Of a stretch of DNA of 64,000 nucleotides, positions 1 through 64,000 are shown piece by piece. Position numbers and translations under genes: made by a program. Position 1 is the first letter of the stretch. Each line of letters begins with the position of its first letter. The stretch covers positions 16,058,001 to 16,122,000 of the forward strand of contig NC_135767.1 of assembly GCF_052425735.1 (NCBI RefSeq), read 5' to 3'. This DNA comes from Oculina patagonica. Lineage: Eukaryota. Below the pieces are notes generated by a model that saw only the letters and a list, made by a program, of their open reading frames with translations, was not told the DNA's origin and ran no database searches.

Positions 1-379
1 ATCAGGACCAATTTCTTTGAAAAAGTCTCCTATATCTAATCTTTCCGCCATTGCAAAATCATGTTGAACTTTCGGCAAGAATTTTAATTTGCCGTTACAG
101 TATGCCAAATATTTCCAAACGGTTAACGACCAATTATGCCACATTTAATGCCCAATTAGATCATGTTTTGGTGTCATATGTTTACGCTTGAAGCAACCGA
201 CGGCACACAGATCTCTCCAGAGCTAGGTCATCAGTAGAAAATGTTTTAGGTCACATTAAGCCAGATAATTTCTTCAAATGGGGGAAAAGGTGAGCACCTG
301 TAGATGGACATCTACCACTTCAGCTAAGTTATGATAATTTATACATTGTTCATAATTATCATGATAAATGTTAAAACAG

Positions 380-3300
380 GTCTGTTAATTGATCTCGGAG
401 ATGATCTGCCTCCTTTGCCATCCAAAAGGCACTCAGCAGATTCTACTGTAACTAAAGATGGGTCTGGCTCCAGATATGAAAATGTTGAAGGTAACTTGAT
501 CGCCACCTTTCTAATAACAAGAAATAAAATATACTGCTCTCAGGGCTCGAGACTAGCAGTAGCCAACTAGCCAAAGACTACTAAAATTTAGGTTTTGCCT
601 ATCAGGTTTAGCATTCCTGCTAGCCATTTGTTTAGTGAAAAACTCTGAATTTTAGTCAACAGTTCATGATAGAAATCAATACGCCTGACTAGTAAAAAAT
701 TACTTTTGGCTAGTAAAATCTGACATGCGGTCACTAGCCAGTAAACCAGTGAGTTAAAAAGTTAGTCTCAACCCTGCTACACTGAAGCCATGATTTCTAG
801 TAAACAGCTTTAAAGCGAGATCTATTTAAACTGTAATTTGCTGTACCCTGCAATTAAACCTATAAATATTTTTAAATTTTGCAATCAGTTATCAAGGATA
901 ATTTTCTACAGTACAAATGTCAAGGAAGTGGAGTAAACAAAACATTAGCAAGTATGGCTACAACTGGGGACTGAAGATTAACATACAGGTTACAAACGGC
1001 AAGCTTGAAATAAATGGTCTATACAGTCTGACCACTATTAAGCGGCCACCTATTAAGCTGCCACCCTCCATTAAGCGGCCACTTTCCAAAGTCCTGATTT
1101 ATTTGTCACTAAACTACTGTATTTGATACCTCTATTCAACGGCCACCTCTATTAAGTGGCTGTGGCCACCTTGTTGCTGTCGCAAGTGTAGTACTATTTA
1201 TATGTTTTTTTCCTCCATTAAGCGGCCGGCAAATTATCTTTCCAAGTGAAATGGTGACAGATGAGTTAATCGTCTGTGAAATATCTTGAGCTAAGACCTA
1301 AGAAACTTGTCAACGATGTTTTGCATATTTTTCTGTACATTATCAAACCGAAGAAATACTGTACATTTCAACTACGTGCCCTCTGTGTTAGACCTAGAAC
1401 TATGCATGGGCTGGAAATGCACATGCTGTTTTGTTACAATGAATTTTGGATTTATCTTCATCTATGATCACTTTTTAAAAGCATTTTGCTATAAAGAGTC
1501 AATAAAATCATGTATACTACCATTTCTATTCAATTTATATTGTACCTCTATTAAGCGGCCACTTTTCAAAGCTCCGATGGTGGCCGCTTAATAGGTATAT
1601 TTTTTTTTAGGTCAGACTGTATTTTCAAGATATTTTGTCCACAAGCTATTGTAGCCTCCTTTAATAGGTGTTTTTGTCAGTGTCGCCTCCTCCGTAGTTG
1701 CGGAATGCCCCCTTATCTTATCTCATCTCTTTTGCTTTTGTTTCAGTCAAGCCTAAACCCAGACCTGGGTCAGCCCCTCACAGGTCAAACAGTTCCCCTA
1801 ATGTGTTGGACGATTCTTGGCTGTTTGGTCTACAACCAACTGTAAACAGTTCGCCACCAGGTGTGCACCCTGGAGGTTCCAAAGAAAATGCAGACAGTAG
1901 AGCTTTCCATACGCTTCCTAACAGAATGCATCCAGATTCTGGTCCCAAGAGATGCCCCTTGACTGCAGATGTGTTCCAAGATCCGGGTGTGAGCAGCAGT
2001 GCTGCTGGCGCTGCTGGTGGTGGCGGGGGCAGCGGGTTTGGGGTAATGCAGTCGTCACAAGGCCAGTACTGTTTGGTTGGTGCAGTGAGCCCTTCTTCAC
2101 CTCCTAAAGTGATGACGACTCCTCAGTTTGTGCCTCAGCCTAACCAAGGCTCACAGCTGCAGAAGCAGAAACCGCCTGTTGAGGGTCACAATTCTTCACA
2201 ACCTAAGAGGCAAGGTGATCGACCAAAGTCCCGGACACCGGTTGGCGCCTACAGCTTAGTGGGAATACCAGAAGTATCGGGACAATCACCGGTTTTCTAT
2301 ACACAGGGCACTGTATCCACCCCTGCCACAGTTAAAAGCGATCCTATTAAAGCAAATGCTGGTGTCACTGTAGAAGTCAACTCAATGCCAAACACTGGTA
2401 ATGCTGTGGAAATCAAAGGAAGCCCGATTGCTGAACCTTCGTCGTATGAGTTGGTTGGACAGTGGCCACAACCTGCGAAGGTGACACCACCGTCGGTTCA
2501 TCCATACACACCTGGCCCTCCTAACATGGATGCTAAAAAAGCTGCAAAGGATGGGTCGGTTGGACAGTGGCCGCAGCCTGCAAAGGTGACACCACCGTCG
2601 GTTCATCCATACAAACCTGGCCCTGCTAACATGGATGCTAAAAAAGCTGCAAAAGATGAGTTGATTGGACAGTGGCCGCAGCCTGCCAAGAGGGTGTCAC
2701 CACCGTCAGTGCAGCCGTACAAACCTGGCCTTTCTAACATGGATGTTAAAAAAGCTGTGAAAGAAGAAGCACATGCCTCACCGCTACTTCCACACAAAGC
2801 AGACAAGCAGAAGCCGGTAGCTGGGAGTGAAGCTCCTCTAGATGTCTCCCTCAGACGCCAGGGTGATGGAGCACCACTGGATACCAGTGATGTGACAGTT
2901 GCACCAGGTATAAAAGAAGGTGTAGCCACAGGCCTCCCAAGCTCATGATACAATACTTTAGGGTGATTTTGCCATTCATGTTGTACATAACTTACATGAA
3001 TGGCAAAATCACTCTCAAACACCGAAATAGCCTAAATGAACTACTGTGGATATTTTGAATGACACCGGTGCAGGCTTCCCTGTGTAGAAGGCACCCGGCC
3101 GGTGTTGCGGCTGCCAGCTGGGCACAGAAACCAGCTGTCGTAAGTACATTTACTTCCTTTAACTGGAATTGAGACAAAATTTACCACAAGGAACTCCATA
3201 CATTGCTTTATAGAGCACTTAAATTTGTCAACAGTCGACTTTGTAACAAAGCATGTTCCGCTCCTAAACTCCATAAAAATAACAATATTTTTCGTATCAT

Positions 3301-6300
3301 TAGCTTAAGATACCTGTGGCATGGGCATCTCTTGTTAGAACTCTAGCTTCCACATGCAAACAAACAGAATGCAAAAGCGAGCAAGCGCAACATATGCAGG
3401 CCGTGGCTTGGCCGTTCATATATCGCATGACGGCATATTCATGCATTATAATACAGCACCTGTTTTACCTACAACAAAAAAAGCATATCGCTTTTATCTT
3501 GTTTTACACATGATTGTACTGAGTCAAATATGACGTGCATATTTTGCAGACCTTTATGCTTCGGTTGTTCCACGAAGCTGCAGAGACAAGGCAGACTCGA
3601 AGGACAGAAACAGTCTGTCTGGTGGATCACCAAACCTGCGTACTCAGTCATCATCTGGAAGTTTGCGGGTTAGCTGGTTATTTTCCTTTTGTTTTGCATG
3701 CAAGCTAATCAATTAAATTATGACCTTGAGATTTCTATGAGGTGAAAGTCGATGAAGCCACAGACTGAATCAACTATCACCTCAGAGATATTGAGAGCGA
3801 ATAATTCTAGTTGTCGCAGTAGAATTCTCACTAAAGTATGTACACTCGAACGATTTCCAATCACTTTCACATTCTGAGCTTGCGCAAACTAGTATACTAA
3901 CAGCTGATAGTATACAAGAAGCTCAACCATTCAGATGGTCGCATTTGCGCCAGTGTATTTGTTACTAATGAGAACTGAGTTGTGTGGAGAGTACATGTTA
4001 AAGACCTCGTTCGCAAAGGAAGGGTGGGGGAGGGGGGGGGGGGGGGGGGGGGGAAAACAAATTGTGTCTCAAAATGCACCAGTTTGCATCTCAGTGCATA
4101 TTCATTTTAAAATATTTCCCAGAGGGGGGAGGGGAGAGGGCATGCCCCCGGACCACCCCAGGAAGCTTGTGGCCTTTTAGCCTCCTACGCAGACGTTCTT
4201 TGAGCACGTCACGCGTGACGAGCCCAAAGAACGTCTGCGTAGGAGGTTAGTGACCTTGGCCACTCGGGAATTCTCCCCCAAACGTTAAATCCTAGATAGG
4301 ACCCTGATGGACTATATCTGATTGATGGGTTTTAATGGATCTTAAACGATTCCTGAGCTTGTAGATGCTTATTTCAAGCTTTAAATGACATTACATAAGC
4401 ACTACAAAGGCCCTATTCTCCCAGAGGAGACATAAGGAAGCAGATGAGATGACATAAGCACTACAAACCGAATTCTTTGCAAACGACTTTTTGCAATTTA
4501 TGTCTTCTTACAGAGCTTTACATCGACTTCAAGTGACGAAGGCGATACTCCTCCAGCAATCCCTCAAAAGACTAACGAAGCATTTCAAGTTCCAGGCATG
4601 TGATTGTTTGAAAATTGATAGCTTGTTTTAATGGGGCACTATATCTGAATTTGAGTGAAATTTAAAGAGGTTTAAATAAGGGATGAAGAAAGAATAAACA
4701 TTTTGAAACACCACCAGACAGTTGACCCCCACGCAAGAACACTCCAGGTTGTCACTGGGGGACTGTCTGGTGTCCGTCTACAAATTTTTAACTAAACAAT
4801 TCTAATTTTAAAACACAATACATTTCTAGTATTTCTTATTTCTCTAAATTTTACTAATCTTTTGCAAAAACTATCCCAACATCCCAAAAAATCACCCAAA
4901 AATGCTCTGGGAACGAGAACGAAAAATTTGCAAACACCGTAAAACATGAATATATGAGATAATGAGAGCCTTTGTGGATTCCTTGAAACGCAAACGAGAT
5001 GTTTCCGTTAAACACGTGTTAAGCTGTGAAAAAAACGACCTTCAGGTATAATCCCCCTTAATCCCGCCTCGTCGCGCAATTTTCTTCCTAATCTAAATTG
5101 CTAGATTGCGGGACGAGGGAAAATGTTGTCTGTGTAATTTTTTTTCTTGATAACTCTTATAACGGTCCTATCATATGAAAAAAAAAATATGTGTACTTTG
5201 TATTATCACCCAGGCGAAGAACCTTACGAGAATGTCCAGCCGACCAGTAAAGGAACTTTGGACCGATTCAAGAAAATGATGAAGAGCACTTCGAAGGTTT
5301 GTCTCATTTCTTGTGAGGGGGTAGGGGTGTGTGTGTGTGTGGGGGGGGGGGAGGGGGGTGCTAGGATGAAAGAGTGGACCAAAGTTTTACCTGCATATTT
5401 GCTCAAGTGTCATCTTTAATCCATGTTAAGAATATCATTTAAACACAATTTTAATACTTAGTCTGGTCCTTCCATCTGGAATAACTTGGATGAAGAACTT
5501 AAAAGTCTATCTTTGCCTTCATTTAAGCAAACTATGAATGAGCATTATTTAAGTTCTTATGGCAATTTTTCTTTTCGCTCGTATATTACTCATAAAAACA
5601 AATTTTGGTTCTAACATTAGCAGGTACTGTTTTCATTTCTTTATTTTTTCTCATTTTTTCCTGTTTCTTCTTTCCAGTTTTTATCTATATTACTATTTAT
5701 ACATACTTAAAAACATTGTACTGATTTACTTAATACTTATATTATCTTACTCTCGTCTACCAAGTAAAAGCAATTTTTTTTGTAGCTAATAGCCTTGTTT
5801 AGTTTATTTCTATTCTGGGTAGTTTTTTGCCTATTCTATAGTTATTTCTATTTGTTTTTGGCAAAATAAAATGGTGTTGTTGTTGCCGTTTATCATTTCG
5901 TCGTTCTACGAAATTCTTTTCAAATTGAAGGAAATGCCAAAATATCAGTTTACTAAGGCAGGACAACTTTAGGAAGGTGATAATGATCTTTAACAGGGTG
6001 GTAAATATCGGGGGAAATAAAGAAGGATTGTAAACGACGAGCTTAAGTTTTTTAGACTGATGTAGCTTCATTATGTGTGCCATTGAATTCACCATGTGTA
6101 TAGAATGAGTGCCAAGGTAGACTGAACCACTAAATGTGTGTTTTCACAAGTGGTATTTCTACAGTGACATTGTACGGTACCTTTGTCTCATAGGGTAGTT
6201 TACCAAAACGATTGTCTGACATCTCGCTGCCGCATGGACAGCCGCGAAGTAACAGCTCAGGGACTGGTAAGAAGTTTTGACAGTGATTAATAACATTATA

Positions 6301-7531
6301 GGCAAGCAGTGCGTGCAGATGGTACGGTCTAGCCGGGTTAGCTTGGGTCGGGTAGCAGCTCTCCCAAAACCCCACATGCATTGCTCACTACCAATAAAAC
6401 AAACAACTGGAACAATGCCCCATAGCCCCGCAAACAATAGCACTGTTATGTACACTATCTAGAGGACCATCAGAGTTACAAGTTTACAAGTAAAAAAGGG
6501 TGGAGGTCTAAGTTTATGTTTGGAAAAAGTCTGGGAATTTGTCCAAATTTTAACCATTTCTCAGTTGGAATCTGTGTTTGTGTCAAATTTAGATAAAGAA
6601 AAGATGCCAAATCGTTTTGCGGTAAGCGTTTTATTAGCAGCCTTAAAAAAGGATTTTTATAGTAGGTGTTGCAAACACCATTGTAAGTTAGCGATTGTGG
6701 ATTGGAGTAGGTATTGGTGTTTATCTTTACATTGCTCGCTTTTATGTCATTGGTAACCTTAATACCAAGAACTCCCTTCAAAACGGTCATTTAGAACTCT
6801 GCGTTGTTTAGCTTTTGCTTTGGACAGTGCAATTCCCCCCCCCCCCCCCAAAAAAAAAAAAAAAAAAAAAGAAAAAAAGAAAAAAAAAGCCTCTATAGCA
6901 AGTAACAACCGTGGATGGCAGTTTTATTGTAAAACTCAGAAAACCTTTAACACCAGAAATATTTATGTAATGTTATTGTGTTGCAAAGAAGAAGCCAATC
7001 AGGTGTTAGAAAACTAAACCGCAGTCAGCAACGGTTTTGTTTTTAGTTTGTGGTTTTGAGGTTTGCTCACGTATCCTGAACTTTACTGTGACTGGTCACT
7101 ACACAATCAAAATTACTGAAATATTTCAAGTGTTCACGGTTTTCTTAGTTTCACAGTAATTTCCCTGGGTCTTGTCAGTATGGCATGATTAGTGTGCTTG
7201 AGGGCTCCATCTGAAATCAATACAGTAAAGGAGTATTTCTAACAAAGTACTAACTTCAATTTCTTTTCTTCGTTCCCAGGGACAATGCGATTGGAAGAAA
7301 TAGGTATGTTGCTCTTATTCGTGCTTGTCTATTGCTCTTGATTTCTTTATGCTTCGGGAGTTTTACGGACAAGGTCGCTTTTCTGTCGGTTTTGTTCGAA
7401 TTTGATCGTGGATTACGACTGATGCGTTTGCTGATTTTGTTTATTCAGGTTACAAGAAGCGATTTGCAAAGCCCATAGGCCCAAGATCTTGCCCAGCGGA
7501 CTGGCCAAGTTTTGGACATCTTGGTTTATAA
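380..7531 (+). CDS. 3' part of a multi-exon gene encoding a Pro/Ser-rich, largely disordered protein with multiple Tyr motifs (docking/adaptor-like; 5' end outside the window)
   Basis: Phase-compatible exons: 380-490, 1747-2907, 3550-3668, 4514-4595, 5214-5296, 6194-6266, 7280-7303, 7449-7531 (TAA). Motifs YENV x2, YSLV, YELV, YASV, PPLP, PPAIP. No recognisable globular domain in the window, so the family is not assigned. Confidence 0.7.
541..776. mobile_element. Degenerate non-autonomous TIR element (CAGGG...CCCTG ends)
   Basis: cagggctcgagactagc vs gttagtctcaaccctg imperfect inverted ends; internal ctagcca repeats; no clear TSD. Confidence 0.45.
1022..1621. mobile_element. Tc1/mariner/pogo-type MITE
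   Basis: TA|CAGTCTGACC ... GGTCAGACTG|TA termini; subterminal TATTAAGCGGCC repeats in both orientations. Confidence 0.8.
1747..2907 (+). CDS. Large internal exon of gene 1 (Pro/Ser/Gly-rich, contains 3x35-aa repeat)
   Basis: Within ORF 1698-2948; acceptor tttcag|TC at 1746/47, donor CCAG|gtataa at 2907/08; phase 1-1; GC higher than flanks. Confidence 0.8.
2454..2765 (+). repeat. Coding tandem repeat, 3 x about 105 bp (GQWPQPAKVTPPSVHPY.PGP.NMDAKKAAKD)
   Basis: Units start at 2454, 2559 and 2664; near-identical at DNA level. Confidence 0.95.
4178..4249. mobile_element. 72-bp palindromic mini-MITE
   Basis: tagcctcctacgcagacgttcttt ... aaagaacgtctgcgtaggaggtta, 24-bp near-perfect arms, central cgtcacgcgtgacg palindrome; inserted in another GC-rich repeat. 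Confidence 0.75.
5440..5560 (+). mobile_element. CR1/L2-like LINE 3' remnant
   Basis: Translates SGPSIWNNLDEELKSLSLPSFKQ, typical of the CR1/L2 ORF2 C-terminus. Confidence 0.5.
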
Positions 7532-7582
7532 TTAAGAGATGAAAATTACTTTTTAGAGAGATTAAACATCATGTTAAATAGT

Positions 7583-7672
7583 CCAGTTTTGGCCCCCCTC
7601 TCTCTGTCACGCAACGTCGGAAGCGAGACCCTCTCTTCTTACGTTACGTGACAGAGAGATGGGGGCAAAACT
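7583..7672. repeat. Short inverted repeat/MITE in gene 1 3' UTR region
   Basis: agttttggccccc.ctctctgtcacgcaacgt ... acgttacgtgacagagagatgggggcaaaact. Confidence 0.55.
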
Positions 7673-8370
7673 ACACTACATGTTGAACGGCAGACAGCAA
7701 ACGTAAGCTTAGCATTGTTTCTACACATTTCCTTCAAATAGTTTTTTTGGAAAAAAGTCTGACTGAAAAGAAAAGTTGAAAAAAAATCAATAAATACAGA
7801 AATAGTCATTATCACGTAGACATGGCAAACAGCGAGTGCCAGAAAAAAAAAATAGTGAAACAAGTATAATGTTTAATCTCTGTTATTTTGTAATGCCTTT
7901 TGATAAATTGACGATATTTTCCACTTGCCTCTCAGCAAGATAGAGTTTAAAGAAAATCCCTTAAAGGGAAATAAAAGAGGTGTCAAACACCAAGCACTAA
8001 TTGCTCGCGAGTAATTGTAGATAGGACATGTACATAATCTATTCGAATTAACCATGCTTTCACTTAGGTATCCATATATATTGTAACCAACGCTTAGGTG
8101 GCTACTTTAAGTACGAATGAAATGAAAATACATGCATATTTTTTAGAGCATATCAACTTTAGAATTATGAAATTTCGAAATGGAATTGAATAGTGCAAAC
8201 GCTCTGAAAGGGGTTTGTATAGTTACCTCAATGATGACATGCTTGGGTTCAAAGTTGCACGTCTGTCCTTGCCAGGGCTTATCGTAGCTAATATAGCTTT
8301 AAAACGTGTTCATTCACCCACCATCCCCTCCCTTCAGGCATGCTTCCTGATGATTTCCTTTTATAAATAC

Positions 8371-8567
8371 AAAATCATCTTGTTCATTGTTACGCACGTT
8401 TCTAGGGCCCACCCCTGAATTTCTCAGTATATTATGATCCAGCTGTCAGTCAGTTGTCACAAAATCATCTGCTGTCACAACTGCTGTCACAAAATCATCT
8501 TGTTCATTGTTACACACGTTTTTAGGGCCCACCCCTAAATTGCTCAGTAGATTGTGGTCCAGCTGTC
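8371..8567. repeat. Local direct duplication (about 77 bp, 120-bp period)
   Basis: aaaatcatcttgttcattgttac...ccagctgtc at 8371 and 8491. Confidence 0.85.
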
Positions 8568-9999
8568 TGTAGAACCTTGATTGTGTTTAGTTGGCTGGAC
8601 ATGGTGTTGTTCTAATTAATGTTGTTGTTGTTTTTGTTCATTGGATAATGTTGTGTTAAGTGAGAAATGATCTTCCCAATGAATTTTCATATTTAAGTAA
8701 TTCGTAATTACAGAAGTGACAAATCTTTAAAAATTCACTCTACATTCGTAATTCACAAATCAATCATTTTATATAATTCACATCGGTGTTTTAAATGGTA
8801 CTGTCGTTGCTGATGATTTTGATGTTGTCGTTGTTGTTGTATCTGCTGTTGTCACAATCCACCGTACAGAAGATGGTGTCTGTACATTTTACCACAATAC
8901 CTTGCGAACCTAACACAGCCAATAGGGCTGAAAGGCTGCCACGTTTTTGAGGAAATTTGTCCTTGTACTGGTTTGAATTTTTTAGAGCTTTTCTGTGCGT
9001 TGTATAAGCGTTTTTAGCGTTTAAGCGCGCTAGGAACTATAGGTAAATGTACCGGTCGCCATCTCTTTTCGTACGGATGATTGTTCTTGCAATGTTTTGT
9101 TATATCATTGTTTTAGTGAAAATCGTATTTTGAATTTTGTTAGGCCTTCAGTAGCGTGCTTAAAAAAACTTTATTTTTACGATTATTTTAAGCAAATTAC
9201 GATTTTATTATTGCTAGAAACAAATGTATAAATAAGTAAGGCATGATGATAGATTTATTTGCTGTTACCTAACGCAGTTTGCCTAAAAATGCTGTCTGCG
9301 CTTATTTTCTTTACAATTTAAGTATTTTTTTAAATAAGTATTTTTGATAAAATCATCTTTTAATTGTGCTGTTTTATACTTAATTTAAGTAAAATTGACA
9401 GTGAATAAGATAGAGTATTAAAATAGAGTATTTAAAGGACTTGAATCAACTAAGGTGGTTGTTAACTTAATTGTGTAATTCCTGACTTACAAAACTTTCT
9501 CCAACTCAAAAAGATTCTTTAATAAACAGTAGAGAATCCTCTACCTTAAAGAAAGACCAAAGAGGTAGCTCGGACTTCTCTAGCCCTAAATAATGCAATG
9601 CGAACATAGTTTTATCTACATTGTTTTTTTTTGTTGTTGTTCCAGTCAAGGTTCCAAGAATTAAACGATGTGAAGTTTAGGAAAACGCAAAGAAATTTCT
9701 TCACAGCATGTTTAGAAATACTAATTGAAGAAGGTTGTTATAGGAAGAAACCGATCTGGAACAAGGATGTTAATCACGTGGTTCAAATAGCTCAATCGTC
9801 GGAGTTTGCTTCCAATTTAAACGTCTTCGTCGCATCCCCGACTAAACTCTGCGTTTGGTAAACGCAGGCAGGATGCACGTCATTAACTGTTGCTTTTCTG
9901 CTATTTTCGCTTGTTACATAACTGGCTAATGCTGCACAAGTCGCTATTTAGATGACAGTTTTGTTTACAGTGGCACTAATTCGAAAGAAAGCTTAAAAG

Positions 10000-10725
10000 T
10001 TATCTGGAACTAATCCAAGCTCTGAATTTATAAATGAGAAAGAAAAATATTTGTGCCACAGGAAGACCAGCAATCAAGAATAATGACAAGTAAGCTGTGT
10101 AAATTAAAGGCTCGTCACGAGACTCCAGCGAGGGGTCAAAATATAGGTCGAACTCCACTTCCGCTAAGATGAAAACCAAGGTAAAAACAATATACGAGGC
10201 ACCGAATATGTAGGCATACACGACGTGCATCGGCCTCACAGGAAGGTAACTGGTCGACGTGTCAACAATCGCCAGAAGAAGGTAAAGAGCGTGTCTTGGG
10301 AAATCAGGATTCCCACAAATGAGTAACGCTCTATAAAGAACAGCGAGAAGTAGGCCATGGAGCAAACGAACGCGCTGTCGGCGGAAAGAGTGTGCAGGGC
10401 CCACAGTACTTCATGGTGCCAGGAGAGACGGTTTGCACTTGTGACCAGGCTGTTGTCTTTCTGTCCGGGTTTTAAAGCGCATGAATTGGAATGGGTAGGG
10501 TGCCGGTCATCTTGCTGGATTCTCTCATATTGATGGCTCTTTCTTGATCTGCACATCGAGCGATGGATTATAGTGAAGGAACCAAGCAGGAAATACAGAG
10601 CTGTTACCACTCGGCTCCAGTTCCCCAAGTGGATTATCCAGTCTCCTCGAAACCAGGTCTGCTATTGTTAGGAGAGCGTACACCAAGCAAAGGATGCCAA
10701 ACAATGGTCTCGGTAAACCCTGTGG
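10000..10725 (-). pseudogene. Rolling stone-like multi-pass membrane protein, disrupted (two in-frame stops plus a 1-nt frameshift)
   Basis: Family-like motifs WIIHLGNWS, LSWHHEVLWALH, RHAL...VD...LPVRPMHVVY...FGASYIVFT split over ORFs 10236-10628 and 10000-10404 (frame switch near 10307). Upstream frame reads VYR...AWCTLS*Q*QTWF. Intronless; 5' part interrupted by repeats. Confidence 0.65.
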
Positions 10726-10850
10726 TGATTTGGGAAAATTGTGACTGGGAAAATCGGATTTGGGTCACTGGGAATGGGAATCTCAGACAGGAAAGCAATA
10801 GGACTGGGACTCAGATTTTGAAATTTTTGGCTGGGAAAATGGGGTTTAAC

Positions 10851-11119
10851 GCAGAGTGCAGATTGCACAATGCAGATTGCAGAATGCAGAATGCAGACTA
10901 AGAGAATATATTGTGTCACCTTTACCATTATTGAAGGAGTGCGGAGTGCGTAGTAGGCTAACCGGAGTGAACTTTTCACTCGGGTTAGCCTACTACACAC
11001 ACCGGTTACACTACTATTCACTCCGGTTGGCCTGTTAACGGTTAGCTTTCAATAATGGTAAAGATAACACAATATATTCTATTAGTCTAGCTGCATTCTG
11101 CATTCTGCGTTCTGCATTC
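10851..11119. mobile_element. Foldback/MITE with (GCAGAAT)n subterminal repeats
   Basis: ...gcagaatgcagactaagagaatatattgtgtcacctttaccattattgaa vs ttcaataatggtaaagataacacaatatattct...gctgcattctgcattctgc inverted arms. Confidence 0.7.
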
Positions 11120-11366
11120 AAGATCGACAGGTGACACACTGAGGTGAGACCTAAACTGATCTAAACTCGTACAGGAATGCATGTAATTTGCGTTTTGTCA
11201 ATAGTTTCTATCTTGTTAAGACTCGGGAGAAAGTATAGATAAGAATAGACTCTTCGGGTTGTACTGGCGAAGTTTTCGCAGTGTAATGCAAGCACGATAT
11301 GTTATATAAAATCTTTCATTGTTTCTTGATATATTCTTCTTGGCCGTGAATCATTATTTCGCGTTA

Positions 11367-11592
11367 ATTCTACTCCCCCTGAATGGGATGCTAGTCTATT
11401 GCAGGGTTCCCCCCCCCCCCCCCCCCCCAGCATTGTGTCGCCGGTACCCATTTATACACCTGGCTGGAGAGAGGCACTATGAGAGTAAAGTGTCTTGCCC
11501 AAGAACACAACACAAGTGACTCCGGCAGGGGCTCGAACTCGGACCGCTCGATCCGGAGTCCGGCGCACTAACTATTAGGCCACCGCGCCTCC
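11367..11592 (-). mobile_element. tRNA-derived SINE (CORE-like central domain)
   Basis: Reverse complement has A box TGGCCTAATAGTT, B box GAGTTCGAGCC and TTCTTGGGCAAGACACTTTACTCTC core; homologous to 55403-55695. Confidence 0.85.
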
Positions 11593-12620
11593 TAGATAAA
11601 GAGTAAAACACAGTACAGTAAAACGTCAGTTATAAAAAGCCGAATCTATTTTTAAGTACTAGTAAACTCATGCAGTTCTTCAGACTAACAAAAAAACAAG
11701 GCGCCATCCAACTTGAAGTACATAACATGTACAGTAACTGGAACTTCAATGAGCATGGACTATGTATACAAAATAATCAGTGCCTCTTGTTAAGTTTAGA
11801 GAAAAGGTATCAGAAAATGACCGAGATAAATTTTCTCGAGCAAAAAGTAGCTATATATTTTCTTCAAGTTGACCGTCTCGATCCCTTGCAAATATATATA
11901 AACATCGTCCTTGTTTTTTGGTTTGTATTCAAAGCGGTTGTTACATTGTTTTTTTTTTAACAACAATTAACAACAACAACAACCAGACATAAATAGCAAT
12001 AATTACAGCATAAAATAAATTAACTAAAATAAGCAAAAAAAAAAAAAAAAACTACTCAGTATAGAAATAAACTTAACTGGCTGAGTAGTTACACAAATTA
12101 AAATTCGCCATTCTTGTTTCATTACTTTGATTAAAATCTAATTTCTCCTTAAACTGGAGCATATGAGAACACATCAACCCATCAACAAGTAATTTCTTGT
12201 TTTATAAAGTTGAACTTGGCAGACATTAATCTGAAGACACTTCACTTTCTCATACTGAAAACAGGCATGATAAAGCATCGTCTCTCCCAACAAACCTACT
12301 TTTTAGTGTACTTTTACAAGTGGCTTTCCGCCAAACTAGCAAAAAAGCTAACGACTTTTGTGCATAATCCGTGCAATTCATTAGTATAATTGCCTACAAT
12401 AATATAATTTTGCATACACTTGCACGTGTAGTTTTTTCTCATATGATTACTGATTGTTCGTGAGGTTAAATTAAAAGAGTAAAGAGCAGAGTCTTTTTAT
12501 GTACCCTTACACCTTAAACTGATTAAAATTAAGTCGTTCGTAATTATGTTGAGATGTCCCTTGTGCATCATCAGCATCATCTTGCGACAGATAATTCATC
12601 TTGTCAAAACATGTACCGCA

Positions 12621-12762
12621 CTATTGAAATTCATAGACTTCCATGCAAAATGGATCATTGGCTTGAATGTTTTTAGCACCAACGTATGTTGGATTACTAT
12701 GTCCCATGTCGTCATGGGCCGGGTGAGTCCGTCTTTTACGATGTAACGTTGGTTTGGCAAGA
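12621..12762 (-). CDS. Receptor exon 27: cytoplasmic tail with NPxY
   Basis: [46 protein letters not shown]; phase 2 matches exon 26. Confidence 0.8.
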
Positions 12763-15700
12763 CTACAAAGGGAAAAAGGGAAATAAATAAATAAATAAAT
12801 AAATAAAATAAATAAATAAATAAATAAACATAATGATCCATTCTATAGCGCACGAAGACGACATGAAGTTTTTAGACTGAAAAATGCCTCATTAACCCTA
12901 TTCAGACCGGGAGGGGGGAGAGGGGGGGGGGCTTTTGAGGCCCGCGCTGACTTTGAACTCTTATACCTTTTTTAAGATATAACCAAACGCTGCCAAACTT
13001 TTTGAGTTTTCCTAAAATTTATCTGGCAATAATTTGGTAGTGTTGGATGATGTGTCAGGAACTTGACATCACCATGGCAACGGCATTTTGACAGTCATGA
13101 TTTCCCAAATTTGTAATTTTGCGTGTTTCTGTTAATAAAAAATAACAACTTAAATGGAATTATTTTTTACATTTTTGCGGGTGGTTCTCTGGCATTTTAG
13201 AAACATTTTGAAATCCAAGATGGCGGATCCAAGATGGCGGCTGTTTTGACATCATGATATATTTGTCACGTGATGTGACGTCACCATCCCACGTGACGTA
13301 TACCAAAAGGAAGATGTTCGGACATACAATACATCCCACAAGCTCCCCCCCCCGGTCAGAGAAGGTCCAAAAAAGCCCGGTCTGAATAGGGTTAAGTTGT
13401 ACGTGATCACGCTAGTTATAGCTATTTTAGGCGACTTTGTGAAAGAAAACTACAAACATGGTCTTAACTACCGCTGAAAAAAGTATCTCTTTTAATTTCC
13501 TGATCTGCTGTTGACGTGGAAAAAAGGAGTTGGGAACAGACCAGGTTAATGCAACATTGAGTTGGGGCAAGAGGAATTTGTCGACTCATTCTGTCTAAAT
13601 TTAAAGCTGACAATGTTTTAGTTAACACCAATCGATCAAATAAAATTGTCCGTAAAGAGATCTGTCAAAAAGTCAGAACCAGTTTTACTAAAATTGTAAC
13701 AAAGGTAGAAAGGTCTGAGAATATCTAACAATGCACACAGGTACTACAGCGAGTCTACATTATTTTTCTTTTCTTTCACTAAACACTGGTACTTGTTCTA
13801 ATTAACTCACACACAGTGCTTCCGCACACAAAAGATGGTGACACCAGTCAGCGCTATAAATACGAGGACTCCCGTTGCAATGGCTAAATATAGAACCGGC
13901 TTGGAAATATCCTGTCTTTCAGAGTTAGACCAGCTGGGAATTTCTGAAAGTAAGTAATAAAGAAGTGATGAGTAGATGATCCACAGTTAAAAAAAGGCGT
14001 GTTGGATTTGTCATGCTAACTTATTAGGACACAAATAAACTTAAAATTAATGCCGACAGCTATTCTTGTGCAACAACTTGAAAGTCATGGAATACTATTA
14101 CAGTGATTCTAAACCGTTACGATAGTTTTCTTATCGAAATGTGAATGACCTAAACCAATAAGATAAATTATTGTTAAATCAGCAAATAAACCAGCAAATA
14201 AAACTGTAATTTTCGAGTGACCTTGACAATTTTCCCGCCACTTTGATGCTGTTTGTCCAAAAGTCGTTGTCCCGGTTGGACAAGAGACACAGGAGGTCTG
14301 GGCCTCTTGATCTTGGTATTGATCCACTGCACATGCCTGGCAACCAGAAGTGTTGAAGAAATAACCAACCGGACAGTTTACTAATAGGAAGAAATGTAAA
14401 GCAATGGAAGTGGTATTAACACAGGCGGCCCAAGCTCACGATAGGCGAAACGTGACTCTCTCCTGGTAGCATATGGAGGTGTTGTGTTACAACGATTCGT
14501 ATTTATAAAGGTCTGTATGGGAGAAAACGCTTTCGAATTTATAGCTAAATATAATGATATTTTGACAATAAAATCAACTTCCCTCGATGTCTTGTTGTTA
14601 TATCTGTTGTTATCTCGCTTCTCAGGCCGATCCGAAGCGTTTTAAGCGAGTTATGCCATTTCGGGTTTCCACTGCTAAGAAGAAGGGTGGGTCACTCCAT
14701 TTTGAGCCAGAAGGAAGGGGTGGGTCGCAAATTTTCGCGCCACCACTTTTCCAATTGCTCCGGCCCACCCCCCCCCCCCCCCCCCCCCCCCCCCTGGTAC
14801 TTATATATATTGACCAGTCCCTTAAGATGCTAGGCAAAAGTTTTTATTCGCCGAGTTTGAAGGATATGTAGCTGGGCTAGAAAGCGTTCAGTTACGTTTT
14901 TAATTTCTCATACATTTGTCTATATTTTTTTCCGCAAATTGACGTGGTTCGCGGGAAATATTATAGACAAATGTATGAGAAATTAAAAACGTAACTGAAC
15001 GCTTTCTAGTCCAGAATTTACATCGGGAAAATCAACAACTCAAAACAAAGCAAAAACGTCCTATCGATGCTGTTAGTTCGGGATATGTATAACCAGTTTT
15101 AAGGTCGGAAAAAAGAACGGGGAAAAACAAAGAAAACAGTCGATTAATGAGTATAAAGACACTATTAAATTGTCATTATTATACATTGGTGTCACCAGCT
15201 TGATTTTGATTGGCTATAAGCACGCAGCTAATTCTTGCTTGCTGTTTCTCTTACGTCATACCTACAGACATTAGATTTTACATATGTAGAAGTGACGTCA
15301 TACCTACAGACAATAGTTTTATGCATTCAGATTTTGCAGATTTTGTGCAGATTTTGTGCGCGCTCTTGTCTTTACAAGTGCAGCTCAGGAATGTGCATAA
15401 TAAAACAATTATTGGATTCGGTTTTCGCATGATAGCGATAATTATCAAGGCCTCAGTTTCTGTTATCCGCCTCAGCCTTCGGCTTCGGCAGATAACAGAA
15501 ACTTTGGCCTTGATAATTATCGCTATCATGCTCAACCTCATCCAATAATTGTTAATTATTTGTCACTTCCCACTTCTGAGGCCCTGTTAGGGGTTTTGGG
15601 GATGAGGGATAACAGGATTAGTTTAAGGGATAATTGAAAAGAAGCTCTGTGACTTCCGGGCTTTGTTTTTAGCACACTCAACTTGTCTTGTTTACACTTT

Positions 15701-18700
15701 TGCTTAATTTCTTTTACACCCTTGATCGGTTATCGGTCTTCATGGACGCTGGCAGATCGCAAAGAAGCATTGATGGTTCATCTTTTTTTTCACATTCCTC
15801 AGCTAAGGTTAACAAAGACATCGATACATAGATCAAAAAATATTTTTTTCTGCCCGTGGCTTGTTCACAAGCTGTAGAATTGACAGAAATAATTTTTGAA
15901 TGGCATCATATCGAAAAAGAAAGAAAAAAACTCAAACATTTCTTACCCAGGGTCGTAACTAGCAAGAGGCAAGACGAGCAGTTATGTCCAGGATTGAACG
16001 CAAGTATTGTGTAATAAGTACTTCATGTTTGACTGTGTTATTTGACATTTCCATATTACTTCATATTTGACAGAATTTGTTGTATTTTGGTGAACTTTTA
16101 TTAACGAGGACACTTTGTGATGCCTGTTATGAGGAACGTGCATCTCATTAGCGTTCAATCCTGGACATATCTAAAGACGAGGCACTTGCCTCGTCTAGAT
16201 TTTTACCCAAAATTAAAAACAAAATATGTTTTGTTGGGAAAATAATCACCAGTTGAACAAGATTGATTTTTCTCGAGAAATTCCTCATGAAAAATGTCTC
16301 TGGAAGAGTTTTAGAGCTTCTAGTTTTTAAAATGTTCTGGAGGGTGTGCCCCCTGAGCCCCCTAGCAAGATATTGCATCGTCTATGGCAAAGGTCTGGTT
16401 ACGGCCCTGTTACCAATTTTGTCAAGTGCAGATGCAGCTGAAAAGGTACACTATGCCGTCAGCGAATCAAGGTCAATGTTAAATCTTCAGAGCATGAAGA
16501 AACATTGACTGACCTTTTCGTGCAAAATAACCTCTTTATCGACAAAAAGCTGGTCACTAATCGATAGCACGTATTGATGGCTGTCTAGGTATTTTGCAGA
16601 TAATTGGTAAGAATTCGTCATCAAACTACAAAAGAAGACCATTATTTCTCATTTTGCCTACAGCACTTAACCCAAATCTCAGGAATGATTCTTTGGTGGC
16701 TTGTGCTCAAACAACAAGAACTCAATATTGAAAAAGAAAAAGGTTCTTTTATTTTACTTTCAAATACCGCGAATATTTCTAGTTTCTTGAGGAACGGTCT
16801 GAAAGGGATATAATAACGGCTGTCTTAGCTGAAAATGTCTTTTTTCACTCTTGATAATCATTACAAATACGATTTCACTTTTCTGTACGGTGATAACTCT
16901 ACCAGACATACTATTAGGGATAACGCTGGTGATACTTTAAGGGATAAGTGATAACTGTGCTCCGAATTAAAGGGATAAGGGATAACTGAACCCCGCCCCC
17001 CTCCCCCTAACAGGGCCTCACTTCTAAAAAGACCCTCAATAATTCTCTTTCAGTACGTAGTTAACTTGCAGGGGTTGTTTACTGCTTAACGTAACCGAGT
17101 ATAAAGAGGAAGACATTACAACTCCTTACCACATTTTGTCCCTCTTTGAACTTGTCCTTTATTACAAGCAAGACCGATAAAGTGAAATACTGGTGGTTTT
17201 GATGCATCGTATTCTATAACAACTCCGCTGATGTTAAGATTCAGGTCTGTTTCATTCAAGGCCTTTAGTATGCTCTTTGATATTTGTAGAGTTGTCTGGT
17301 TGAGGTCAACCACAGGCGCGTTACTCGGTAGTGGAACTTTTAAAGCAAAATACACAGTAAGGGAAAGTTTGGAAGTTTGGCTGTCACTGGCTGCATCTCG
17401 TCTCCGACGTGCTTCGGTTTGGTTTTCGCCACATACAACCATTACGTTGTCGATCGTGCATTGACTATTACAGCCTCCAGCCATACCAAACGGGGAATTC
17501 TTGAAAATTTCTATAAAGTTACTGGCGATGACTTCGTTCATGTCTTCTCCGCCACACTGGTCAACTAGATAATGGAGATTTCCATTCACCACGGCCTCTT
17601 TAGGCTCGTCCGCTTCTGTAATAAGAAAAAATACCAATTTTAAACGGATACTTAATGACGATGATGATGATGACGACGGCGGTCACATAATAATGAACAT
17701 GGTCATGATGAATTTTTGTGACGAATTTTTCTCCATGCTTGTTACTTAAAAAAATAATAATAAAAATAAAAAGAACTATAACATGTGAAGGGCTGATTGT
17801 TTAGACCAGTGGGTTTACAGAATAATGTATTATCTTACTTGAGCAATCCGGAAAGGCTGGCGTTTTCTTTCCTGGCACCTTGGCATTTTGCCATGTTCCG
17901 TCTGGGGTACAGTGGTAAAGTGGATGGGGTTCATTGGCGAATGCAAAACCTTTATTACAGTGCACGGTGCAAAACATTCCAGTTAACCATGTTTCGCATG
18001 CCTTGGCACCATTCAGAGGTGCTGGTAAATCGGGGCAGGTATAATCTTGTGCAAAAAAAGACAAATAAACCATGTTAGTTAAAAAAAAAAAAATCACGGG
18101 AGTTCATTATTAATAACGCAAGTAAACATTTTTCTCTATCGCTGCATATCGGAAGAGCCCCTCGTTTCATCTTTTAATCACCGCACTTCTGCCATATGGT
18201 TAGTGGTTAGGCGCCTTGGATTTAAAATCTGGACTGAGGTCCCTGGCTCATATCTTCCTTCCTGTTATTGAATCTGAATCGTTCAAAGTAGACCGAGCTC
18301 AACCCAGATGGCGCATTGTAAATAGCCATCTGGTTAGACTAACGCCAGTTACGATTTTTTTATAATTAACGTTTCGTTTGCATATTTGTTTGTTTGTTTT
18401 TCTTGCATAATCATTTGTTCCCTGTTCAGTCCTTTCAACATCATTACGTTGAAAGCCCTTAAATTACTTACCCACAACAATAACTTGAAAATGGCACTTG
18501 GCAGTGTTTCTTGCTATATCTGATGCAGTATATGTTATGTTGTGTTTTCCCCATGTAAACTCGCTTCCATTTGGACTGCTTGTGGTAAATGAGTGAACCC
18601 CAACATTATCAGTGACAGTAACTCCAGGTAGTACGACCTTAGTCATACGATCTTTAGTAGTAATGTGAATATCGTCAGGACAAGAAGCGATCTTAGGTGG

Positions 18701-21700
18701 CTCAAGATCTGTGCACAAGAAGCATTAACTGTACTGCATTAGAGCGGTTAAACGGCAAAATGTAAAGCCTAAATAAAACGTCTTCAGTCGAAAAAGAAAT
18801 CATAGACACGAGCTTCACAATTCCATTGCAAGGACTCGCGCTACCAAAAGGGAGCCTCGCAAAGAAGCTTTCGAATTTTTGGGCAAATAAAAAAATATAT
18901 AACTTCTTTGTATAAAACAATAAAAATGAATTAAGCTAAGCGTTCTGTTTCAGACATGTTATGACATATAAATTGGTGAACCAAAGTGCTATACATATAT
19001 GGTGCTTATTTAGTTACTTTGGACACATTTCCAAGGAAGTTAGATTGCAAAGTTGTAAATTAAAACTTTGGTCTTATTATCTCCTACAATAAGAGGTGAA
19101 ATATGTAAAGCAACATCTTTAAAGGTTAAGTCGACATATATTTTAGCATTAGCGGATGCAAAAATGCGTACCTTTGACATGAACAGAAAATGTACAGCTC
19201 CTACTCAGCCCAGCTGAATCGGTGGCATTGTATGAAATGTACTTTTTGCCAACTGTTATCTTCTGTGGTGGCAGCAAACCAGAGAGACTCACGGGCTCGT
19301 TAGAATTGTCGGTAGAAACTGGAACCTGCCACGTCACTCTTGCGTATGACTGTCCAGGTTGTGTAGGAGTCTCCATATTACTTGGGCATTGAATGCTGGG
19401 AGGTTGGACATCTGTTATGAAAGGAGTTTGTAATAATAAGAGTTTGTGATTTAAGTTAACTGTACTCTTTTTACAGAAAGCTTAATAAGTTGAATGTTAC
19501 ACGTTTCGGGGAACCAAGCCTCTAGGTTTGGTGGTTGGGTAGGGCTGATAACCCAAACCGTGAAAAACTTCTTATTACGGAAACCTGGAATATTGTGGAA
19601 ACAAAAAAAAACTCTTTTTATTTTATAAGAATCTAGTTTATAAGAATATCGAGGCTGAAATTTGCGAATTTTTAAGAATATTTTAAGAATAAACCCGAGG
19701 CTGAGATTTTGAAAAGAATGTAGTTTTTAGTTGAAACAAAATCTGGTATTTTCATTTCCGTCACTTTATCTCGGTGAGGAATGCTTTGTTTAAAGCCAAG
19801 GCTGCAACGAAAACCAATGGTACATGTGCACAATGAAACACGATACAGATCTGGACACCAAACACTTGTAATTGATTACCCAATACTTGCTAAAACGGAA
19901 ATGTCAAACGGAATGTTCTAAGAATGTTCATAAGAATATTTTCAGCCTAAAATCGGCAGAAAAATAAGAATATTCAGCCTGGGTCGGAAAAACTGTATTC
20001 TTATAAAAAAAAAGAGTGTAGGCTGGAACTGAATCCCATCAATGTTGGCAGAGGGCTAGCAACGCCGGATGAAAGTCAACGCGGAAACACAGCGACCGGT
20101 GAGGTAACTGGTAATGCTAAAGTTGTTTCACTATGATAGTGCACTGGTATATGGACTAAAAGTCATTAAGTGCTTATTGACCAATAAAGAAAATAAGATC
20201 TAAGCACTAGATTATGATACATTTCGGACCTTTACAAATCGTCTTTGTAGTATCTGCACTCCATGATCCGCTTTCAAGGCAGGATACGTTCCTTGTGCCT
20301 TCCAGTCGGTAACCAGCCGTGACATTGCACATAAAGAAGCAATGTGTTTTGTAATTTACACCAGACGTTAACTTGCATTGTGTGGGGAAGACCAGTCCAT
20401 GAGACGGCGTTCCAATGGCTGGACACTTAACAACTGAAAGAAAAGGAAACGCAAATTCACGATACTCAACCAATACGTCAGAAGACGTTTTTTTAAGTAC
20501 CGAGTTAGAAAAATATTTATATCACAGAGCGTTTGGTTTGGAAACAATTACTATAAAAAATGAACAAATTATTTTTATCTTGAACGATGTATAATTTTTG
20601 TCAAATGTAAGAAAAGAACAATGGTGATGCTTAGACGAAACCTTTTTCGTGGCATACTTTAATAATTCATTGTTAGGGGAACTCAAAGAAGTGATCGTAC
20701 GTCTTCTCATGCGAGAACAAGGCTCCGTATAGAAACACTTTTCATATATTATAGCAAAGCTTCTGAATAATGAGTAGCAGTCCGTTAATTAATTAACAGT
20801 GCTACAAGAAATTCCAGTGTTATATTGGGAATTATAAAGAACGGAAATTAACTGACTTGCAGGCGTGCTTACTGTTACATATAGAAGTGTTGCCTGACCA
20901 GGTCCCATCTGCTTCACATGAGCGCTGGTTAGACCCAGTCATTCGGTATCCTGTATCACAAGAGAGGGAAGCCTGGGAACCAAATGAGGATCCACATGAA
21001 AGAGAGGTTATGGATCCGTATATTGGCGATTGAAGGGCAGTACACGATTTTCCTGCGAAATAAAGTTTATACTTATGTTTAGTTTCCTCGTTTGTTTAAA
21101 CAATGGAACAGTGGGATCTCGAACTCCCCGCTATCTCGAACAAAAAGTCATTTTCATGGTCGTATCTTTAGGTCATTTACTGTAAAAATAACCCATTTAT
21201 CATCCCCGCTATCTCGATCAACTCTTCGTTTCCCTTTAGAGTTCGACATGGCGGTTTGTACCTTTGTCAAAAATATGTCAACAATATTAAAGTTTGCGCG
21301 CATGGAATGTGCCGATACTGCATTACATGAAACCGCACTAAATTTTAGTACTCCTTAAAGGTGGCCGTAAAGATATTACACCCGAAACGTTGTTGTTATG
21401 TTTATGATAATAACTTTTTTATGAAGAAATCGATTTTTAGTTTTTGAAAAAGATGAAAGCTTTTCAATATTATTTTACTGATTGTTATTGCCGCGCATAC
21501 ACAATCTTATGTTATTGACTGGTACGGTGTAGGCCCTTTACTGCATGTGCTAAGTATTGTGATTTCCCTATTTAATATTTATATATGATAATTAATTAAA
21601 CACGGAAAGAATGACCTACTTGCTACTTGTACGATAAAAGTGCAGTTGGCTCGGTTTCCACTGCTGTCCGTCGCGGAATACTTTATATTGTAGAGACCAA

Positions 21701-24700
21701 TACTAAGGTTAACAGGAGGTCGAATGTCAGGGTAGCTGATAGACACGTGACCAGAGTTGTCATTAGGCACTGGTTCATTCCACAATATTAAAGCACTTGA
21801 CGAACATTTAGGAGGGTAGAACACCATATTGTTTGGACATGTGTCATTGAACGAAGGGCGGATATAGTCTGTAAACGATGAGAAAACAATATATTTCGAA
21901 AAATCGAGTAATCTGTTTTTTCAATATTTTGTAATTTACATGAAAGGTTGAAACAAGACAACGAGAAAAGGCGTCGGATGGTAAGAATTGGTAAAGAATA
22001 GGAAAGAATAAGATTGACTTCGAACGACAAAGTTAAAGTGTTTTAATTGACGTGGCGTGCTAAACTAAGGCAACTAAACTAAACTGAATTGAACTTAGCT
22101 GCACTGCGATACAATGCATGCATTGCTATGCACTGTGATAAACAGAACCTTGCTGATGTGAACTTTTCTTAACAAAACAAACAACAAAAAAAAACACTTG
22201 TTTGGGTTACATCACTTTACCTCTGCAACGCGTATCATTAGACCCCGTCCACTGTCCGTAATTGCCGCATACTCGTGTAGAGGTTCCTTCGAGAACATAT
22301 CCTGGTCTTTGACAAGTGAATCTACATGTCTGGCTATGATTACTGCCAAACAAACACGAATCTGGAGAAATGGTGCCAAACGTAGGAGGGTCCAGTGGGC
22401 CACAGTTGATGACTAAACAAATGGAGAAAAAGCGCAGGTGTTGTTTAAAATTAAGACTATCCCGTAAAGCGAAACTTTTGAACTTGATGTACTCAACTCT
22501 TGAATAATGTACAACGTTCCTGTTTCTGATATTAAAGTTTCTTCATTTGTTTACTTAACAATTATTCTATGAGCCCGCGTTGGATACGAGGTGGTAAATA
22601 GCCAACGAGGCGCGAAGCGCCGAGTTGGCTATTTACCACCTCGTATCCAACAAGGGCGAACAGAATAATTGTTTTATTAAATTCTTCTTTAAGTTTAAAT
22701 CGACTGGACATTTCAGTTTGATGTAAACGAAGTGATAGTATGAGGAGGCGGGAAAATTTGTGGCGTGGTGTTCACTTCTTGAGTTGAATGAAACACACGA
22801 GGAAAGCGAGCGAGAGAGTTTTCTTTCCAAGATTTTCATCCAATAATCTCCTCTAAAGTCGTCTATATATCCTGGAAATTGTGACAACAGTTAAGATTTA
22901 CGGGATGATCCGAAGCAAAAGCTTTTCTGTAAACTACACGTCTTGTGCAAGTAGAACGAAGCAAGTGTTTACATTGTACTTGTAATTTACGGCTCCATGG
23001 CTTTCATCAAGACTGCTAAATTGAGCTCAAAGTGGAACGGGTTTATTGAAGTATTAAAGGACAAGACCACGATTAAAAGGTAACAAACTTTACAGAAGTG
23101 CTGAGCCACATTTTGTGACGTACATGAATGAAACTGTGTCAGTTTGCCGTTCTTTCGTAAATTATTTGCTGCTTTTCTACTTTATTCACTTGCTCTTATT
23201 GTGCGTTTAAAAGTATTATTAATTAAACTTTTCGCATCAATTCTTTTGTTTTGCGTAGTTAATTTTACTTTGGCATTTCTGTGGTTTTTGTAGGCACCGC
23301 TGATTATTTCATGTTCATAAAGCTCGCCAAATTTGCTGTTTTCAACGATTTTCTGATGGAACTGTCGCTTCCCGCAGAAAAATTTTAAGCTGAGCGGCAC
23401 TTGCCGCACTCATTTCCCATATAAGGTCAAACATAGGTATACGAGCTGATAACCGGGATTCAGTGAACCAATCAGAAAGCTAGAAATGCAATATCCGAGG
23501 TTGAGAATTTAATAAACTGAAATATACTGTAAAAGAGATGCTATTACTGGTGTGACTTCGTTTTGCTGCTTAACAGTGTGAACCTGAGAAGGTATATGGT
23601 ATTAGATGTAAATTGTAAATGTAAATGTTGATGTATAAAAAACATGAAACATCCCACAGCTTTTAATGTAAAGATGTGTTGCATTCTCACCTTGACAATA
23701 CGTCGTTTCTCCACTCCAAGTCTAGCCAACGTTACAAGAAAAACTGCAGTGTGTATCATAAGGTTCAGATAAGGGGTCAACACAGCCAATCTTTAATCCA
23801 TTTACTGGATCAGTTAGAGACAAACATCGTATAGCTACGGATCGATGAATAAATAAATAAATATCTAAATCTGTACAGAATCCTTATGCGTTACTTACAT
23901 AAACACTAACATTTCGTACGTTATCAGGCCGGAGCTTAGGCCCGGCCTCATAAGAACCAAAGTGCTCTACCCATGAAGGTAACTGCACGAACCATTAAGC
24001 CACTGTGCCTTTTAAAATTAAAAATAAAGTGTCTAAATAAATAATAAGCAAATGTTATAATGGATGCCTTGTTAGGGACCAGTGATTATGTAGAGGGGAG
24101 GGAGGGGGGGAGGGGAGGGGGGGGGGGGGGATTTGTTCAAATGAAGGGATGTTCAAATTCTCCTTGCCCACCCCTTCTAATGTGCGTGCAAAAATTTATG
24201 TATCCCCTCTCTTCCAACCCTCTAAATGTAGGACAATGTAATGACTGGTCCCTTAGTTCACCGTGCTTGTGGTCTCCGCATGATAAACGCCATTTAATTA
24301 AAATAAAATGGACGTGTTATTTGTGTGTTTCAGACCGTAGGCATACTTTTTTTGCATAACATACCTTCGCATTTAGGTAAAGGTTTGTCCCAGAATCCAG
24401 GAGGTCTGTTGCCAGGAGCAACACACGTGACTGTTGACGAGCCATTCAAACGATGACCAATCGTACAAGAGAAGTTACATTGTGCTCCAAAATAATTACC
24501 GCAGCTGCTCATGATCAGTGGACCTCGCGTATTTTCCGTCAGTAATGTGCAGTTGATAACTGATGATATTAAAATAATAACGGACATATTTTTTTTAATC
24601 AAACCATCTTGTTGGTCAGTGTTTCTTTAGAACTTTATATCCCAAAGAAAATTGACACCGGCTGGCTATAAATCGTTGTCATTGCCACGCAACAAACATA

Positions 24701-27700
24701 CAAATTAAAAAAACTATTCAGTGAATGAAGTCAAGAAAACGGGATATTATAAGAGATAAATAAAGAAGTCAATACTCCACATTGCAGGTCTGTGCGTTAT
24801 CCCAAACCCCCCGATGTTCGTCGAAACTTTTTGAACAAAATTACACAGCCCAGTAGTTGCCATATTAGTGTACCTCGGTTGTACACTAAAATGGCGGCCG
24901 GAAAATAGCGTGAGCATCTGAAACTCAAATTGGCTATCTAGCCCACTTGTTATCTCTTTGGGACAAACAAACACTTACATGAACATTTTTTATGCTACTT
25001 TAATTTAACTTCTCAAATGGCTACAAAACACGCAAGATTGATATATATTTGTGATAAACATGATCGTAACCTTATGTCACGCATCGCCATCGCCTTTAGT
25101 TTCGGATTTTAGTGCTTGATGACGTCACATGAAAGCGATCCATGACATGAGCTATAGTACCGTGCGATATTAAAAACGCGACTCCGATGAACATTTTTTA
25201 AAGAAAACTTAAGGTCTGGCTCTTCAATTCTGTGAGGTGCCGCGAGATTGCGAGTGAAATGCAAGGCACTGCATCATATATATTTAAAGGCACGCGATCT
25301 TGCTGTCTGCATTGTGTCTTGAAATAAATTTGTTCTAATATCCAGACCAAATGCAAGTCGAGCCACTCACAAATATTAAGAAACAAATGTTATTTATTTT
25401 ATTTTATTTCTCTTTTTCTCGTGGGGAGGGGGTGAGGGGGTTTGGGGCTAGGAGAGTAAACAAGGTCTTGTAGAGTTACTATGCCCTGTAGAACACCCTG
25501 CCGCTACAGTTATAAGCTGAAACCAAATTCATCAATAAACAAATAAATTAGCATAGATGTATCTCTACCTTTTACGTTAACTGTGAAGCTACAAGTAGCT
25601 TTGTTCCCGGATTGGTCCACGGCAGTGTATAGGACCACGTGAACTCCCTGACTGAGCCTTTGAAGTGGTCTGTAATTTGACGTCACGGCTGGTGGGAATC
25701 CGGAGTTGTCAGTAGCAACCGGCTCGGTCCAGTTCACCTGGGCTGAAAACAGGCCACGTTCTGCATACACTATCAACGGACTTGATGGACATGTGGCACC
25801 GAATGTTGGGGGAAGAACATCTGCAATATGGACGAATATAAAAAAGAGCCAGTCAGTATCATAGCACATGACTTCCATCTTATCAGTTTTTCATTATCTA
25901 TCTGTAAGCTGTTGTGCTAGCTCTGTGTTTGAACGTTCAGTTGAAGCTTACTGTAGCAATGTTTACTGGGATGGTGTGCGTATAATGCTATGGGTACCTG
26001 TACAGTTGATGGGGTTTACACTCCACTGTCCAGACTGCAAGCACGTTCTCGTCACATTTCCGCTGGTGCTCCCATATCCACTTTGACATCCAAATACGCA
26101 GTTTGATCCATACGTATTGCCACAAGAAGCGGTCAGCAGTATGGCTCTCGGGGCGATGATCAAAGGAGGGCAGCTTACAGCTTGTATAACAAAAGCAATT
26201 TAAAAAAAAATGTAAATAATATACATAAGAAAAGAAATATATCTTTTTAAGGGTAAGAGCGTTGGCTATTTTGAGATTTTTCTAACGTAATACCTTAAAA
26301 CGAGTTATAAATGAGGTACTTTTAGTGTAATCTTGACAGGGCAAGTAATAAACGACTTCAAAAAGTCAAAATACATATTCCGTTAGAGCTTAATTGCTGA
26401 TCAGGCCAACGTGTATCTCCGAGTTCCGTAGCATTAAATAAGCAAGTAATTATTTCGTTTCCCCCAATATGGAATGCCATCCCATCGCAGGGTTTCCCTA
26501 GCATTAAATTATTTCCACCTTGGCAAACGAAGTCGTGGCCACTCCAGGTTCCATTTTCTGTACATTTTCTTGACGAAGAACCGAATGCGTTGAATCCAAC
26601 CTTGCATGAAAACAGACAGATTGTGTTGTAATACTCAGTTGCGGTTCCTGTGCAAATCTGTCGGATGCCATTGGACGGTGCTTGTAAGGCTGGGCATGTA
26701 ACAGCTGAAAGACGCAAAACGTTCGATATTTTATTTTTTAACACTTATTAACAGCGCTCCGATTACTTGGGTCTAAATAACATGCCTTGATAGATTTGCA
26801 ACTGCAGTGTTTCTATCTGCCTGGTCTTTCCGTGTGTCTGTCTGTCTGTCTGTTTGTTTGTCTGTCTGTACGGATGTTTGTTGAGGATACAAACATAACC
26901 ATTTCGCCAACTTGTTTTAGTGATTTAGAAAATTTGGCTAATAATATTAATGAATAACAAAGTATCGGGCAGTGACTTATAGCCAATAAGTTAAGCTAAA
27001 ATGTAGTTAAGACCGAGTATTCATTAGGTTACTCTAATCACAAAGCAGCCCAGCTGACGTTTCCCCTCCGAATAACACTGGGTGATGTTCCGATAAAGAG
27101 AGTTAAAGCCGCTAAGTCTTTAGATGTCTATATTGACGGTCATCTATCGTGGTCAAATCACATTGATCACAAGGCAAAGAAGATATCTTCAGGCATTGCT
27201 GGATTAAAACAGATTAGACCTTTAGTTCCAACGGAAGTTTTAATCAAATTTTTTTAATCCTTAGTTCCTCCTTATTTCGATTACAGTGTGATGTAGTCTG
27301 GTGGGACTAAACAAGGGCCTGTCAGATAGAAACTTTTTCATCGGGCAGCTCGGATCACCACTCAAAGTGACTGGGAAACTAGATCTGTTGCTATTTTGAA
27401 AATGCTTCAATGGGACACTCTTGGAGTTCGGCGTCACCAACACAGTAAGATCGTAATGCGTAAAAGTATGCATAACAAAACTTCAGAGTACCTGACTTAC
27501 CTATTTTCTGTAATTAAATTGTGTGTAATTGTAAAGTTTCTTTGTAATTCTTAGCACGGCTTTCTTGGAAACTAATTCTTTGTAACTGAAGAGANNNNNN
27601 NNNNNNNNNNNNNNNNNNNNNNNNNNNNNNNNNNNNNNNNNNNNNNNNNNNNNNNNNNNNNNNNNNNNNNNNNNNNNNNNNNNNNNNNNNNNNNNNNNNN

Positions 27701-30700
27701 NNNNNNNNNNNNNNNNNNNNNNNNNNNNNNNNNNNNNNNNNNNNNNNNNNNNNNNNNNNNNNNNNNNNNNNNNNNNNTCTCCTTGTACTTGGTCAAAAGA
27801 AAACAAAAAATGCGTAAACAAAAAAAGGTAGCTCTGCCTTTCCCCTCACGTTTCCTACCCTTCTATTCACTTTGCTCTTTTCCATAATTTATGATGTATT
27901 TTTCCAACTGACAAAATAGCAGGCTCACCATTACACTGAGGCTGTGTTCCAGTCCATGTTCCGTCGCTGTTACACGCCCGAATGGATGATCCAGTCTGGT
28001 TGTATCCTACATCACAGGATAACCAACAGGTTTTTCCTGGCAAATTAGAACACGGCTCAAGACTTCCGTGGACTGGCGCAGACAGCTGTGGGCAGCGGTT
28101 TACTTTTACATAAAACAACAACAGTGGTATTAGTGAAGGATGTCCCTAAAGGCAAATTATCTTTAAAAGCTTTCCGCTTGGTTAACAAAATGTCGTGTTT
28201 GTATGTGTGTCAGCTTTCCGGCGGATTTCGTTGGGTAGAAGATGTGACATGCAACGACGTTTGAGGGTTGACTTTATGTCAAACAATTGAACTAATTTTA
28301 TTTGCGAAGTTGCAGTTGCTTGATAAATGACGCATAAACATCTTGCGTTCTGTATTTTTTTTAATCCGTTTACCATATCATGGCTTTCATGTGTTACTGT
28401 ATGTGTCGTTATGCTATTTGGAGGTCTTTATTTTAGCCTATGGGATTCCCTTCGTGTCTAAATATGTCATTTGCACCTTCGCGATACTAATGAACCTTAG
28501 TATCCCGTATATGTATTGATCAAAAAGGTCTTATGGCGATTATTAACATTTTAAGAAATTCTAGTTCTGGTCTTATAACAAAACAAGACATCTGCACAAC
28601 GGCCTTACCTCCTTCACAAGTGAGGGCATCGCTAGTCTTAAGCTGTACTCCTTCGGGACAAAAACATTGGTGTCCGCTAGGATTTGGAAGACAGATGTGA
28701 CTGCAACCCCCATTCAACTGAGAACAACCGGTGGATCCTATGAGGCAATGAAGCTTTTTTCATATTTGTCTTACATGAAGATGTTTAATTACAACTTTGT
28801 GGGCTGAGTTTACGAGGTATTTACACAAAAAAAGCATATGTTCGCTTTAACTCTATTCTGCCTGGCACTGCCTCCCTGAAACTCGTTGTTGTGAAGAAGT
28901 GGGAAAAACGCAGACAGTTTCAAATTCCCATTTCCAGATAAATTACTGAATTCAAAACGTGGAAAAATATAAGAATGCTAAATCGCTATCAACAGAAGTT
29001 TGAGGTCTCAATACATTGAAACGTCGAAGCTAAGCTGGAAAAGATCCACATGCATATGTGTGTTAGATAGTGTACGTACAACACACAGTGTAGTTACCGT
29101 GAAAAATTCAAGTAATGTAATAAAAAATTGACAAATAAAAAGTACTTTAGAAAAGGTCATTATTGCTTGGATACTATTAATGCACATTATGTTTGGAATC
29201 AATGTGTCTACTTACCCCAAATTTATACTTGGTTAAGAAGTATTTTCTTCATCTTAGGCCAGGGCCAAACGTCGAGCTTCAGATAAGTCGAACCTAATGC
29301 AAATGATCAAAAACAATAGGTTTTGCTCATCTGCATTACGTTCGACTCATGTGAAGATCGACGTTTGACCCAAGCCTAATCTGCAAACAAACACACCTTT
29401 AAAGACTTTCGCGTTATCATGAATATGTATATCCATTGGCCTTCCCATTCCGTGAACCAGCACTTCACTGAAAGAGGATGTCATGTTGTATTTGTGAACA
29501 CCTTGGTTCTTCCAGTCTGACCAGTACAGAACGTTATCAGCTAGGGCCAGTCCAAACGGATGAAGGTTATCGGTTGATAAATCAAGTATGAGCACACGGT
29601 TATTTCCTTGGAGGTCAACCCTTTCGATTTTATCAAGGCTCGCATCACACCAGTACAGCAGTCTATTTTGATCATCAAGAGCGAGCGAATTCACCCACAT
29701 AAGTACTGAACTAACGAGAGTTGTTCTGCCAGAACCGTCCATGTTAGCTTGTTCAATCTTTGGTGATGATCCCCAGTCACTCCAATACATCTTTCTGAAA
29801 TAACACATTGATATTAAAATATTAAAGCAGGATATTAACAATATAGGGTCAATAGCGTATTAAAGACTTCAATAAGGTACGTTTCAAAAATTGCACCAAG
29901 GCTATCTTTGGTTATAGTATACCAAAGATGTCATAGAGAACACCCTCCCTCCCTCTCTGCTATAAAAAGCGGTCAGTTCACCTCCATGAACACTTTAACT
30001 TTCACCTAACACTTCTCGTAATACCTCAACAGTTCAGATTGTTAAGAATAACAGGATAAGGCTTTTTTTAAGCGTACGTGACAGCCCTCATGCGGCCGTT
30101 TTGATGTTGTGTGATGTGAAACTCCAAAATACAAAATGTTTTATCTTAAAGGCGGTGGATGCTATCGAGCTGAAAACCGCCAATACGATTTATATTTAGG
30201 GCGTCTAATAGCTAGTGAAGAATAAAGAGTCAGGGGTCTCGCGATTCTGGATTTTAGAATTTTGATGACGTCACGTGAAAACCAAGAATTACCGTTTAAC
30301 ATGATTGTAAGGACTAAGCTTACGTGAAAATATTTTATTTACTTCATAGAACGTAACAAAAATTTGTTAATAACATAATGCGGATGTGATAGGTTATTAA
30401 GTCATTTTCGCAGTAGCCTATGCAAATACCGTTATGGCGTCTCAGTTGCGTCTTTTTGGCCACAATTTTCAAAAACAGAAAATCTACATTTTCCTGTGGC
30501 TCGGATCATGTAAACGTTGATTCCCCTGAATTCAGTTATGTAAAAGCATCATGTAGATGAGTGATGACTATAAAATGGAACTAAAAACTAACAAATTAAC
30601 AAAACCCTGCAGCTCTGAATTTACTTTACCTTTCCGCAATGTCAAGTATAAGAGCTCTTGGCTTTTCAATGTTTGTTGTGATAAGGCTTTTTCTATATGA

Positions 30701-33700
30701 ACCGTCAATCCGCGCTACTTCGACTTTACTTGTCCCTGCATCAGTCCAATAAACATTTCGTCCAATGTAATCCACTGCCAGACCATCAGGGATGTTTACA
30801 TTGTCATGCGCAAAGATCTCGACTGAAGTACCGTTGGGAAATGCCCTAGCAACCAGTTTTAAGGTCACATCTGTCCAGTAAATTTTGTTTTCAACTGGAT
30901 CATAATCAATAGCCACAGGTCTTGATATGTTTGTGGTGATTTCCAGTGGATAGCAGGGGGTTTCCGGCACTGTGAGGGGAACTTTGTAAATTTCCCCGGA
31001 ATTAGCTTCAGCAAAAACCATAAATTTTTTAGAGCTTCTCTTATAAAACAAACCTTGCATTGAGATAAAAAAAGAGAAATAAAGCTTTAAACTAATGATT
31101 AAATATTTAAAGAATATGTCAGTATCTCATGTAGGCAAGAGGTTGACGGAAGATTTTTTTTTTGAATCACTCTGCAGTAAATAACGAGGAAAATAAATTA
31201 TACAGTGATATCCTTTAAGAGCAGATAAGGGTAAGGAATATGTATCTAATGCATTTACTGATAGATTAAAATCTGGACACGAGCTGTGAAAACCCATCAC
31301 AGTTTTTCATAGTCTGGAAGAATAGATCGGTAGCATTTGTGTACCACAGCTCATTTGTTTAACCACCAACCCCCATCCCCGAGTGTCTCAATGGGGTTAA
31401 CCGTTAGCCGTAAAATGGCGAAAATTTTAGCCATTAAGCGTAAAAATTGGAACATTTTAACCGTTGGCCGTAAAATAATTATGTTAACCGTAAAAAATCG
31501 GTCTGTAATTATAAATAAACCAAACTAGTTCACTTCATCGTCCCAGAATGGCCCTGACACCTAAAATATGTTTTTCAATAATGGAAATTAATTTTTAACT
31601 TTTAAAAACAATGAAAATTAACTTTTAACTTCTGTTAACCGTTTTGGAAATAAATTAACCGTTAGCCGTAAAAAAAGCCAAAATTTTAACCGTTAACCGT
31701 AAAAGCCACCATCCCATTGAAACCCTCATCCCCATTGTCGTGTTCTAAAAATTAAACAGAGCAGAGACCAGAGGAGAGAGGGATTTTCTTTTTACACGCT
31801 TGTTAGCCAAGACATTTGTAAGGTGTGTTAAACTAGTTTGTCTTAACTAGATTTGACCAGAGTTGTCGCTAGTTACAAAAAAAAAAGACACAAGAAAGAC
31901 GCGTGAACCTTGAAGCATCAAACTTATGCACACACTGTACATACAAAACAAAACAAAACAAATTAAAACAGGCACCACAACCGTGCATTCCAAACCTGTC
32001 GTTTAAGTAATATACGTTCTCACCGTAGTCACAGTTTTTTCCATCAGCCTTGAGAGCAATACCCGTTGGACATGCGCACTGGTATCCCCCTGGCTTTAGA
32101 AGACACAAATCGCTGCAGAGTCCATTGTTTTGAGAACAAACATGAGAACCTAAAGACGTAAAAAGAAAAAAACTGACACAATAGCCAACGTTTTATACAT
32201 CAACTGAATATCGTTAAATGACTTCGAGACCTTCAGAACGAAATTACAAATTCGTCAAGGTTCCTTTGTCTCGTAATTTTAAGAGGAGACCAACTTCGTT
32301 GCCAGGGTTCAATGACCCCGTGAACGTGGTTGAGATGAGACATGGATGCAGATCTCGGAAATACAGAAGGTTGTCCTAAAAGCCTCGAACTTTTGTTGGA
32401 ATTTTGATATATTTGACCCTGACTACAACAATTACATCACTGATAAGCGAAATTTTCAAATTGCTTCATATGTGCACTTGAGGCTTTATATCCAGAAAAA
32501 AGGAATCGTGTGCTAAATCGTGCTTGTCTATTGGTCCTTATGCACGTTTTTCACCTCTTTTCATTATAAAACGGCTCTGCAGACGTTTTGTTATTTTGCG
32601 TCCGTTTATATAATTATACAGTATGTGGACCTAAATCCGGACAGCCCTCGGTCCGGACACTTTTGGTTTATCGGGCATTTTTCCGATAGGAAACAAAGTT
32701 TTAATAAAACCGAACCTTTCCAAAGATTTCTTGTTCTCTTTGCTGTCTAAACTTCGCTCGAAGGCTTTCCTGCTGGCGGTGAAGTCGAGATTTTCAAGTC
32801 GACGTGAAGGTAGGTGAATTTTTTTTCGCGATGTTTACTTATTCATGGCTCCTCAAATTGGTTTACTTTATAATTCCTGTATATCCGAACTGAGCGCACT
32901 AAAAGAGGTAATTTTTGATAGAATTGATGTATAGGAAATATTGATGTATAGGAAATATTCTTTGGACTAGTGCAAAAAATTTGATTGGCCACTTGAGTTT
33001 CCGTCCAAAGTAATGGATTAAAATTTTTTAAGTAATTTTCCTGACTAGGTCCGAGGTCCGGACACTGCCGGCAACCAAATATAACTTAAAGACTTCTGAA
33101 GGTGGCAAGATAAATAATACTGTAAGATAGAAAAGGAGTCTGACGAAAGTTACAAATTTCGTTTGAGTTCTAAGATATAATGAACTTCAGTTTACAAGAA
33201 TAATACTACTTAAACAAGGAGTTTTATTCAAACTTTGCAAATCACGCTTATCAGTCTAATAAGCGCTATAGTTTATATTCACTGTATATTGTTGATGAGA
33301 CGAAAGAAAGCTCTCTTCCCTATTTTTTTTTCATTTCATTTTTCTGAATTTCACTAAAAATGTGCAAGGAGCTTCTTTAGATTGGATTTTGAAGAATTGC
33401 TGGGTAAATATTTCGTGCTGTCGGACCAAGGACCAACTTTCCGGACCAAGGGCCGTCAAACCGAACCATCGTTTTCGATGTTACTGTTGTCTTTTCACAT
33501 GTTACTGAGTCAAGCTGGATGTTACGGTAACTTACAGGACAAATCTCAGCTCACTGCTCTTCTAAGAAATACACATTCGCGTCTTTTTCGTCCGGACCAA
33601 GGCCACGCACTGTAGTCCTTATATTATAAGGACTTGCAGTTGCATTGGCACATATGGTGCTTCCCCCGTCTTCATGCGGAAGATTGTTTAGACGACTGCA

Positions 33701-36700
33701 TTAACGAAAAATTAAAGAAATAAATACTTAAAGTTTATATAAAAAAAAATGAAAACATTTTACCTGAAAAACTCAAGGATGGATCAAGCACGTGAATGTC
33801 CATTGGTTTTTGAAGGTCATTAACAACCACCTCCTGATTTGCACTGGTTAAATTAAAACGAATAATGCTATTCTTACTCCAATCTGACCAGTATAGAATA
33901 TTCTGATACACCGCTAGTCCATAAGGATGGATATTATCCACAGATGACAATATAAGCTGTCTGTTTCCTCCATTAAGGTCCGACACCTCTATAGTATCCA
34001 GTTTAGCATCAGCCCAGTATAGACGGTTTGTAGCTTGGTCAATAGTGAGTCCATTTGGCCACGTTAGGTTTCCTGATACAATGGTTCGTCTTGCTGAACC
34101 GTCCATCTGAGCTTGCTCGATCTTTGGATTAACGCCCCAGTCTGTCCAGTACATCATGCTGAGGGTGAAAAAGAGCACAAAAACATTTATGTTTATAATT
34201 TAGCTGAGCAAGACCTAGACCACAAAGTGTAGCAGTGTACCAAATTTATGAGTGTGCTGACGACGACAGCGCTGAAGATATAAGTTGAATAATTGATATT
34301 AAATCGATTGGAATGTTGTCCCTAAACGGTAGATTGGCTGATAGCATAATATGAATAGATATTAAAAAAGTGTTCAATTGTAATAAAAAAAATTAAAAAG
34401 TAAAATTGTGTCTAACTTTCTCCATACATAAATTGGAATATAAACATTTCAATTTGTCCTGCGCAAAGCGGTTTAGAGCTGTTTCAAAATATATCAGCTG
34501 CCACACTACATGCTATTTGTTTAAAAAAACGCTTTTGTCGACCAAACACATTTTACAGTAAGAAGAACTGCATAGTTATTTTGCGTTTAGCGAGACTCTA
34601 GAAGAATCACGTATGTCGCAGGCCGTCGTGGTAGTACAGGTAGGGCGATAATTTGCTGAGTAATAATGTTGATTTTATTATCCGGTATCCTTTACTTTAC
34701 CAAACGACGAGTGTTGAGAAAACGATTTAACGACATTTCAAATTACGGCATCTCGACTTACCCATTTCTTTCGTCCAGGATTATTGCTCTTGGCTCATCC
34801 AGTCCATCTTTAATCAGCAGTTTCCTGCTTGTTCCATCCATCCGAGCTACTTCAATCCTATTGGTTCCTGTGTCAGTCCAATAAATGTTTCGTCCCACAT
34901 GGTCAATGGCTAAGCCGTCGGGGTTGTGGACATTGCAGCGAAACAAAATCTTCACGGAAGTGACATTAAAAAAAGCGCTTACAATGAGACCTTGTGCAAT
35001 GTCTGACCAATACACTCGTTCTTCGACAGGGTCAAAGTCCACGGCGATAGGGCGCTGATTTCCATGATGGTTAAACAAAGTTTGAGCGACGAAGTAGTTG
35101 ACGTCCAGTGAAATAATACTCGTTGATTTGGCGTCGGCGTCAGCAAAAAGGATAAACGTGTTCACTTCTGCAATAAATAATACAGTTCTGAGCAATAAAA
35201 CATATTGATTTCTGATCTGGACAATTGGGTTGTTTCTATCCGTGACGCAGAAAGTGATGTAACCGGGAGTGTGGGGATGTAAGGGGCAACTGTGGGCCGC
35301 TTAATATGTATGTTTCAATTAATCTAGTCACCCGAGAGTCCCGAGGGAGGTGGAGAGGCCGTGTAGTGCAACATTTTGCGTGACGTGTTGTGTGCTGTTG
35401 AATTATATCAACAACAGTTGTGTGGTTAGGGCCCATTTTGTTTGCTTAAGGTTCCTTAGGAGCGAAGTGTCTGTTCCCCTTTCGTTTCTTAGCACAATGA
35501 CCTTCAGACCGGCAGCAGCTAAATGGAAGGGAGGGGACTTGAGCGAGGTTTTGTGGATATACCTGTATAACAGAACCCATAAATCAGACAAGCATGTGAC
35601 GACACGAGAAGAATAAACAGCAAATTCATAAGGTCAAACGGGTGGAAGCCAACACAAAGTAAACACCTGGTTTCGGGAAAAGTTGTTCAAAGTTGTATTG
35701 AGCACATACAGATGTTCCACATAATTGCAAAAGAAAAAATAACGATTCAAAACCTGTATTTGTTGAAAAAGAAGGTTTTCTTTTTAAAGAAAAACCAAAC
35801 CTTTTCACTCTTTTGCGAATTGCAACAAACTATTGAATTGCTGTTTGAGTTGCGGTTCGCTTTACGGTTTCACCTCCGGGCTATGAATGTCAAACATTAA
35901 GTAAAACGTTAATTGCATTCTACTTCTACGATAAACTGTTGGTATTGTTTGCAGTCAGTCTGTTTGCCGCGCAATGTTCCAATAATGATTGTCAGCTTAA
36001 TCGAAGCAACTTGCAACCTTTTATTTCAAATTTGCTCAAGCGACCTGCCAAGATCCGGTTTTCATTTTGCCGTATAAAACGAGGTAATTCAAGACCTGTT
36101 TTAAACAAAAAGACTTCGAAAAATTAACAACAGGCTTAGGTTAAATCTCCAAACTGGGAATTGCGCTTAAAACTTTAAATTTGGTCCGCAAGTTAACTTA
36201 TTCGAGTTGTTCCGCACAAGAACCTTAAAGATGCAAATTTCCACTTCGTAACTTTAGGCACGCAAATTAGACAGGCGTTCTCAATGTAATCTTTAAACAC
36301 TGTGTACGTTATCGTCACAAATTAGACAGGCGTTCTCAATGTAATCTTTAAACACTGTGTACGTTATCGTCACATCAACTGCGCCATTCACTCGGCCAGC
36401 TCATAAACAATAGGAAAATGAAAAGGGGTGGTGAATGGTCTCCGTGCAGTTAAAAGTTATGCTCGTTTTTCTTTGTTACCAAACACAATGGAGACGTATT
36501 TGAGAACGCCTGTCTAATTTGCATGCCTAAGGTTACCAAGTGGAAATTTGCATCTCTAAGGTTTTTTGCAAAACAACTCTATTGTTTGCAGCGCCATTCC
36601 TACTTTGGCGACCTGAGCTAAGCTTAGTCTTTTATTTCTTTGAGTCTGTTGATAAAAAGCTGACCATAGGACAATAACGTTTTCCTCCTTCTTCCAAAAA

Positions 36701-39700
36701 AAGGAATTGTTACATTTGTTCGAGCAAATTTGAAGTGAAAGTTGCAAGTTGCGTCGATCAAGCTGTCAATCAATATTGTGACATTGCACCATAACACTGC
36801 AAAGTTCCCATCAAAAGACCACCCATTTTTACTGTAAAAGATAATTTTCTTACTGTCTTTGCATGTCTTTCCGTCCTGCTTCACAGCTAAACCGGTAGGA
36901 CATACACATTTGTAACCAGTTGTCTTCGCTACACAGAAATGGCTACACCCTCCATTGTTTACAGCACAAGGACTTGAAGCTTTTAAAAAAACACAGTATA
37001 AAAGAAAAACAAATGTTATAACGGAGCTAGTTAAGCTGCGCAGTTAATTATAACTTCACAATACGTTAGTGCTCATCATAATGCTACCGCAGATCGTAGT
37101 AAAACAGTATTTTCGGCCACAAAAAAAGATATCCTACATTTTCCTAGACTCATACAAACCAGTTTACCCAGAATGTGCTCTGGCTCTCCCCTTTTTTAGA
37201 AGAGAAAGCAAACAACTACACTGTCCCAAAGGTTTTGTTTTAGTGAACAAAAAAAGAAAAAACCTTCAAGGCCTACCCATGTATCAAACAAAAAAGGAAC
37301 GTTAAAGCAGAACCAGCGCCAGTGCCATTTCATCTACGAATCGTCATTTATTTCGTTTAAGCCCACTTTCCCCCAATTGTGTGTATAACCACTACAAAAC
37401 AATGAGAACAGTGCTGACAGCAGGGACAGCATGATTAAGATTTAACATGTTTAAGAGCGATTCGTAACGCGATAATCACAGGCTTGTATTTTCCCTTAAT
37501 CGAATTGAACAACGATTCACAGGCAAACAAGGATAATTAAGAATTTAATTAAGATCATTCTGACGGAAAACATTGTGTTTTTATAACCGTGTAAAAATTA
37601 TTGTCTTCTCTAACCAACCAACCAGCCAACCTATCAATCAATCGAACGATCGATCGATCGATGGTCATTCAATGAAAAATAAAAGACTTCTTTTTTTCTC
37701 ATGGAGGCAAACGCCTTGAAGTTTCGATTACTCTTGTTCCGAAGTTAGCACGAAATCTTCCGAAGTAGACAAAAAATCTTCCAAAGATTTCCGAAGTCGA
37801 CTCGAAGTCTTCCGTCAATTTACGAAGTGACCCGAAGTCTCACGAAGAAGATTTTCAAAGTTGACATGAAGTATCCCAAAGTGTTTCGAAGTTGAACCGA
37901 AGACTTCCGAAGATTTCCAAAGTTGATCCGAAGAGTTTTGGAGACTTCCGATATATGCCCGAAGACTAACGAAGATATCTAAAGTATACCCGGAGTATTC
38001 TGAAGAAGAAACGAGGAATTGTAAATCTTACAAATATGCTCGTTATTTTGTTAAGTATATTATAAATAAAATATCGAACGAGCTTCTCGTACCATTCGTG
38101 ATAAAATAGCTAAGAGTGATGTTTTAAAAGTTTGCAATTAAAAACATCACTCGTACCTATTTATCACAAATTGTGCGAGAAGGTCTTGTCATTTCCCATA
38201 CATATACCTGCAGGCTGTCGTGAATTGTCGTACAGTACGATGCCCATTGGCCGCCCGCCATTGATGCTGTAACTACGGAGCACTTTCCCAGTTGTGGCGT
38301 CCAGCTGGTGAACCTCCTTATGTGTATTCCAATCGGTAAAAAACAAGAAAGGAGGAATCAGTGCTACTGCAAAGGGATGTAAACCACTTTGTTGAAAAAG
38401 CTGTTTCCTGTTGTTGCCATTGTAGTCGACAGATTCTACTCTGTCTTTTCCAGCATCCACCCAAAAGATGCGTTTGTTTCCTTTGTCAAGCTCAATACCA
38501 TTTGGCCAATAGAGGTCTGTTGTTACGATGGCGAGTCTTTGGTTTCCACTCAGTAAGGCTCTTTCAATTTTTGGATTAGCGCCCCAGTCAGTCCAGATCA
38601 TTAAGCTGTTAAATAAGTTAATTAATGGATCGATCGATCAATAAAAGAACCAACCTACCAATCGATCAATTCAAACAATCAATAATAAGTGAACGACAGA
38701 GCGAGTGAACGAACTACTGAGGACAAGTCGTACACAGGGTACGCCTCTGAAAGGATAGTCCCCGTAGCATATGCCTATAAGACCCTACGAGGTATGCTTT
38801 TGTCAACATGGATCCCCTCGATAGTTCACATCACGCTATGAGCGTTCACTTTTCTTATTATCAAAGATCTCTTCGAGATATCGACTTTTTTGCATGAAGT
38901 TAGTATGAGTAGAAGGTTTATCCTGGGCATTGTTGTTCGAACATATCATGGAAGAATTCAAACGTCTTTCAGTTCAATCATTTTTTTTTTATTTTCGCGG
39001 AGGAAATGCTGTATTTGTCAGTCGCGACGGCTGGGCGCTTTGCGACTCATATACTTTGGGTTGGTTAAAAATGGTAAACTTTGACGTTTGCCTTAAATCG
39101 AAATAGCTGTTTCCTTTCGAGTTAGAAAGATTTCTACTCGGCTAAATGCAGGGTTCCCGATAAAGGTTACGCACGACAGAGCTACCTTTTGTCTCGTCAC
39201 GCAATCTAAACCCCACATTTAGAAGCAAATTTTCGTTAGGATATTACCAAAAGCCGCTTCTCCTCGCGTTATTCTTTACCTTACGGCTACACATGCCATT
39301 TCTAACGACTACATTTCCAGTAAAACAGTTGCCGTTTTTTTTCTAATGGCGATGCATTAACTTCTGAACAGAGGCAAAAACTTTTAGCGTTTACTGCTTC
39401 CACCGGAAGTAATTTCACAACAGGCTACAAAAACACTTGTAAATATCACTTCACACCTGCATTGAATGATGTTGCAATTCTAAATTGTGCAACTCGGGAG
39501 AAATAATCAATTGTCACGAAATGAGTTCCCTTTGGTTAACTATTAGCAACGTTTTAGTGAGTGAAAGACTTGTACCAGTACAAATTTGCGTTGTAAATCG
39601 TTTTAGGTTAAGTTAATATTAGTGCCTAAAGACTTGTACCATTACAAATTGCGTTCTTATTCGTTTTAAACTTCGTTGCCTTCGAGCGCTGAACCCTTCA

Positions 39701-41716
39701 CATTCTTAATTGGTTATGTCACGTAAGATTTGGGCTACTCACGTTTTTAATTCTTATATAACGTTTGTAAATTTGACAAGTCACGTTTTTTCTACAAGAA
39801 CGGAAGTGTTGAAGCACAACTATAGAGTGACACTTTACAAGTCACGCGCTTTGATCACTCACAGCGGAAAGTATTTCCTTGAGAAATTAAAACAGTCCCT
39901 TGAAAGTATACAAGAATGTGGTTCGAGATAGAACAACTTGTCCACTATTCTCCTTTTCTTCTTGCTTGTAAACAAGTAAAAAAGTCGAAAAAATAGTAGT
40001 ACATCAGTTCACACAGCCACAAATATAAACAGTAAGCCACTTTTTTTTCCGGCAAACATTAAGGGTGTTTAAATTTCCTCCAAGAACAAACCGCTGCTGT
40101 AATATGTGACCATTTTGCATTTGACAATAGCACTACTATCACTTACCCACTATCGGGATCCAAAGCTATTGCTCTGGGTTCCTCCAGCTCTGAGGAAATA
40201 AGACTACGTTGGTTATTGCCATTTAGGTCTGATACTGATATTTTGTCGTATGTTGTATCAGTCCAATACAACTGGGTTGTTCTCCATTCCACCGCTAGTC
40301 CATCGCAAACTCCAATACCAGTAATAATTGTTGTCGTGCTTGCAATGTCAATGTGGAAACGTTTGATGTTTTTCTCTGATACATCACTCCAAAATATGTA
40401 TCCCAAGCTGAAATGAACATCTAGTGCCACGGCTCTTGTTAATCCCAAAACAACCGAATTTACAGCTGACGTTTTGTAGTCGACGGTAACGATATCCGAG
40501 GTGTTCGATACCAGTAAGCAAGGTGGACTGCACAACTTGGCTAACATTGACGCAGAAGGAAAAGAAAGGGGAAAAACAACTTCAGGCTAACAAGAATATC
40601 TGTGTAGAGACAACCTGACACGCTGGGGTAGAGGATGATAAAATAGGTTTAAGCAGGAGATAAGTTTCTGATGTAAATTCCCATAAGGCGAGCAAAAAAT
40701 ATGTGTAAAAATATTAAGTTCCTCTAGTTCGAGCATTTTGAAGTGGATCAAGCTATTTTTGTACTTTTCTCTCCTAGTAGGCTGTTCACCATTTAATAAG
40801 CGAATATCAAATAAAGCAATATCATATCGGAATGTTTGCAAAATCAAAGGTATGTTCTATTTTGTTTGCCTTTTTTTTAGTGAGTGTATCGAAACCTCAG
40901 TGCGTAAATTTCAAGTTGTTTCATTCGGCAGAATAGAGCAGTTGGAAAATAAATTTTTCAGATGTTTTGCAGTGTAGCCTCACTGAATAGCTTTACCTTT
41001 TGTCTGTACTTTGTCTTGCTCTGCAAACTTTATTTGCAGTTTAAACTTTATTTCAATTTTGCAATTTCCTTTACCCACAGGCAACCTTGTCTCCTGCCTA
41101 ATCAGTACGTAAGTACGCAAACAAAATAAAGCAATTGGAAAATAAAAGTTTCTCGGCCTGATGGATTTACCAATTTCTCTTACTTGTGGATGTTTGGCTC
41201 GCGCCCGCCTTCGGCAGCTTCGCTATTAAGTGACATATTCTTAATTATTTTTTTAATTACTGGCAAAATTGACAGGAAAGTGATTTTGTGTCACTACATT
41301 GTGTTTACTTAATCTTAATATTTCTTAAAGTGTATAATTAAAAAACCACATCCTTGATCCTTTAAAGTATTTTTTTTAGGTAGCAATAAAGAGAACAAAG
41401 AGTTCTTTCCGCCGTTTTACCTGTCAGGGCGTATTTTTTTAAAACAAAATACGACACACACAAAAAAAAAGATCCGAAATGCTGGCGTCTCATAACAGAA
41501 GATTTATAGCTTCAGCCATTCTACTTGTCAGGGCGTTTTTTCTAAAAGAATATGAGACAAGCTGGCGCCTTGAAAGAAGATTCATGTTCAGTGGCCAATT
41601 GCTGTTTTAATTATTCATAGTTTATTTATAATCAGTTTACCGCCATAAACTTGCACACTTTTCTTCATCGTTAACAAATGCACGGACAGTGCATATATCC
41701 ACCAAATAACACTCAT
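12621..41716 (-). CDS. Type I transmembrane receptor: SP-(YWTD propeller-EGF)x3-CCP/HYR stalk-SEA-like-GCC-TM-NPxY tail (LRP-like head on SVEP1-like stalk), about 2096 aa if exon 16 is skipped
   Basis: 27 phase-compatible exons: 41716-41641, 40540-40147, 38605-38208, 36979-36854, 35167-34762, 34158-33764, 32149-32024, 31053-30630, 29794-29397, 28737-28609, 28102-27929, 26704-26519, 26180-25998, 25820-25569, 24559-24365, [23834-23691 has stop], 22412-22221, 21868-21620, 21052-20873, 20433-20230, 19411-19172, 18708-18472, 18045-17839, 17615-17130, 14380-14222, 13943-13811, 12762-12621. Confidence 0.88.
12783..12830. repeat. (AAAT)n microsatellite
   Basis: About 11 tandem AAAT units. Confidence 0.9.
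12896..13391. mobile_element. piggyBac-type MITE
   Basis: TTAA|CCCTATTCAGACCGGG ... CCCGGTCTGAATAGGG|TTAA; perfect 16-bp TIR and TTAA TSD. Confidence 0.9.
13811..13943 (-). CDS. Receptor exon 26: transmembrane helix
   Basis: [30 protein letters not shown]; tttcag| acceptor, |gtgagt donor. Confidence 0.85.
14222..14380 (-). CDS. Receptor exon 25: Cys-rich GCC2/ephrin-receptor-like repeat
   Basis: [40 protein letters not shown]. Confidence 0.9.
14872..15014. repeat. Near-perfect palindrome (about 55-bp arms)
   Basis: ctagaaagcgttcagttacgtttttaatttctcatacatttgtctata vs tatagacaaatgtatgagaaattaaaaacgtaactgaacgctttctag. Confidence 0.9.
15176..15556 (-). mobile_element. Hairpin-headed non-autonomous element
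   Basis: 150-bp hairpin 15404-15553, subterminal IR ttattat(a/g)ca, CCAATCA near distal end. Confidence 0.7.
15578..17019. mobile_element. Non-autonomous TIR element with 6-bp TSD, carrying two nested MITEs
   Basis: ACTTCT|GAGGCCCTGTTAGGG ... CCCTAACAGGGCCTC|ACTTCT; AGGGATAA subterminal repeats; nested 15948-16409 (TTACC TSD) and 15985-16167 (TA TSD). Confidence 0.85.
17130..17615 (-). CDS. Receptor exon 24: SEA-like domain with furin-type site
   Basis: ...[16 protein letters not shown]...LTVYF...; ends with C.KGQV.RGTKC leading into the GCC repeat, as in SVEP1-like proteins. Confidence 0.85.
17839..18045 (-). CDS. Receptor exon 23: sushi/CCP
   Basis: [14 protein letters not shown]...CNKGF...YHCTPDGTW...PDCS. 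Confidence 0.88.
18472..18708 (-). CDS. Receptor exon 22: HYR
   Basis: [14 protein letters not shown]...TDNVG...YTASD...[10 protein letters not shown]. Confidence 0.9.
19172..19411 (-). CDS. Receptor exon 21: HYR
   Basis: [12 protein letters not shown]...[12 protein letters not shown]...[17 protein letters not shown]. Confidence 0.9.
19610..20020. mobile_element. MITE with ACTCTTTTT..TATAAGAAT termini
   Basis: actctttttattttataagaat vs attcttataaaaaaaagagtgta; internal TAAGAAT repeats. Confidence 0.65.
20230..20433 (-). CDS. Receptor exon 20: sushi/CCP
   Basis: [12 protein letters not shown]...GYRLEG...SCLESGSWS...CK. Confidence 0.88.
20873..21052 (-). CDS. Receptor exon 19: sushi/CCP
   Basis: [11 protein letters not shown]...[30 protein letters not shown]. 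Confidence 0.88.
21620..21868 (-). CDS. Receptor exon 18: HYR
   Basis: [12 protein letters not shown]...[11 protein letters not shown]...[19 protein letters not shown]. Confidence 0.9.
22221..22412 (-). CDS. Receptor exon 17: sushi/CCP
   Basis: [12 protein letters not shown]...[28 protein letters not shown]...CR (frame not in ORF track). Confidence 0.88.
22555..23515 (+). mobile_element. Hairpin-headed non-autonomous element
   Basis: Hairpin 22557-22673; subterminal IR ttattaaattct (22674) / agaatttaataa (23504); AACCAATCAG near distal end. Confidence 0.75.
23691..23834 (-). pseudogene. Receptor exon 16: internally deleted sushi exon with in-frame TAG
   Basis: [47 protein letters not shown]; TAG at 23724-23722; intact tag|/|gtgag splice sites; 144 bp vs 174-207 bp for sibling exons. 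Confidence 0.8.
24075..24252. mobile_element. PIF/Harbinger-type MITE
   Basis: TTA|GGGACCAGTGATTA ... TAATGACTGGTCCC|TTA. Confidence 0.7.
24365..24559 (-). CDS. Receptor exon 15: sushi/CCP
   Basis: INC...[17 protein letters not shown]...GFW...PKCE. Confidence 0.88.
25569..25820 (-). CDS. Receptor exon 14: HYR
   Basis: DVLPPTF..CP...[13 protein letters not shown]...[19 protein letters not shown]. Confidence 0.9.
25998..26180 (-). CDS. Receptor exon 13: sushi/CCP
   Basis: VSCPPL...CVFGCQSGY...TCLQSGQWS...C. Confidence 0.88.
26519..26704 (-). CDS. Receptor exon 12: sushi/CCP
   Basis: [12 protein letters not shown]...FSCKVGF...CTENGTWSG...C. Confidence 0.88.
27060..27500 (+). mobile_element. 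Degenerate CR1/L2-like LINE ORF2 fragment
   Basis: [39 protein letters not shown]...PYFDY with frameshifts. Confidence 0.8.
27595..27777. other. Assembly gap (N run)
   Basis: 183 N. Confidence 1.
27929..28102 (-). CDS. Receptor exon 11: sushi/CCP
   Basis: [10 protein letters not shown]...C.LSCDVGY...C...GTWTG..P.C. Confidence 0.88.
28609..28737 (-). CDS. Receptor exon 10: EGF
   Basis: [26 protein letters not shown]...TCE. Confidence 0.9.
29257..29376. mobile_element. Short palindromic Harbinger-like MITE
   Basis: ggccagggccaaacgtcgagcttca..gtcgaacctaatgca vs tgcattacgttcgac..tgaagatcgacgtttgacccaagcc; TTA/TAA flanks. Confidence 0.65.
29397..29794 (-). CDS. Receptor exon 9: propeller 3, C-half
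   Basis: MYWSDWG, LYWCDA, LYWSDW. Confidence 0.92.
30630..31053 (-). CDS. Receptor exon 8: propeller 3, N-half
   Basis: [22 protein letters not shown]; acceptor position chosen for phase (AAG). Confidence 0.88.
31381..31727. mobile_element. MITE with GAG...CTC ends and 6-bp TSD
   Basis: ATCCCC|GAGTGTCTCAATGGG ... CCCATTGAAACCCTC|ATCCCC; internal TTAACCGT repeats. Confidence 0.85.
32024..32149 (-). CDS. Receptor exon 7: EGF
   Basis: [37 protein letters not shown]. Confidence 0.9.
32617..33614. mobile_element. Tc1/mariner/pogo-type non-autonomous element
   Basis: TA|CAGTATGTGGACCTAAATCCGGAC ... GTCCGGACCAAGGCCACGCACTG|TA; TCCGGAC subterminal repeats. Confidence 0.65.
33764..34158 (-). CDS. 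Receptor exon 6: propeller 2, C-half
   Basis: [27 protein letters not shown]. Confidence 0.92.
34762..35167 (-). CDS. Receptor exon 5: propeller 2, N-half
   Basis: [22 protein letters not shown]. Confidence 0.92.
36221..36563. mobile_element. MITE with about 63-bp TIRs and an internal 55-bp tandem duplication
   Basis: aaccttaaagatgcaaatttccactt...ttagacaggcgttctcaa vs ttgagaacgcctgtctaa...aagtggaaatttgcatctctaaggtt. Confidence 0.8.
36854..36979 (-). CDS. Receptor exon 4: EGF
   Basis: [41 protein letters not shown]. Confidence 0.9.
37738..38005. repeat. Degenerate (TT)CCGAAG minisatellite, about 11-bp period, adjacent to hairpin 38060-38185
   Basis: About 20 copies of C(C)GAAG-like motifs. 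Confidence 0.8.
38208..38605 (-). CDS. Receptor exon 3: YWTD propeller 1, C-half
   Basis: [31 protein letters not shown]. Confidence 0.92.
40147..40540 (-). CDS. Receptor exon 2: YWTD propeller 1, N-half
   Basis: [27 protein letters not shown]. Confidence 0.92.
41641..41716 (-). CDS. Receptor exon 1: putative signal peptide
   Basis: [25 protein letters not shown] then G|gtaaac, phase 1, joins exon 2. Confidence 0.65.
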
Positions 41717-42079
41717 GATCTTTGGTAAAAGCTCCTGTGCCAAAAAGAAAACAATACAAAGTAACTGACCAAGCACGATGCAGTGGTCTGTTAGAACAAA
41801 ATAAAGAACATCTTGTTGAGCGAGCCACAGAGCAAAGCAGTCTTACTCCAGGGAGAAACGTTAACCTGTTAGTTCCTTTATGAATGAATGATATCTATTG
41901 TAAGAAAACAAAACAAAATACACAGTGTCCTACATGGACTGTTTTGAAAACGTAAAGTTTGCGCGCGAATGACACGCGCGCCTTCACCTCCCTTATTCGC
42001 TTTTGATTCTCACATGGCGATGCTTGTCAAGTTGCATAAGGTGTGTCTCCGAGCTCCAACAGCGTTATACCCTTTGGGG

Positions 42080-42343
42080 AGAGGGGGAGTACTCCCATAT
42101 ATGAACTTTATAGGTATGTGCAGCTGTGAAGGGTATGGTTTTTAGTTTAGCGGTTTAGTCTGAGATAGGGTATAGAAATACAGAGAGTTTTGGTCTAGCA
42201 TTGGGTATGATTTGATTTGCCGATTAGTCTAGTTTAGGTTGCAAAATCAGTTGGACATGGTCTGGTATAGGGTAAGGGTTTCAAAGTTCCAGGCCTAGTG
42301 GCACACACCCTCCCGAAAATATACAAAGTCCCCCACCCCCGGG
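42080..42343. mobile_element. Non-autonomous element with G/C-rich ends (CCCGGG-type)
   Basis: gggggagtactcccatat...ggtatg..gggtat repeats...cccccacccccggg; left end degenerate. Confidence 0.45.
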
Positions 42344-43429
42344 CCTTACACTTCCGCGAAGAAAAGCTGGAGTGAATAAAACAGTCCAATAAAACAACTT
42401 GGGTACTTATTATAGTAAAGAACCAGTCGCTCAATTAGAAGCTGCGTCATGATATTTCACCAAATAACTGTTTTGTTGTTTTCCTAGATGTGCATCGTCG
42501 TGTCGTGTGAAGTTGACCTCGTTTTACCAAGTGCAGCATAGGCAAACGGAAATAGCAAACACGTACTTAGCAATTAAGAAAACTGTCACGAAGAGATTTT
42601 ATTTTAAAACGAAATCTGGTCAGTCACCGATATGACGAGACTCCACGTTATTCCAAGGAGGTATGTGGTATGGCAGTTTCAAATGTATAGTTATGTTTTG
42701 TTACCTCTGGTAAAATTACGCCCCGAACTAGGTAATAAATACTAGCGACGCTTAAGCTAGATCATTGCTTCTTACTGCGTTCACTTCAATTGCGAAGGAG
42801 ATTGCGAAGTGAATTTCGTTTGTTTTGTGCGTTGCGATTTCTAACTATCCAGACGTACAAAGAGGACAATCGGTAAGCTCTTCAATTCTCAAGTTCACAT
42901 CAGTATCTTGCTTTCGAGTATTATGTTATGTATCAAGTTATGCAACTATAGTTCTGCCTTGTTCCTTTCTTGTCACTTAGATTTGAATGTTGTTTTACTT
43001 GTATTTAAGTTTGACGATTTTCGATCCCTGGACTAATCATTCGTAAAGAAATAAAAAAAAAAACGCACCCAAGTGCATTGTTGAGTTAATAAGCACGCGG
43101 GAATTTAATGACGCGAGAGAAGTGCATAGAGAAGCACTGGGCGCAGCCGAGTGCTTCTCGTAGTTCTCGAGTGTTCTTAAAAATTCTCGCGTGCTTATAT
43201 AACTCAACAATGCTGGCGGAGAAAGGTTTTTGTTTCTTTTTCATACCAAAGTTTCTACAACTACTGCTAAATAATAGATATTCCAAATATTCTACATGTA
43301 GGACTATAAACAACTGGCCGAAAGGCGATGAAGCTGTTAATGCAAAGCAGGATATGCCAATAGCGTTGTGCTTTAAAATTTAGCGCAGTTATCGCTTTCA
43401 GTTTCTAACAAATTGAAAAGGGACTTACC

Positions 43430-43910
43430 CCTAATAAATTGAATTAGATGTGTCTGTGATCTCCTAAAGAGGCCTACTACTGTTTCCGCCAAAGTAGTAA
43501 AGTAGCAAAGAACTTATAGTAATATAGAATCTGGGCCTTAAAACCTCCTTTGCATAATCAGCATAATCAGTATTCGAAGTAAGATTGACCGAATTTGTGC
43601 AGAGCTGACCCCGTTTCAGCACTACGCGGATTCTCTTGTAAACAGTCATGTTTCCATGGCTATCAGTGAGGAAAAAAAAATTAACAAAGAAACCGAAGCC
43701 TTTAAAGTATATCACTTAGCATGCAGCTTGCATCAGTGAATTAACACTTTACAAAGTATATATTTATAATTTTTTTTTTATGGCGAATTGATTTTGCCTC
43801 GTACTTTTTTAAGACAAATTTTCAGTTCATAGTCAAGAGAAAGTTGCTCTACACACGCAGAAGGGTTTCAGTCTGAAGTGGTCTGGACCTGCTCTCGTTA
43901 AAGGTAAGTG
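43430..43910 (+). repeat. Diverged direct duplication, copy 1 (copy 2 at about 46215-46745)
   Basis: Shared blocks, e.g. ttgtgcagagctgaccccgtttcagcactacgc and cagaagggtttcagtct.aagtggtctggac. Confidence 0.85.
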
Positions 43911-46214
43911 TTCGGTTAATACTGTTTTAGACATCCGCTTCATTAATGTAATGATCAACTCCGTTATACAATAAAATCTATAAAGACTGAATGAGAATAA
44001 AATTCCATGGAATTCCAGGCATACCTTGAGCAGAATAGAAATCCACAGTCGTGTGATCATGACGTATGTTAACTTGCTCTGTTTTGAAGACACTTAGCTG
44101 TGTTAAATCAAGCAGAAATGGAAGGCAAAATCAGTTAAATGATAGGAGTCACTTATTCTTAGCTGGCATGAGGGTTAGTAATAACCGATTTTGATCTGAA
44201 CAGAAGTTAAGAGATATCGAAACGCAGTCAAACGAATTCGTGTAAATAAAATGTTATTTAAATTTATAAATCCTCAGAATAAGGGTTCATTTGTCCACCT
44301 ACATTAGATACTATAAAGAAATTAAACGAGTTGCTTCAGGAGGAATGTTTCGGGGGGGAAATATATATCTAAATTTTTTGCGAACATTTTTATCCCTTAC
44401 TACAGCCTCGACAGGCTTAAGAGGCCTCATGGGCCCAATAAGGATATGTAACAGCCTCAACAGTTGTTCTCAGAACACGCTCATTAGTTTGCCGAATATA
44501 ATACAAAACTAAGAAGCTATTCAAAAGCAAGTCAATCGCGATGAAAAAAAAAGATGAGTTAAGATTGATAAAAGCAAGAATGGATATTGTTTGCTTTAAT
44601 AAAGGTCGAAGAACTAAATCACAACATTTTCATTCTACTTGTAAGCAACCTCCGTTACAGGGCCTAAACTATAGGCTGCAAAATTTGGAAGAGTCGAGCA
44701 AAAATCAATATCAACGGTAACATTGCAAATATGCAACTTTTTTTTCATTTTTAACACAGGACACGTGAAATGCTTATCAACTTGTCTTTCGATGCGCATA
44801 AACATCTGATGTCATATTAAATGTGCTTAAAATATATTGCTTTTTTCTGAGAAAACATTCTCGTAGTGATCACCTCTTACTCAAGGTCCTTTTTGAGAAG
44901 ATTTTCAAAATAATTCACTGGAACCTATTGCACCAGTTTTGCCCATCAAGAACGTAAATAAAATTCCATTAGGGCTTCTTACAGTGTATAAGCTAAAGAT
45001 TACGAAACTGATAACAAGTTAGAGAATAGAAAATAATATGTAGGTTATACTAAAGCTGCTAAGAAACTGATTCGACTTGAAAATCCAAAAAATCGCAAAC
45101 AAACCAAACAAAACAAAACAAAAGAACACCATTTTAAAATTCTTTCGGAGCAAAATAAAACAAATTGTTAGCTCAACTGAGAATGCGGATATTTTGATGA
45201 CTATTTCAAAAAAAAGTTGCCATCTTTATTATTTACTATTTCAATTTTCATAGCAAATTGATCAATAACACGTATTTAGTAGGTCAACTACGTCTAATTT
45301 TTATATGAAAGACTAGTTTTAATCATGCTGAACTACAGTCAATGTTACACGAATTTTCCTTTTTTGCGACTTGCAACGCAACGATGACGACTGGATATCA
45401 TTGCAATATGGGTGTCACATGTACGTTTGAAATCAATTTCTCGGAAACTTGCAACAACCCCGGTTTTTTTTTTCGGCTGCAGTCTTTAATCTTGGACGAA
45501 GAAACTCCTTTATACCCCCAAAGAGCGAACACCCCCATTCCCGATCTTTCCCATTTCAACTGAGACGCAGTTTCTTGTGTTTCTTGGATTTTAATTTGCC
45601 ATTTGCTACTAGCAAATTGGCAATTAGCATCCCAATTTTGCGCTGCGGTAGTGCAAAGTTGCTCGGCAAGGAGTTGGATAACTAAACTAGATGAAATGTT
45701 TTTTTCTTTTTAGCTTTGTTGTCATTTGCGTTAGACAACTCTGGAATGTTAAAACGCTATTAATATATAAACAGTCGGACGTTTCGTGGATAACCTTTGG
45801 ATAACCCCTTCAATAGCTCAGTCACGTCTCTGCTAGGTACGGTGATAAACAACATCGATATGCTTAAGAAGCACAATGAGATGGAAAAAATTTGAGACTG
45901 CCTGTTCGCACATAAAATACAAATGGTTAATTCGTAAAATCTCACTAAAACAAACTTCGCATTACCCGCCCTACGAGGGTGAATCTTGAAGGAAAAAATA
46001 TGTCGCTCTGATGAGTACGAATAACAAATACTATTAAAAAGGTGTTCTGCTCGTATAAACCATCTACCAAATTTGTTAAGGGTACAAAGGAAACGTTTTG
46101 GATGTTGATAACAAGCGCTTCAGTTGAAAGCAATATATGAAATTGCGGCTTCAAATTTAGTACAACAATCACTTTCAGTTTCAGGGGGGTTCCTTAAATG
46201 AAATGGGAAGTACT

Positions 46215-46745
46215 CCTAATAAAATGCAGTAGATGTGTCTGCGATCTCCAATACAGGCCATGTATATAGTTTCCGCCACGCAAAACTGGAGTAAAAAGCC
46301 AAAACAAAGTCTATTTTGGATAATATAGGATCTAGTCCTTAAAACCTATTGCCTAGGAGAGAAATTGTAAACAAAAGAATGACCGATTTTGTGCAGAGCT
46401 GACCCCGTTTCAGCACTACGCTGATTCTATTGTAAACAATTCATGTTTACATGGTTATATATGAAGTAGAAGAAGTTAACAAAGAAAGCGAAACCTTTAA
46501 AATAAATTACTTAGCTTAAGTGTGTTGATCTAAGACCGCGGAATGTCAACAAAAGGTAGCTGCAGTTTGCATCAGTAAAATAACACTTTACAAAAGGTGC
46601 AATACGTTAAATTGATTTTATTTTTACTGAAAACTTATTTTCAGTTTAAAGTCGAGAGTAAATTTTTGTATTTTAAAAGCTTTTCTGCCCACACAGAAGG
46701 GTTTCAGTCTAAAGTGGTCTGGACTTGCTATCGTTTGAGGTAAAC
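46215..46745 (+). repeat. Diverged direct duplication, copy 2
   Basis: Colinear with 43430-43910. Confidence 0.85.
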
Positions 46746-47087
46746 ACGCACGCAGTAATGAACTTCGTTACACTCTTTTCATAAGAATATTGACTAAAGC
46801 GAGACGGCATAAGCAAAATAATACCGACAGAAATCAATTAAAGGTTTGGATCTTCAGGAGTTACATGAATATTAAGAAAGGTAGCTACACGACCGAAAGG
46901 AGGTAGCTGACTTTTCTTTCTTTCCATAGACTTATAACATTACTAATTACGTGGAAAGGAAGTTATTTCTGGATTCCGTCGTCGTTGGGAAAGGGGGATA
47001 TTTCATGTGAAAAATGCATTAGCCCTACATTTTGCGTCAAGAGTAATTTTGGTATGTCCATCCACTAGCCTACGCTTCTCCTGCAAC

Positions 47088-47280
47088 ATGACCTCCTTCG
47101 CCAAGTTAGTTGTCGTTGTTTTGGTGCTAGCATTTGTAGTCATCCCAAATTGTGTAGATGCATGTGGATCAAGATCAGGTCGAAGAACGCCATCAAGACC
47201 AAGAGCAAGAGCAAATCCACCTCCAAGTTCATCCAGCCGTAGAAGAAGCTCGTCGTATTCTTATAGACACTGTGGACCTT
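47088..47280 (+). CDS. Gene 4 exon 1: signal peptide plus Arg/Ser-rich segment
   Basis: MTSFAKLVVVVLVLAFVVIPNCVDA-CGSRSGRRTPSRPRARANPPPSSSSRRRSSSYSYRHCGP; donor |gtaagt. Confidence 0.8.
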
Positions 47281-50200
47281 GTAAGTATGCCTGATACATA
47301 AACATATATTTTTGACTCCTTTTCATTTCGGTCAATTTTGTTCAAATTTTAAATGCTGCATGCATTACCTTACATTACCTTTTTTTTTCAAGGACGGTTC
47401 GTTATTAACAAAACTTACAAAGACGCGATATTTTAATGGCCATTATTGCTTCGAAAATTGCTCAGTTCCAAATGACATATGAATCTTATCTTCTGGACTG
47501 AAATTCAAAATGTTACAAGCAACTGAGGTCGAAGGTTTCATATACTAGCCAATATATTAAAATATAATTAATGTGCCAATAAAATGTATGAGTCAAGTTT
47601 TTGACAGAGAAAATATTAAGTTATATGCACTGGATGAAAAACGATATGATGAACATAGCAGTCGGGCGGCGTTATCTAACTTCTACAGATCGTGCGGACA
47701 ATCTTGCGCCCGTATTTTAATAGTCCGTACGCCGATACATCCCAACAATATTTGTGCATATGTTTTTTTTTTTGAATTCATGTTTGTTTGTTTGCATTAA
47801 CATTATAATTCTAAATAATACATCGAGGGGACCTTTTTCTATTTTATTGTGCTAGATCAGCTACCAGGTCATTAAAATTATTCCGGTGGAATTTTACTAC
47901 ATTTGTGTTTCTTTCATTTTGAATTGAAGTCTGTTAACCAAAGTAAATAAATGTGTTGTTTTTGTTTTTGCTGTTGTTGGAGTATCACTCGGTTGTAGCA
48001 AATAAACTTCTCACTTTGTTTCGACAAAGAAAAACGAAAGTGTAGGCTCTCACCTGCATCTATTTAACAAATAGATTCCATTTTGCCGTGCGTCTGTTAG
48101 TTCTAGATCACTGATGGCGTCACAATGTGGTAAGAACAAAAGCGTAGCCCACGAGCTGCTAGGCAAGTGGGTCTCTGATGTTCTTACCACATTTTGACGT
48201 CTTCGGTGATCTATAAATAACTGAACAGACCCACGGAAAAATATTTTCTTTTATACAATAACAGAAGTCTTCAGTACACTTCAGTGTAAGCAATCGCGCT
48301 ACCGGTGAGCTAAATTTGTTTTCATTTCACGATAAAGTTTTCCGTAACCACGAAGCACTGTTAAGCCGATTTAATAAAATGGAAAATCAAAACATCAACG
48401 AAAAAACTAACCTTTATTCCATTTGGAAAGTTGTTAAAATCTGTGAACTTTAACCTCAGCGTTCAACTGTCATTCATAGATTTCTCGTGGAGTCGTCCAA
48501 CTCTTCAACATTGGACAAAAATCTTACAGATTTCGACAATTTTTTCGAATCATTCGCTGTCTACTTCAAGCTTGTTTAGCCCAGTTAAATGTTTCGAAAG
48601 GTGAACGATACCTGGCGGATCGTTTCTCGCTGTATATTTATAATTTAGCTGAACATTTTTGTTTTGCCGTGGCCTAGTGAGTTTGAAAAACTTTGCCGAC
48701 AACACCATACTAACAATGACAACACTGATTTGAACTATGAACTCTGATCATGCGCGTGAGTCACACCGCGCATTGACGTCATCTGTGCGTCTGTACTCAA
48801 ATAGAAAACAGGACATCAACCAATAACAACGCACGCAGTAGCTCAGTTATTTTATAAAACTCGATAGACGCCCGCTGAGCATAAAACAACTGTATGGGCC
48901 TGTTTAAATGGAAAAAACGTTGTCCCTGGTAGGCGGGTGGCCCTTCATGACGAGCCACCTCATGCCAGGCGAGAGAACATTTCATAAATCTCTTTGTAAG
49001 TGGCCGCGAAACGTCTTTATGAGAAATTCAAAACAGTGGCTTCAGTAGGCAGGGTGATCCCGGGTGGAGCAGCATTAGCATTGAAGGTAGGGTGAGCCTG
49101 GGGCCCGAGTCAACTTTTTTTTTTCCAGGTGAACACTTGGGCTGTTTTTGACTAGCTTACCTGGGACAAGTCTAGAGATATTGATTGCGCGTGAAATGGC
49201 AAATTTTATACTCGGTTGGCAAGGACAATATTTCTCATTTTAACGCCCGGTAAAAAAATTGCTCAGAGGAGAGGGCAACTCTCCTTCCAGGGCAATTGTT
49301 CTTCATACAAACAGGCCCTAAATCCCGTTATGCATCCCGAAGGGAGTCGCATTTTCTACTAGGATCCTACTTGAAAAGAAATTACTATCTCACCTGCCTA
49401 GCAAGAATCCTTGGTCTGCAAATATATTAAGAACGGTCAAAAAGCAAATCCCGAAAGGAGTGGCTAGATCTTTCAGATGAAATAAGCCACTCTTAGGTTG
49501 ACCCTGATTTTAAACTTCTTGTAAATCAAAAGACTACTGTTGGACTGTAACTTTTAAATTGGCGAACGTTGTTAATATCCTATATATGCTACAAAGCAAA
49601 ACATCTTACCTTGATCAAACTTGTGTAATTAAAAACCAGCACGACGTTGCAATACGTTCATGTGCTTATATACAGCTGTTTAGAAAAAGGTTATCCAACA
49701 GAAGCACAAGAGCGCACGCGACAAACCAAAAGGTATTATGGGTAGTTGTTCAGAATTGCTTTTTAGAAGCCGGGCGCGCATGAGCGAAGTAAGTTCACCG
49801 ACTGTGCTTTAGCAAAATGGCTAGAGAAACCATGAATAGAGATATTACAGGAAACATTGGCGGAAAGAATTTTTTCAGTTAAGCCTGGGTGATAAGAACG
49901 AATGTTAGTGTAGGCATCAGTTCAAGCTCTGCATATCGAAAGAAAAGAAACCACTCTGCTATGAAGGGAATCATCTTGTTTTGCTATTCAGTTTAAGTAA
50001 CGTCCAGTAAAGGAAGTGTGCCAGTGGAAAGAAAAGCGAGAGAATGCTGTTTTCTTTCCCCTTGCCATTTTAGCGCCAAGGCATGGCTATTGGGGCTCGT
50101 GGCAGAACTGGGGCAGTGTAGCTTGCCAAAGTGGTTATAAGACCAGATACCGCTACTGTAACAATCCTCCCCCAGCATACGGTGGATCTTACTGCAGAGG

Positions 50201-53200
50201 AATAAGTCGATCTGGAAGAAGAGATTGTGATGAATGTTCTCTTGGTTTGGCACAATGCGAGCATCTATGCAGTAACAGTTACGGTTCTTACAAATGCAGT
50301 TGTTATTCAGGTTATAAAACATCAACGCAAAACTGGAAAAGATGTGAAAGTAAGTACATTTCTGTACTAAAACGAAAACGCTGCTTACTGTTTAATGAAA
50401 CGACCTTAGAATTCAAACAACAGATGATCAAAGACATATAAGTTTACAAATTAACAAAACAATTTATAAAATAATATACAATTATGAGTTATAAATATAG
50501 TCGAACCTCTCCGTACGGACACCTCTCTAATACGGACACCTCTCTATTACAGACAATCTCCGATGTCCCGACAAAATTCTCATATATATTTTCTTAAAAA
50601 AAAAAACCCTCAATAATACGGACAGCGGACACTTAATCCTGGCTCCAGGGAACAAATTCATATAAATTTAACCTCTTTATTACGGACACTCCGGTGATTA
50701 GGCGGTGATATTTTGCGTTCGTAGCGCAATTTCCTGTTTGTGGTTACAAAAACAACAACGTAATGCTTTATTCCTCTTAGACGTTTTCGGATTTGTGCTA
50801 AGTGTAATTTTTTTACCAGAAGCATTGCTTTGCAGAGCATTTCAAACAACTAAATACCTTAAGCTGTTTATAAAGTCAACAGTGACGTCATAGTGGTGAC
50901 CTCTTTAACCCTTTCCCCCCCGAATTTCCCCCCAAAACGCGTTTTTTAACCGTTAAACTGCATTTTTGGTGCTATGACCTTGAATTTCCATAAACTGTGC
51001 TAGAAAAGCAATCTTCACACTGTAGCAACATTTTCATAACGATTCCATTAAAAAATGTACAATATTTCACTTTGGTGCATGCGCATAAGCCAAACTTTGG
51101 ACAATTACAAGCCTTGAGTTTTTGAGTACAGATTATGCTTCCAAAACGCATTGTGTTTTTCTTTGATTTGCTCTGTTAGAATGCAACCGATACTCAAAAT
51201 AAACAGTCCTGTAGAAAGGTCAATCCTAGCTCTATCAGCTCCTTATCCCAAATTCCACTGACGTGCTTATTGATGACGTCACAAGTGGTTCAATGACCGC
51301 GCCTTCAACTAGCGCCTAAAATGCGTGTTTATGAATGAAAGGGTTAATAACGATACCTCTTTATTACGGACACTTAACGCTCTCCCTTCGGTGACCGTAT
51401 TAGAGAGGTTCAACAGTATGATAACTTAGGACTTCTCACGCTTGTTGATAGCCTTAGTTCAATTGTTTGACCACTGACTGCTTGTCGATAAGGTTCGCCT
51501 TCCTAGTTTTGACTATAGTGTCACGAGCAGGCATAATGTATAAGGTCAGTCTGTTGTAAAAACTTCTATGAAGATAAATGATCGTCAGAAAGAAAATGGT
51601 CTGAAACTGTATTAGGTCTTGTCGATGGGGGTCGCCCTTTCACCTGGTTATCGGTGTTCATTGAAGGGGTCTTTTAAGAGCCCTCGTTTGTCTTGCCTAT
51701 AACTTCCGCTGCCGGCATTGTACCATAATTATAAATGATTTTTTATAGAGCTGCTGTCAATTTGATCAGGTATATAGGTTTGGTCTCCCCAGTACCAACG
51801 AGTGTATAGTCGATTTATTCGTCAGTGATGTAAGGGTAGGTAACACAATTAATCCCTCATCTATATATGTACCTATCAATTTTAGGAATCACCTGTAACA
51901 CAAATGACTGGCAATCCCCAAGCAACGGGAGGATGTCTTCACCTTGTCGTGGTAAACCCCAAGTGGTTGCTGGGACTTACTGCGTGGTCACGTGCAATCA
52001 TGGCTTTGAAATAGTTGGAAATGCAAGCTCTCTTTGTGAAAATGATGGCCACTGGAACCCTAACGCAACTGCAAATTGTCGAGGTCAGATGATCTGTTTT
52101 TGTGTCATAAGAAATGTTTTCTCAATAGGCAAAATAAGGGCCTTCTACACGATGCGATTTCCTCATTAGACCATCTCGTCATGAGATAACAACTTTGCAC
52201 AATTTGGCTGAAATTAAACGCATTATTTAGTGAAAGTTATGGTGGATTAATTATCAAATATTTAGTTAAACATTCACTTCCAATTTGAATCAAATAACCA
52301 TTTTGTAAGCGGAACGCTTCTGCCGTTTTGACTATAGCTGCCTATCCTACAAGATCTTCAACCGTGCCGCTTTTGAAATATATTTTTTTTAATGCAAACT
52401 CATACTTGTACTCCCTTGAAGAAAAGCTTGTTTGAGGTTTATAAGATGAAATAACGTAATTAATTTTTTCTCCATCCTCTGTCTTTACGGCTAATAGAGG
52501 AACTTAGTTGCGGGCTACCAGTAGAGTAGTTTTTGGCTAAGTGGAGTTCCACGTTAAATAAAGTATCTACATTTATCTACATCTACAACTGGCAACCTAG
52601 CAAACTTCAAAGGGGGAAAAAGGCTCTAAACCTACAGCTGGAAGGTCTACGATCCTGGGCAAACGTTTGTTAGGCACTGGAACACCTTTCTTGTAATGAT
52701 TCAAACATTTTCTGTTTGTTAGTTGCTCGGTCCCATACAGAGCCTGTTGTAGCTTTTTCACGGTCAAGCTCAAGAAGCGAACAAAAAAAAAAATGTTAAA
52801 CTTTTTACTGTGTATTAAACTTTGGTTCAGCTCACCATGTTTTTTTAATTTCAGTTCGTGCATGTCCTCCCTTAAACGTACCGGACAATGGACAAATCAC
52901 TCCTGCGATTTGTCAAACGAAACCATTACATGGTCAAAATTGTTCCTTTGAATGTAGTCCAGGCTACGCACGCTTTGGGCCCAACTCAAACACGTGTGAT
53001 AATGGGCATTGGAGAGAGGGAGGCTTTCACTGCCAAGGTAAGCTAACTCGAAACCTATGATATGATCATAAAAGCCATCTCAGTAGACTTGCTTAACAGC
53101 TCGTTGACTACTATTTAAGCAACAGACCGCACTTTCTAGGGCTTTACTGGCGTAATAAAACCACGCGGGATGTTGGGAGAACACGAGAAAAGCTTATAAA

Positions 53201-56200
53201 TTACAAGCCGTCAGGCGAGTGATTTACAAACTTTTCGAGTGTTCTGCCAACATCCCAAGTGGTTTTATCACGCCAGTAAAGCCCAAGAAAGTGCGGTTTA
53301 TTGCTTTAATGAAATAACTATGGAAAACGTGCGTCAAAGAAATGAGAATTTATTTTATATTCCGTGATCAAATGTCTTATTCTCATCATGCTCATCGGAT
53401 GACGCGGTAAACCAATCAGAGCGGCTGAAAGAATAAAAAACAGGTTCAACTCCACACACAAAATCTACGGATCGACGCGACAAAAACGCTTACAAGTTTT
53501 CTTAAAGCTATGAAAGTCATAAGAAAGGAAAGGAAGAAAGTAAACTGTCAAGGTACAAAATTGATTCAACGATTTTAAAGTTCTTTAACGTGGAAATCTA
53601 GCAAATTGTGACGGAGTTATTCATCACGAAAGTAAAAGACCACGAAAACTTTGCAAGTTTACAAATTTCACAGAATAAAGGTTAGTTCCAGAAACTCTGC
53701 TTTATAAATTTGTTTTGAATTTACTCATTCCGTCTTTCGTCGTTTACGCCAAATAACAGACTTGACAGAAAGCAATAAAAGTTTACTTCAAGCGCGTACA
53801 AGAACTGGGCGTAAGTTTTTGCCATCAAAATTATTAAAGTAAGCTTTCATTGCGATCAATTTGATGCAGTTTTATTCCTTTCAAATTACGTTACCGAGTA
53901 AATATTGAATAGAACGATATCCATGTTTTAATTGTGTTCCTTTTCATATGTTTGTCTCTACATTTTCATTTGTTTTCACTAGTTCCTTCGTTCGCTCGAA
54001 CTAAGGTGGGCGGGATTCACCGTCACAAAATTTTCATAATGATCATTTACGAGAGTCATATCCTCTGTTCTAACAATCAGATAGACTTANNNNNNNNNNN
54101 NNNNNNNNNNNNNNNNNNNNNNNNNNNNNNNNNNNNNNNNNNNNNNNNNNNNNNNNNNNNNNNNNNNNNNNNNNNNNNNNNNNNNNNNNNNNNNNNNNNN
54201 NNNNNNNNNNNNNNNNNNNNNNNNNNNNNNNNNNNNNNNNNNNNNNNNNNNNNNNNNNNNNNNNNNNATTGATCGTAACTGAGTAAAGGAGATAACTGAT
54301 TAAACATGTAACTGTGTGGCTGAATGGCATACTTCCTCACTAACGTACTTTTTCACAACTCACTAACGCACTACTTTGCTAACTTACCGGCTTACCTACG
54401 TATCATTTTGTTTTATCTTAAAAGACGTGGAAGCACCCTCATTTGGTGAAACCTGTCCAATTTCACAAAGTCTTCTCGCGGAGGAAGGGAAAACATCAGC
54501 CACAGTAAGCTGGGGACCAGTTAAAGCTACGGACAATGATCGAGCTATTATTACTGTGTTCCCCGACGTGACATCACCACACGTTTTTTCTGAGGGAAGC
54601 CACAACGTGACCTACACTGCTACAGATCCATCAAGAAACACGAAATTGTGCCACTTCCTAGTAACTGTTCGAGGTAAAATGACGTCAGTCATACGTCTAT
54701 CATTTCTTGAAACTTTATCTTTTATCGACAACTGATCTTTTGAAGTAATGTATATTATGCATTAAAAAAGGTTACACTCTGGTGCGCACATATAGGCCCT
54801 AGCCATATATTGATGTGTTTAACGATACTTTGGAGTACTATTTGTTTATTTATTGAAAAAAAAAATGATAGTATATGTTAAGCTTGGCTTTGGAATGGGC
54901 ACTAGACACTGTTATTGTGCCACTTTACTAGCATTGTGTCACTAACTGATAAGTTCTTTCTCATTTTGCAGCCAAGCTTAACAAATTAAACATTCCTATC
55001 CCTTTCCATACATTCCTAAAATTAAATGAACAAATTCAGTTTCAGAGGGGAGAAAGAAGAATAACCCGGAAAAAATCCCTTGGAGCAAGGACGAAAGCCA
55101 TTTACAATCTTAACCCAGATTTGACACCGGACCGCAATCTAATCTGTGTCGCATTGGAAAAAGGCGAGCTCTCACACGTCAGACTGCGCCACCCCCGCTC
55201 AACCACTATGCCTTGTTCCTAATCATCATCAAAAAATAATCCTGAAGTGTTGGGGAAGTTTATGTGACATTTGAACCTATTTATATTGGCTAGCTCACAT
55301 GAGTTTCCTGTAGCCCAGTGGTTGAGCATCCGACCGGAGTAGAAAAGGTCACAAATTCTACTCCAGTTGGAGAACTCGGAATTTTTATTTTATTATTTCT
55401 TCGGGAGGCGTGGTGGCCTAATGGTTAGTGCGCTCGACTCCGAGTCGAACGGCCCGGGTTCGAGGCCTGGCCGGGGCGCTGCGTTGTGTTCTTGGGCAAG
55501 ACACTTTACTCTCACAGCGCCTCTCTCCACCCAGGTGTATAAATGGGTATCGGCGAATTTACTGCTGGGGTAACCCTGCGATGGACTAGCATCCCATCCA
55601 GGGGGGAGTAGCAATACTCCTAGTCGCTTAATGCTACGGAAACCGGGATAAGCTCCGGCTGTATGAGCCTTATGGCTCGGACACAGACTTTACTATTCGC
55701 ATTATTTCTTTAGTAAATAGCCTGAAGCTCCCTATGGAAGATAATACGGTGATGTGACTAAATGTTGTGAAACGACAATTATGACTGCGATAAAAAGAAC
55801 CAGATATACCCGCCACTTTAGGCTATGTTTACACGGGACCGGTCCGGAACGGATCCGGTCCGATTTTCGGACCGGATAGGACTTCTGTTTACACGGAACC
55901 GTTCTGGAACCGGTCCGGAACGGATCCAAAACTGGACCTGCTAATTTGCAGGTCCAGTTATGGATCCGTTCCGGACCGGTTACAGAACGGTCCCGTGTAA
56001 ACACCTGGATCGGTTCCAAACGGTTCCATGTAAACAGGTCCGGTTCGGTTCGGAACGGTTCCGGACCGGTCCCGTGTAAACGAAGCCTTAGAGTCCTGCA
56101 TGACCAATTATTGTTACCATGAAAACCTTAGATGCCGTTTACAAACACTTGTAGAATCATCGTGTTTCCCAAAAATAAATATAAAGCTCCTACACGTTTT

Positions 56201-56582
56201 CGTATTCCGGAAAAAAAAATATACTGGAGGTAGCTTTTTTACGATAGAGCATCAACAATGACGACATACCCCGTTTTATGACGCGTCCGCTTTTCTAATA
56301 ATTTACCTCGACAGCTTATTATTACAAGTACTATTATTATTGTGATATTTTCACATTGGGTCACTCATCTTTCAGTTCTTCGATGCTCCGTGGTATTCGC
56401 ACCTGCAAACGGGAGGCTTGAGAATAATGGCTGTGGAAATGTGTTTGGAATCGTCTGCCGCTTTACGTGTTTTAAGGGGTATGAACTAAAGGGATCTGTT
56501 GAAAGAAAATGCGAAAGAAGAGAAGGAACAGATATAGTGTACTGGACGGGAAACGGAACTTCTTGCGAGGGTTAGTAACTAT

Positions 56583-56613
<31 letters not shown>

Positions 56614-56621
56614 TTGAGCAA

Positions 56622-56657
<36 letters not shown>

Positions 56658-56658
56658 A

Positions 56659-56694
<36 letters not shown>

Positions 56695-59600
56695 GAAACT
56701 GTAAAGGATTGCAGTCCAAAAGCTACAATTTTGTGCACTTTAAAGGAAAAAATCAAGAAAATTTACCGCTTAAAGAGCTACGCGCGCGCGCGACTGTTTT
56801 CTATCGGCGAATAGAAAACAGTGGGAGAACCAATCAGATTCGCGGATTTCCAATAGAACACAGCTGAGTTTCTACTAAATCAATATAGTCAATATGTTCT
56901 ACCGCAGATTAACTTCCAAGCGCTCCTATATTTTCTGAGTAAGTAATTCGGATAACCCTCGTAGAAATCCGTTTGCGTTCAAAAATTACACAGGCCGCTA
57001 CTCCCCCTACTGGCAAGGTTGAATAATACAGTTTTTATTTCTGAAAATGTAAACAAATAAACAAAAATGTATACCAATCAGGCAACATAATGTTTAGTTG
57101 TTTCCTCCCTTTTATGACTGCTGTTTGTGTTCTGTTTCGAATTTAGGTCCAACAATTTGAGAATTATTCCCCCTTTTAATGCAGCCTTAATCAGAATAGA
57201 AACTGTATATATGGATTTTCATTTTAAATCATTACGAGAATAATATCGGGCCCATTCGTCCATGTATTTTCGCCTGTGAAAGCATTTCCCGATCCCTACG
57301 AATATTTGACAGTTTCTAGTTAATTGAGTTATAATGTATTCGTTCCAGCTATCCGGTGTCCTTCCCTGCATACCCCTGATTACGCGATCAAGTCAGGGTA
57401 TGGCTGCGATGGCTTGAACGCTAGCTACAGCACCTCCTGCTTCTTCAGTTGCATGTTGGGATACGAGACTGTGGGAGGATCACAAAAAAGGACCTGTCTG
57501 GAGACTAGACAGTGGAGTGGGACCGAGCTTCAGTGCCAAGGTAACTGAGAGTGGTTGATATTTCTGAGGAAATCGACTAGTGTTACAAACGCTTTAAATA
57601 ATATATTTTATCAAAAGAATAATATTATCGTGTTTTTATACGTTTCACAGGAAAAGGATCTGTAGTTCTCACTACAACAATAGAGAACAAAGATATTTTG
57701 TTATTGCTGCAATAATTTTATAAAGAACAGTTTGCACTTTTTGTTAGTGCGTCTAACACATAACTATTTATTATAGGGCTGGTACCTGTGGTATCTTCGC
57801 TTGCAGTTTACTCTCTTAAATGGTCAGTGACCCCCTTTTTTCGACAGAGAGCTTTCTCTTTCAATTCTCTACAGTCTGCAAAAATAAACAGAAATTCATG
57901 TCGGAGATATAGAAAAAACTTAATATTTATGTTCACGTTATATCCAATCCTACCATCTTGCCCCGAGGGCAAATGTGATCGCTAAAAATAATGGCAACAA
58001 ACGTGGCCAGTCAAAGCAATTTGATTAATAGCTGTTTTAGTGTATACTTAAACAGTGAGATAAAATGACCCAAAAAAGGATGATTTTAAACTCATTAATT
58101 CCTGTTAACTATTACAATTTTCGCGCGAGAGTTTCTCGGAGGTGAATAGCAAAGGATATCCGGATTTTGAGTTGCCAATCAAAGCGCGCCAACAACGCTA
58201 TCCGCTGTTTTAGCATATACTAAATACAGGTAAGCAACATTTCGCAAAGAAAAAAATGTGTTTCGGGGATTAATTTGTAATACATCTAGACAAACAGACA
58301 CTGCTGCTATATTCAGTGATAAGGTCGAAATTTTCAGATTTTTTTTATGGTTCTTGTGGGCAACATATCTTTGCAATAATTTCTTTGTCTCCCTTTCTCC
58401 CTTATTTTTAATTTCTGATACGAGTAACCCATAATCTCACAGTGGTTATAGTTTAAGGAAAAAAATCAATGTTGGAAGATTTTCAGGCGAACGTCCTTAA
58501 ATTATCTGCCAATAAAAAAAATAAAAAATAAAAAACTTCTTTGGAAACGTTATCAGGGATCCAGGCATGTTTTTAAGGCAAAGTGTCAATAACAAAATTT
58601 CCGTCTGCAGCTCTTTTCAAGTTTCCTAGGGCTACTCAGGTCGTTACTCGGGTCGCCCAAGACACGGTACCCCGGTGTTTATAGAAAATATTTGCAGGGC
58701 TCCAATAAACAAAAAAGAGGGCTCCAGCCTTAAGAGCGAAACTTTGAGTGCTCCCGGGCTTCAACAATCCATCTTTTTCCTCTCCCCCTCCCCCCACCCC
58801 TTTGGTACCCCTAGTTTATCATTTAAGAAGAAACATGAGACAGATATATTACGAAAGACGGACATATGTCACCTGCTGCTCTGTTAAATACATTAATTTG
58901 AAGAAATTTGTTCTTTTGACTCAAAGCTATCACCTGTCCCCCTCTGACAATTCAATCAGAAGGACTGGACATCAGCCCACCATTCTGCACCAATGCAAGC
59001 GCTGTCATTCATTACGCATCGGAGTGCCGGTTCTCATGCAAGGGCGGATATCAACACCATGGGTCTGGACTGAAGACCTGTAATCAGTTCAAGACTTGGG
59101 CTCCACTGGGAAATCCGTGGTGTAAAGGTGAGTTGGGTAACTTACATTTTTCCACCGCGAAAGCCTACTTTACAATCTAAGGGCCATAAATATATCCCGA
59201 ATGAAATCTTGCGTTTTATTTTGACCAGTTGCAGAGCTTTGTCCTCGTCATCGATGCTTTATTAACTGAGCAAGGAAGTGATAAATGCAATGCGTTGCAG
59301 GAAAAATATGTTTCTTTTTTTATGAATAGTTGTTTTGTGTCATGATTTGTCATTGAGGTACAGCTTTTGTCTTCGTTTAAACATACACGTTGAACATAAA
59401 TATTAATACCAATTTTAACAAGCTCTATTGTAAGAGTTCTTGGCGCTTTTTATCTTTTTATCGTTGTAACAATTTAGCAATTTAATTTATTTTTAGCGAC
59501 ATTTTTAGCGTTTTTACCTTAATATAGTTTCATTTTTTTTTATTTACCAGTATTAATGTTTTATTTACCAACGACCCCACAAGCTATGTAGCTTTTTTAC

Positions 59601-62600
59601 CCCATCGTGTCTAAATAAACGTTTTGATTGATTGATTGATTGATTGATTGAACAGGTTAAAGAGCATGAATAATTTTCTCTTATCATGGGCGTCGAGTTG
59701 TCTATGACAGAGTTTTCATTCAGGGGGCTTAGTCCTTCCTAGACATATAACCAGAAACCCATAAGGGTTGAAACGTGTAACTCGCGCGCACAGCGTTTGA
59801 ATTTTCATTTTGCTAAGTACCATATTTGGAAACACGAAGAATTTGTACGCGGATGCTTTATACACGTAATGACACACACAGGAAAACTTTTGGTTTTACG
59901 GTAAGTTGCTTGAATTTCGACCTAAACGCCGTACATTCCTTACAGAAACTAAAGAAATACGTTAAGTGTATAGAAGCGAAGTTCTCCAGACTAGCTATCT
60001 CGTTGAGATATGAAGCTAAGTGCATGACCACTATAAACATATATTTATTTATTTATTTTTTAAGAAGATGAAACAGGAGAATTTAACCAAATTTAACTTT
60101 TTTCAACCACGCTTGTTCAAAAACAAGATTACGCCATCGAGCGCGAGCTAGCGCGCGCTGAAAATTTAATCCAAATATAGTAATTTTGATTGGTTAAATG
60201 GCTCTCGTAATTTTCCAAATATGGTACTTAGTGTAAACGAATGTGCAAACGCTTTGTACAATGCGAATCATGGAAAGTTACACGTTTCAACCCTTATGGG
60301 TTTCTGATATAACTTATAATATATATTACTTTGATGCTAAAGGTTTTTACAATTCCCTTGTTATTTACAGATGTTTCAGCCCCACTCTTCTCCAACTGTC
60401 CATCAAATATTGTTGCCCACGCTGACAGACGCAAAACCTCAACACAAGTCACGTGGTCTCATCCGGCCGTTACAGACAACTCTGGCGTGATCCCCAACGT
60501 AACGCACTCCGGCAAACAACCTGGGGACATTTTCCCTGCAGGAGAACACAACATCCGGTACTTGGCCTCTGATAAAACGGGAAACGTTGCCGAATGCAAG
60601 TTTAAGATCTTCGTCATAGGTAATTGCCCTACACAGCGATGGCGTGTTTCATCTACCGGTGTAACTTGTGATAGTGATGATAATCAATTTTCAAAGGTAT
60701 TCCAAGTTGGGAGACTTTTTTAACGATTTTAAATTATTCTTCTACCAAACCGCGAGATTTAAGTCTCACGAAATTGGTCTCTTTGATGTTCGCGAAGTTA
60801 CGTTCCCTCGAAAATAAGTAACATTAAGGTATTTTGAAATATAGAAACATTAGCCTCCGTTTATACTATGATTTCATATCCATTTCCATGGTATTTTTCT
60901 AATGGGTTCCTGTCATCAAAAAGTATTTTCTAAAAAGTGAAAATTTCGAAATCAAGCTTAGAATTAACGACAGTTCGACGTTCACCTCAACAAAGAAGGT
61001 TCAGTTGCCGTTAATTAATGTAGAACGAAAACACGATGTTTCACTTTACACTGGGAATAAAAACTAATAAAAAGGATCGTAATATTGACTTTTCCTTTTC
61101 AGTTGTCCGTTGCTCTCCTAAGTTGTATGCCCCAGCCGGTGGCGCCTCGCAGTGTACCAAAGACAATCAGTATGGTTCAGAATGCTCCTTCGCTTGTCAC
61201 GATGGACACACAATGACAGGCTCTTCCCGCAGAGTTTGTGAAAAGGATCCAGTTACGTCCGTGGGCTTCTGGACAGGAAATGAGACCAAATGTGAATGTA
61301 CGTAAACGACAATGTAGGATGTCCGAACTTATAATTTCATACTATATTGCGCGAGTGTTTGCAATTCACAACAAACGGGAGCCAAAAGTAGCCATATCTC
61401 ATTTACATGTTCACCCGTGTACTTTTTTGTTTCAACCTTTAAAATACTGTAGGTCATTTCAAAGTTCTATGAACCTCTGCTGTGGCTTGGTGAAGACCCT
61501 TTCATATATATTAATATACATGGAAATTAGTTTTATTTCTTAAATGTTCTCCACGGCCCTTTTTCATATCGTAAGGCAGGGGCAGTTAGCAGCTCTTACG
61601 TGGTAGTGCGTTATGTGGTTTTTGTTGCAAATATCGTTTTCATTTTACGTTATCAGAATATTTAAGAAAAACTTCATTCTTACTAACTTTTTACAATCGA
61701 AGCTTTCAAAATAAAATTTGTCATTTCTGTCTACAAAATTGCAGAGAGAAATGTGTCATTTGATGTTAACTTTGTATTTTTCTAGTGGTCAGGTGCCGTC
61801 GTCTTATCCCACCCCCTCACAGTCTACAGTCTGGTTGCGGAGGCGGTTCCTCGTACAACGTATTTGGTGACAAATGTCTGTTATACTGCAATCGTGGCTA
61901 CCGGCAGGTAAATGGATCAACTGAGAGAATCTGTCAAGCAAATGGCACCTGGTCTGGAGAAGAACCTTACTGTCAAGGTAACGGGAGGAATACTTTGAAT
62001 TATTCCTTTTGTTAAAAAAAACTTCCAATTTCTGTTTAAACTAGGCATGGGAGACTTTGTTTGCAAGAAAAACAGCAATCCTCGAGAAAAGGAATTGTGA
62101 TTGTGTGTGTGTGTGTGGGTGGGTGTTTTTTTTCTTCAGATTTCCCAATATTTAAAACGGGTCCCATCTATACCTGCAAAGTGAAGCCCATCGACAGATG
62201 AAAATCAGGTTGTAGATCATTGGTGTGTGTATTAGGACCTCAATTGCTGAAATGCTATGCTGCTTCGTTCAGATGTTTTGATTATCTTATTACAAAAATG
62301 CATTTAGGAGAAGTGTTGAATTATCACATGTGACTCTAACGGCAGGCTATTGCCATATTGCATTACTTTTATGTTTTTAAACACAAAAGGAAAAGAACTT
62401 TAGGCTCATAAAAGCTGGCAAAGAAGGCAAATAATGATGGGTGGAAAACCAAAGCAAGAAGCTAATTTATATTCTTAGTAGTTTCGGTCAAAGGAGAGCT
62501 CTGCGTAAATCATTAATTAAAGCTGGCAAAGAAGGCAAATAATGATGGGTGGAAAACCAAAGCAAGAAGCTAATTTATATTCTTAGTAGTTTCGGTCAAA

Positions 62601-64000
62601 GGAGAGCTCTGCGTAAATCATTAATTTTCTTCTACAAGTGATAGATATGTAATTTTCCCGCGGAGGAAACGTAAAGCCTCGATCAAACGGTCATGATAGT
62701 TGATGATAGTTCACTGCTTCCAACTATCATTCACTATCATATTGACTATCATGTTTGCGATCAAACGCTCCATGATAGTCGATGATAGTTTGTCGAAATC
62801 ACTCAATGCGCTCGCGCATTTCATTTTTGCTTTTCTCGTTCTCAACTCCACTATCACTCGGTGCAGAAATGTTTTCATGTTTTTTCCTTGTTTCCGATGC
62901 TTTCACGCCATCTCTTGCTTTTGGCAGCGATATTTTCAGTGCTTTCTCGACGCTGTTATTACTCTTCTTCTTCCCACTTACTTTCTCGTTTTCAGCTTCA
63001 CTATAGTCCAAATATTAATCTAAATTTCGGTTTTCTTCTTCGACGAACGATAGAATTTCCTCTGCGGAAGCCATGAATCTTGGATTGAGCCCGTCTTGAC
63101 TGAACCACTGACCGATAAACTATCACATGCACTATCATCCCCGCGATCAAACGGTAAAAACTATCATGAACTATCATGTTGAATTTGAGCACGTCCAAAC
63201 TGCATGATAGTTGATGATAGTGCATGATAGTTCGTGTTCAAACGCGCGTGATGGTTGGAACTCTCATCAACTCTCATCAACTATCATGACCGTTTGACCG
63301 GGGTTTAACGAAACTGTCTTTTTCCGTTTCATAGTCGTTCGTTGTAAATCTCTTGAAGTTCCAAAAGATGGTCATCTAACACCAAGCTCTTGCAAAGCCA
63401 CTCCAGAATACGAAACCACGTGTCACTTCTCATGCCCCAAAGGCTACAGGTTACATGGACAACCAATAGCGACTTGCCTTAGTAATGGACAGTGGTCGAA
63501 AAACACCACTACTCTCTGTGAAGGTTAGATTTTCTTCCTATCTAATTTTCCGTGTTTTCTTAAAATCTTAATAAAATCACAAACATACTCACTCAGAATT
63601 TAAAATGTATGACTGCAAATTCATGGTTCGTTTATCTTGTAGTCCTTAGCTATGCCGTCAGAATACCCTTTACAATGGGGGCTCTAGCATGGACACCGAT
63701 AACATTGTGATCCGAAATGCTAAAATGTAATGCAATTTTATGTGTTATCACTATATCTGGTCCCTACCCTATTCACAGCATTGGTATAAAAACATTGAAC
63801 CTCTGTATTTGTTACTAATATCTGCAGATGTAGAAACCCCTTCCTTTGGCTTAACTTGCCCGAGTGATATCAAACAGTATGCAGACATGGAGAAGAACTA
63901 TACAACTATTAATTGGCTGCCCGTTGTGGCTACTGATAACTCTGGCCTGGTACCGACTGTAACCTCTAGTGGTGTGAAGAACATATACTACCAAGGAAAG
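47088..64000 (+). CDS. Secreted or surface SVEP1-like mosaic protein: SP-Arg-rich-TSP1-EGF-(CCP)2-HYR-(CCP)3-HYR-(CCP)3-HYR... (3' end beyond window)
   Basis: Phase-1 exons: 47088-47280, 50074-50349, 51886-52083, 52855-53037, 54425-54673, 56376-56570, 57349-57540, 58927-59127, 60371-60619, 61103-61297, 61786-61977, 63335-63523, 63828->64000; no internal stops seen. Confidence 0.88.
48063..48858 (+). mobile_element. Hairpin-headed non-autonomous element
   Basis: Degenerate hairpin 48063-48250, subterminal IR tttata(c/a)aataac, AACCAAT near distal end. Confidence 0.65.
48896..49318. mobile_element. Harbinger-like MITE
   Basis: GGGCCTGTTTAAATGG..TTGTCCCTGG vs CCAGGGCAA..CATACAAACAGGCCC. Confidence 0.65.
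50074..50349 (+). CDS. Gene 4 exon 2: TSP1 + EGF
   Basis: GYWGSWQNWG...TRYRYCNNPPPAYGGSYCRG; DECSLGLAQCEHLCSNSYGSYKCSCYSGY. Confidence 0.9.
50496..51418. mobile_element. Tc1/pogo-type MITE with nested piggyBac-type MITE (50909-51343)
   Basis: tatagtcgaacctctc / gagaggttcaacagta ends, TACGGACAC repeats; inner TTAA|CCCTTTC ... GAAAGGG|TTAA. Confidence 0.75.
51886..52083 (+). CDS. Gene 4 exon 3: sushi/CCP
   Basis: ITC...SPSNG...CVVTCNHGF...CENDGHW...C. Confidence 0.88.
52855..53037 (+). CDS. Gene 4 exon 4: sushi/CCP
   Basis: RACPPLNVPDNG...CSFECSPGY...TCDNGHW...CQ (not in ORF track). Confidence 0.88.
53115..53430 (+). mobile_element. Hairpin-headed non-autonomous element
   Basis: 190-bp hairpin taagcaacagaccgcactttct ... 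agaaagtgcggtttattgcttta; AACCAATCAG at about 53410. Confidence 0.7.
54090..54267. other. Assembly gap (N run)
   Basis: 178 N. Confidence 1.
54425..54673 (+). CDS. Gene 4 exon 5: HYR
   Basis: DVEAPSFGETCP...VSW...ATDND...YTATDPS.NTKLCHFLVTV. Confidence 0.9.
55403..55695 (+). mobile_element. Near full-length tRNA-derived SINE (CORE-like)
   Basis: A box TGGCCTAATGG, B box GGTTCGAGGCC, TTCTTGGGCAAGACACTTTACTCTC core, ACTTT tail; homologous to 11367-11592. Confidence 0.88.
55821..56087. mobile_element. PIF/Harbinger-type MITE
   Basis: TTA|GGCTATGTTTACACGGGACCGGTCCGGAAC ... GTTCCGGACCGGTCCCGTGTAAACGAAGCC|TTA. Confidence 0.9.
56376..56570 (+). CDS. Gene 4 exon 6: sushi/CCP
   Basis: LRC...APANG...CRFTCFKGYELKGS.ERKC...WTGNGTSCE. 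Confidence 0.88.
56583..56879 (+). mobile_element. Hairpin-headed non-autonomous element
   Basis: Hairpin 56585-56688; perfect subterminal IR ttagtagaaact / agtttctactaa; AACCAATCAG. Confidence 0.78.
57349..57540 (+). CDS. Gene 4 exon 7: sushi/CCP
   Basis: IRCPSL...CFFSCMLGY...RTCLETRQWSGTELQCQ. Confidence 0.88.
58927..59127 (+). CDS. Gene 4 exon 8: sushi/CCP
   Basis: ITCPPLTIQSEG...ECRFSCKGGY...KTCNQFKTWAPLGNPWCK. Confidence 0.88.
59623..59650. repeat. (TTGA)n microsatellite following AATAAA, probable LINE 3' tail
   Basis: aaataaacgttttgattgattgattg... Confidence 0.7.
60371..60619 (+). CDS. Gene 4 exon 9: HYR
   Basis: DVSAPLFSNCPSNI...VTWSHPAVTDNSG...YLASDKTGNVAECKFKIFV. Confidence 0.9.
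61103..61297 (+). CDS. Gene 4 exon 10: sushi/CCP
   Basis: VRC...CSFACHDGH...RVCE...FWTGNETKCE. Confidence 0.88.
61786..61977 (+). CDS. Gene 4 exon 11: sushi/CCP
   Basis: VRCRRL...CLLYCNRGY...RICQANGTWSGEEPYCQ. Confidence 0.88.
62411..62626. repeat. Perfect 108-bp tandem duplication
   Basis: aaagctggcaaagaagg...cattaatt at 62411 and 62519. Confidence 0.92.
62675..63305. mobile_element. PIF/Harbinger-type MITE
   Basis: TAA|AGCCTCGATCAAACGGTCATGATAGTTGATGA ... TCATCAACTATCATGACCGTTTGACCGGGGTT|TAA; internal (A)CTATCAT repeats. Confidence 0.85.
63335..63523 (+). CDS. Gene 4 exon 12: sushi/CCP
   Basis: VRCKSLEVPKDG...CHFSCPKGYRLHG...TCLSNGQWS...CE. Confidence 0.88.
63828..64000 (+). CDS. Gene 4 exon 13 (partial): HYR
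   Basis: DVETPSFGLTCPSDI...INWLPVVATDNSG; runs off the window. Confidence 0.88.

Follow-up and report, generated by a model that had tools for sequence, protein, structure and literature searches.

A candidate membrane receptor of corals and sea anemones joining a YWTD-propeller head to an SVEP1-type stalk

In the LDL-receptor family, of which LRP4 and LRP5/6 are the members considered here, tandem six-bladed YWTD propellers capped by EGF modules sit on a protein that crosses the membrane once and bears an NPxY motif. SVEP1 (polydom) of vertebrates, with SVEP1-like proteins in amphioxus, echinoderms and brachiopods, is a secreted protein with VWA, pentraxin, EGF arrays and about 34 CCPs in all, and lacks YWTD propellers, a transmembrane segment and an NPxY tail. 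In GPR126 and Notch2, the halves of the furin-cut SEA domain stay together (PMC6954182).

The gene described here lies on the minus strand of a 64,000-nucleotide window of the Oculina patagonica genome (GCF_052425735.1 NC_135767.1:16058001-16122000; positions are counted from its first letter) and combines features of these systems. It has the EGF-capped propellers and the membrane-spanning, NPxY-bearing end of LRP4 and LRP5/6 but differs from them by having three propellers instead of four, no LDLa repeats and no PPPSP motif, the remainder of its ectodomain being made of CCP, HYR, SEA-like and GCC modules. With SVEP1 it shares a collinear CCP-HYR-HYR-CCP-SEA-like(furin-type)-Ephrin_rec_like cassette, including the placement of the basic site.

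Gene model and the junction of head and stalk

The gene runs from 41716 to 12621 in 27 exons. The junctions of the model are all GT-AG with consistent phases, and the exons join in frame throughout to give a CDS of 6435 nt (2144 aa). Exon 1 (41641-41716, ATG at 41716) has a signal-peptide-like hydrophobic start and lines up with the Stylophora orthologue at the N-terminus. In a Pfam search carried out exon by exon, each of the six propeller exons gave an Ldl_recept_b match (E 1e-14 to 8e-29): exons 2-3 for propeller 1 (40540-40147 and 38605-38208; 1e-14 and 1e-20; 75-81% identity to Stylophora), exons 5-6 for propeller 2 (35167-34762 and 34158-33764; 8e-21 and 8e-29) and exons 8-9 for propeller 3 (31053-30630 and 29794-29397; 3e-19 and 2e-19). 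The three FXa_inhibition/EGF matches each occupy a single exon: EGF 1 is exon 4 (36854-36979; 1.5e-14), EGF 2 exon 7 (32024-32149; 2.7e-14) and EGF 3, the final exon of the head, exon 10 (28609-28737; 1.8e-12), with joints present in contigs. Together with the CCP, HYR and Ephrin_rec_like matches given below, the model and Pfam bear out the domain string that had been proposed by a sequence-only reading of the locus.

Exons read from raw sequence carry the a priori risk that two adjacent genes are taken for one, which is the sole argument for such an artefact. The contigs of runs X1, X2, X4 and X6, presumed to be RNA, speak to this point, with joints that span exons 9-16 and reach into exon 17, rather than exons 1-27. 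The exon 9-16 joints are exact, GT-AG, and come from runs of three studies, and exon 17 is reached from exon 16 by one contig end (X2 loose end at 23691). The exon 9/10 joint (29397/28737) is present in X2 and X4, and the spliced joint from the EGF 3 exon to the CCP1 exon (28609/28102) in X1, X2 and X6. At the contig level, propeller head and sushi stalk are therefore on one transcript, as the earlier reading had assumed. This joint leads us to reject the two-gene artefact at that level; since NCBI models are also collinear in other corals and the junction recurs in two sea anemones, we consider it scarcely conceivable.

An assembly gap (N, 27595-27777) lies inside intron 11, between the CCP1 exon (end 27929) and the CCP2 exon (start 26704), and both junctions flanking the intron are phase 1. 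Because the X1 and X2 contigs splice 27929/26704 straight over the gap and the Stylophora orthologue is collinear at this position, the gap contains no coding exon of the X1 and X2 transcripts.

Relationships of the propeller head

The head had first been described as LRP5/6-like, a description that had to be abandoned once a tree of 67 propeller units had been built and its grouping submitted to the AU test. All three units fall together with a six-propeller protein of cnidarians that lacks LDLa and is automatically named “LRP4-like” (SH-aLRT 100 and 96), such that propeller 1 pairs with propeller 1 of that protein (SH-aLRT 100) and propellers 2-3 with its propellers 2-6 (96). An LRP5/6-type head was rejected by the AU test (p 0.013 for propeller 1, p 6e-7 for all), and by tree and test no LRP4 or LRP5/6 propeller of bilaterians is an orthologue of the coral ones. 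Identity is about 40% to LRP4 and 39% to LRP5/6, and PDB matches are to LRP2, LRP4 and LRP6. On this phylogeny, the closest relative of the head is the cnidarian multi-propeller protein (Oculina P0114, Stylophora P0180), which likewise lacks LDLa but has five to six propellers, and whose C-terminal 550 aa carry neither CCP nor HYR nor any other Pfam domain.

Two absences noted by the sequence-only reading were confirmed. No exon gives a Pfam match to LDLa (PF00057), which is missing also from the precomputed Pfam lists of every orthologue, whereas true LRP4/5/6 matches have it; and direct reading of the 50-residue tail reveals neither PPPSP nor PPP(S/T)P. Tandem YWTD-EGF units without intervening LDLa, as in LRP5/6, and automatic annotation, which names several members LRP6, might suggest that the protein acts in the manner of LRP5/6, as a Wnt co-receptor or as a decoy for Wnt or Dkk. 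Given the AU result, a propeller count of three and not four, and the lack of both LDLa and PPPSP, such a function is very improbable.

The SVEP1-type stalk, its basic site and the membrane stub

The stalk opens with CCP1 in exon 11 (27929-28102; Sushi 5.8e-9; joints on both sides in contigs), followed by CCP2 and CCP3 in exons 12-13 (26704-26519 and 26180-25998; 3e-9 and 3e-7; joints in contigs) and HYR1 in exon 14 (25569-25820; HYR 4.8e-18; joints in 4/4 runs). A second CCP triplet comprises CCP4 in exon 15 (24365-24559; Sushi 1.2e-6; joints in contigs), the shortened CCP5 in exon 16 (23691-23834) and CCP6 in exon 17 (22221-22412; 6e-7), the exon entered by the X2 loose end. Next come HYR2 in exon 18 (21620-21868; 1.5e-12), CCP7 and CCP8 in exons 19-20 (21052-20873 and 20433-20230; 9e-12 and 2e-5), HYR3 and HYR4 in exons 21-22 (19411-19172 and 18708-18472; 1.7e-16 and 1.5e-14) and CCP9 in exon 23 (17839-18045; 2e-5). 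Sushi is thus matched in eight exons, corresponding to eight intact CCPs beside the shortened one, and HYR in four (E 1e-12 to 5e-18). Exon 24 (17130-17615) encodes an SVEP1-type SEA-like module, and exon 25 (14222-14380) a cysteine-rich module with the one Ephrin_rec_like (GCC2/GCC3) match (PF07699, 1.4e-8). VWA and pentraxin have no Pfam match in any exon, nor do the orthologues have PF00092 or PF00354.

Residues 1469-2054 of the model are collinear with residues ~430-1060 of SVEP1 at 26-28% identity (E ~1e-50), and the collinear alignment extends to vertebrate, amphioxus and echinoderm SVEP1. By this alignment, and in keeping with the SVEP1-like stalk first proposed, the stalk is homologous to the N-terminal third of SVEP1 (CCP/HYR, CCP, SEA-like with furin-type site, Ephrin_rec_like). 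In the matching region of SVEP1, a SEA module and a furin site have been labelled (PMC13722417).

Exon 24 has no match in Pfam, SEA included, and Foldseek against the PDB returned nothing significant; 48 representative clusters match it. Its AF2 model (pLDDT 84.6) has the layout beta-alpha-beta / beta-alpha-beta, which suits a SEA domain, and the VIA-align ranking places the Gpr126 SEA first (Z 7.9 at 8% identity), with those of MUC16 (7.1 and 6.5) and TMPRSS6 (6.5) among the other high matches, although values of Z <8 can reflect the mere common ferredoxin-like arrangement. The RRRR motif (17398-17409), found by direct reading, falls in this model between beta2 (residues 57-61) and beta3 (83-94), where the loop is modelled with low confidence (pLDDT 56-62), and corresponds to the proprotein-convertase motif R-x-K/R-R in a predicted exposed loop of a secretory protein. 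The furin-type site, claimed from the outset, is conserved across the gene family: a basic site occupies this position in almost every homologue, as a full RxK/RR in most and weakened in a few (LRRR, RLKK, SRV), with R72 nearly invariant, and it recurs at the same place in amphioxus, starfish, sea urchin and vertebrate SVEP1. Judged by fold model and SVEP1 homology, exon 24 matches the published SEA/furin module of SVEP1. GPR126/ADGRG6 and Notch (HD domain) likewise have, close to the membrane, a ferredoxin-like fold whose beta2-beta3 loop holds a basic site, as predicted for the coral module, but sequence similarity to them is not detectable.

Exon 26 (13811-13943) encodes a linker and the predicted transmembrane helix (13896-13825), a 24-residue hydrophobic run followed by RKH that aligns with the transmembrane segments of orthologues. 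The cytoplasmic tail is encoded by exon 27 (12621-12762), with NPTY at 12695-12684 and a TAG stop at 12623-12621 (direct reading and orthologue alignment). RRRR, transmembrane segment and NPTY had all been located by the first reading and were found again. The motif Phi-x-N-x-x-Y is conserved across paralogue tails; the window's copy has Phi-x-N-P-x-Y, and the Pro is not kept in many paralogues (NDAY, NETY, NQAF). Were the protein made as a precursor on the membrane and then shed, the furin cut would free head and stalk to act in the extracellular matrix in the manner of secreted SVEP1 or of the cnidarian multi-propeller proteins, and the stub would have no role. The homology of the stalk to secreted SVEP1 is in line with this, and a YWTD-only “LRP4-like” protein reported from an octocoral skeletal matrix (PMC7853314) is a lead only. 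However, cut SEA domains normally stay associated (PMC6954182), and the conservation of the transmembrane segment and NxxY across the family suggests that the stub matters, so that we hold a mere precursor to be decidedly unlikely.

The gene family, the window's copy and a possible function

The Stylophora orthologue is full-length and collinear, with 67% identity over 2,140 aa. Identity is highest in the head (70-88%), followed by the stalk (53-72%) and the tail (48%). The stony-coral genera for which NCBI predicts the architecture number at least five (Oculina, Stylophora, Pocillopora, Acropora and Montipora). The same head-to-stalk junction is found in the sea anemones Actinostola and Exaiptasia, and the GenBank models from two sea anemones are hypothetical or partial. 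In Oculina patagonica itself, at least three more propeller-headed tandem paralogues of the same layout lie in a 300-kb cluster. Automatic names vary between LRP6, LRP4-like, SVEP1-like and uncharacterized. The statement that the combination belongs to no named family holds in part: a literature search found no paper on the propeller-head/SVEP1-stalk combination, and as far as sampled the combination is lineage-restricted, but the architecture is already predicted in databases. It is thus not new to them; the family is inconsistently auto-named and unstudied in the literature found.

The window's copy carries two lesions. CCP5, in the middle of the second CCP triplet, has lost about 14 codons including Cys3, contains an in-frame TAG (23724-23722) and has no Pfam match. 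The X1, X4 and X6 contigs match it down to 23723/4; the loose ends of X4 and X6 then read an intact repeat (CNVG-FN[LM]IGSSVRR), and X1 runs on for 463 letters unlike the window. In the tail, the TAG stop is premature relative to the orthologues: the frame continues to 12510 with YERLNF, similar to YERLEF of orthologues, which keep the distal part of the tail, and the sequence downstream of the stop has diverged. Given the CCP5 stop and the shortened tail, the window's allele may be impaired. A decaying or null copy of an otherwise functional family would fit both lesions as well as the presence of at least three intact-looking paralogues nearby. Nevertheless, the remaining 26 of the 27 exons have open frames and share 53-88% identity with Stylophora, and the locus has transcripts (three organism labels; CCP5 intact in X4 and X6) with 0-2 mismatches in neighbouring exons. 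Moreover, the CCP5 lesion may be an assembly error or confined to one haplotype, and the exon, being phase 1-1, could be skipped. All in all, we regard a null copy as unlikely.

The explanation that we consider probable, with moderate confidence, is that hexacorals (stony corals and sea anemones) have a functional gene family whose product, a type-I membrane receptor of ~2,160 aa, owes its origin to exon shuffling. The architecture, the positions of the sites, their conservation and the shared transcript are established. A furin-like convertase would cleave the precursor within the SEA-like fold, at its beta2-beta3 loop, and, by analogy with Notch, GPR126 and mucins, head and stalk would stay non-covalently on a membrane stub of half SEA, GCC, transmembrane segment and tail. 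The propeller faces would bind an extracellular ligand, and the NPxY tail may recruit PTB adaptors for clathrin uptake or signalling. Tension on the cut SEA module could unfold it and thereby shed the ectodomain. The endocytic, scavenger or decoy role put forward by the first reading is a putative one.

The same features could also serve adhesion or mechanosensing in place of cargo uptake, with the long CCP/HYR stalk and furin-cut SEA forming a tether that responds to force, like those of Notch, mucins or adhesion GPCRs, and with NxxY and a C-terminal S/T-x-A anchoring the receptor to scaffold proteins. In its SEA/furin topology the protein agrees with GPR126 and Notch2, the S/T-x-A at the end of most tails in the family resembles a PDZ ligand, and SVEP1 is an adhesion and matrix protein. 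Against this, YWTD-EGF units with an NPxY tail are generally known as the classic endocytic pairing of the LDL-receptor family. An adhesion receptor, which is compatible with an endocytic one, is the less likely possibility, albeit a real one.

More speculatively than for the single receptor, and with little confidence, we suggest that the 300-kb cluster might be a head-swapping array of at least seven genes. These would have in common an SVEP1-type stalk, with a SEA/furin tether able to break away, and differ in their heads, with YWTD propellers in four and an EGF/TSP1-like head in the neighbour gene. Corals and sea anemones might then use it to recognise and take up, or reject, microbes, symbionts and foreign tissue.

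One transcript across the junction of head and stalk

One gene occupies the span under study. It lies on the minus strand and comprises 27 exons, from an ATG at 41716 to a stop at 12623-12621, with a coding sequence of 6435 nt for 2144 amino acids. The model was assembled from stop-to-stop open frames, which were then connected by frame-keeping GT-AG junctions. Searched exon by exon against Pfam, all six propeller exons match Ldl_recept_b and an FXa_inhibition-type EGF follows each propeller exon pair; these units form the head (exons 2-10). In the stalk (exons 11-25), eight exons match Sushi (CCP), four match HYR and one matches Ephrin_rec_like (GCC, PF07699). The same single-exon search of the gene found no LDLa repeat and returned nothing meaningful for the SEA-like exon, the transmembrane exon or the tail. 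Direct reading of the sequence places RRRR at 17409-17398, a hydrophobic helix of 24 residues at 13896-13825 and NPTY at 12695-12684, and shows no PPPSP motif. The order of domains proposed by the sequence-only reading is therefore matched exactly, by Pfam per exon and by direct reading, and this observation, which lies far beyond chance, is confirmed. That reading reported neither a truncated CCP5 nor an early stop in the tail, both of which are described below.

Evidence for one transcript comes from sequencing contigs aligned over 23650-29450 (the region of exons 9-16) and taken from four runs in three studies (X1, X2, X4 and X6), all labelled probable RNA. The contigs drop the introns precisely where the model predicts, and the skipped stretches are bounded by CT..AC when read on the plus strand. 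Exons 9/10 are joined at 29397|28737 in X2 and X4, exons 10/11 at 28609|28102 in X1, X2 and X6, exons 11/12 at 27929|26704 in X1 and X2, and exons 12/13 at 26519|26180 in X1, X2 and X6. The joints 25998|25820 (exons 13/14) and 25569|24559 (exons 14/15) occur in all four runs, 24365|23834 (exons 15/16) in X2, X4 and X6, and exon 17 is entered by one contig end from 23691. An assembly gap, a run of N at 27595-27777, is intronic and falls between the exon of CCP1 (end 27929) and that of CCP2 (start 26704), both junctions being in phase 1. A further exon hidden in this gap is ruled out by the contigs that splice 27929 to 26704. The contig joints thus connect head and stalk directly, from EGF3 to CCP1, with no gap-hidden exon in these transcripts. 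Likewise, the possibility that two genes had been merged is ruled out by the joints together with a collinear orthologue in Stylophora. The earlier reading had named separate transcripts for head and stalk as fatal to its proposal; at the level of contigs, they are not separate.

Contig depth over intronic 29286-29371 ranges from 89 to 820 in all four runs, with many loose ends, and this segment is probably a dispersed, transcribed repeat. An element of G-runs and C-runs (poly-Gly/poly-Pro if translated) recurs at 14625-14843, 24058-24195 and 11394-11567, in introns and flank. Two segments, 24090-24141 and 26824-26877, were skipped as repeats during contig alignment.

The window's copy carries two lesions. 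In exon 16 (CCP5) about 14 codons are missing, including the third cysteine, and an in-frame stop lies at 23724-23722. Contigs of X1, X4 and X6 agree with the window down to 23723/4 and diverge beyond; those of X4 and X6 continue with FN[LM]IGSSVRR, i.e., the missing part of CCP5. Since the Stylophora orthologue also has a full repeat at this position, the window contains a deletion without counterpart in the transcripts, which is either an assembly error or a feature of one haplotype. The second lesion concerns the tail. Past the stop at 12623-12621 the same frame gives ...HNYERLNF..., similar to ...NDYERLEF... in the orthologues; the tail is thus shortened relative to theirs, with NPTY retained. 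Over 12510-12620 (minus strand) the frame after the TAG stop encodes ...NYLSQDDADDAQGTSQHNYERLNFNQFKV, the diverged remnant of the distal tail kept by the orthologues. Orthologous and paralogous tails share a [FYH]-x-N-x-x-[YF] motif 20-35 residues past the membrane, in the variants NPTY, NPVY, NPAY, NDAY, NETY, NQAY and NQAF. Most tails of the family finish in S/T-x-A (SEA, TEA, SNA or SQA), which resembles a PDZ ligand; the window's copy stops upstream of this end.

Separate origins of head and stalk

The head had been called LRP5/6-like. Taken propeller by propeller, its three units match the structures of LRP2, LRP4 and LRP6 about equally by sequence, and when full-length proteins are compared with the head LRP4 scores a little above LRP5/6. 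In a tree of 67 individual propeller-EGF units, the first propeller of the head falls with propeller 1 of an LDLa-less coral protein that has six propellers and is auto-named 'LRP4-like' (SH-aLRT 100), and propellers 2 and 3 group with propellers 2-6 of the same protein (SH-aLRT 96). The propellers of bilaterian LRP4 and LRP5/6 sort by position into clades of their own. A clade joining propeller 1 to propeller 1 of LRP5/6 is rejected by the AU test (p 0.013), and so is one that takes in every propeller of the head and of LRP5/6 (p 6e-7); this rules out an LRP5/6 origin of the head. The tree and the AU test thus leave 'LRP5/6-like' valid only for the general layout, not for kinship.

The stalk is of SVEP1 type. 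Residues ~430-1060 of vertebrate SVEP1 align with residues 1469-2054 of the model, as do the SVEP1-like proteins of amphioxus, starfish and sea urchin. An AF2 model of exon 24, made from a 32-sequence alignment (pLDDT 84.6), has the element order beta1, alpha1, beta2, loop, beta3, alpha2 and 2-3 more strands, with RRRR (residues 69-72) in the low-confidence beta2-beta3 loop. Foldseek returned no PDB match for this model at E <= 0.001. The top match of an exhaustive aligner is the SEA domain of Gpr126 (Z 7.9, rmsd 3.2, 107 residues), followed by SEA domains of MUC16 (7.1 and 6.5), TMPRSS6 (6.5) and another protease (5.6). By the tool's own guidance such scores are suggestive of a SEA fold but not proof. 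The AlphaFold DB clusters that share the fold of exon 24 consist of invertebrate SVEP1-like and sushi proteins. A recent paper (PMC13722417) marks both a SEA module and, immediately ahead of R997, a furin cleavage site in human SVEP1. The basic site is retained in almost every homologue. Amphioxus has RSKR and starfish RRRR, while vertebrate SVEP1 has RIKR, RTKR or RVKR. These comparisons show that the CCP/HYR/SEA(furin)/GCC cassette of SVEP1, with its basic site, is older than the cnidarian-bilaterian split, and that it has been reused as a membrane stalk.

A tandemly duplicated hexacoral family

Queried with the SEA-like exon, the database yields 48 representative clusters, mostly exon-sized fragments, and among these representatives there is no full-length protein of the window's own gene. 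Named matches include an Exaiptasia 'SVEP1', Actinostola hypothetical proteins, an amphioxus SVEP1-like protein and a Lingula hyalin. One Actinostola protein (1519 aa) runs propeller-EGF, propeller-EGF, CCP, HYR and onwards up to the SEA-like module. With this protein and then the Stylophora protein as query, full-length members were located in Stylophora pistillata (XP_022803615/6, 'SVEP1-like'; PFX17351, 'LRP6'), Pocillopora (auto-named 'LRP6' and 'LRP4-like'), four species of Acropora, Montipora and Oculina patagonica. The Stylophora protein aligns with the gene model end to end at 67% identity. Identity is 70-88% in the head, 53-72% in the stalk and 48% in the tail, the higher values of the head indicating that constraint is greatest on the propellers.

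Among the best 120 matches to the head, Ldl_recept_b and HYR are combined only in stony corals; the sea anemones widen the family to Actiniaria. In Exaiptasia genomic DNA, propeller and EGF are followed directly by CCP/HYR, SEA and GCC exons. At the Exaiptasia locus LJWW01000006.1:675375-701655 (L017), the CCP9 and SEA-like exons are each present twice, and the GenBank model KXJ29306.1, named 'SVEP1' and 307 aa long, is apparently the detached 3' end of the adjacent upstream gene of 2245 aa. A literature search with 12 accessions or locus names of family members found no paper mentioning them, and the orthologue's accession is absent from the text supplements of the Stylophora cell atlas.

Six of the 11 matches of the SEA-like module in the genome fall within 16.07-16.36 Mb of the window's contig. 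Our own domain profiles, applied to alternate 10-kb pieces and so to half of this stretch (loci L001-L012), detected the CCP/HYR/SEA/GCC stalk in at least seven genes. YWTD heads are present on four of them: the present gene, one at ~16.15-16.19 Mb (minus strand) and two at ~16.32-16.36 Mb (plus strand), the copies being ~75% identical to it in protein. ACROYT_G033860, an NCBI model of 3532 aa from Oculina, has the appearance of two merged cluster copies.

A head-to-head neighbour extends over 47007-64000 of the window (plus strand) and on to G000:C10:16130397. Its exons encode a signal-peptide-like start, a W-x-x-W (TSP1-like) stretch with EGF_CA, and alternating Sushi and HYR, the SEA-like and GCC exons lying just beyond the window's end. 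The two genes thus have the same stalk but different heads, with an EGF_CA exon in place of YWTD in the neighbour. A second assembly gap, 54090-54267, lies ~110 nt upstream of the neighbour's HYR exon (54376-54735). Elsewhere, a 416-aa open frame at 1698-2948 (plus strand) contains three tandem copies of ~33 aa (GQWPQPAKVTPPSVHPYKPGP.NMDAKKAAKD) and has no Pfam match.

Identity and working model

The gene belongs to an unstudied, tandemly duplicated family, restricted to hexacorals as so far seen, whose members are mosaics: a cnidarian propeller head, an SVEP1-type stalk and a membrane anchor. It is neither LRP5/6 nor SVEP1 and, because it lacks LDLa, stands outside the strict LDL-receptor family. 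Every module and motif is already known, and the protein does not represent a novel class of molecular machine. Furin cuts the beta2-beta3 loop in GPR126 and Notch2, and the two halves hold together until parted by force (PMC6954182); by analogy, the SEA-like module of the coral protein may behave in the same way. Of the working models, the likeliest is a receptor that would bind ligand through an ectodomain cut by furin and then held non-covalently, and whose NPxY-type tail would engage adaptors.

The database names LRP6, LRP4-like and SVEP1-like are all misleading for this family, and reports of coral "LRP6" expression may therefore concern this gene and not the Wnt co-receptor. Through the tandem array, exon shuffling becomes tractable in animals for which recognising symbionts and microbes at the cell surface is essential.

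What the first reader, a model, noticed from the sequence alone, without database searches (positions are those of the whole stretch)
41641..47280. Head-to-head pair of related sushi/HYR surface-protein genes with different heads: candidate co-regulated recognition locus
Seen: the two ATGs diverge 5.4 kb apart. Both proteins use the same stalk cassette, but one displays acidic/neutral YWTD propellers and the other a strongly basic Arg-rich peptide plus TSP1-EGF. Established: YWTD propellers bind short peptide or EGF-type ligands; linked gene pairs underlie several self/non-self and adhesion systems; HYR and TSP1 repeats occur in the sea-urchin egg bindin receptor EBR1. Inference (speculative): a linked receptor-ligand or heterodimer pair acting in adhesion, allorecognition, gamete or symbiont recognition. 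This is the best candidate here for an undescribed system.
Basis: inference. Interest (0 to 1): 0.72.

Follow-up and report, generated by a model that had tools for sequence, protein, structure and literature searches.

The report
Head-to-head coral Polydom-family gene pair
Two neighbouring stony-coral genes that point away from each other are old relatives from the Polydom/SVEP1 matrix-protein family, and nothing yet shows that they bind each other or act in self/non-self recognition.

Summary
Gene A (minus strand, ATG 41716) and gene B (plus strand, ATG 47088) diverge 5,371 bp apart. A encodes a signal peptide, three YWTD-EGF modules, a sushi/HYR stalk, an unannotated SEA-like module, one ephrin-receptor-like (TKE) repeat and a membrane anchor. 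B encodes a signal peptide, an Arg-rich tail, TSP1 plus Ca-EGF and a sushi/HYR stalk that runs off the window.

Both belong to the cnidarian SVEP1/Polydom family (PMC12549020). In a distant coral assembly the B orthologue continues with TKE x3, about 20 EGFs and a pentraxin. That is the canonical Polydom order, and A carries the same core, truncated and membrane-anchored.

The head-to-head arrangement is kept in that distant coral (dS about 1.5), with the ATGs only 1.8 kb apart. It was not seen upstream of A-type genes in three other assemblies. In one of these a B-like head lies on another contig.

Pairwise dN/dS is 0.1-0.4 for both genes, and A and B repeats are only 30-40% identical. The best reading is an ancient inverted duplication within the Polydom family. 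Co-regulation is possible. Receptor-ligand pairing is untested, and allorecognition is unsupported. The scan holds no record of this pair on other DNA.

The parts
41641..41716 (-). Gene A exon 1: the ATG at 41716, a hydrophobic signal-type peptide of 25 codons plus 1 base, and a GT donor just below 41641 (phase 1)
   Evidence: Sequence read. The peptide, donor and phase are conserved in L002, L006 and L008.
41957..42650 (.). Promoter-proximal non-coding blocks of gene A (41957-42008 and 42463-42650), conserved in the closest relative
   Evidence: blastn identity of 69-85% to L002, L004 and L006 at matching spacing upstream of exon 1.
28523..40586 (-). Gene A head: three YWTD beta-propeller plus EGF modules in nine exons. 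The first coding exon after the signal exon is about 40147-40540.
   Evidence: Pfam Ldl_recept_b E 1e-14 to 1e-28 and FXa_inhibition/EGF E about 1e-12. The exons are colinear at 70-90% amino-acid identity in L002/L006 and 60-79% in L010.
17804..28145 (-). Gene A stalk, in the order sushi x3, HYR, sushi x2, HYR, sushi x2, HYR x2, sushi. An assembly gap at 27595-27777 lies inside it.
   Evidence: Pfam Sushi and HYR hits. The tail half is colinear in Desmophyllum pertusum MU827312.1 (L005).
17119..17682 (-). Gene A 'X' module: no Pfam family, a predicted SEA-like alpha/beta sandwich with a multibasic RRRR loop
   Evidence: No Pfam hit. 51 homologues were found, and where they sit in multidomain proteins the region follows HYR/sushi and precedes Ephrin_rec_like where present. 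AlphaFold2 model pLDDT 82. Structural matches are middling, Z 6.5-7.5 to SEA domains and Z 10 to thyroglobulin 1274-1466.
12621..14435 (-). Gene A C-terminus: an Ephrin_rec_like (TKE) exon at 14112-14435, a transmembrane exon at 13810-13986, and a last exon ending at the stop at about 12621 with an NPTY motif
   Evidence: Pfam PF07699 E 9e-8. Transmembrane segment read. The tail is read and compared: in D. pertusum NPTY reads NLTY, while the final YEFQ is conserved.
43367..43910 (+). Intergenic direct repeat, copy 1. It ends in a donor-like AG|GTAAGT.
   Evidence: the repeat finder, blastn and MAFFT show about 75-80% identity to copy 2. It is not conserved in L001, L004 or L008.
46145..46745 (+). 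Intergenic direct repeat, copy 2, about 340 bp upstream of gene B's ATG
47088..47280 (+). Gene B exon 1: the ATG, a signal peptide and an Arg/Ser/Pro-rich basic tail; phase-1 donor
   Evidence: The orthologous exons are in L001 (14 Arg) and L008 (a hexa-Arg stretch). Charge about +10.5.
50074..50348 (+). Gene B exon 2: a TSP1 repeat (WxxWxxW) plus a calcium-binding EGF
   Evidence: Pfam EGF_CA E 2.6e-7 and TSP_1 E 2.4e-3, the latter below the curated cut-off. 68% identical in L001 and 58% in L008. Splice sites.
51886..64000 (+). Gene B stalk, cut off by the window end. Exons are sushi 51886-52082, sushi 52855-53036, HYR about 54420-54672, sushi 56376-56569, sushi 57349-57539, sushi about 58927-59126, HYR 60371-60618, sushi 61103-61296, sushi 61786-61976, sushi 63335-63522, and HYR from 63828. 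An assembly gap lies at 54090-54267.
   Evidence: Pfam. Phase-1 splice sites. Exon order is colinear with L008/L012 at 48-75% identity.

Best explanation
The locus holds two anciently related members of the cnidarian SVEP1/Polydom family, lying head to head. They most likely arose by an old inverted duplication, after which each copy acquired different ends.

Gene B is the Polydom-type copy. It is a very large secreted matrix protein whose N-terminus carries a polybasic tail, one thrombospondin repeat and a Ca-binding EGF. These are features that typically tether proteins to sulfated glycans and cell surfaces (inferred). The sushi/HYR stalk follows. By its orthologue, the gene then continues with an SEA-like module, three TKE repeats, about 20 EGFs and a pentraxin.

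Gene A keeps only the core (sushi-sushi-HYR-HYR-sushi-SEA-like-TKE), extended by further sushi/HYR units. It has gained an LRP-type head of three YWTD-EGF propellers, a membrane anchor and a short Tyr-motif tail. It is therefore a type I receptor-like protein, probably cleaved at the RRRR loop (inferred).

Both genes are conserved under purifying selection. They most likely act in matrix adhesion and epithelial remodelling, as described for Polydom paralogues in Nematostella. Close linkage may let them share regulatory DNA, but it is not obligatory, because some coral lineages have lost it.
For: - Domain content of both genes: Pfam.
- Membrane anchor and tail of A.
- Splice junctions and signal exons conserved in relatives.
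- The B orthologue continues sushi-sushi-HYR-HYR-sushi-X, then 3 Ephrin_rec_like, about 20 EGFs and a Pentaxin, all on the same strand. A ends with the same sushi-sushi-HYR-HYR-sushi-X-TKE order.
- Homologues of the X module are fragments or multidomain proteins in which the region follows HYR/sushi and, where present, precedes Ephrin_rec_like. One is annotated as SVEP1-like in Branchiostoma.
- PMC12549020 describes an expanded Nematostella Polydom family. It includes Polydom-like proteins with an EGF-Sushi-HYR-TKE core and extra TSR domains, all co-expressed and upregulated at the larva-to-polyp transition.
- The pair is kept head to head in ERZ25073805/ERZ25073751, with colinear exons on both sides and dS about 1.5 for both genes.
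- dN/dS is 0.08-0.59 per exon and 0.09-0.20 over the A head exons.
- A and B repeats are 30-40% identical, so the duplication is old.
Against: - B's TKE, EGF and pentraxin part is seen only in the distant orthologue. The window ends at the third HYR, and no transcript evidence joins those exons into one gene.
- No vWFA domain was found in either gene, so neither has the full vertebrate SVEP1 architecture.
- Positional matching of individual sushi and HYR units between A and B is ambiguous, except for the last sushi and X. Common descent of the whole stalk, as opposed to independent repeat expansion, is therefore inferred.
- No expression or binding data were available.
- A-type genes are multi-copy in some assemblies. 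Some A-type loci without a B gene nearby could therefore be paralogues, which complicates the history of the pair.
Confidence: 0.72

Rival explanations
1. One reading: a functionally coupled, co-regulated pair. Secreted B, through its polybasic tail or its TSP1-EGF head, is the ligand or heterodimer partner of A's acidic YWTD propellers in adhesion or recognition of symbionts, gametes or neighbours.
For: - The head-to-head order is kept across a deep coral split, with only 1.77 kb between the ATGs in the relative.
- The polybasic stretch after B's signal peptide is kept in three lineages even though the sequence itself is not.
- The charges are complementary.
- From established knowledge: YWTD propellers of LRP5/6, LRP4 and nidogen bind short peptides or EGF-type modules.
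Against: - No B exon lies within 8.6-15 kb upstream of the A-type genes in ERZ25067872, ERZ25067556 or ERZ26858540. In ERZ25067872 the B-like head is on another contig.
- In the window the ATGs are 5.4 kb apart, with separate conserved promoter-proximal blocks.
- Gene order is said to be generally well kept among corals (my own recollection, not checked here). Retention of one adjacent pair is then weak evidence of coupling.
- No binding or expression test could be run.
Confidence: 0.12
2. A polymorphic self/non-self (allorecognition) or gamete-recognition locus, comparable to Hydractinia Alr, Botryllus fuhc/fester or sea-urchin EBR1.
For: - Sushi domains occur in Botryllus fester (abstracts). 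HYR and TSP1 occur in EBR1 (general knowledge).
- The genes are linked and encode large extracellular proteins.
Against: - Purifying selection acts on both heads. The propeller exons have dN/dS 0.1-0.35 and are 80-90% identical in amino acids at dS about 0.4. TSP1-EGF has dN/dS 0.23.
- Two samples of the distant species are 99.995% identical over 20.5 kb spanning both heads, although they may be the same genotype.
- The two A-type contigs in one assembly differ by dN 0.015 and dS 0.077, which is not elevated non-synonymous diversity.
- There are no Ig-like Alr domains, no CUB and no metalloprotease as in EBR1.
Confidence: 0.03
3. Chance adjacency of two members of a large sushi/HYR gene family, with no special shared origin or shared regulation.
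For: - A and B repeats are no more similar to each other than repeats within one protein.
- The pairing is absent in several relatives.
- The family is expanded in cnidarians (PMC12549020).
Against: - The same two gene types sit in the same divergent orientation at nearly the same exon spacing in a lineage separated by dS about 1.5. The YWTD-1a exon to TSP1-EGF exon distance is 9.3 kb there and 9.4 kb here.
- Both genes share the specific terminal order sushi-sushi-HYR-HYR-sushi-X-TKE, including the rare X module.
Confidence: 0.1

Closest known systems
SVEP1/Polydom and the cnidarian Polydom and 'Polydom-like' proteins (Hydractinia CnPolydom; Nematostella NvPolydom1-3 and four Polydom-like proteins; PMC12549020)
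   Same: - Sushi/CCP + HYR + TKE (Ephrin_rec_like) core.
- EGF modules.
- An extra N-terminal TSR, as in some Nematostella Polydom-like proteins.
- By its orthologue, B continues with TKE x3, an EGF array and a pentraxin.
   Different: - No vWFA domain was found.
- A adds three LRP-type YWTD propellers, a membrane anchor and a cytoplasmic tail. None of these is mentioned in the main text of PMC12549020 for Polydom-like proteins (no occurrence of YWTD, LDL, propeller or LRP).
- B starts with a polybasic tail.
- The head-to-head genomic pairing is not mentioned in the passages of PMC12549020 that were read.
LDL-receptor family (LRP4/5/6, LDLR)
   Same: - Tandem YWTD beta-propeller plus EGF modules.
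- Type I membrane topology.
- A Tyr-based NPxY-like motif (NPTY) in the tail of gene A.
   Different: - There are no LDL-receptor class A repeats in any exon.
- The propellers are followed by a sushi/HYR/SEA-like/TKE stalk.
- NPTY reads NLTY in D. pertusum.
Conserved divergent (head-to-head) gene pairs and microsyntenic blocks held by cis-regulatory constraint (abstracts of PMC3514665 and PMC7817982)
   Same: Divergent orientation kept across a deep split, with 1.77 kb between the ATGs in one lineage.
   Different: Classical bidirectional pairs have start sites less than 1 kb apart (PMC7817982 abstract). Here the ATGs are 5.4 kb apart, and the pair is broken in other lineages.
Allorecognition and gamete-recognition loci (Hydractinia Alr1/2, Botryllus fuhc with fester and uncle fester, sea-urchin EBR1)
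   Same: - Linked genes for large extracellular proteins.
- Sushi, HYR and TSP1 domain types overlap with fester or EBR1.
   Different: - No sign of hypervariability or positive selection.
- Different domain architectures.
- No phenotype link.

Membership tests
SVEP1/Polydom family (broad sense, including cnidarian Polydom-like proteins) | Core of Sushi/CCP, HYR and ephrin-receptor-like (TKE) modules | tested here: met
   For A, Sushi x8, HYR x4 and Ephrin_rec_like are all in the window. For B, Sushi and HYR are in the window. TKE x3 is seen only in the orthologue L013.
SVEP1/Polydom family (canonical) | EGF array followed by a pentraxin domain | tested here: inconclusive
   Both are present downstream of the B orthologue on the same strand in L013. 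The corresponding part of the window's gene B lies beyond base 64000. Gene A has neither and ends in a membrane anchor.
SVEP1/Polydom family (canonical) | N-terminal von Willebrand factor A domain | tested here: not met
   No VWA hit in any exon of A or B. The N-termini are the YWTD propellers in A and the polybasic tail plus TSP1-EGF in B.
Nematostella-type 'Polydom-like' proteins (PMC12549020) | EGF-Sushi-HYR-TKE structure without vWFA or pentraxin, with extra N- or C-terminal domains such as TSR | tested here: met
   A fits: EGF, Sushi, HYR and TKE, with no VWA and no pentraxin. B's head has the TSR plus EGF, but its orthologue carries a pentraxin, so B is closer to the full Polydom type.
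LDL-receptor family | YWTD beta-propeller plus EGF precursor-homology modules | tested here: met
   Ldl_recept_b hits in six exons and FXa_inhibition/EGF hits in three.
LDL-receptor family | Ligand-binding LDL-receptor class A (LDLa) repeats | tested here: not met
   No Ldl_recept_a hit in any exon of gene A.
Bidirectional-promoter gene pair | Divergent transcription start sites less than about 1 kb apart | tested here: not met
   The ATGs are 5,371 bp apart in the window and 1,772 bp apart in L008. Start sites themselves are unknown without RNA data.
Allorecognition determinant loci (Alr, fuhc/fester type) | Extreme allelic polymorphism or diversifying selection in the recognition domains | tested here: inconclusive
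   Between-species dN/dS is 0.1-0.4. L008 and L009 are 99.995% identical. No population sample was available, so within-species diversity could not be measured properly.
Sea-urchin EBR1-like egg receptors | ADAMTS-like N-terminus with alternating TSP1/CUB repeats and then hyalin-like repeats (from memory of the literature) | tested here: not met
   No CUB or metalloprotease domain was found. There is only one TSP1 repeat.

The most novel reading that the evidence does not exclude
The pair is a conserved functional module. A secreted Polydom-type matrix protein (B) and a membrane receptor built from the same Polydom core (A) would be transcribed from a shared intergenic control region. B's polybasic/TSR head would dock on A's acidic LRP-type propellers, giving corals a built-in matrix-ligand/endocytic-receptor system for adhesion, remodelling or partner recognition.
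Probability: 0.1. Interest if true: 0.7.

Novelty: new variant of a known kind. Interest (0 to 1): 0.4.

Why it matters
Polydom/SVEP1 proteins are adhesion and morphogenesis factors, from cnidarians (larva-to-polyp remodelling, immune challenge) to vertebrates (lymphatic development, integrin and Tie1 binding). In cnidarians their receptors are unknown.

This locus shows that corals have a membrane-anchored offshoot of the Polydom core, fitted with LRP-type propellers. It sits next to a Polydom-type gene, and that arrangement has lasted across a deep coral divergence.

That gives a concrete and cheap hypothesis to test: co-expression, and binding of the B head to the A propellers. It also marks the unannotated SEA-like module as a conserved part of the family.

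If the two proteins turn out to be unconnected in function, the locus is an ordinary case of old tandem paralogues in a well-conserved genome.

Tried and rejected
1. Full-length annotated proteins could not be retrieved. The homologue search only sees proteins of 0.55-1.75 times the query length, and spliced models cannot be passed by reference. All comparisons therefore went exon by exon.
It returned mostly exon-sized fragments.
3. Walking upstream of the B-like head in ERZ25067872 (L001) was impossible because no called gene lies there. Whether another A-type gene sits upstream of it is unknown.
4. Walking to the A head in Desmophyllum pertusum failed for the same reason. Only the tail half is visible, and downstream synteny with the window was not detectable within 8 kb.
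5. The JGI metagenome scan for B-head loci gave only contigs of 5.2 kb or less, which are useless for synteny.
6. Rfam found no RNA family in the 40500-48500 stretch. ARAGORN, run on the whole window, found no tRNA gene in the spacer.
7. CpG observed/expected shows no clear island.
8. The idea that the spacer repeat is an LTR pair or a duplicated first exon could not be settled.
9. A literature search for the ENA accession numbers found nothing, so the species of the related assemblies are unknown.
10. A recent duplication of the stalk was rejected on the 30-40% identity between A and B repeats.

Full report
**What the window is.** The window is metazoan DNA of about 38% G+C with short domain-sized exons. 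The closest named relative of one exon is a protein of the stony coral Desmophyllum pertusum. There is no assembly gap between 41.6 and 47.3 kb.

**Checking the observation: gene A.**
- On the minus strand an ATG at 41716 opens a 25-codon hydrophobic exon that stops at 41641 before a GT donor in phase 1.
- The next exon starts at about 40540 with a matching phase-1 acceptor.
- Peptide, donor and acceptor are conserved in three related coral contigs.
- Pfam finds three YWTD propellers, each split over two exons, each followed by an EGF.
- After them come eight sushi and four HYR exons, one exon with no Pfam family (called X here), and one Ephrin_rec_like (TKE) exon.
- A clear transmembrane exon lies at 13810-13986, and a short tail with NPTY ends at about 12621.

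**Checking the observation: gene B.**
- On the plus strand an ATG at 47088 opens an exon that ends at 47280, also in phase 1.
- It encodes a signal peptide and a roughly 43-residue tail with 11 Arg and a charge of about +10.
- The next exon (50074-50348) encodes a WxxWxxW thrombospondin repeat and a Ca-binding EGF. The EGF_CA hit is solid. The TSP_1 hit (E 2.4e-3) is below Pfam's cut-off, but the motif is plain and conserved.
- Sushi and HYR exons follow to the end of the window. One sushi exon at 57349-57539 only came to light through the orthologue.

The two ATGs are 5,371 bp apart.

**How alike the two stalks are.** The repeats of A and B are only 30-40% identical, which is no closer than repeats within one protein. 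This rules out a recent duplication. The order of the last modules is nevertheless specific. A ends sushi-sushi-HYR-HYR-sushi-X-TKE and then the membrane anchor.

**What gene B becomes beyond the window.** I followed the B orthologue in a distant coral assembly (ENA ERZ25073805, loci L008, L012, L013).
- Its exons are colinear with the window's B from TSP1-EGF to the third HYR, at 48-75% identity.
- It then continues on the same strand with sushi-sushi-HYR-HYR-sushi-X, three Ephrin_rec_like repeats, about 20 EGFs and a pentraxin.
- From my memory of the human protein, this is the order of the central part of SVEP1/Polydom.
- The X exon finds 51 homologues. Where they sit in multidomain proteins, the region follows HYR/sushi and, where present, precedes Ephrin_rec_like. 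One of them is a Branchiostoma protein annotated as SVEP1-like.

**Fit to the known family.** The Nematostella matrisome paper (PMC12549020) describes three Polydom paralogues and four shorter Polydom-like proteins. The shorter ones have an EGF-Sushi-HYR-TKE core and extra TSR or Ig domains. All are co-expressed and upregulated at the larva-to-polyp transition. B therefore looks like a Polydom-type matrix protein. A looks like a Polydom-like core that has gained an LRP-type head and a membrane anchor. The main text of that paper never mentions YWTD, LDL, propeller or LRP. The A architecture may thus be an undescribed variant.

**Is the pairing conserved?** The answer is mixed. Note that A-type first-propeller exons occur several times on single contigs in some assemblies. 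Some of the A-type loci examined may therefore be paralogues rather than orthologues.

| Assembly (loci) | Distance from window (dS) | Result |
|---|---|---|
| ERZ25073805 and ERZ25073751 (L008, L009, L010); the two differ at about 1 base in 20.5 kb | about 1.5 for both genes | An A-type gene with three colinear YWTD-EGF modules lies divergent to the B orthologue. The first propeller exon to TSP1-EGF exon distance is 9.3 kb (9.4 kb in the window). The ATGs are only 1,772 bp apart. |
| ERZ25067872 (L002/L004 and a 92-95% identical second contig, L006), the closest relative | about 0.43; A propeller exons (first two propellers) 81-90% identical | The A orthologue keeps the promoter-proximal blocks, but no B exon lies in 11.6 kb upstream. 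A B-like head (exon 1, TSP1-EGF 68%, first sushi 69%) lies on another contig (L001). It is followed by transposon fragments and 7 kb without further B exons. |
| ERZ25067556 (L003) | about 0.86 | No B exon in 8.6 kb upstream of the A-type gene's exon 1. |
| ERZ26858540 (L007/L011) | about 1.6 | No B exon in 15 kb upstream of the first propeller exon. |

The simplest history is an ancestral pair that was retained in at least two deep lineages and rearranged in others. The species behind these ENA assemblies could not be identified.

**Selection.**
- Pairwise Nei-Gojobori estimates give dN/dS of 0.08-0.35 for the propeller exons, 0.23 for TSP1-EGF and 0.1-0.6 for stalk exons.
- The two A-type contigs within one assembly differ by dN 0.015 and dS 0.077.
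- Nothing points to diversifying selection, although exon-wide averages cannot exclude a few selected sites.
- B's head changes roughly three times faster than A's between the window and the closest relative.
- The polybasic stretch right after B's signal peptide is kept in composition in all three lineages (11 Arg, 14 Arg, and a hexa-Arg), while its sequence and length are not.

**The spacer.**
- Only the first 0.9 kb upstream of A and about 35 bp upstream of B's ATG are conserved with the closest relative.
- The middle holds a 0.55-kb direct repeat, at 43367-43910 and 46145-46745, about 75-80% identical. Both copies end in a donor-like AG|GT.
- Taking out the stretch from the first copy through the second would leave about 2 kb, close to the 1.8 kb seen in the distant relative.
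- Whether this repeat is a transposon remnant or a duplicated first exon cannot be told without RNA data.
- No RNA family, tRNA gene or CpG island lies in the spacer.

**The X module.** An AlphaFold2 model built on 29 homologues reaches mean pLDDT 82.
- It is an alpha/beta sandwich. A low-confidence loop carries the family's conserved RRRR between two strands.
- Structural matches are middling: thyroglobulin 1274-1466 at Z 10, then SEA domains of TMPRSS6, MUC16 and GPR126 and the EpCAM/Trop2 C-domain at Z 6.5-7.5.
- I read it as SEA-like with a furin-type site, with moderate confidence.

**Verdict.** The locus is best explained as an old head-to-head pair of Polydom-family paralogues. B is a secreted Polydom-type matrix protein, and A is a membrane receptor built on the same core with an LRP-type head. 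Shared regulation is plausible, given the 1.8-kb spacing in one lineage and the co-expression of the whole family in Nematostella. It is not required, because the linkage is broken elsewhere. Direct binding of B's head to A's propellers is an attractive idea that remains entirely untested. The allorecognition or gamete-recognition reading has no support from the rates of change seen here.

Noticed in passing
window 17119-17682 (-): This exon matches no Pfam family but has 51 homologues. Where these sit in multidomain proteins, the region follows HYR/sushi and precedes Ephrin_rec_like where present. The AlphaFold2 model (pLDDT 82) is an SEA-like alpha/beta sandwich with a conserved RRRR loop. 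It looks like an unannotated, probably furin-cleaved module of the SVEP1/Polydom family.
   Followed up: partly
window 43367-43910 and 46145-46745 (+): A 0.55-kb direct repeat (about 75-80% identical) lies inside the A-B spacer, and each copy ends in a splice-donor-like AG|GTAAG/GTAAA. It could be a pair of LTR-like ends or a duplicated promoter plus non-coding first exon of gene B. It is not conserved in relatives.
   Followed up: partly
window 55343-55689 and 11365-11629; L001 2594-2821: Copies of a tRNA-Arg-derived SINE-like element. ARAGORN calls a tRNA-Arg(CCG) at 55407-55479. The copies lie in an intron of gene B, downstream of gene A, and also in the related coral.
   Followed up: no
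window 57349-57539 (+): A sushi exon of gene B that escapes a 75-residue open-frame filter. It was found only because the orthologue L008 has a matching exon.
   Followed up: yes
window 12621-12842 (-) versus L005 15239-15313: The NPTY motif in gene A's cytoplasmic tail reads NLTY in Desmophyllum pertusum, while the C-terminal YEFQ is conserved. The endocytic NPxY reading of the tail is therefore not secure.
   Followed up: partly
window 10003-10661 (-) and 1698-2945 (+): Two further open frames lie downstream of gene A. One is a pair of overlapping frames that look like a multi-pass membrane protein. The other is a 416-residue Ser/Pro/Gly-rich frame. Neither has a convincing Pfam family.
   Followed up: no
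L002 versus L006 (ENA ERZ25067872, contigs ctg20639 and ctg20462): The same assembly holds two A-type contigs that are 92-95% identical through introns and flanks (coding dS 0.077). They could be haplotigs, a recent segmental duplication, or two close species in one sample.
   Followed up: partly
L004 17806-20184 (-); L010 14305-14571 (-): Transposon-like open frames occur in the relatives. A 792-residue frame with a C2H2 finger lies upstream of the A orthologue. A PAX-type (Tc1/mariner-like) fragment lies inside an intron of the A-type gene.
   Followed up: no
one search hit list (contigs of 1,040,089, 540,004, 218,950 and 160,010 bp): Several 74-81% identical copies of gene A's first propeller exon lie on the same contig in some assemblies. 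A-type genes therefore appear to be tandemly multiplied in some corals.
   Followed up: no
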